Positions 1-25,039 of a DNA stretch of 25,039 nucleotides are shown piece after piece (the first letter of the stretch is position 1; each line of letters starts with the position of its first letter). A program made the translations under genes and the position numbers. The notes beneath the pieces were generated by a model that saw nothing but the letters and a program-made list of their open reading frames with translations, did no database searches and was not told the DNA's origin. Origin of the DNA: a virus (Duplodnaviria; Caudoviricetes); the IMG/VR virus record IMGVR_UViG_3300033475_001786, positions 1 through 25,039 of that record. The stretch is one strand, 5' to 3'.

Positions 1-453
1 TTATGCTGCCGGTTTGTATTCATGCTTGTAATACCATTCTAACAGATATACCCCATCGCCCCACGACAATTTGCCATCGGCAGCAACTTCGGCTACGAGT
101 ATGGCCAGGTTATGCAGAAAGGCGCTCTGTGGATCGCCTCCGATACCCTGCAGCACCTTTATGGCGCACGATGTAATATCCGCGGGATCGGTTAAACCGG
201 CGCAACTGTCGGCCAGTTTAAGTTCGGCCAGGATAGCGGGCAGTTTGGCGCGAAGCAGGTCCTTCACCCTGTCGTCAATGTCGCCCGGGATGATGGCCGT
301 TAAAACATCTGCCGCAGGCGAATCAGTGAATTTTTTGATATTCTCGGTTACCAATACACCTATTTTTATGGCGGTTTTTAGTTCGGAAGGGATACCTTCA
401 AATAGTCTCTTTACTTCAGCCCAGATTTTTGATAGAAATGATTTTAAGCTCAT
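1..453 (-). CDS. Hypothetical 150-aa protein at the end of the late operon, possibly lysis- or membrane-associated
   Basis: Complete ORF, co-directional with the cluster, A-rich ATG context; amphipathic N-terminal helix (SFLSKIWAEVKRLF); lies next to the holin-like gene. No family recognised. Confidence 0.6.
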   Translation of the reverse strand: MSLKSFLSKIWAEVKRLFEGIPSELKTAIKIGVLVTENIKKFTDSPAADVLTAIIPGDIDDRVKDLLRAKLPAILAELKLADSCAGLTDPADITSCAIKVLQGIGGDPQSAFLHNLAILVAEVAADGKLSWGDGVYLLEWYYKHEYKPAA

Positions 454-526
454 GTTGTTTAGTTAATGATTTATGGAATTATTGATTTATTGAATGGTTG
501 ACTTGCAGTATGTAATTGAATTTTGA

Positions 527-796
527 TCAGTTTTTTTGGCGGAACGCAACTGTTCTTTCGCTTTTGATCTCATCTACCTGTTGCTGAAGAATTGAAACCT
601 CACTTTCCAAAACTTTCAGCCGCAGATCGTTTACCCGTGCGTCAGCTTCCTGTTTTTGGCGGATGTCGTGAAGATCACTCCTTAGCTGGAAATAGGTTGT
701 CATTACCGATGCTACGATACTGGCTGTGCTTACGACGGTAACGATGATGTTTTTGAGCGTGATGCCTTTGAGCTCACGGTGTTCGATGGTTGTCAT
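527..796 (-). CDS. Putative holin-like small membrane protein (1 TM helix plus coiled coil)
   Basis: 89 aa; hydrophobic segment IIVTVVSTASIVASVMTTYF, then a heptad-rich coiled coil and basic C-terminus; lies downstream of the fibre genes. Confidence 0.5.
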   Translation of the reverse strand: MTTIEHRELKGITLKNIIVTVVSTASIVASVMTTYFQLRSDLHDIRQKQEADARVNDLRLKVLESEVSILQQQVDEIKSERTVAFRQKN

Positions 797-881
797 GATG
801 GGTAGTGATTAAGGATAACCTTACTTAAAGCTGATGTGGAAAAGAAGATGCTTATTAGATTTCGTTTTATATATTAGCCGT

Positions 882-1754
882 ATGTTCAAAAGACTTCGCA
901 ACAGTTTTGCCTTTAGATTTCCTGTTTTGTTTTACAAAAATTTGTTAACTTATTTTTCGTCGGTCAACCCAATTAACAAACCTTTAGCATCATTTAATTA
1001 TGTGATCTTGTGTGGGTCAAGGCATTACCCTTTTTTGAAGCAAGTGTTAGGATCAATCCAAAAGCATTTTGAATTAATTCCCCATCTCTATGTTTTTACT
1101 GATTTTGGATTTCCAGATAGCAAATTACTAGACATAAAAGCCATTTACCCCGCGGAAAAGTTGACAATAATCTCTGCGGAAGAATGTTTGCAGTATTATC
1201 AAAAAAAAGGTAACGCTCTTATAAAGGAATTTGCTTCTAAAAATCCTATGGGATTAAAAATGGCGGCGGTAATGCAGGTCTTGGATTTGGGATTGCCGGT
1301 GCTGTATACAGACACAGATGTTTTATGGTTAAAAAACCCAATCAATGATATCAATTCATTAATTGAAAACGAACTAAATATTAATATGTCTTTTGATTAT
1401 CAAGCAGGCTATGACCTAAACTTAATTGAAAAAGCCAAATTAGACATAGTACTTAATCAGCCATATTATTGTGCTGGTATAATGCTTATTAATTATTTGA
1501 CTGAAGATCAAAAAACGGCAATTAATGAAATTTTGCCAGTGGCTATTTTGGAGTCAGGTCATTTGACTGAACAAACTATATTTGCTTACTTACAAAAACT
1601 CACGGGCTTATCAAAGATGTCAGAAGAAAAATATCTGCTATTTTATTCAGATCAATTTGATATTAGGCCTTCTTTTCCACCAAGCGGTCTTGCTAGACAT
1701 TATATCGGCCCTGTAAGGCATTTATTTTGGCGAGATGCTTTTTTTAACAATTAG
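882..1754 (+). CDS. GT-A fold glycosyltransferase (nucleotide-diphospho-sugar transferase/GT8-like)
   Basis: DxD motif in VLYTDTDVLWLK, YCAGIMLI segment, TEQT motif and C-terminal HYIG. ATG at 882 preferred over the ORF-track start at 834. AT-rich. Confidence 0.75.
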   Translation: MFKRLRNSFAFRFPVLFYKNLLTYFSSVNPINKPLASFNYVILCGSRHYPFLKQVLGSIQKHFELIPHLYVFTDFGFPDSKLLDIKAIYPAEKLTIISAEECLQYYQKKGNALIKEFASKNPMGLKMAAVMQVLDLGLPVLYTDTDVLWLKNPINDINSLIENELNINMSFDYQAGYDLNLIEKAKLDIVLNQPYYCAGIMLINYLTEDQKTAINEILPVAILESGHLTEQTIFAYLQKLTGLSKMSEEKYLLFYSDQFDIRPSFPPSGLARHYIGPVRHLFWRDAFFNN

Positions 1755-1772
1755 CCACATAGTCATTTTCAC

Positions 1773-3002
1773 TTGATGCAAGCGCCGAGAATTTTTAATC
1801 AAAATATTGAAATTCTAAGAGGGTTTGCTGCATTAATTGTCTTGATCAGCCACATAATATTTCATAATAATTATTTTAATCCTACTTACTTCCCGATATC
1901 TGGTTTACAGGGGTTCGATTCGCCGGCTCATTTCGCAGTGTTAATTTTTTTTCTATTGTCCGGATACGTTATTGGAATTAATCACAAAGAACCTTTAGTA
2001 GTATCGAGTATAGTTCTCTATTTAAAAAAAAGATTCGTTAGAATTTACCCAATTTATCTGGTAGCTATTATTTTGACTCTTTGCGTGGCTACTAATAAAA
2101 TTCCTGTTCCAATAGTTTTTTCGAATTTAACGCTTACCCAAAATATAGCGTATCCGGTGATTTGGGAAAATAATCCAGCTTGGTCTTTAAACTATGAAGC
2201 CTTATTTTATTTATTATTCATCCCTATTTCTTATTTTAAAATCAAACCTGCTTTAGCTTTTTTTTTCTTTTTGATTATTGGCATTTTCAATACTTACTTC
2301 CCAGTAAGCCAAATAGTAAGCGCTTACTGTTTCGGGTATTGCTTTTGGTTGGCAGGCTTATATGTCGCGTGGAATTTAAACGGGCCTGTAAAACAACGTC
2401 ATTTGTCCCCGATGTTATTTTATATTCTCGGCATAGGATACACGTTGCCATATCGCGGCTACATTATTTTATTATTAGAACGATTTAGATCTCCAATAAT
2501 GTTAAATGGGAAGTTTTGGTCGCAAATAATTGTTAATGCAAATGACTTATTACTCCTCCCTTATTGCTTTTTTTGTGTTCTTTTTTTTGCAGGCAGAGAT
2601 TTAAAGTATAAAAGAATTTTCTTTTTATTTCTACAGTTTTTACCAATTTATCTACTTTACGTATATGTTAAAAATGGCAATTTTGAAACGCGGTTTTATT
2701 TAGGAATTATTTTTTATGCAATAAGTATTATCGCTTTATTTATTAAATCGGATGAGTGGGTTATTAAAAAAATAGGGATGTGGTTAGGAAACATTTCTTA
2801 CGGGATTTATATCATCCATTTTCCGCTTTTAATTTTATTTGGTCAATTAAGTTTTTTGGGGAATGGTCCATTTAGCTATGCAGCTAAAGTAATTCTCTAT
2901 ATTTCTTCAACTTTTCTTATATCATGGACTTTAGAGAAAAAATTACAGCCAAAAATCAAACGACTTTTCTTTAGACGCCTTGATCTGAAAATATCAAAAT
3001 GA
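1773..3002 (+). CDS. Membrane-bound O-acyltransferase, acyltransferase_3 (OafA/YrhL) family
   Basis: Family motifs LRGFAALIVLISH, FFLLSGYVI, KRFVRIYPIY, WSLNYEALFY, LGNISYGIYIIHFP and LEKKL; many TM segments. Start is 1773 (TTG) or 1776 (ATG). Confidence 0.92.
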   Translation: MMQAPRIFNQNIEILRGFAALIVLISHIIFHNNYFNPTYFPISGLQGFDSPAHFAVLIFFLLSGYVIGINHKEPLVVSSIVLYLKKRFVRIYPIYLVAIILTLCVATNKIPVPIVFSNLTLTQNIAYPVIWENNPAWSLNYEALFYLLFIPISYFKIKPALAFFFFLIIGIFNTYFPVSQIVSAYCFGYCFWLAGLYVAWNLNGPVKQRHLSPMLFYILGIGYTLPYRGYIILLLERFRSPIMLNGKFWSQIIVNANDLLLLPYCFFCVLFFAGRDLKYKRIFFLFLQFLPIYLLYVYVKNGNFETRFYLGIIFYAISIIALFIKSDEWVIKKIGMWLGNISYGIYIIHFPLLILFGQLSFLGNGPFSYAAKVILYISSTFLISWTLEKKLQPKIKRLFFRRLDLKISK

Positions 3003-3791
3003 TTTTAAAACGTAGTTGCCTGAGGCTGGATTCGTATCCATATTAAATGGCAATGCATGATGATTTAGTCCGCTAAAATCTCTAATGCCAAGGCGAAGAT
3101 CGCTTCCATCTTGTAGAGCCGAAAAATCTAACATTTCGAATTTCTCGAATTTTAGCCAAACCAATAGACTTTCTGTCTCAAATGGATTATTTCCTATTCC
3201 TGCATTATAATTGGTGAGAAATTGTTCATTGGTTATGATTTTGTTATATAATCTAAACTCATCGATTGCCGCATTACTATTCTGGGTGGTATAAGTCCCT
3301 GGAGTAAAAAACTCAAATAATTGAATATTTGCTCCAGTTGATGAAAGTAGGTTTGATTTATTAATGTAACTGGGTATGGCGCTGGGGCTATAGAAAGAAG
3401 TGTCACCAGTCGCCATATTAAATGAGTGCGCTATAGCTCCTAGTCTTGTGTCGGACGATAAAGTATATGCTAATCCCGCACCTTGATCGGCTATATCAGA
3501 GCTAATTGTCAATGGAGAATTCGACCTTGAAATCATAATATTTTGTCCACCGACAGTTGCTAATCTAAATATCCCGCCTAAATCATTCACCGGGTCGGGA
3601 AATTTGACCCAGAATTCGACGGTGAACTGGTCGGGGATGGGTTTGCCTATCAGTCCTGGTACGGTCAGGTAATCGTCCACTCCGTCGGGAAATATGCCGT
3701 TATCAAACCCAAACGGTGCAGGCAGCGCCCTGCCGTGGCCCACGCCTTTGGGGCTTCGTATTTTGGGGTTTAAGCCGTTTCGTGATGCCAT
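2994..3791 (-). CDS. LamG/concanavalin A-like jelly-roll protein, candidate receptor-binding tail component
   Basis: FPDGVDDYL, FTVEFWVK and IDEFRLYNK are LamG-3-like motifs; lies directly downstream of the fibre genes. Confidence 0.75.
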   Translation of the reverse strand: MASRNGLNPKIRSPKGVGHGRALPAPFGFDNGIFPDGVDDYLTVPGLIGKPIPDQFTVEFWVKFPDPVNDLGGIFRLATVGGQNIMISRSNSPLTISSDIADQGAGLAYTLSSDTRLGAIAHSFNMATGDTSFYSPSAIPSYINKSNLLSSTGANIQLFEFFTPGTYTTQNSNAAIDEFRLYNKIITNEQFLTNYNAGIGNNPFETESLLVWLKFEKFEMLDFSALQDGSDLRLGIRDFSGLNHHALPFNMDTNPASGNYVLKSF

Positions 3792-3793
3792 AA

Positions 3794-4228
3794 TTATGCT
3801 GCGTATGATCCGCCCGATGTGGTTACGGTAATGGTTTCGCCTGATGAAAGTGCCGATAGCATAGCCATTTCCAGGTTCATGTTCAGGTTAAGGTCGATGA
3901 AAGGATTGCCGTCGCTGTCTATCTGCAGCCAGGGCAGGTTACCCCTGTTCAAGCCGGATACTATTGCAACAGACCCGTTAGTTCCGGCACCTGCCGGAAC
4001 AGTGATAACACCCAGCGGTGCAATTTCGCCGCTGACGGAATTGTGCAACTGCAGCAAAACGTAGTGCTGCGTGGCCGCCGTAGACGAAACAGCCATGAAA
4101 TTGATGCGGCTGGCCGGGTCGGCCGGGGCATAGATCTGTTTTGCGGTAGTACTGTCGGTATTGGTGAAGGATACCGGGCGCACACCGACGCCTTTTGTAA
4201 AGGCGACTATTTGATTATAATCAGACAT
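3794..4228 (-). CDS. Putative small virion/tail-fibre-associated beta protein
   Basis: 144 aa, rich in S/T/G/A with beta-strand patterning; 2-bp gap to the LamG gene. Confidence 0.55.
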   Translation of the reverse strand: MSDYNQIVAFTKGVGVRPVSFTNTDSTTAKQIYAPADPASRINFMAVSSTAATQHYVLLQLHNSVSGEIAPLGVITVPAGAGTNGSVAIVSGLNRGNLPWLQIDSDGNPFIDLNLNMNLEMAMLSALSSGETITVTTSGGSYAA

Positions 4229-4297
4229 GGGGGAATAATTATTGAATTATTGATTGGTTGAATTATTGAATTTCAGTCCGCGGACTTCGGAAGACGG

Positions 4298-5596
4298 TTA
4301 AGAATAATTAGTTTTCTTAAATATTTTGAGGATGACGTTATCCTGGTTAAGGGCAGCCACGTTTTCGGAAACCTCGTTAATGGCGCCTACCAGGTTGTTT
4401 TTGTTACCGGTAAGCAACGCGGTTTTATCGCCAACCACATCCACAAAAACTGCCTGGGTAACATAGTCGGCGCCGGGCGCCCCGCTTACCGAACTGCCGG
4501 TGGGTGTTACAAGCGCAAACCCTATCTCGATGGAATTGGCAGGCAATGATGGTTTTACCGGGTTAGGCGAGGCTGTTCCGGTAAGCGCCGAAACGGTGTT
4601 TGCATCATCGGCATATATCAGGTCTATGCGGGCATCGGTAATATCAGCGGTATCCAGCGTAAGGCTGGTGGCGGATGTGGTTTGATAGCTTACGCCGGCA
4701 ATGCGCCACTGCCCCGCTGTTACGCTTACCGATAAATCGGTGATAGAAACGCTGAGCCCTGTTATGATGCCATCCGGAGCTATTGCACCGGTTGCCGGCG
4801 GGTCTATCCATTCAGTATCAAAGTCGGCGCCGCTTTGCTTGGATAGTACCTGTCCTGCAGTGCCGCCTGTAGCTACTCCAGGTCCGGCGGAACCCGCGTC
4901 GCCGGCAGGACCGTCATCACCTGTGTCTCCCTTCGGGCCGGCAGGACCCGTGGCGCCATCTGCGCCAACCATACTTACGCCTGCCGGCCAAACGCCCCCG
5001 GCTTTTGGGCCGAAGAATGTGAAGGTATTGGTATTGATATAGAAATCGCCATCGGTACCGGTTGACAGGTTAGAAGGATTGGTTGTGCCATGCAGCACAG
5101 TTTTACCATCGGCACCGTTTGTGCCATTGGCGCCATTTGTTCCGGGAGGGCCCTGCGGGCCCGTTTGCATGGAAAATACCTGGCTCCACGCACCACCTGT
5201 TTTTTGGTAAAAGATACCCGTGCCGGTGTTAATATAGGTATCGTTATTACTGCCGCTCGATGATGAAGGTACGCCTAAACCGTACAATACGGTGCCATCG
5301 GCCGTGCCGCCTGAAGCAGGCAGGGCATAAGCTACCGCCCAGGCGCCGGAAACTTTTTGTGCAAAACTGCCTGCCGAAGTATTAACAAATACATCGCCGT
5401 TTTTGCCAACCGTATTTTGCGGCAGGGTGCCACCAAAAGAAACGTGCGCGCCCATATCCAGGTTGGAGCCAATAAATTCCAGCAAGGTTGATAAGGCGTA
5501 CTGGTAATCGCTGCCCCCGCTAACCAGTACTGAAAGATCGGACCCGCTGAGGGTTGATGCTACCGGTAATTCGCTTATTTTTTTATCTGTCGGCAT
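4298..5596 (-). CDS. Tail fibre protein with collagen-like Gly-X-Y repeats
   Basis: N-terminal DKKISELP motif; three G..P....G.(N/D)GD.(Y/F)(I/V)NT....F..K..G.W modules; GPQGPPGTNGANGTNGADG and GADGATGPAGPKGDTGDDGPAGDAG; C-terminal KNNLVGAINEV motif. ATG overlaps the upstream TAA (TAATG). Confidence 0.85.
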   Translation of the reverse strand: MPTDKKISELPVASTLSGSDLSVLVSGGSDYQYALSTLLEFIGSNLDMGAHVSFGGTLPQNTVGKNGDVFVNTSAGSFAQKVSGAWAVAYALPASGGTADGTVLYGLGVPSSSSGSNNDTYINTGTGIFYQKTGGAWSQVFSMQTGPQGPPGTNGANGTNGADGKTVLHGTTNPSNLSTGTDGDFYINTNTFTFFGPKAGGVWPAGVSMVGADGATGPAGPKGDTGDDGPAGDAGSAGPGVATGGTAGQVLSKQSGADFDTEWIDPPATGAIAPDGIITGLSVSITDLSVSVTAGQWRIAGVSYQTTSATSLTLDTADITDARIDLIYADDANTVSALTGTASPNPVKPSLPANSIEIGFALVTPTGSSVSGAPGADYVTQAVFVDVVGDKTALLTGNKNNLVGAINEVSENVAALNQDNVILKIFKKTNYS

Positions 5597-6219
5597 TAAT
5601 TTAATAATTGGTCGAGTGGTAAATAATTGCCGGCGTAATCATCGCCGGGATAGTTGAAGGCAGTTTTATCTACGCTGCGAATGCGCGGCCCTGCCTGACG
5701 GCTGCCCCTGTTTTTGGGGTTGTAATTCCATAAAGGGAAGTCGGCCTTGTTGTCGCGCAGAAATTTCTCCACCTCGTTGGCATGGGCGTTGGCTACGCTT
5801 CGGTGCTGCTGAACCAGTTTGGCTACATCCTGCGGTGAAAGGGCATCGGCGTTATCATGGTGTTTGATCACCGGCCCTGTGGCTGTATAATGTACCGCAT
5901 CGGCTTCGATAAAACGGGCAAAGGTGAAATATACCAGCATGGGCAGGATGCCTTCATACAGGATAACGTGGCCGTAGCGGTCGAGATATTCGCTGCCGTT
6001 CAGCAGGTCCTTATAAGGTTGCGGCGTTTCGTCCTTCAGCGAGCCGTCGGTATTGAAATACTGGATAAAGTCATAATAAAGCGCGTGGCCCAGAAATGGT
6101 TTCAGGTCGAGTTCCTGCGCTTTTTTGACAAAGAATTTGATCCGGTCGGACTTAACGTTTACGGACAGGTCCTCATAATTTTGGAATGTGATCTGGTCGA
6201 TCAGGTATGGCGTGTTCAT
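5596..6219 (-). CDS. Putative head-tail adaptor/connector (DUF6712-like)
   Basis: 207 aa, helical, with AQELDLKPFLGHALY motif resembling Bacteroidota phage proteins encoded after the portal; positional inference. Confidence 0.6.
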   Translation of the reverse strand: MNTPYLIDQITFQNYEDLSVNVKSDRIKFFVKKAQELDLKPFLGHALYYDFIQYFNTDGSLKDETPQPYKDLLNGSEYLDRYGHVILYEGILPMLVYFTFARFIEADAVHYTATGPVIKHHDNADALSPQDVAKLVQQHRSVANAHANEVEKFLRDNKADFPLWNYNPKNRGSRQAGPRIRSVDKTAFNYPGDDYAGNYLPLDQLLN

Positions 6220-6231
6220 TGTATGTTAGTT

Positions 6232-6324
6232 AATGGTTGATGGATCATAGTTCATAGCAGACAGATGGTTCACAACCTGATTTGCTATGAACCCAGCCTG
6301 CGGCAGGCTGGCATGAGCTATCGG
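6232..6324. repeat. Degenerate 7-mer repeats with inverted repeat plus GC-rich palindrome, 3' of the portal gene
   Basis: GTTCATAGCA (6250-6259) pairs with TGCTATGAAC (6283-6292); CCAGCCTGC-G-GCAGGCTGG at 6293-6311. Confidence 0.75.
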
Positions 6325-7614
6325 CTATTTGCTAGCCGCCATCGCTTCCGCTTCGGTTTGTTTAAAGCCGTAGGCGTGTACCAGGGTGGCAATCTTGCTG
6401 GCCGGTGGCATGTTGGACAGCAATAATTGATTGATGCTATTGCCTGCGGTCATTCCCGCGTTATCATCCGCGACGGTTGTTGGAACGGGTTGAATGGCCC
6501 AGTTTCCTGAGGGGTTTAGGCTGATATAAAAATTGCCAAATATTTCCGCAAAGGCTTCAGATAGTTCCAGCCTGTCAGGGGCGGTGTTATCGTTAAATTC
6601 CCGAATGGCCTCCTTCTTTTCGCCGCCGTTACTTAGCCCGGATGACCTTTCAGCGTTGATCAGCTCCTTGGGTATGGAAAAGCCTTTTATAATACGAGCT
6701 TCGACTGATCTTTCGGTAGTTTCAAAAAGCTTATCGTTGTTTTGGATAGAATAAGGCTGAAACTGCGGTTTGGAGTTTTCATCATCATACTCTATTACGA
6801 TGATCTTTTGAGCGCTTTTCGCTCCCTGGAAAATCCCCAGGTCGCGCTCCAGTTGGGATGGTATATTGGAGTAATGCTGCTCGTCGCTGTCCGGCCTGCT
6901 GTTATCAGCTTCTTCCCGGCGGCTTTGCATAAAAAGCATCGTCGAAGGAAGGAATCCGGTTGTCACCTCGCGGTTGTTGAATATCTTGATGCCGGCTTCG
7001 GTCTCAAAATCTTCCCAAACGCTGTCAGCTTCTATCAGCGGGTAATCACCAACTTCGGGATTGAAATAATATAGCTGGCCCTTGTACTTTTCCCAACCGC
7101 CCGCATCAATTACCTGTTGCTTAATTGCGGCAGGGTCTGGGTTGTACTTATCCAAAAAAATGATCTTGCTGCGCGTGATGTTTTTCCAGGTTTTGCGGCC
7201 CCAATCCGGATAAAGCGCAAATTTGCCGGCAGTATCCGGGCTGTCCGTATCGCCCAGGCGGATGTCCTCGAACCTGACATAATTAACTGATGCAACCCTG
7301 TAGTTAGCATTATAATTGATATGGATGCCGAACCCGGTAAACAGCGCCTTATCGGTTGCTATAGCTTTCAGTAATTTTGCTAATGTGAGTCCGTGGGCAT
7401 TAATTATTTGTTTGCCCAATTCCTCGTGTTCAAAACCATTGCCACCTATGAATTTTGCCCTTTTGTTCCAGCAGTCTTTTGCCGTTGGCGATGATGATAC
7501 CAGTTCGAGCATGCGCTGCGGGTAGGCATTATCCATATCATAGTTTAGTATTCCGAAGGTTTGGTTAGGACGTACTAAAATGCGGCGTTCAATTTGTGGC
7601 AGATAGGTCTTCAT
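6325..7614 (-). CDS. Phage portal protein
   Basis: 429 aa; YDMDNAYPQ, AKFIGGNGF, GFLPSTML and the IIKGFSIP..L...SSGLSNG segment resemble Bacteroidota phage portals; size fits. Confidence 0.8.
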   Translation of the reverse strand: MKTYLPQIERRILVRPNQTFGILNYDMDNAYPQRMLELVSSSPTAKDCWNKRAKFIGGNGFEHEELGKQIINAHGLTLAKLLKAIATDKALFTGFGIHINYNANYRVASVNYVRFEDIRLGDTDSPDTAGKFALYPDWGRKTWKNITRSKIIFLDKYNPDPAAIKQQVIDAGGWEKYKGQLYYFNPEVGDYPLIEADSVWEDFETEAGIKIFNNREVTTGFLPSTMLFMQSRREEADNSRPDSDEQHYSNIPSQLERDLGIFQGAKSAQKIIVIEYDDENSKPQFQPYSIQNNDKLFETTERSVEARIIKGFSIPKELINAERSSGLSNGGEKKEAIREFNDNTAPDRLELSEAFAEIFGNFYISLNPSGNWAIQPVPTTVADDNAGMTAGNSINQLLLSNMPPASKIATLVHAYGFKQTEAEAMAASK

Positions 7615-7909
7615 TATTATTTTCTTTGGTTACACCGGTTTCTTTTTGGCTGATTTCACCGATTTGGTTGTTTGTGATTACACCGATTTCTGCCGGTGAT
7701 TTCACCGATTCAGAGGGTGGGTTACCTTGTGCGGTTGATGATTGGAAAGGCTGACGGCACCGGATAAACAGGCTTTTGATGTGAGGATATCTATCCAGGT
7801 ACCATTCGGCTTCAGCATCGGTCAGGTTTTCGTCGGTATGTACCGCAGGTGATTTTGGCGCGAACTGGTGTTTGCCAGGTTTAAGAATGTATTTCTTTTT
7901 GTTAGTCAT
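7589..7909 (-). CDS. Small hypothetical phage protein; C-terminal half encoded by a DNA repeat array
   Basis: Protein-like N-terminal ~50 aa (ENLTDAEAEWYLDRYPHIKSLF); overlaps the portal start by 26 bp. Confidence 0.6.
   Translation of the reverse strand: MTNKKKYILKPGKHQFAPKSPAVHTDENLTDAEAEWYLDRYPHIKSLFIRCRQPFQSSTAQGNPPSESVKSPAEIGVITNNQIGEISQKETGVTKENNNEDLSATN
7628..7710. repeat. Four copies of GATT(T/A)CACCGATT-like motif
   Basis: Copies start at 7628 (degenerate, GGTTACACCGGTT), 7652, 7676 and 7698; spacing 24, 24, 22. The same motif occurs at 11214 and 11401 (GATTGCACCGATT). Confidence 0.85.
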
Positions 7910-7993
7910 TGGTCATTAGTCATTTGGTCATTGATTTTTGTTTTTTAATTGATCATTAGCCCTTTAATGACTAATGACCTTTTGACTAATGAT
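7902..7993. repeat. Degenerate 7-mer tandem repeats (GTCATTG/GTCATTA) arranged as inverted arms
   Basis: ttagtcattggtcattagtcatttggtcattg on the left; complementary taatgactaatgacc...tgactaatga on the right. Confidence 0.85.
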
Positions 7994-8577
7994 TATGCTA
8001 CCAGTGCTTCCAGGGCCGCAATAGTGCTGGTATAAGTAGCCGAACCGCTTTCAGGTGCGATAGAGACCGCGCGCGGGGGATAGGGCTCCCTCAGTTTATC
8101 AGGATTGGTTAATTTTAATTTGTACCCGCCGTCCAGCGTTTCGTCAGCTGCATTGCGCTCAGCATCGGTAAGGATCAGGCCGTTTACGGCGCCGAACAGT
8201 TCGACCGCCGAATCGCTGGAATTATAGTTATTGATCGCGATCGCTCTTACGCGACCGTATCCCATGGCCATCAGTTGCGCTTTGATATCGACAGAGAAAC
8301 CGGCGATATTAAAGTCGATCTCCTCGGTGTAACGCGGGCCAACCTGTGTTTTTGCCAGTTTCGACATGGTGTTGAAGCTGTTGTTAGTGCCTTCGAACTT
8401 GTAAACTTTGGCGCTGCTTACAGCAGTGAGGCTTGTGATGATAAGGGGATTGGTGGGATCGTAAGTTAGGGTGATATCATCCTGGTTAAAGATGTAAATA
8501 ACATCCTCGATGCCCGCAGTAACAGGACTGCCGGTGCCCAGGCTGAAGCCTGCGGCTATTTTATTGTAGATTGACAT
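7993..8577 (-). CDS. Putative major tail (tube) protein
   Basis: 194 aa, beta-rich, GIEDVIYIFN and KVYKFEG..NS motifs; follows the capsid gene; no sheath gene is present. Confidence 0.65.
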   Translation of the reverse strand: MSIYNKIAAGFSLGTGSPVTAGIEDVIYIFNQDDITLTYDPTNPLIITSLTAVSSAKVYKFEGTNNSFNTMSKLAKTQVGPRYTEEIDFNIAGFSVDIKAQLMAMGYGRVRAIAINNYNSSDSAVELFGAVNGLILTDAERNAADETLDGGYKLKLTNPDKLREPYPPRAVSIAPESGSATYTSTIAALEALVA

Positions 8578-8693
8578 GGATTGATTGTTGATTTAAATAA
8601 TTATTGAATTATTGATTGTTTGGTTATCGAATTATTGGATTATGAATCGTTTGAATTCAATAAATCAATAAGTCAATAACTCAGTTATTGCGC
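8578..8693. repeat. Degenerate 8-mer tandem repeats (ATTGAATT/ATTGATT) with an inverted arm
   Basis: ttattgaattattgattg...gaattattgg versus ttcaataaatcaataagtcaataac. The same unit occurs at 476-526 and 4233-4274. Confidence 0.8.
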
Positions 8694-9905
8694 TTATGCG
8701 CTCAGGTAGAATATCTCGTTGGCAAATTTGAAGTTTACGGCTGCTTTCATGCGGGCTTTCATGCGTACGACATCGTCGTTGGTGTAAGGCTTCATGTATA
8801 CAGTCGAGAGTTCTGAAGCATCGCCTAAAAGATCGACACCAAGGAATAAGTTTGACGAGCGGGCGCCAAGAATGGTGTTAGCCTGCCAGTGATTCATTAA
8901 TTGTAACGGTACGCCCAGGTAATCCATCTTTTTAGGATCGGTGAAAGCATTTAGCACGTTGGTGGCTTTGTTGGCCTGAGCTTGTGCATAAGCATAGCCT
9001 ACGTGGAAAGGTATCTGCAGGTTGAAATCTTCCTGGCTGCGGTCGGCAGGATCGAGCTGCGAGTAAACGCCACTTAATACACCCAAAACGTTGCTGGCAT
9101 TGATATAGCTTACCGTCGCCGCAGTTGATGTACCGGTAAAGGTTGCAGGCTTGCGTGTATTTACTTCGTTATAATTCCGCACCAATTTGAAGGTAGTTCC
9201 ACCTAATACCTGGATGAAGTATGATTGTCCCTGCACATCAGGCGCGCCGCTTGAACCGTTGGTGGTGTCTTTGCTGGTGCCGGTTACGGCAGTGATGGAC
9301 ACCACATCGCCGTCGGATAGGGTAGTCGTGTCGGACACGGTGACTACGCCTGAAGCGCTGATAGCAGTTGCCGCCATAGATGTTGCTGCTTTGCCCAGGC
9401 CAACTTTATAAACGCCGGACGCTGCAGATATTGTTGGGAGCAGACCCGTAAACGATGCTGTGAAGGCAGCTTCTTTGGTGGCCGATTTGCCCAGCCAGTA
9501 TAGGCGCTCGTTGGCGATCTGTATCTTGGTCAGGTATCGCTGAACCATAAAATCAGACAGGTCGACAACGCCTTCATAGTCCATAAAGGCACCTGGTTTT
9601 AAACTTTGGGCCTCCCATGATTGAACGAGTTTGTCCCATTGTTCCTGCTTCATAAATTCGTACACTACCGGGTCCAGGTAGCTTTCGTTTTGTAAGGCGG
9701 TAGTGCCCTGGTCGGCAAATATGCCGGAAGGGTCCTGAAGAACTACGTCGTCGTCGACGTCAAGAATTACCTTGCGCGATTTGATGTCGTTAATAACAGT
9801 CAGCAGGCCACGTTTCACCGAATCGGCTTCGAGGAGCGTGCTGGCCATAAACCCGGCCAGCGCTTCGCCGGCATAAGTGTTGTTTGTAAATGTAAATTGA
9901 GCCAT
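8694..9905 (-). CDS. Major capsid protein (HK97-fold presumed) with an inserted beta domain
   Basis: 403 aa, directly after the protease/scaffold; TYAGE N-terminus, ERLYWLG..FTGLL, YLGVPL, SNLFLGVDLLGD and VRMKARMKAAVNF resemble Bacteroidota siphovirus capsids. Confidence 0.8.
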   Translation of the reverse strand: MAQFTFTNNTYAGEALAGFMASTLLEADSVKRGLLTVINDIKSRKVILDVDDDVVLQDPSGIFADQGTTALQNESYLDPVVYEFMKQEQWDKLVQSWEAQSLKPGAFMDYEGVVDLSDFMVQRYLTKIQIANERLYWLGKSATKEAAFTASFTGLLPTISAASGVYKVGLGKAATSMAATAISASGVVTVSDTTTLSDGDVVSITAVTGTSKDTTNGSSGAPDVQGQSYFIQVLGGTTFKLVRNYNEVNTRKPATFTGTSTAATVSYINASNVLGVLSGVYSQLDPADRSQEDFNLQIPFHVGYAYAQAQANKATNVLNAFTDPKKMDYLGVPLQLMNHWQANTILGARSSNLFLGVDLLGDASELSTVYMKPYTNDDVVRMKARMKAAVNFKFANEIFYLSA

Positions 9906-9917
9906 GTTTTGTTTGTT

Positions 9918-10013
9918 GTAATGTTGGAAAGTTTTAAAGTTGAATGTTAGATTGTCTAAGGTTGAAACGAGGAAGCATGCGCTTTACAGCATTGCAACCT
10001 TACAACGGTTCAA
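9918..10013. repeat. Degenerate 8-mer repeats (AAGGTTG/AATGTTG/AAAGTTG) with an inverted arm
   Basis: gtaatgttggaaagttttaaagttgaatgttag...aaggttgaaacg versus gcaaccttacaacggttcaac. Confidence 0.65.
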
Positions 10014-11204
10014 CTATTTAGAGATCGCTTTTTTAACTGCGTTTTTTGCAAGCGTAGTTTGCGGGGCGAAAAACGGGGTTGTTTCGGTTTTTGCTTTGCT
10101 GCTGCGGCGTGAGCTTTCGGGTGAGAAATCGGAACGGATCTCGTTTTTCACTTCTTCGCGCGTTTTATCAAGGCGCATATTTGCTGCTTCCAGCGCGGCC
10201 TTTGCCTCTGCAAGTAGGGCGTTTTGGGCGTGCAGTTTTGCTTTGATCGCCCTGACCCTGTTTTGCACATCAGTTTTCTTTTTTGAACCGAAAAGGCTTT
10301 CGGGCAGGTCGTCATCATCGTCGTCGGCACCAGGATCGACAGTAGGCGGGTCCATCTTCTGTACCGTCCCGCTTTTTACGGTAAGCTTTTGACCGGAGGG
10401 TGTAGTGTAGCAGTCGCTTGCTGCTGGGATGCTCATGTCTTCGTCCTGATAAACTTCAGCGCCTTTGTCCAGTTCGCCGGCGTGGTGTAATGTGCCTTTG
10501 TCGGTAATGGTTTGTTTGTTGACAACCTTCTTAAAGAAGTTCATAATCTTATCGAGGACAGACGTTGTCCTTTCGATAAGTTCCTTGTTTTCAATGTTCA
10601 TGTTCGTATTTATGTTTAAGATATTGTTAATGCAGCGTTGATAGATAGCAGGGGCGGTGCTTGTGTACTTTTTGATAATGGCGCTATTTATGACGGGTTC
10701 CTGGTAATTTTCAACCAGGTCGATAAAACCAAGGTCAAGGGCCTGGTCGGCTGTCATCCAGGTGACGGAGTTTATTAAGCTGTTTATAGTGACTTCGTCC
10801 AACCGGGTTTTATCCATATATATCTGGGCCAGGCGCGATTGTACCACATTCAGCATTTGCACATCTTTAAGTAATTCGTCGGCGTTACCTCCCGAGCCGA
10901 CCATCGGTTTATGTATCATTAACAAGGCATATTTACTCATGATGATATTTTCGCCTGCCATAGCGACAATGGAAGCTGCGGAGGCGGCAAGCGCGTCGAT
11001 ATAAGTAGTAACATTGCCGGGATATTTTTTTAGCAAATCGTATATGGCAATGGCATCAAAAGCGCTGCCGCCTGCCGAGCTGATATGCACTTCCACATCC
11101 TGCCCGGCTGCTGCTTCCAACTGGTTTTGTATTTCAACTAATGATAAGGTTCCGGATCCGATGCAGTCGGTATCGGTATCGTATAGATAGATTTTGTAGC
11201 TCAT
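10014..11204 (-). CDS. ClpP-family prohead maturation protease fused to a C-terminal scaffold region
   Basis: ISSAGGSAFD, AASAASIV (Ser), LMIHKP (His), TWMTADQALDLGFID; acidic run and coiled coil at the C-terminus. ATG at 11204 preferred because the ORF-track extension to 11240 runs through a repeat. Confidence 0.9.
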   Translation of the reverse strand: MSYKIYLYDTDTDCIGSGTLSLVEIQNQLEAAAGQDVEVHISSAGGSAFDAIAIYDLLKKYPGNVTTYIDALAASAASIVAMAGENIIMSKYALLMIHKPMVGSGGNADELLKDVQMLNVVQSRLAQIYMDKTRLDEVTINSLINSVTWMTADQALDLGFIDLVENYQEPVINSAIIKKYTSTAPAIYQRCINNILNINTNMNIENKELIERTTSVLDKIMNFFKKVVNKQTITDKGTLHHAGELDKGAEVYQDEDMSIPAASDCYTTPSGQKLTVKSGTVQKMDPPTVDPGADDDDDDLPESLFGSKKKTDVQNRVRAIKAKLHAQNALLAEAKAALEAANMRLDKTREEVKNEIRSDFSPESSRRSSKAKTETTPFFAPQTTLAKNAVKKAISK

Positions 11205-11331
11205 GTTTTTGTTGATTGCACCGATTGTAATATTGATCACACCGATGGATTTGTATTGATTTTTGGTGGGTATTATATCCCGGGGTCAGGAAGATTTTTG
11301 GACTCGAAGTTGTTTGATCCGGGTTGCCGAT

Positions 11332-11389
11332 TTGGTATATTCAAATATCGGGAGAATTGTTTGTTAAAGTGGTGACAGTGTTTTGTCAG
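11332..11389 (-). promoter_or_regulatory. Putative activator-dependent late promoter, copy 1, with TGACA-N6-TGTCA operator
   Basis: Palindrome TGACAgtgtttTGTCA at 11373-11388; minus-strand GATATTTG (11342-11349) is one mismatch from the Bacteroidota -7 consensus TAnnTTTG and points into the protease-capsid genes. Confidence 0.65.
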
Positions 11390-11487
11390 TGCATTGTTTT
11401 GATTGCACCGATTTTATTCGGATTCCACTGATTGCTCACGTAGGTACCAGTTGAGTAATGCTGAAAGGTAAATGATTGTTATGATGA

Positions 11488-11545
11488 TTGGCATATTCAA
11501 ATATCGCGATTGTGTTTTATAGAAGTGGTGGCAGTATTTTGTCAG
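11488..11545 (-). promoter_or_regulatory. Putative late promoter, copy 2 (direct repeat of copy 1, offset 156 bp)
   Basis: TTGGcATATTCAAATATCG and AAGTGGTGgCAGTaTTTTGTCAG are conserved at identical spacing; the sequence between the blocks has diverged. Confidence 0.6.
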
Positions 11546-11601
11546 GGAGGTAAATTTTTTATAGTTCAAAAGTTTTAACTTCGTAATACAACCTAAATCG
11601 T

Positions 11602-12297
11602 ATGAAAGTCATTTCATTATTGTTGTTGTTTTTATTTGTTTTTAATTTTTCTGACACCCAAGCCCAAGACTGTAATTGCCCGAACGATCTTGGTTTTTCG
11701 AGTCCGGGGAAAGCTGATACAGTTTTTCGTCTATCAAACGGAAAATCGATTGCTTTGTGCGGTTATAAGGATACGCAGGTAGCTGAAGGCAGGACGTATT
11801 ATTCGGAATTTGTGCTGACTGTTTGCGGTGAAAAGAGTGCTATCAAATTTTGGGGCGCCACGCTTGAATGCCAATTAAGGGTTCATAGCGATACTTTGCT
11901 TGTTGAAACTATTGACAGCCTTCCCACCGGGAAAAATATGCAATATAAATGGACCGTTTGGACAGTTGAGCGCATTTTTTTCAGGAACGGCAAGGCAACA
12001 AAGGATTTAAGGGTTAACAGGCAAATTCCGAAATATAATGAACAGCAGATACAAGCTGTCCTTAATGAATACCGAAAAGCTATAAAAAAAACGGTGAAGC
12101 CGACCACGGTTAATAATATAAACATGGAGATGGCCGACAGACTGTTTATGAGCGCTTTATCCGGCAGCAAACAAGCCAGGGCTTATTTCAAGGATTTTTA
12201 TAAGCATTTTGGGGGCCTTGACGGGGAGTACGCAGAGTGGTACGATGATTTGATAGTGAAATTAAAAGTATGGGATAGTGCAGTCGTATCAAAATGA
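11602..12297 (+). CDS. Secreted hypothetical protein (antisense insertion)
   Basis: Sec signal peptide MKVISLLLLFLFVFNFSDTQAQ; several Cys; TAACTTCG -7-like element at 11576-11583. Confidence 0.8.
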   Translation: MKVISLLLLFLFVFNFSDTQAQDCNCPNDLGFSSPGKADTVFRLSNGKSIALCGYKDTQVAEGRTYYSEFVLTVCGEKSAIKFWGATLECQLRVHSDTLLVETIDSLPTGKNMQYKWTVWTVERIFFRNGKATKDLRVNRQIPKYNEQQIQAVLNEYRKAIKKTVKPTTVNNINMEMADRLFMSALSGSKQARAYFKDFYKHFGGLDGEYAEWYDDLIVKLKVWDSAVVSK

Positions 12298-12309
12298 CAC
12301 AAATCTATT

Positions 12310-12540
12310 TTATTCCTCAAAACAATTTAACGCCCGCCACACCGTCCGCTCATCGCGGTTGAATTTACCGGCGGCTTCGAGTACTGCCTGGTGCTTGGTG
12401 ATGGAACGGGTTTTTATTTGAGCATGCACCCATAAATACATTTCGCGATAGATGAAGATTTTATTGGTAATAAAACCGCCTTTATACATAGCAGAGAATA
12501 TGCCGTTGTCAAACAGCGTATTTGCGAGTTCGATAGTCAT
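12310..12540 (-). CDS. Small HTH DNA-binding protein, candidate late-gene activator (Mor/C-like C-terminus)
   Basis: 76 aa ending AVLEAAGKFNRDERTVWRAL, a helix-turn-recognition-helix pattern; last cluster-strand gene before the duplicated promoter. Confidence 0.65.
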   Translation of the reverse strand: MTIELANTLFDNGIFSAMYKGGFITNKIFIYREMYLWVHAQIKTRSITKHQAVLEAAGKFNRDERTVWRALNCFEE

Positions 12541-12599
12541 ATAGATAATTTGATAGGGATTGATTACGTTTTTTGTCGACTGTGAACGGTATTGAAATA

Positions 12600-14900
12600 T
12601 TATAAATTGACCCTGTTTACCGTTTGGGCAAGGATATTCTGTTGGTTGTTGATGTCCTTTACGTCGACATATACAGGCGGAAAATTGTTGATCATCTGGT
12701 AGGCAATAGTGTTAGCCAGGTTTTTTTGATCGGTAACAGGTTGGTTGTAATAGCGGTTAGCGTTGCCGCCGTCAGTAAAAATGCCGCCGATAGCGTAACC
12801 ACGTGATGGATTTGATATGGAAAAGTCGCGGCCCCCGTAGGCTACATTGATGGCACTGACGAGGTTGCGTGCCCATGGGTCGCGCATGGCTTCGGAAACA
12901 ACTACGGCTTCACCCGAACGCAGGTAAGCATTCGTATTATCCGTGCGGCTATAACCGGGCAGTACGGCGCCTTTACCATCGGACTGGAAATATCCACCTT
13001 TGGCCATAGCCGGCGGCTTTTGCTTTGCAATTGTGGCTATCTGTACGGCGGTTTGTGCGATTATGCCTGGTATTACCAGCGCACCTAATACACCTGTTTG
13101 AGCCTCGGCTTTAGTAATCGCAATTGCCCCGTTGATAATAGCTTGAGCTATAGATGCTTTTTGTTCGGCTTTAAAAGCCTTTAGTTTTACAGCGTCCTCC
13201 TGCTTTTTATATTTAGCTTCGATAGCTTGTTTTTGTACAGAGGTAAGGCTGGTGTTACTTAGTTCCTTCGCTTTGTCGCTTTCCAACGATTTTATCTTTG
13301 CATCGCTACGCGACTGCAGGCCCTTACTTAGTATCGAAAATGCCGTATCCGAAACTTTTTGGGTAGTTTGGATCTCGAAGTCGGCGCGATCCTGTATAGC
13401 TTTTATTTCTTCGGCCGTTCGTTGTTTGATGTAAGGAGTTACAATATCCTTAGCTACAACAGGGATTTCCGCAAGCTTGTTTTCGATGTCTTTTATGCCC
13501 ATTGAACTTGCGACCAACTCTTTTTGTGCTTCCTGCGTTTTTGTGGCATCTTGTTTTACATAGGAATCGATGATATTTGAAATATTAGATCGATGTTCAG
13601 ATTCAAGTTTTTCAACCTCGGCATGATATTGTTCCAGGCTGATATATTTATCATTTAATAGTTTATCTAATCTTTGTTTTTCATCGTTGTAATGTTGATT
13701 CTCCTCAACTGCTTGTTTTGCATAGGCATCATTCGTTGCTTGCAACCGCTTTATTAAAGCTTCCTGCTGTTTTTTTGTAACAATGCCGATGGCCTTAATT
13801 TGGTGGGAACTTGCGTTCCGGGTAACACCGACAATTTTTGCACCGTATTTCTCGGTATCTTTGATGATATTTTTTACTAATGCGGCGTTTTGACCGTCGA
13901 GGAGTTTTGAATCAGTTTTAATGTCAGCTATTTGTTTGTTTAGTTCACCTATTTTACTTTTTATGTTATCGAGGTTGCTCGTATATTCAACTACGTTATT
14001 GTCAATACCGTCACGCCCGGATCCATCGTAACTACCACGGTCCTTCAGATATTTTTTATATGCTGCCTGTGTCAGATCAAGTTCCCGCTGATATTCTTTT
14101 AATTGCGCGGTAACTTTAGTGGTAGTGGTGTCATTACCTAATTGCCGCTGACTGTTTTTTACCATAATATTTTCGGCAGCGCGGGCCCTGGACGAAGCTA
14201 TAATTGATGCAGCCAAATTATTATATGCATTTGAAGCCTTTCCAGTCATTATGCTCTCATCGGATAAGTTTTTAAAGTAATCCGGATATTGGGTTTTTAG
14301 TTCAGAAACTATTGCTTTCCGCTGCCGCAATGATAAATTCTGATCTTGTGTGGCCGTGTAAAGGATTTTGAGGTGAACCAACTCTTCTTGTGCATTGGCA
14401 TTTCCTTCGTCCTTTGCGTGGTTTACCGCTTCCATTATAATTTTGTTGTCTTTAAGAGTTTTATTAAAAGCAGAAAGCGTCGTTTCGCCCTGGATAAGCT
14501 TTCCAATCCAGTCTGCTATTGCTGAACCATACGTTACTATTACCGATAACGCTGCAGCAATAGCTGTTACCCATCCCCCGGTGACAAGTTCTGTAGCTTC
14601 GACGGCTTCATTTAGTGTTGAAAAAGTCTCCGCCAGTTCCACCACTTGCTTTTTATTCTTTTCACCGGTTGAGCTAAATTCCTTATTTTGCTTAGTTAAG
14701 TCAACGATTGAATCTGTGTATTTTGATATCTCCTTATCAAGGGAATTGATATTTTTTGAAAGATCACCAATAGGTTTGCCCAGGTTCGTAATGGATGTAC
14801 GCAAGTTATCAAACGATACTTTATATTGGTCGACTTGCCGTTGTGCATCGGTGTTTACCTGTACATCTATGGATATTTTTTTAGATATGTCGTATGCCAT
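12600..14900 (-). CDS. Tail tape measure protein
   Basis: 766 aa, coiled-coil; central hydrophobic segment (WVTAIAAALSVIV), LKTQYPDYFKNLSDE motif, Ala-rich AIINGAIAITKA block, then AKGG...GEAVV and YAIGG C-terminal motifs. Confidence 0.9.
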   Translation of the reverse strand: MAYDISKKISIDVQVNTDAQRQVDQYKVSFDNLRTSITNLGKPIGDLSKNINSLDKEISKYTDSIVDLTKQNKEFSSTGEKNKKQVVELAETFSTLNEAVEATELVTGGWVTAIAAALSVIVTYGSAIADWIGKLIQGETTLSAFNKTLKDNKIIMEAVNHAKDEGNANAQEELVHLKILYTATQDQNLSLRQRKAIVSELKTQYPDYFKNLSDESIMTGKASNAYNNLAASIIASSRARAAENIMVKNSQRQLGNDTTTTKVTAQLKEYQRELDLTQAAYKKYLKDRGSYDGSGRDGIDNNVVEYTSNLDNIKSKIGELNKQIADIKTDSKLLDGQNAALVKNIIKDTEKYGAKIVGVTRNASSHQIKAIGIVTKKQQEALIKRLQATNDAYAKQAVEENQHYNDEKQRLDKLLNDKYISLEQYHAEVEKLESEHRSNISNIIDSYVKQDATKTQEAQKELVASSMGIKDIENKLAEIPVVAKDIVTPYIKQRTAEEIKAIQDRADFEIQTTQKVSDTAFSILSKGLQSRSDAKIKSLESDKAKELSNTSLTSVQKQAIEAKYKKQEDAVKLKAFKAEQKASIAQAIINGAIAITKAEAQTGVLGALVIPGIIAQTAVQIATIAKQKPPAMAKGGYFQSDGKGAVLPGYSRTDNTNAYLRSGEAVVVSEAMRDPWARNLVSAINVAYGGRDFSISNPSRGYAIGGIFTDGGNANRYYNQPVTDQKNLANTIAYQMINNFPPVYVDVKDINNQQNILAQTVNRVNL

Positions 14901-15060
14901 AATTTAATTTGATTGTTGATTTGAAGTGATTCTGTTTTTTGGAAAAAGGAGTGTAAATAGATGTTTATATGCTAACCGGCCTAATTGTTCATTTTTTTGG
15001 GCATGTGAAAAATATTAGCCAGTTTTACATGCAACACAAATTAAAACAACTGACAGCCTT

Positions 15061-15723
15061 ATGAAAAAGATCGCTTTGTTTCTATCATTATTAACAGCGA
15101 TTGGATGTAGTCATCCGAAGCCTGAAGAAAAATCTACTGAAAGCATATCAAATGAAGCTGTTAAAGAAGCTGTAAGATCAGAAGATACGTTGCAATCAAT
15201 CATTAATGCCAATATTCGAAAGCAGCCTTTAATCGATACTATTTTTCTTGGGTTTACTTTTAATATGACAAAAAAGGAGATGATGGCGCATTTTAACCAT
15301 CTAATAAAAGAGAAAAAGTTAGTTTTCAATGAAGAAGATCAGCGATATGAATATCTGCTTGCATTAGGTTTGACGAAAGCTTATGCCAGTATTGCTCCTG
15401 AATTCCAAAACAATAAGCTATATAAGTTGACCTTAATTGTCGCTCCGGCTGATAATATTACAACCGAAGAACTGGTTTATCAGCAAACGGCTCTTTTGTA
15501 TATGAAAAAATATACGGGTTTTGATATTTTCAGGGAACCTGATCTGATAAATACAAGTGACATGCAATATCACTGGATAAAAAATAATTTACATATTTAT
15601 CAACACAAAAATGTTGAAGGTACTATTGTAAGTTACATCAATATGCCTGTGGAGCAATCACTTAATAAAAAGGGAAAAATTGATGCCGACAGTGCAAAAT
15701 TAAGCACCCAAAAAGATATTTGA
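15061..15723 (+). CDS. Hypothetical lipoprotein (antisense insertion)
   Basis: MKKIALFLSLLTAIGC lipobox; AT-rich. Confidence 0.8.
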   Translation: MKKIALFLSLLTAIGCSHPKPEEKSTESISNEAVKEAVRSEDTLQSIINANIRKQPLIDTIFLGFTFNMTKKEMMAHFNHLIKEKKLVFNEEDQRYEYLLALGLTKAYASIAPEFQNNKLYKLTLIVAPADNITTEELVYQQTALLYMKKYTGFDIFREPDLINTSDMQYHWIKNNLHIYQHKNVEGTIVSYINMPVEQSLNKKGKIDADSAKLSTQKDI

Positions 15724-15788
15724 TTTTGGTTTAGCAGTTAAGACAATCGAACTCAGTAAGAGAAATAGATTTAGTATACGGATCAAAT

Positions 15789-16349
15789 TTATTGAGGAGC
15801 GTTGGCCTGTTCCGCTACATTACTATCCTGAAACGTAAGCATGATAACATATGCATCAGGTACGATTTTGATTTGAATAGCGTTACTTTTGTCGACCCAA
15901 AGAGTTTCAACATCGGCATTGCCGGTTCTTATCGCTTCAGCCTCATTTCCGTCACCATCGGTATAAGGTGACTTAAAATCCCGTGTAGATTTACCTTCTC
16001 CGTAAACTTTATTCAGGCTATTTACAATATCGTTATAATAGGAAATGGTTTTTGCTCCGGTGTCAACACGAAAAATGAAACCTATTTCATAAACTTTTCC
16101 GTGAAACAGCTTTACCGCAGCCAGTTCAGACGTAAAATGTTCAAATCTTACATTTGTAAAATGTAATGATTTAGGGTAATTACTACCAGCAATATCGAAT
16201 TTTCCACCCCTTGCAGTTATTATATTTTTAGCTTTTAAGCCAACATCGCCAAACTTTATTCCTATTGCACCGTCAATTGGCTTAATGGTTTGTGTGAAAC
16301 CGAGTAGTGGTAATAAAAATAATAATGTGGTAAATAATCTTCTTTTCAT
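15789..16349 (-). CDS. Secreted hypothetical protein (insertion)
   Basis: Signal peptide MKRRLFTTLLFLLPLLGFTQ from ATG at 16349 (ORF-track start at 16412 is unlikely); AT-rich; convergent with the lipoprotein gene. Confidence 0.8.
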   Translation of the reverse strand: MKRRLFTTLLFLLPLLGFTQTIKPIDGAIGIKFGDVGLKAKNIITARGGKFDIAGSNYPKSLHFTNVRFEHFTSELAAVKLFHGKVYEIGFIFRVDTGAKTISYYNDIVNSLNKVYGEGKSTRDFKSPYTDGDGNEAEAIRTGNADVETLWVDKSNAIQIKIVPDAYVIMLTFQDSNVAEQANAPQ

Positions 16350-16507
16350 TTGGTTAGGATTTAGGTTGCTAATTTTTTTAGTAAAAATAAAAATTAAAAT
16401 GATTGCTTGCAAATTTTTTTGATTTTTATCTAAGCTTCGTTAATCCAACCCCTCAATGAAGTTATTTACACGCACTTAGATTCGGGCCAAAGGCAACGAC
16501 TTTAGAC

Positions 16508-18577
16508 TTATCCCAGCTTCACCAATTCCACTTTGCATGGCTGGCCCTTCCGCCAGGCGTCGATCTTGTTAATATAGTAATATGCACCATCTTGCTGCAG
16601 GTATACGGGTATCATCAAATCCAGTTCTAAAATGTCGCGGGGTGCCAGCATAATATATCTGATCACCTTTTTGGTTTGTTTTAATACTTTTTCCAGTTCG
16701 GGATAATACTTTGTTTTTAGACCGGGTAGTTTCTGACCGTTTGCAGACCGCATGTCGCCAAAACACAAATTGAATTCGCCATCAGGTTTGTAAAAGTAAG
16801 GAGTGGATATCCAGTCGTTGACAACGATGTTATTTGCCTGGTTGCCATCGGTAAATGTTACGGATTTGCCGATGCTCATCAGGTTGAATTTCTGATCGAC
16901 CAGGATGCGCGGTTGAGTACTTAATGAAAAATCGTTCTCATCGCTTTTGGGGTCCTTCTTCAGTATCTGGCCTATTGAACCGCCATAAAATGGCCTGTTC
17001 AGCGTGGCGGCAAACTGGCTTTGGAACAGATCGGTCGAAGCGGGTAACGTGGTATCACCAATGCTGATCTGCGAATCGGCAAAGCCTTTTGGCAGTACAC
17101 CATCATCATCCTTATACTTCATATTGTTGACCTGGGCGTAGTTTCCCAATTTAAAGGATACCTGTTTGCCCTGGTCGACACATTTGGCTGTCCAGTCTTT
17201 GGCTAATGGGATATTATTAACTATGTCACGTAACGAATTGAAATGTATTGTGCGGTTGGCGTTATCGGTTTGGCAGATAACTCCGAACTTTTGCAAAATG
17301 TCTTTTAGCAGGTCCTTTTGTGAAATATCCGGAAAAATACGTTCGCACTGAATTTGTTGCCCGTATTGCACGCCCTGGGCCTTATTTTGAATGTTGAATG
17401 TAGCACCGCTGTGCAGGGTAAATGTAGCGCCGGTGTAGCCCAAAAATTCGTAGGTTATCCGGATTCCCTGACCCGGCTGCAGAACCTGGTCGAATGAAAC
17501 CGTTTGATTATTGAGAACGATGGTGGTTAAATTGCCCCGATCGGCATAGTCGACTATTGTTTCGGCAAGCTTCTCGCCTTCAGAATCGGACATTCCGGTG
17601 TTGTTATATAAACGTATCTGTATGGCTATTTTAGACGAATAGTCATGACTTCGGGATGGATTTGTGGCCGATAAAGAAATTCCGAAAGCAACAGAAGCTG
17701 TTACACTGGTGATTTCGGAAACAAAGTATCCGTTATGAGCGGCATCGTAATAATGGCTGGTATCTGAAACGATAAGGCTGAAGGGGATAGCGCCAATATT
17801 GTTAGCTGTAGTTGGGTGCGACCTGCTGAAATTCTGCCCGGTTTGTACCGTTACACTTTTATAGGTTACGTTGTTTTGAACATCCGTGCCGTGGTCGAAC
17901 GAATCATTAGCGAACTGGCATATTAGTTTGGGATATATGGGGTCCTGTAACAGTGAACCCGATCCTTTGTATCCGGCGGATTTAAGCAGCAGGCCGATTG
18001 CTGTTTTTATAAAAAAGCCAGGGCGCTGATACTGCACATCGATAGGCGTGGCATAATCAGAGTTGCTGATGAGGCCATAATCAACTACCGGCCATATCCA
18101 GCCATCGGTTTTTGTTTGGGATGTTGCCATGTTATGCACATTCCATATATGGTCGTAAGGCTGCCAGGCCAGTGTTTTGCCATAATTTGTCCATTGACTG
18201 GTGCTATCGCCCATATCGTACAATTTGCCATCAATAGCGTCGAAAAAATCGACATTGCCGGATAACAGAGTAATGTTTGCATTATTCTGTTCGATATTGG
18301 TGAGTTCGGCCAGGCCATAAGGAATGATCTCTAAACCGTCTTGTATTAATTTGGCCGGGTATTGTTGATAAGGGGCGTCAGTTGTGAAAGCAATGTCGTC
18401 TGGAAAACCCAATATTCGCCTGTTACGCTGAGTTAGCGGTAATTTGAACTGGTTACTGGTGTTGCCCTGCTGATTTTGTACCTCGGCCAGGTTGTTGATC
18501 TGGAAGGTTAGCGCGATAGGGGCATCGTCGTTCAGGTCGACGAGCTGATCGTTGATATATAGTTGGAGTTGGTTCAT
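16508..18577 (-). CDS. Putative tail tip/baseplate hub protein
   Basis: 689 aa; N-terminal LYINDQLVDL...QGNTSNQFKLPLT..N and C-terminal PVYLQQDGAYYYINKI...KVELVKL resemble Bacteroidota siphovirus tail proteins. Confidence 0.7.
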   Translation of the reverse strand: MNQLQLYINDQLVDLNDDAPIALTFQINNLAEVQNQQGNTSNQFKLPLTQRNRRILGFPDDIAFTTDAPYQQYPAKLIQDGLEIIPYGLAELTNIEQNNANITLLSGNVDFFDAIDGKLYDMGDSTSQWTNYGKTLAWQPYDHIWNVHNMATSQTKTDGWIWPVVDYGLISNSDYATPIDVQYQRPGFFIKTAIGLLLKSAGYKGSGSLLQDPIYPKLICQFANDSFDHGTDVQNNVTYKSVTVQTGQNFSRSHPTTANNIGAIPFSLIVSDTSHYYDAAHNGYFVSEITSVTASVAFGISLSATNPSRSHDYSSKIAIQIRLYNNTGMSDSEGEKLAETIVDYADRGNLTTIVLNNQTVSFDQVLQPGQGIRITYEFLGYTGATFTLHSGATFNIQNKAQGVQYGQQIQCERIFPDISQKDLLKDILQKFGVICQTDNANRTIHFNSLRDIVNNIPLAKDWTAKCVDQGKQVSFKLGNYAQVNNMKYKDDDGVLPKGFADSQISIGDTTLPASTDLFQSQFAATLNRPFYGGSIGQILKKDPKSDENDFSLSTQPRILVDQKFNLMSIGKSVTFTDGNQANNIVVNDWISTPYFYKPDGEFNLCFGDMRSANGQKLPGLKTKYYPELEKVLKQTKKVIRYIMLAPRDILELDLMIPVYLQQDGAYYYINKIDAWRKGQPCKVELVKLG

Positions 18578-18653
18578 GGTTCGTCATTGGTTCATTGGTC
18601 ATTAGCATCAGCGGGCAAAAACTTATGATGCCAATTAGTTGGACCTATAAAAA

Positions 18654-20729
18654 TCACTGCGTTTGTATATTGATGGATGGCATATTGAAAGTAATGCTGA
18701 AAGGTGCTTGCCCGTTTAACGTTTCGTACTCGCTATAGGTGGCTGTGTTGATGACGATGGTTTGCCATTTTACCGGATTTTTGTTGACGAGCATTTGAAC
18801 TTTGGGTGAGTACTTTATTGATTGCAGGCCTTTGATATCACTGACAGATAGGTCCTCGGCCATTACTTTTATTTTTTGCCCGGCATCTTTTCCTATTACT
18901 TCCTCAATGCCCTGTTGGCTTTCCCAGTCGGAAACGAAGTTTTTGATGATGGTGGCATTTTGTACATCGAGCGAAACTTCCTGGTTGTAAACAAAACGAT
19001 AGTAATTCCATGATCCGGTTAGTCCAATCCAGCGCAGGTAAACCGAATTTTCGTCTACAGCGTCATCAATGCGAATGGTTTGCGTTTGGGTAATGGCGTG
19101 GGCGATATCATCTTCATCGTTATATTTCAAGATAATTGTAAAGTAAAAAGCCTCTGGCGGAAATGACGAATTGATCAATAGCCTGTTAAGTCCAAGTTGT
19201 GCAGGCAGTGTGGTATCGGACTGTAGTTGCCCGGCGATAATAAATTTACTACCGTCCTGGTTGAGCAGCCACGATCCATCTTCGTTCAGTAAATCAGTTG
19301 ACTGTGCATCGCCGGTAAGCGGGTTCCGGTTAATATCCAGCGGGATGATCTCGCAATACACATCGCGGCCTAGCAGATATTCGCTATAAATAAACCCTAT
19401 GTCAAAGGGGTAACCGGCGGAAAGCGCGGGCTCTTCGAAATCGGTTATCCATTTTGCCAATGAGGAACCTTCCGTCACAGTACCAAACGGGACATAAGCT
19501 GCCAGGTTTCCGCCATATTTTTGTCCCAATTGTTTGGCTGCGTATACCACGTAGTACGGATCGGCAATAGTTATAAAATCGGATGTATATCCGTCTGTCG
19601 TACCATCGTCCCAGCCTTCGGCATATTGAATTTGGAAGCTTGCGCTTAAATTGCTGTCGCGATAATTGACCTGGGTATAGTCGCTGTCGTCTTTTGGTCG
19701 CAGCAGGCTTTGCAAAAAGTTCGAAAAGTCAGCCTTTACCAGGCCCGTATTGTCGGGCCGGTTGGTGGCGGTGATTGTTTGCTGCTGGCCAGAAAATGCA
19801 TCGTAATAGGTTATTTTGGTGGTGACCTTGTAATAAGGGCGGAGTCGGTTAATATTGATGAAGCCTGTGGCATCGCCGGTAAAAGCCGCATCGATCAGCA
19901 AACTATTGTTACCGGAAATACTGTTGACTTTAAAAATGCCCTGGTAGCCGCCAGCGTTTATATATACCATATCGCCCGGTGATAGGGTATAGCCAGTTGC
20001 CGGATCGGACAGGGCCGCATTGACCGATACGAGCGCCTTACCACTCGGGGTATCGGGCGAAACGTTGTTCACTTCAAAATCTTTGCGTTGATAAGTGAAG
20101 AAAATTGGATTAAAGGCCGCGTTCCATCTCGATATGTTTCCATTGCCAGGGTCAACGGATGGGTCCGACACCAGCAGATTGCTCAACACGGGAATAGTAA
20201 CTGAACGGGTAGCCGTGCAGCCTGCTGTATTGGCGTCTTTTACATCGAATTGATGCAACCCGCCGGTTAAGCCGCCAAATGTCGGCGATAACTGCCAGGT
20301 GGCGCCGGCATCGCTACTGTATTGAATGGGGAGGTAACTGGATGTGGCGGTAAGTGTCACTTGCGCATCGAGCGAGCCCGGTGATGATTCGGGCTTGTCT
20401 ACTGAAATATAATCCAGTACGAGGTCGCACCGGTTGACCGGCGGATCGGGGTCGGGAGCAGCTCTTACCGTGCCCGCCTGGAACTTAGTAAAAAAGAACG
20501 GGTCGCTGTCGCTCAATTCACCGTAATAAATTAATTGGGACTGACCGGCAATGCTGACGGAATTTTCGGTGACCGTTCCGTTGATATTCATATCATAGGC
20601 CACGGTAACGTTGTTGCCGTTGACAAGTTGACCGGTTGCAGCATCCCGGAGTTCAATAAAGACGGGGCCACTTACCTGTGTGCCGGTGACAGTTGCGGGG
20701 CCGTATGCTATTCTTGCTAAAATGGGCAT
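18654..20729 (-). CDS. Putative distal tail (Dit-like) structural protein with accessory domains
   Basis: 691 aa; C-terminal YLRWIGLTGSWNYYRF...SIKYSPKVQML motif; SprB-like repeat at about aa 101-180. Confidence 0.65.
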   Translation of the reverse strand: MPILARIAYGPATVTGTQVSGPVFIELRDAATGQLVNGNNVTVAYDMNINGTVTENSVSIAGQSQLIYYGELSDSDPFFFTKFQAGTVRAAPDPDPPVNRCDLVLDYISVDKPESSPGSLDAQVTLTATSSYLPIQYSSDAGATWQLSPTFGGLTGGLHQFDVKDANTAGCTATRSVTIPVLSNLLVSDPSVDPGNGNISRWNAAFNPIFFTYQRKDFEVNNVSPDTPSGKALVSVNAALSDPATGYTLSPGDMVYINAGGYQGIFKVNSISGNNSLLIDAAFTGDATGFININRLRPYYKVTTKITYYDAFSGQQQTITATNRPDNTGLVKADFSNFLQSLLRPKDDSDYTQVNYRDSNLSASFQIQYAEGWDDGTTDGYTSDFITIADPYYVVYAAKQLGQKYGGNLAAYVPFGTVTEGSSLAKWITDFEEPALSAGYPFDIGFIYSEYLLGRDVYCEIIPLDINRNPLTGDAQSTDLLNEDGSWLLNQDGSKFIIAGQLQSDTTLPAQLGLNRLLINSSFPPEAFYFTIILKYNDEDDIAHAITQTQTIRIDDAVDENSVYLRWIGLTGSWNYYRFVYNQEVSLDVQNATIIKNFVSDWESQQGIEEVIGKDAGQKIKVMAEDLSVSDIKGLQSIKYSPKVQMLVNKNPVKWQTIVINTATYSEYETLNGQAPFSITFNMPSINIQTQ

Positions 20730-20788
20730 TGGGTATATTTGTTAATTCTTTTGATTGGATTAGATTATGTTGGATCGGTTGTATTTAT

Positions 20789-21226
20789 TTAGTCAAGGTC
20801 AACTGCTTCTGCAATTAGTTGAGCGAGCGTATCGGCGATATTTTCGGCTACCGGCGTTAGACGCAGGTTGATGTTCTCGTCACTTAATGGTTCGGATAGT
20901 AAGCCGGGAACGCCTTTAAAGCCGTGTTTGTCGATTGACTTTTTAATGGCCCATGCTGCTTTGTTGGGAATACCTTTGGCCTGGCACCATTGTTTGATAC
21001 GTTCGATCATGGGTGGATCGCCTGTAGCGGCATTAGTGCCGGTTGGCCGGCGCCCCGTCTCCAAAGCTTCTATGTAAGCTGGCAGATTTAGTTGAGATCC
21101 ATTTCCATCACTCGTTATTGTAATCTGTTGCGAAGTTTGCCCTGTTGCATATCTCCCTTTTGCCTGCATGGCGTGGATGATGTCGGCTTTTAGAGATTCG
21201 AGAAGAGCGGTTAGGTCATTGGTCAT
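20789..21226 (-). CDS. Putative tail completion/neck protein (HK97 gp10-like)
   Basis: 145 aa; ATGQT...YIEALETGRRP...PPMIERIKQWCQAKGI...AWAIKKSIDKHG pattern. Confidence 0.6.
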   Translation of the reverse strand: MTNDLTALLESLKADIIHAMQAKGRYATGQTSQQITITSDGNGSQLNLPAYIEALETGRRPTGTNAATGDPPMIERIKQWCQAKGIPNKAAWAIKKSIDKHGFKGVPGLLSEPLSDENINLRLTPVAENIADTLAQLIAEAVDLD

Positions 21227-21279
21227 AGGGTATCTGGCATTAGGTTATTAGTATGTTGGCTTAAGGCTAACTACTATCT

Positions 21280-21726
21280 TTAAAAAGACTCATAGTACAT
21301 GGTAGATAAAGTAATGGTGAGGTTTACGCCCGTAGAGTTAACATCGAATTTGTTGTAAACAGGCAGGCATTTGGCCTTGTCGCCCGCTTTTATTTTGAAA
21401 TAACGGCCATCAGCTTCACGGTAGGTGGAGGCTTTGACGATGAATTCATTGGACATACGGAGTGCTTGATTTACATATATCTCATTATCAGAGGTATACT
21501 GATCGAAGTCTGTTTTGTACAGGAATTCCAGGTAAATTGAGAAACTATTGTCTACCGAACCGTTTATTTGCGGTGAAATCTCGATAGGCTGCAGGGGGTA
21601 CATAAAAACGCAAGGAAATGAGGCGTCGTCGGCAAGTTGGTTGATCTCGTTGACAGTACCGTAAATAAAGGTAGGTTGTTCGCTAAGCAATTGTGTTATT
21701 GCTTCAATTTGGTTACGGATGGGCAT
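21280..21726 (-). CDS. Putative tail terminator-like protein
   Basis: 148 aa, acidic, FPCVFM motif and C-terminal beta strand (TGVNLTITL); adjacent to the gp10-like gene. Positional inference. Confidence 0.5.
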   Translation of the reverse strand: MPIRNQIEAITQLLSEQPTFIYGTVNEINQLADDASFPCVFMYPLQPIEISPQINGSVDNSFSIYLEFLYKTDFDQYTSDNEIYVNQALRMSNEFIVKASTYREADGRYFKIKAGDKAKCLPVYNKFDVNSTGVNLTITLSTMYYESF

Positions 21727-21859
21727 GGGTGGTGATTAGTGATTTGTGACTGGTGATTAGTTGATTGGTTATCAGAGGTCGGGGTATTAAAAAGTGGTTT
21801 ATAGAAAAAACACTCCCGGCCCGGACATTTCAGGGTTATATAAAAAGCAACGAAAGAAA

Positions 21860-22120
21860 CTATTTCTGTGCGTTGAGCAAGTCGGTGTACCTGCGCTGGT
21901 ATTCGGCTTCGGTTTTATTTAACAGCAGTTTGGTGAACATGCGCTCGTAAGGCAGGTTTAGAATATCCGCCCATTTAGTCACATCGCCACCGGCGAGGGA
22001 ATTGACAGTGTTTATGTATTTAAACTTTTCAAACGCCTGGATACCTGCTTTTTTCTCCAGTACAGTCGGAACCGTTGCGAGAAGGCGATCTTCTGTTTCA
22101 ATAAGTTGGGATAAGAGGTA
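21860..22120 (-). CDS. -1 frame extension of the tail assembly chaperone (gpGT-like), absent from the ORF track
   Basis: Hand translation gives 86 open codons: YLLSQLIETEDRLLATVPTVLEKKAGIQAFEKFKYINTVNSLAGGDVTKWADILNLPYERMFTKLLLNKTEAEYQRRYTDLLNAQK, with TAG at 21860-21862. It starts at the slippery run and has no early ATG. Confidence 0.8.
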   Translation of the reverse strand, partial: YLLSQLIETEDRLLATVPTVLEKKAGIQAFEKFKYINTVNSLAGGDVTKWADILNLPYERMFTKLLLNKTEAEYQRRYTDLLNAQK

Positions 22121-22704
22121 AAAAAATGGCGGGCTATGGGCAGCGCCTCCGTGACCCTTAGTTTTTTTACTTCCTCACAAAATTCTTCGGCCTCGTATTC
22201 GTCATATCTTTTGCCGGTAACGCGGCAAAAGAAATAATGCGCCAGCACAGAGCAGCATGCTTTCAGCGAGGGTTGAAAATGTTCCCGCCAGTCTTCGTCG
22301 CCGTAAAGACTAATGTGCTCGTTTATTTCGTCGGCAATAATATCACGTGCAGCCAGGAATGCGCCTGCGGGCTCGACAGAAAGATTACGGATAACATTTA
22401 CAACTACCTTTTTCTGGTCGATAGTAAAGGTTATTCTTGACGGGATAAGATCGCTGTCATACAAATATTTTATCTGGTTGGATAATGCCATCACATAGTT
22501 GCCAAATACAAGGAAGTCTTCAAAGTTCCTTACAGAATTGAGTTCTTCCTTCGCCACGCCCGAAAGAATACTTATGGCATCCAGGTCGTCCAGATAATGC
22601 TTTTCCTGCATGGCCATCATTTGACCCAGTGTCAGTTCGTTGAGCACAGTAGGTATGCGCACCAATATTTTACCATCGGTGGTTTTGAGTGTTTTTTCTA
22701 TCAT
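22012..22704 (-). CDS. Putative tail assembly chaperone (gpG-like, zero-frame product)
   Basis: 230 aa; IPTVLNELTLGQ N-terminus; ALPIARHFF marks the slip site. Confidence 0.7.
   Translation of the reverse strand: MIEKTLKTTDGKILVRIPTVLNELTLGQMMAMQEKHYLDDLDAISILSGVAKEELNSVRNFEDFLVFGNYVMALSNQIKYLYDSDLIPSRITFTIDQKKVVVNVIRNLSVEPAGAFLAARDIIADEINEHISLYGDEDWREHFQPSLKACCSVLAHYFFCRVTGKRYDEYEAEEFCEEVKKLRVTEALPIARHFFTSYPNLLKQKIAFSQRFRLYWRKKQVSRRLKSLNT
22120..22126 (-). other. Slippery heptamer T TTT TTT for -1 ribosomal frameshifting
   Basis: Minus strand reads CGC CAT TTT TTT ACC, with X XXY YYZ correctly phased in the zero frame. Confidence 0.75.
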
Positions 22705-22705
22705 A

Positions 22706-22731
22706 AAGCCCCCTTCCCCAAAGGGAGGTTT
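22706..22731. repeat. Short C-rich/G-rich hairpin immediately upstream of the chaperone start codon
   Basis: aagcccccttccccaaagggaggttt: CCCCCT/AGGGAGG arms. Confidence 0.4.
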
Positions 22732-22753
22732 TAAAGTATAATGGTTTGTTTAG

Positions 22754-23980
22754 TTACGTGGTTAGCATGTCTTTGATCATGTTGCCTGCGGAAGACGGAG
22801 ATACAGACGGCAATATGGTTTTAGACCGACCCAAGTTACTGATTTTTAATTTATTTAATGCAATATATCGTAACGGATCAATTAAATGGTTGCAGGTATC
22901 AACTGGTTCGTTAATAACGCGGCCGGAGTGCTCGGTTTTCCATTTATACCTGCTTAATTCGTTGCGAAGATTAGTGCTTCCCCGGGTGATGTTCAGTTTG
23001 TATCTCCTTAGTATATCAATGGAGTTTTTTACGCTGTCGCGGCCCTTCCTGGCCGGCGATATATGCCAGCCCAGCCGCCTTAATTCTTCTATCGATTTCG
23101 GTTCAGCACTATCTGCTATGATATCTGCACTTTTTCTAAGTCCGGTTTCAGTAAGTTTCTTAGCAATATCGGTATTGGTAAGCCCTTTTTCATATAAAAG
23201 CTCGTTTATCCATAGTTCGCCATTTTGCTTATACACCTCTATGCAGCCTGTTTCGTCGTTGGAGAAACCAAAGTCAAGCCCCGCGGCGATAAACCTGGCG
23301 CCCGTGGGTATGGTTTCGCAAATGTGCCAGTTGTCAAATACCAGCCCCTTAACCCGGCCCGTCATGCCACGGGCATATACGCGCCAGCGCTTTTCATCTT
23401 TTTCTTTCAGCGATTCGATCTTGTCCCTTACCGTTTGCCCGATAAAAGGATTATGGCGATGATCAGAAATAATGAGCTGAACGCCCGGGCCGCCCAGCAA
23501 ATTGTCGTGTACCCAAAATGCTGAATTAGGGTTGTAATCGATGTATATCCGTTTCCTGGTGCGCAATGCCAGTTCGCTGTATATTTCCCAGTTTATACCA
23601 TTTGCTTCATTCACAAAAAGGTAGTCGCGTTTACCTGATTTGGCGTCCTGGGCGTCGGCGTAGCTTTTAAATTCGATTATGGTGCCGTTATAAAACTTAA
23701 ATATGCGATCGGATTTATTATAAGCCCGTATTTTTTTTGCCAGTTGAACCGAACCCGAATAAATGCCAAGCGCATCGCGCAGCACACCCGATTTAAGATG
23801 AGGGATATCCTGCCCGGTTATGGTGATCACCTGGTTGGATCGTTGAGCGGCCAGGCAAAAAAGTACCTGCAGAATAGCATAGGTTTTGCCCGAGTTGGTA
23901 CCACCCTGGTTAACAATAGTATGTGCGCCGGTATAATAGTTTTCGATAAATACTGCAGAGGCCTTCCATCCCAGGTGCAT
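22754..23980 (-). CDS. terL: Terminase large subunit, PBSX/SPP1-like family
   Basis: Walker A QGGTNSGKT, Walker B YLFVNEA, motif III IDYNP, nuclease GLDFGFSND, ADSAEPKSIEE and NHLIDPLRY all appear intact. Confidence 0.95.
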   Translation of the reverse strand: MHLGWKASAVFIENYYTGAHTIVNQGGTNSGKTYAILQVLFCLAAQRSNQVITITGQDIPHLKSGVLRDALGIYSGSVQLAKKIRAYNKSDRIFKFYNGTIIEFKSYADAQDAKSGKRDYLFVNEANGINWEIYSELALRTRKRIYIDYNPNSAFWVHDNLLGGPGVQLIISDHRHNPFIGQTVRDKIESLKEKDEKRWRVYARGMTGRVKGLVFDNWHICETIPTGARFIAAGLDFGFSNDETGCIEVYKQNGELWINELLYEKGLTNTDIAKKLTETGLRKSADIIADSAEPKSIEELRRLGWHISPARKGRDSVKNSIDILRRYKLNITRGSTNLRNELSRYKWKTEHSGRVINEPVDTCNHLIDPLRYIALNKLKISNLGRSKTILPSVSPSSAGNMIKDMLTT

Positions 23981-24035
23981 ATTGATTTTATTATTTGATT
24001 TAACTAATTTTATTACGCCAACAATCTTTAATTAG

Positions 24036-24605
24036 ATGATACGTAAATTTTATTTTCTATTCCTGGCAATATCAGTTCCGATCTGCATGGCTTCGTGCGG
24101 GAAGAATGCCACACCCGGCCCGTCGCAGACAAACCTTATTGTAGGCAAGTGGACTCTTCAACAAGAGAAATATGTGCAATTTATTGATGCGATTGAGCGA
24201 CAGAATGTTACGATAAATACATCGGCTAACAATGTAGCCACCGTGCAGTTCAACAAAGACGGCACCTTTGCCAGCGCGAGCGCTTATACATCAGATCCGT
24301 CAACAAACCTTGGTGCCGGGCTTACCAGTGAATCGGCAACTACGCATGGTACTTACAGCTTCAGTAATAACTCGTTTCAGATGTCGGCGCCCTATGTCAC
24401 CGGGTTGGCAGACGGGACAGCCGGTTCCTACGGTTTTACAGGCAATGTGGCTATTCCAACCTATGCTGCTGTATCAAACTCGGTAGTGATAAATGAGCTG
24501 ACAGCCAACAGCCTAAAATTACATATCGAAGTTGTTTATACGTTAACGACTAACAACGTAGTGCAGACCTATAAAACCATAGGCGATTATAGCTACAACA
24601 AGTAA
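24036..24605 (+). CDS. Lipocalin-like lipoprotein inserted between terS and terL
   Basis: Lipobox CMASC; LIVGKWTL, VQFNKDGTF, GTYSF and INELTANSLKL fit Bacteroidota lipocalin-like domains. Confidence 0.8.
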   Translation: MIRKFYFLFLAISVPICMASCGKNATPGPSQTNLIVGKWTLQQEKYVQFIDAIERQNVTINTSANNVATVQFNKDGTFASASAYTSDPSTNLGAGLTSESATTHGTYSFSNNSFQMSAPYVTGLADGTAGSYGFTGNVAIPTYAAVSNSVVINELTANSLKLHIEVVYTLTTNNVVQTYKTIGDYSYNK

Positions 24606-24610
24606 TTTTA

Positions 24611-25039
24611 TTACAGGACTATGTCTTTTTCTGAGGCGGCAAGTTTGGGGCCATTCTCAAAAATCTCTATTTTAAGCGTGTCGTCAGTTTTGTCCTGCGA
24701 TTTTCCGGCGCTCTTTTCGCTATGCCCCATGGCTTTCAGTGCATATATGGCGCCGGTGGACGAGTGCAGCCTTGACTCGTAGATGGCCTCGATATATAAG
24801 CGGGCACGTTTTAGACGCGAGGCAAACTTGCCTTTGGCTTCGCGGGCTTCAAATTCTGCGAGGCTGTTAAAGCCAAGGTAGAATGCCAGGCCTGATAATG
24901 TTGGCGGGCCGGATGGTGCAATGGTATTATGGTTTGCTTTCTTTTCTTCTGCCGACGGGCTGCCACCGGCATAGCTGAAGTAACAAAGGATCAGGTCATC
25001 TAATTCCCTGGCCGATTTGAAAGGTCGTTTATAGCTCAT
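24611..25039 (-). CDS. terS: Terminase small subunit (DNA-packaging gp3-like)
   Basis: FKSARELDDLILCYF, PPTLSGLAFYLGFNS, LKRARLYIEAIYE and GAIYALK motifs; ATG lies at the window edge. Confidence 0.85.
   Translation of the reverse strand: MSYKRPFKSARELDDLILCYFSYAGGSPSAEEKKANHNTIAPSGPPTLSGLAFYLGFNSLAEFEAREAKGKFASRLKRARLYIEAIYESRLHSSTGAIYALKAMGHSEKSAGKSQDKTDDTLKIEIFENGPKLAASEKDIVL

Follow-up and report, generated by a model that had tools for sequence, protein, structure and literature searches.

A phage-derived gene cluster of Mucilaginibacter fills the 25,039-nucleotide stretch analysed here (the window) and, as judged by comparison across genomes, is a single-copy, vertically inherited, replication-less element that has been domesticated in this genus. 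The cluster is a siphovirus morphogenesis module like that of Cellulophaga phage phi46:1, lying beside a tRNA-Leu pair; the same comparison traces it to a phi46:1-like temperate siphovirus module that became fixed next to tRNA-Leu, with the head, terminase and tail genes held under strong purifying selection.

Gene content and layout

The phage head, packaging and tail genes are all present on the minus strand and run uninterrupted through the window (Table 1). To this extent the intact head, packaging and non-contractile tail set of the original prediction stands, and a family profile search of the cluster proteins gave no match to a sheath family; the set is nevertheless incomplete, as the endolysin is missing. 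No lysozyme homologue was found at E<=0.01 in the window's host genome (G000), which lacks the endolysin gene that relatives carry before the holin-like gene, and a close lysozyme homologue is present in 29 of the 51 loci that reach the latter. The predicted lack of integrase, repressor and replication genes was borne out, since none was found in the window. Inspection of the flanks, as had been proposed, revealed only host genes among the Pfam-searched ORFs and no att pair around the cluster; G000 encodes five tyrosine recombinases, none of them on contig C7. The roomy, repeat-filled spacers were also recovered, with a median length of 59 bp, whereas that of the phi46:1 module is 4 bp. The AT-rich repeats are of host type, forming 30 to 45 clusters genome-wide, and gave 3 to 4 matches in the window compared with 0.2 to 0.3 expected per 25 kb. 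Envelope-type genes indeed occupy four sites (24036, between terS and terL; 15061/15789; 11602; and 834/1773). An acyltransferase-3 gene near the fibre was detected in 12 of 80 loci by blastp but in 4 of 80 by tblastn of trimmed loci, so this association is weakly supported.

Homologous TerL, portal, adaptor, ClpP, tube-like and tail-tip proteins link the cluster to phi46:1 (KC821611), and gene order is equal inside each of two blocks. The two blocks stand in opposite order in Mucilaginibacter, however, with envelope genes inserted and identities of only 20 to 30%, and the integrases, HTH regulator and primase/helicase of phi46:1 have no counterpart in the cluster. Related prophages with an integrase do exist in Mucilaginibacter (the second copy in genome G156).

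The protein at 8694-9905 is assigned as capsid, and that at 7993-8577 as tail tube, on indirect grounds, so both are putative. The putative capsid protein has phrog_11320 in common with the phi46:1 virion gp03 family, and hhalign gave 53% over 138 columns; no PDB or phage sequence match was found. Its structure models were of low confidence (pLDDT 44 and 54), a viral fold search with the model returned nothing at E<=0.001, and an HK97 fold was not confirmed by modelling.

Table 1. Features of the cluster, in window coordinates.
Feature	Position	Strand	Evidence or remark
terS, small terminase	24611..25039	-	PF16677 (GP3_package) E 1e-5, below cut-off; phrog_606 E 2e-10
Lipocalin-like exported protein between terS and terL, variable cargo	24036..24605	+	PF13648 weak; in 4/31 loci
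terL, large terminase, PBSX/SPP1-like, presumably headful packaging type	22754..23980	-	Terminase_3/3C; TIGR01547 E 7e-22, below cut-off; 30% to phi46:1 TerL
Recurrent fixed deletion end of relatives, after terL codon 100	23680..23681	-	Intact in window
Conserved 230-aa protein (p230), likely tail assembly chaperone by position	22012..22704	-	31/31 loci; second deletion hot spot near codon 191
Conserved 148-aa protein (p148), likely tail terminator/neck	21280..21726	-	31/31 loci; deletion hot spots near codons 27 and 64
145-aa neck-like protein	20789..21226	-	phrog_31246 weak; 4/31 loci, undetected in most relatives
691-aa putative tail-tip protein	18654..20729	-	31/31 loci; weak match to phi46:1 virion gp19
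689-aa putative tail-tip protein	16508..18577	-	phrog_33698; profile E 2e-14 to phi46:1 virion gp20
Exported protein, family F5	15789..16412	-	Variable cassette upstream of tape measure gene
Lipoprotein, family F14	15061..15723	+	Variable cassette upstream of tape measure gene
Tape measure-like protein	12600..14900	-	Residues 1-500 hypervariable, 551-766 conserved
Recurrent deletion end in relatives, last codons of tape measure	12642/12643		
Conserved 76-aa protein	12310..12540	-	No family; 31/31 loci; dN/dS 0.02
Exported protein, variable cargo site	11602..12297	+	
ClpP-type head maturation protease/scaffold	10014..11240	-	PF00574; phrog_94 E 2e-59
Putative major capsid protein	8694..9905	-	phrog_11320; inserted beta-domain (about 165-268)
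Recurrent deletion end of relatives inside putative capsid gene	9645/9646		
Putative tail tube protein	7993..8577	-	Atlas lead 0.86 to tail-tube clusters; phi46:1 gp05 E 1e-6
106-aa protein	7589..7909	-	N-terminal half conserved; 20/31 loci
Portal	6325..7614	-	phrog_11226 E 4e-80; 27% to phi46:1 portal
DUF6712 protein, likely head-tail adaptor	5596..6219	-	PF20459; phi46:1 virion gp08 E 2e-10
Fibre/adhesin module	2994..5596	-	Highly variable among species
Collagen-repeat fibre; 144-aa protein; LamG protein	4298-5596; 3794-4228; 2994-3791	-	
Glycosyltransferase and acyltransferase-3, likely surface modification	834..3002 (834-1754; 1773-3002)	+	PF03407; PF01757; sit where relatives' endolysin gene would be
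89-aa single-TM protein (p89), holin-like by position	527..796	-	Commonest right end of relatives' deletions
150-aa protein, last cluster gene	1..453	-	
tRNA-Leu(CAG)/tRNA-Leu(GAG) pair	About 100-320 bp beyond window base 1		
Host-type AT-rich intergenic repeat	455..509; further copies 4231-4277, 8593-8689		

Distribution and descent with the host

TerL was detected in 159 of 183 Mucilaginibacter genomes, 133 of them with a full-length protein by E-value, and the putative capsid in 103, with a second copy in one genome only. Among 330 genomes from other genera, no close orthologues were seen; the portal occurred at 70 to 88% identity in Mucilaginibacter only, and six of the other-genus genomes matched it at 31 to 38%. 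The expected synteny across the genus was found, with flank genes common to G000 and 29 of 30 relatives' loci and tRNA-Leu in 28 of 38 relatives' stretches. Across 27 genomes, the cluster tree followed the rpoB tree in 16 of 24 splits (shuffles: mean, 0.27; maximum, 3), and the distances agreed at a Mantel r of 0.83, whereas strong cluster splits conflicted with 3 of 18 strong rpoB splits. Median dN/dS ranged from 0.018 for the capsid, the most constrained cluster protein, to 0.17; cluster dS equalled that of flanking host genes in nine pairs, and only 4 in-alignment stops were present among 277 core gene copies. The suspected domesticated, long-resident locus is thus upheld by each proposed check open to sequence comparison, namely its fixed site, single copy, host-congruent tree, low dN/dS (0.02-0.17) and lack of an att pair or replication module. 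The further claim that its structural genes had stayed intact gives an incomplete picture, as the capsid gene is absent from 80 of 183 genomes and G000 has no endolysin. An active temperate prophage was rejected as a candidate, there being no integrase, att pair or replication module and a single fixed rather than patchy site.

A genus-specific S24 repressor was found in 32 of 37 Mucilaginibacter genomes and 0 of 263 others, and the five Mucilaginibacter genomes without it are those without the canonical cluster. It mostly lies 2 to 12 kb from terL, and about 23 to 24 kb upstream in G000. Such an upstream repressor, if RecA-cleavable, would govern induction after DNA damage. It would be a better induction handle than the gene at 12310-12540, which had been put forward for overexpression and whose product matched no family.

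Recurrent deletions

Loss of the capsid gene occurred mostly through recent internal deletions. The break point was terL codon 100 in 18 of 23 short-terL genomes, joined without homology to a small number of CA|R sites; these deletions arose independently, and loss in unrelated species starts at the same base. The remnants are undecayed and group with relatives of their hosts, and many deletions take out the envelope cassette too. One ancestral deletion behind the terL-100/capsid-88 fusion was rejected (AU p 1e-41), as was a laboratory artefact, since junctions were found in metagenome contigs. Microhomology or homeology at terL-100 was not above that of random site pairs (six site pairs scored), and some p230/p89 and p148/p89 junctions showed 2 to 8 nt of microhomology by eye. 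No Chi-like, Xer/dif-like, IS-end or splice-like motifs beyond CA|R were seen in consensus contexts inspected by eye. A search of viral and metagenome contigs for the reciprocal excision circle, a weak test with one exact junction pattern, found nothing, and contigs of four public runs, which cannot exclude hot-spot joints, contained none; no carrier of the cluster was listed among public RNA runs.

Because the same base was hit in many independent lineages without homology, a cutting or recombination activity is indicated. Speculatively, the codon 100 break would most simply be the scar of an enzymatic cut, perhaps by the terminase at a relic pac site, that might be healed by Ku/LigD end joining; deletion strains would be non-producers escaping lysis. 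For a headful-length test of the pac idea, the nearest relatives are only 67 to 87% identical.

Tape measure and envelope-protein cassette

The median identity of the tape measures was 12 to 24% over residues 1-500 and 64 to 94% over residues 551-766. Directly upstream of the tape measure gene, 68 of 77 loci carry one to five envelope-type genes (at least two in 30 loci), and orphan tape-measure fragments were found in 13 of 77; the nine loci with no envelope-type gene in this position count against an immunity cassette. Similarity of the adjacent gene correlated better with that of the variable tape-measure segments (r 0.29-0.34) than with that of ClpP (r 0.05), the control being an ungapped comparison. 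This covariation may be plain physical linkage, and several locus pairs have a tape-measure type in common and a different adjacent gene. Compared between species, the hypervariable N-terminus is exchanged together with the upstream envelope-protein genes. Scans of 20 tape measures and of F1, F3, F4 and F5 proteins revealed neither toxin nor enzyme domains.

By analogy, this arrangement resembles a toxin/immunity or exclusion cassette. In HK97, gp15 prevents injection and its gene precedes that of the tape measure, and gp15 and other superinfection-exclusion morons share with the Mucilaginibacter loci an envelope protein gene just before the tape measure gene (PMC3594210, in part). Tandem variable genes and orphan fragments recall polymorphic toxin-immunity arrays. 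The Mucilaginibacter proteins differ from both in having no sequence family match or detected toxin domain and in that variability falls on the N-terminal two-thirds of the tape measure, with the array upstream. Upstream membrane proteins and lipoproteins would bar entry mediated by the cognate tape measure, in the manner of gp15, and might accumulate as orphan immunity. The cassette fits gene transfer no better than kin-immune killing or exclusion.

Discussion

Like gene transfer agents (GTAs), the cluster consists of virus-derived head, packaging and tail genes in a chromosome, has no linked genes for autonomous replication, integration or excision, and has long been passed on vertically at a fixed site while under purifying selection. 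An R- or F-type tailocin would be a tail without capsid, portal and terminase, whereas here head and packaging genes are present and constrained. The resemblance to PBSX of Bacillus subtilis lies in a defective resident prophage with a head, a repressor and a PBSX-family, presumably headful-type terminase (TIGR01547, below cut-off). PBSX kills non-carriers after DNA damage and has a contractile tail; the Mucilaginibacter cluster differs in showing no sheath and in its diderm host. To our knowledge, neither a tape-measure cassette nor precise deletion hot spots are known from PBSX. Vertical inheritance, lack of autonomous replication and recurrent pseudogenisation are shared with RcGTA, CcGTA, BaGTA and FpGTA (PMC10883770 and PMC12946183, both in part). 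The alphaproteobacterial GTAs, BaGTA and FpGTA differ in phage ancestry and phylum from the Mucilaginibacter cluster, which is also set apart by its exclusion-like arrays and an S24 repressor located with it. Few GTA-like elements have been characterised, most of them from alphaproteobacteria (PMC12946183, in part). No description of the cluster was found in a search, mainly of the open literature and with subscription journals mostly outside it, for GTAs and prophages of Mucilaginibacter, Sphingobacteriaceae and Bacteroidota, judged for Bacteroidota by title and abstract.

Our tentative first choice is that the cluster makes an inducible PBSX-like particle, which would headful-package host DNA and harm or kill neighbours without matching envelope immunity. 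With no replication or excision, the terminase could package only the chromosome; PBSX packages chromosomal fragments of 13.4 kb (PMC12946183, in part). A search for a lysozyme found no lysis gene for PBSX-like release in G000; release there is unexplained, which counts against this reading. So does the capsid as the most constrained protein, which suits a role in DNA delivery. The antagonistic particle is slightly favoured over a true GTA, a possibility held with less confidence, in which the particle would deliver pieces of chromosome taken at random to kin, and the cassette of tape measure and envelope genes would work as a key and lock limiting or permitting entry. The domestication evidence applies equally to a true GTA, which would accord with the strongest constraint falling on head, portal and terminase and with the failure to find a toxin domain; recurrent loss has a parallel in alphaproteobacteria, where GTA clusters turned pseudogenes have been discussed as "cheaters" (PMC10883770, in part). 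Exclusion-type envelope genes, however, would stop delivery to clone-mates if gp15-like, the orphan arrays and variable fibres resemble an arms race, and the fixed terL break hints at a retained pac site. Rather unlikely in its entirety is a wider scheme of a genus-wide domesticated siphophage particle of Bacteroidota whose polymorphic tape measure would serve as weapon or key and be matched by arrays of cognate envelope immunity genes, the locus being permanently disabled by enzyme-made, homology-free excision from one terL base and producer and non-producer lineages arising repeatedly in every clade.

An anti-phage role without an offensive particle is improbable. Exclusion genes would be kept while structural proteins or empty particles interfere with or decoy phi46:1-like phages, in line with the envelope-gene arrays and acyltransferases at moron-like positions and with the integrase-bearing prophages of the genus; yet the entire assembly line, including the terminase, is under purifying selection, and the envelope cassette is lost in many of the deletions. 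A non-autonomous selfish element, packaging itself in situ from a terL pac site or together with a helper phage and moving chiefly inside species, might be read from the fixed terL break, the exchange of cassettes and some conflict between trees; a phi46:1-size head of 35 kb could accommodate 24 kb. This is more improbable still, given one copy at one site without an att pair, divergence equal to that of host neighbours and a terS that would be left behind if packaging started in terL. Least credible, and already largely refuted, is an ancient, functionless cryptic prophage in decay: capsid loss, the many internal deletions and the missing endolysin of G000 would fit it, but dN/dS remains low across saturating dS, stops are rare and the remnants are undecayed.

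Intact and deleted loci occur as natural pairs in Mucilaginibacter, which can be cultured, so that three questions become accessible to experiment within a single genus. The first is whether domesticated phage particles are maintained by selection for gene transfer or for killing, the second whether a polymorphic effector with matching immunity can take the form of a tape measure, and the third how cheater lineages originate.

Conserved inheritance of the cluster and its flanks

The cluster is domesticated, with vertical inheritance under selection. In a comparison with 30 genomes picked from those with TerL and the putative capsid on long contigs, 29 of the 30 relatives' loci had flank genes in common with G000, the genome carrying the window, and gene order was nearly constant. 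Among the 27 genomes having all nine core genes and rpoB, the cluster and rpoB trees had 16 of 24 splits in common (Mantel r, 0.83); of the 18 strong rpoB splits, 14 were recovered in the cluster tree and 3 were in conflict. Median pairwise dN/dS values were 0.018 to 0.17 (16 to 37 nonindependent pairs), cluster dS was 3- to 5-fold the rpoB value yet close to that of adjoining host genes, and an in-alignment stop was found in 4 of 277 core gene copies. The synteny and low dN/dS expected under the original prediction, a domesticated phage-derived particle locus (GTA-like) in a Bacteroidota host, were thus found, as was the expected tree agreement, apart from the three conflicting splits.

The absence of a linked integrase, att duplicate, or replication module, which had also been predicted, was upheld by ORF, Pfam, and repeat searches. 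ORFs in the 45 kb on either side look host type, and Pfam searches of most ORFs in 20 kb to the left and 36 kb to the right showed a SusC/SusD sugar locus, an Xre/RES pair, dehydrogenases, and one S24 repressor. None of the five tyrosine recombinases in G000 lies on the cluster's contig, no second terminase or portal was found in that genome, and no att-like duplicate of at least 12 bases was found within 45 kb. The tRNA-Leu(GAG)/(CAG) pair just past the cluster's last gene, which is likely an ancient integration site, has in G000 and G081 the opposite orientation to that in most relatives. In some genomes (G096, G008, and G017), other mobile DNA separates the cluster from its usual flank. In 11 of 31 loci, terS is immediately preceded by the Xre/RES toxin-antitoxin pair, which may stabilize or gate the locus.

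Features of the locus and their coordinates
Feature	Coordinates	Content or remark
Whole cluster	G000:C7:284588-309626 (= window)	Entire cluster covered
Minus strand, transcription order, first part		terS, terL, 230-aa, 148-aa, and 145-aa proteins
Minus strand, next		Two large putative tail-tip proteins, tape measure-like protein, 76-aa protein, ClpP protease
Minus strand, next		Putative capsid, putative tail tube, portal, DUF6712, fibre
Minus strand, last		144-aa protein, LamG protein, 89-aa single-TM protein, 150-aa protein
Putative major capsid protein	window 8694-9905	Beta-domain at residues about 165-268
Neck-like 145-aa gene	window 20789-21226	Detected in 4/31 loci only
AT-rich 8-base-unit intergenic repeats	window 455-509, 4231-4277, 7898-7932, 8585-8689, 18569-18603	Copies both direct and inverted, in 14-45 clusters across the genome
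58-base repeat upstream of ClpP	window 11332-11389, 11488-11545	5-10 similar sites genome-wide
tRNA-Leu pair	L102:19667-19885
Xre/RES pair	L103:190-1218 (= window 25202-26230)
HTH-S24 repressor and 136-aa gene	G000:C7:332039-333595 (L380:2440-3996)	Divergent pair
Signal peptidase I and Fic-domain genes	L046:7057-8154, L039:5997-7037, and others	9 and 5 loci, respectively; between 76-aa gene and ClpP
Inversion of 10 kb	G122:C1:4851258-4862332 (L286)	Between 691-aa gene and capsid gene

Gene content and phage kinship

Envelope-type genes interrupt the cluster at four sites, as originally noted. Among annotated phage modules, the nearest belongs to Cellulophaga phage phi46:1, which has counterparts of TerL, portal, adaptor, ClpP, and the tube-like and tail-tip proteins at 20 to 30%. 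The putative capsid is assigned indirectly: it and a phi46:1 virion protein family have phrog_11320 in common and a 53% profile match, and two structure models, both poor, gave no fold match. The capsid's beta-domain, well predicted, shows weak similarity in fold to phage fibre/FCCH-like domains, is missing from the shorter phi46:1 family as judged by length, and could possibly be a built-in decoration. Given the rarity of the neck-like gene, most species seem to manage without it. A lysozyme precedes the 89-aa gene in G081, the closest relative, and is missing from G000, where a glycosyltransferase and an acyltransferase occupy its place. Fic-domain genes lie between the 76-aa gene and ClpP in five loci. 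The 58-base repeat is a possible promoter or operator, and the AT-rich repeats are an uncharacterized host repeat family.

The tape measure ranges from 385 to 1,022 aa across loci; median identity to that of G000 is 12 to 24% over residues 1 to 500 and 64 to 94% over residues 551 to 766. Directly upstream, 68 of 77 loci carry one to five single-TM, lipoprotein, or exported-protein genes, with orphan tape-measure fragments among them in 13 of 77. Between G179 and L074, ClpP is identical and the tape measure and upstream gene both differ; between G023 and L074, ClpP differs and both others are shared. The correlation of tape measure and upstream gene could be explained by linkage alone. Pfam searches assigned no family to the main upstream protein groups, and none of 20 tape measures showed a toxin domain. 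HK97 gp15 blocks DNA entry (PMC3594210), and the upstream envelope genes take its gene position; by this analogy, we infer that their products may serve exclusion or immunity.

Distribution and a candidate switch

Among 183 Mucilaginibacter genomes at least 90% complete (including one unpublished genome, G002, on which no statement here depends by itself), TerL was found in 159, 133 of them at E below 1e-150, a tally containing at least two matches from other elements (G087 and G159); the putative capsid was found in 103. In 6 of 20 TerL-negative genomes tested, terS is still present, each time next to genes of the cluster or its flanks. Outside the genus, only distant portals were found, in 6 of 330 family genomes, and the capsid was found in 0 of 24 other families.

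The HTH-S24 repressor, 76 to 91% identical across the genus, was present (E below 1e-60) in 32 of 37 genus genomes versus 0 of 263 others, and all five genus genomes without it lack the canonical cluster. With its divergent 136-aa partner, which has no family, it is a candidate control switch; the pair lies about 23 kb past the window's right end and in relatives usually a few kilobases from terS. Two repressor-negative genomes carry, respectively, a distant prophage whose TerL is closely related (G087:C32; L262) and divergent pieces 120 kb apart (G159:C1; L288 and L289), and these lineages may have branched off before domestication. A second, divergent copy (G156:C126 [L378, L292, and L379] and L070), which differs in its terminase, carries additional small genes, has an integrase nearby, and encodes a capsid 80 to 86% identical, is likely a wild prophage related to the domesticated cluster.

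Recurrent deletions

In 18 of the 23 short-terL genomes examined, the break falls directly after terL codon 100 (two perhaps one base off), and it recurs although wobble bases there differ among genomes. Of these 18, 5 join to capsid codon 88, 4 to the last tape-measure codons, and 7 to one of three spots in the 89-aa gene, while 1 joins to the last gene and 1 to another gene. Joints are nearly always at CA|R; 1,090 CAR sites exist downstream. On an rpoB tree of 57 genomes, 16 changes are required to account for 17 such genomes, and the six capsid-88 remnants form no clade and contain no stops. An unbiased pattern scan at the terL-100 base, after 25 duplicates and 2 short rows were dropped, recovered 85 distinct metagenome contigs, of which 7 were rearranged and the other 78 intact, and 35 viral contigs, of which 5 were rearranged and the other 30 intact; the two collections overlap. 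Deletions joining the 230-aa and 89-aa genes recur in 8 genomes, and further hot spots lie in the 148-aa gene (two, with 5 and 4 genomes) and the 691-aa gene (3 genomes). The inversion in G122 appears reciprocal around one shared base. Similarity between deletion sites was not above that of random pairs, and Ku is present. The deletions, with medians of 10.7, 13.6, and about 22 kb, might match one or two headfuls starting at a putative pac site.

Possible roles of the particle

We tentatively favor an antagonistic, PBSX-like particle. DNA damage would inactivate the S24 repressor, judging from its family, and the operon would then build a non-contractile tailed particle into which the terminase would pack chromosome, because the locus is neither replicated nor excised by anything. 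Fibres would choose the target, and the tape measure would enter the envelope, where cognate proteins would stop it in kin. Producer cells would die, and therefore nonproducers would arise constantly; these presumably do not last, because the remnants are undecayed.

Gene transfer, the role of a true GTA, is a somewhat less probable role, and since the two are not exclusive, killing and transfer can both apply. Use of the cluster in defence against phages is unlikely, selfish packaging of the element itself is still less likely, and decay is very improbable.

The locus is a real domesticated phage-particle locus, apparently undescribed in the literature so far, although genome-wide prophage or GTA surveys may list it. 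It would be a variant of the GTA/PBSX kind and is a candidate member of either.
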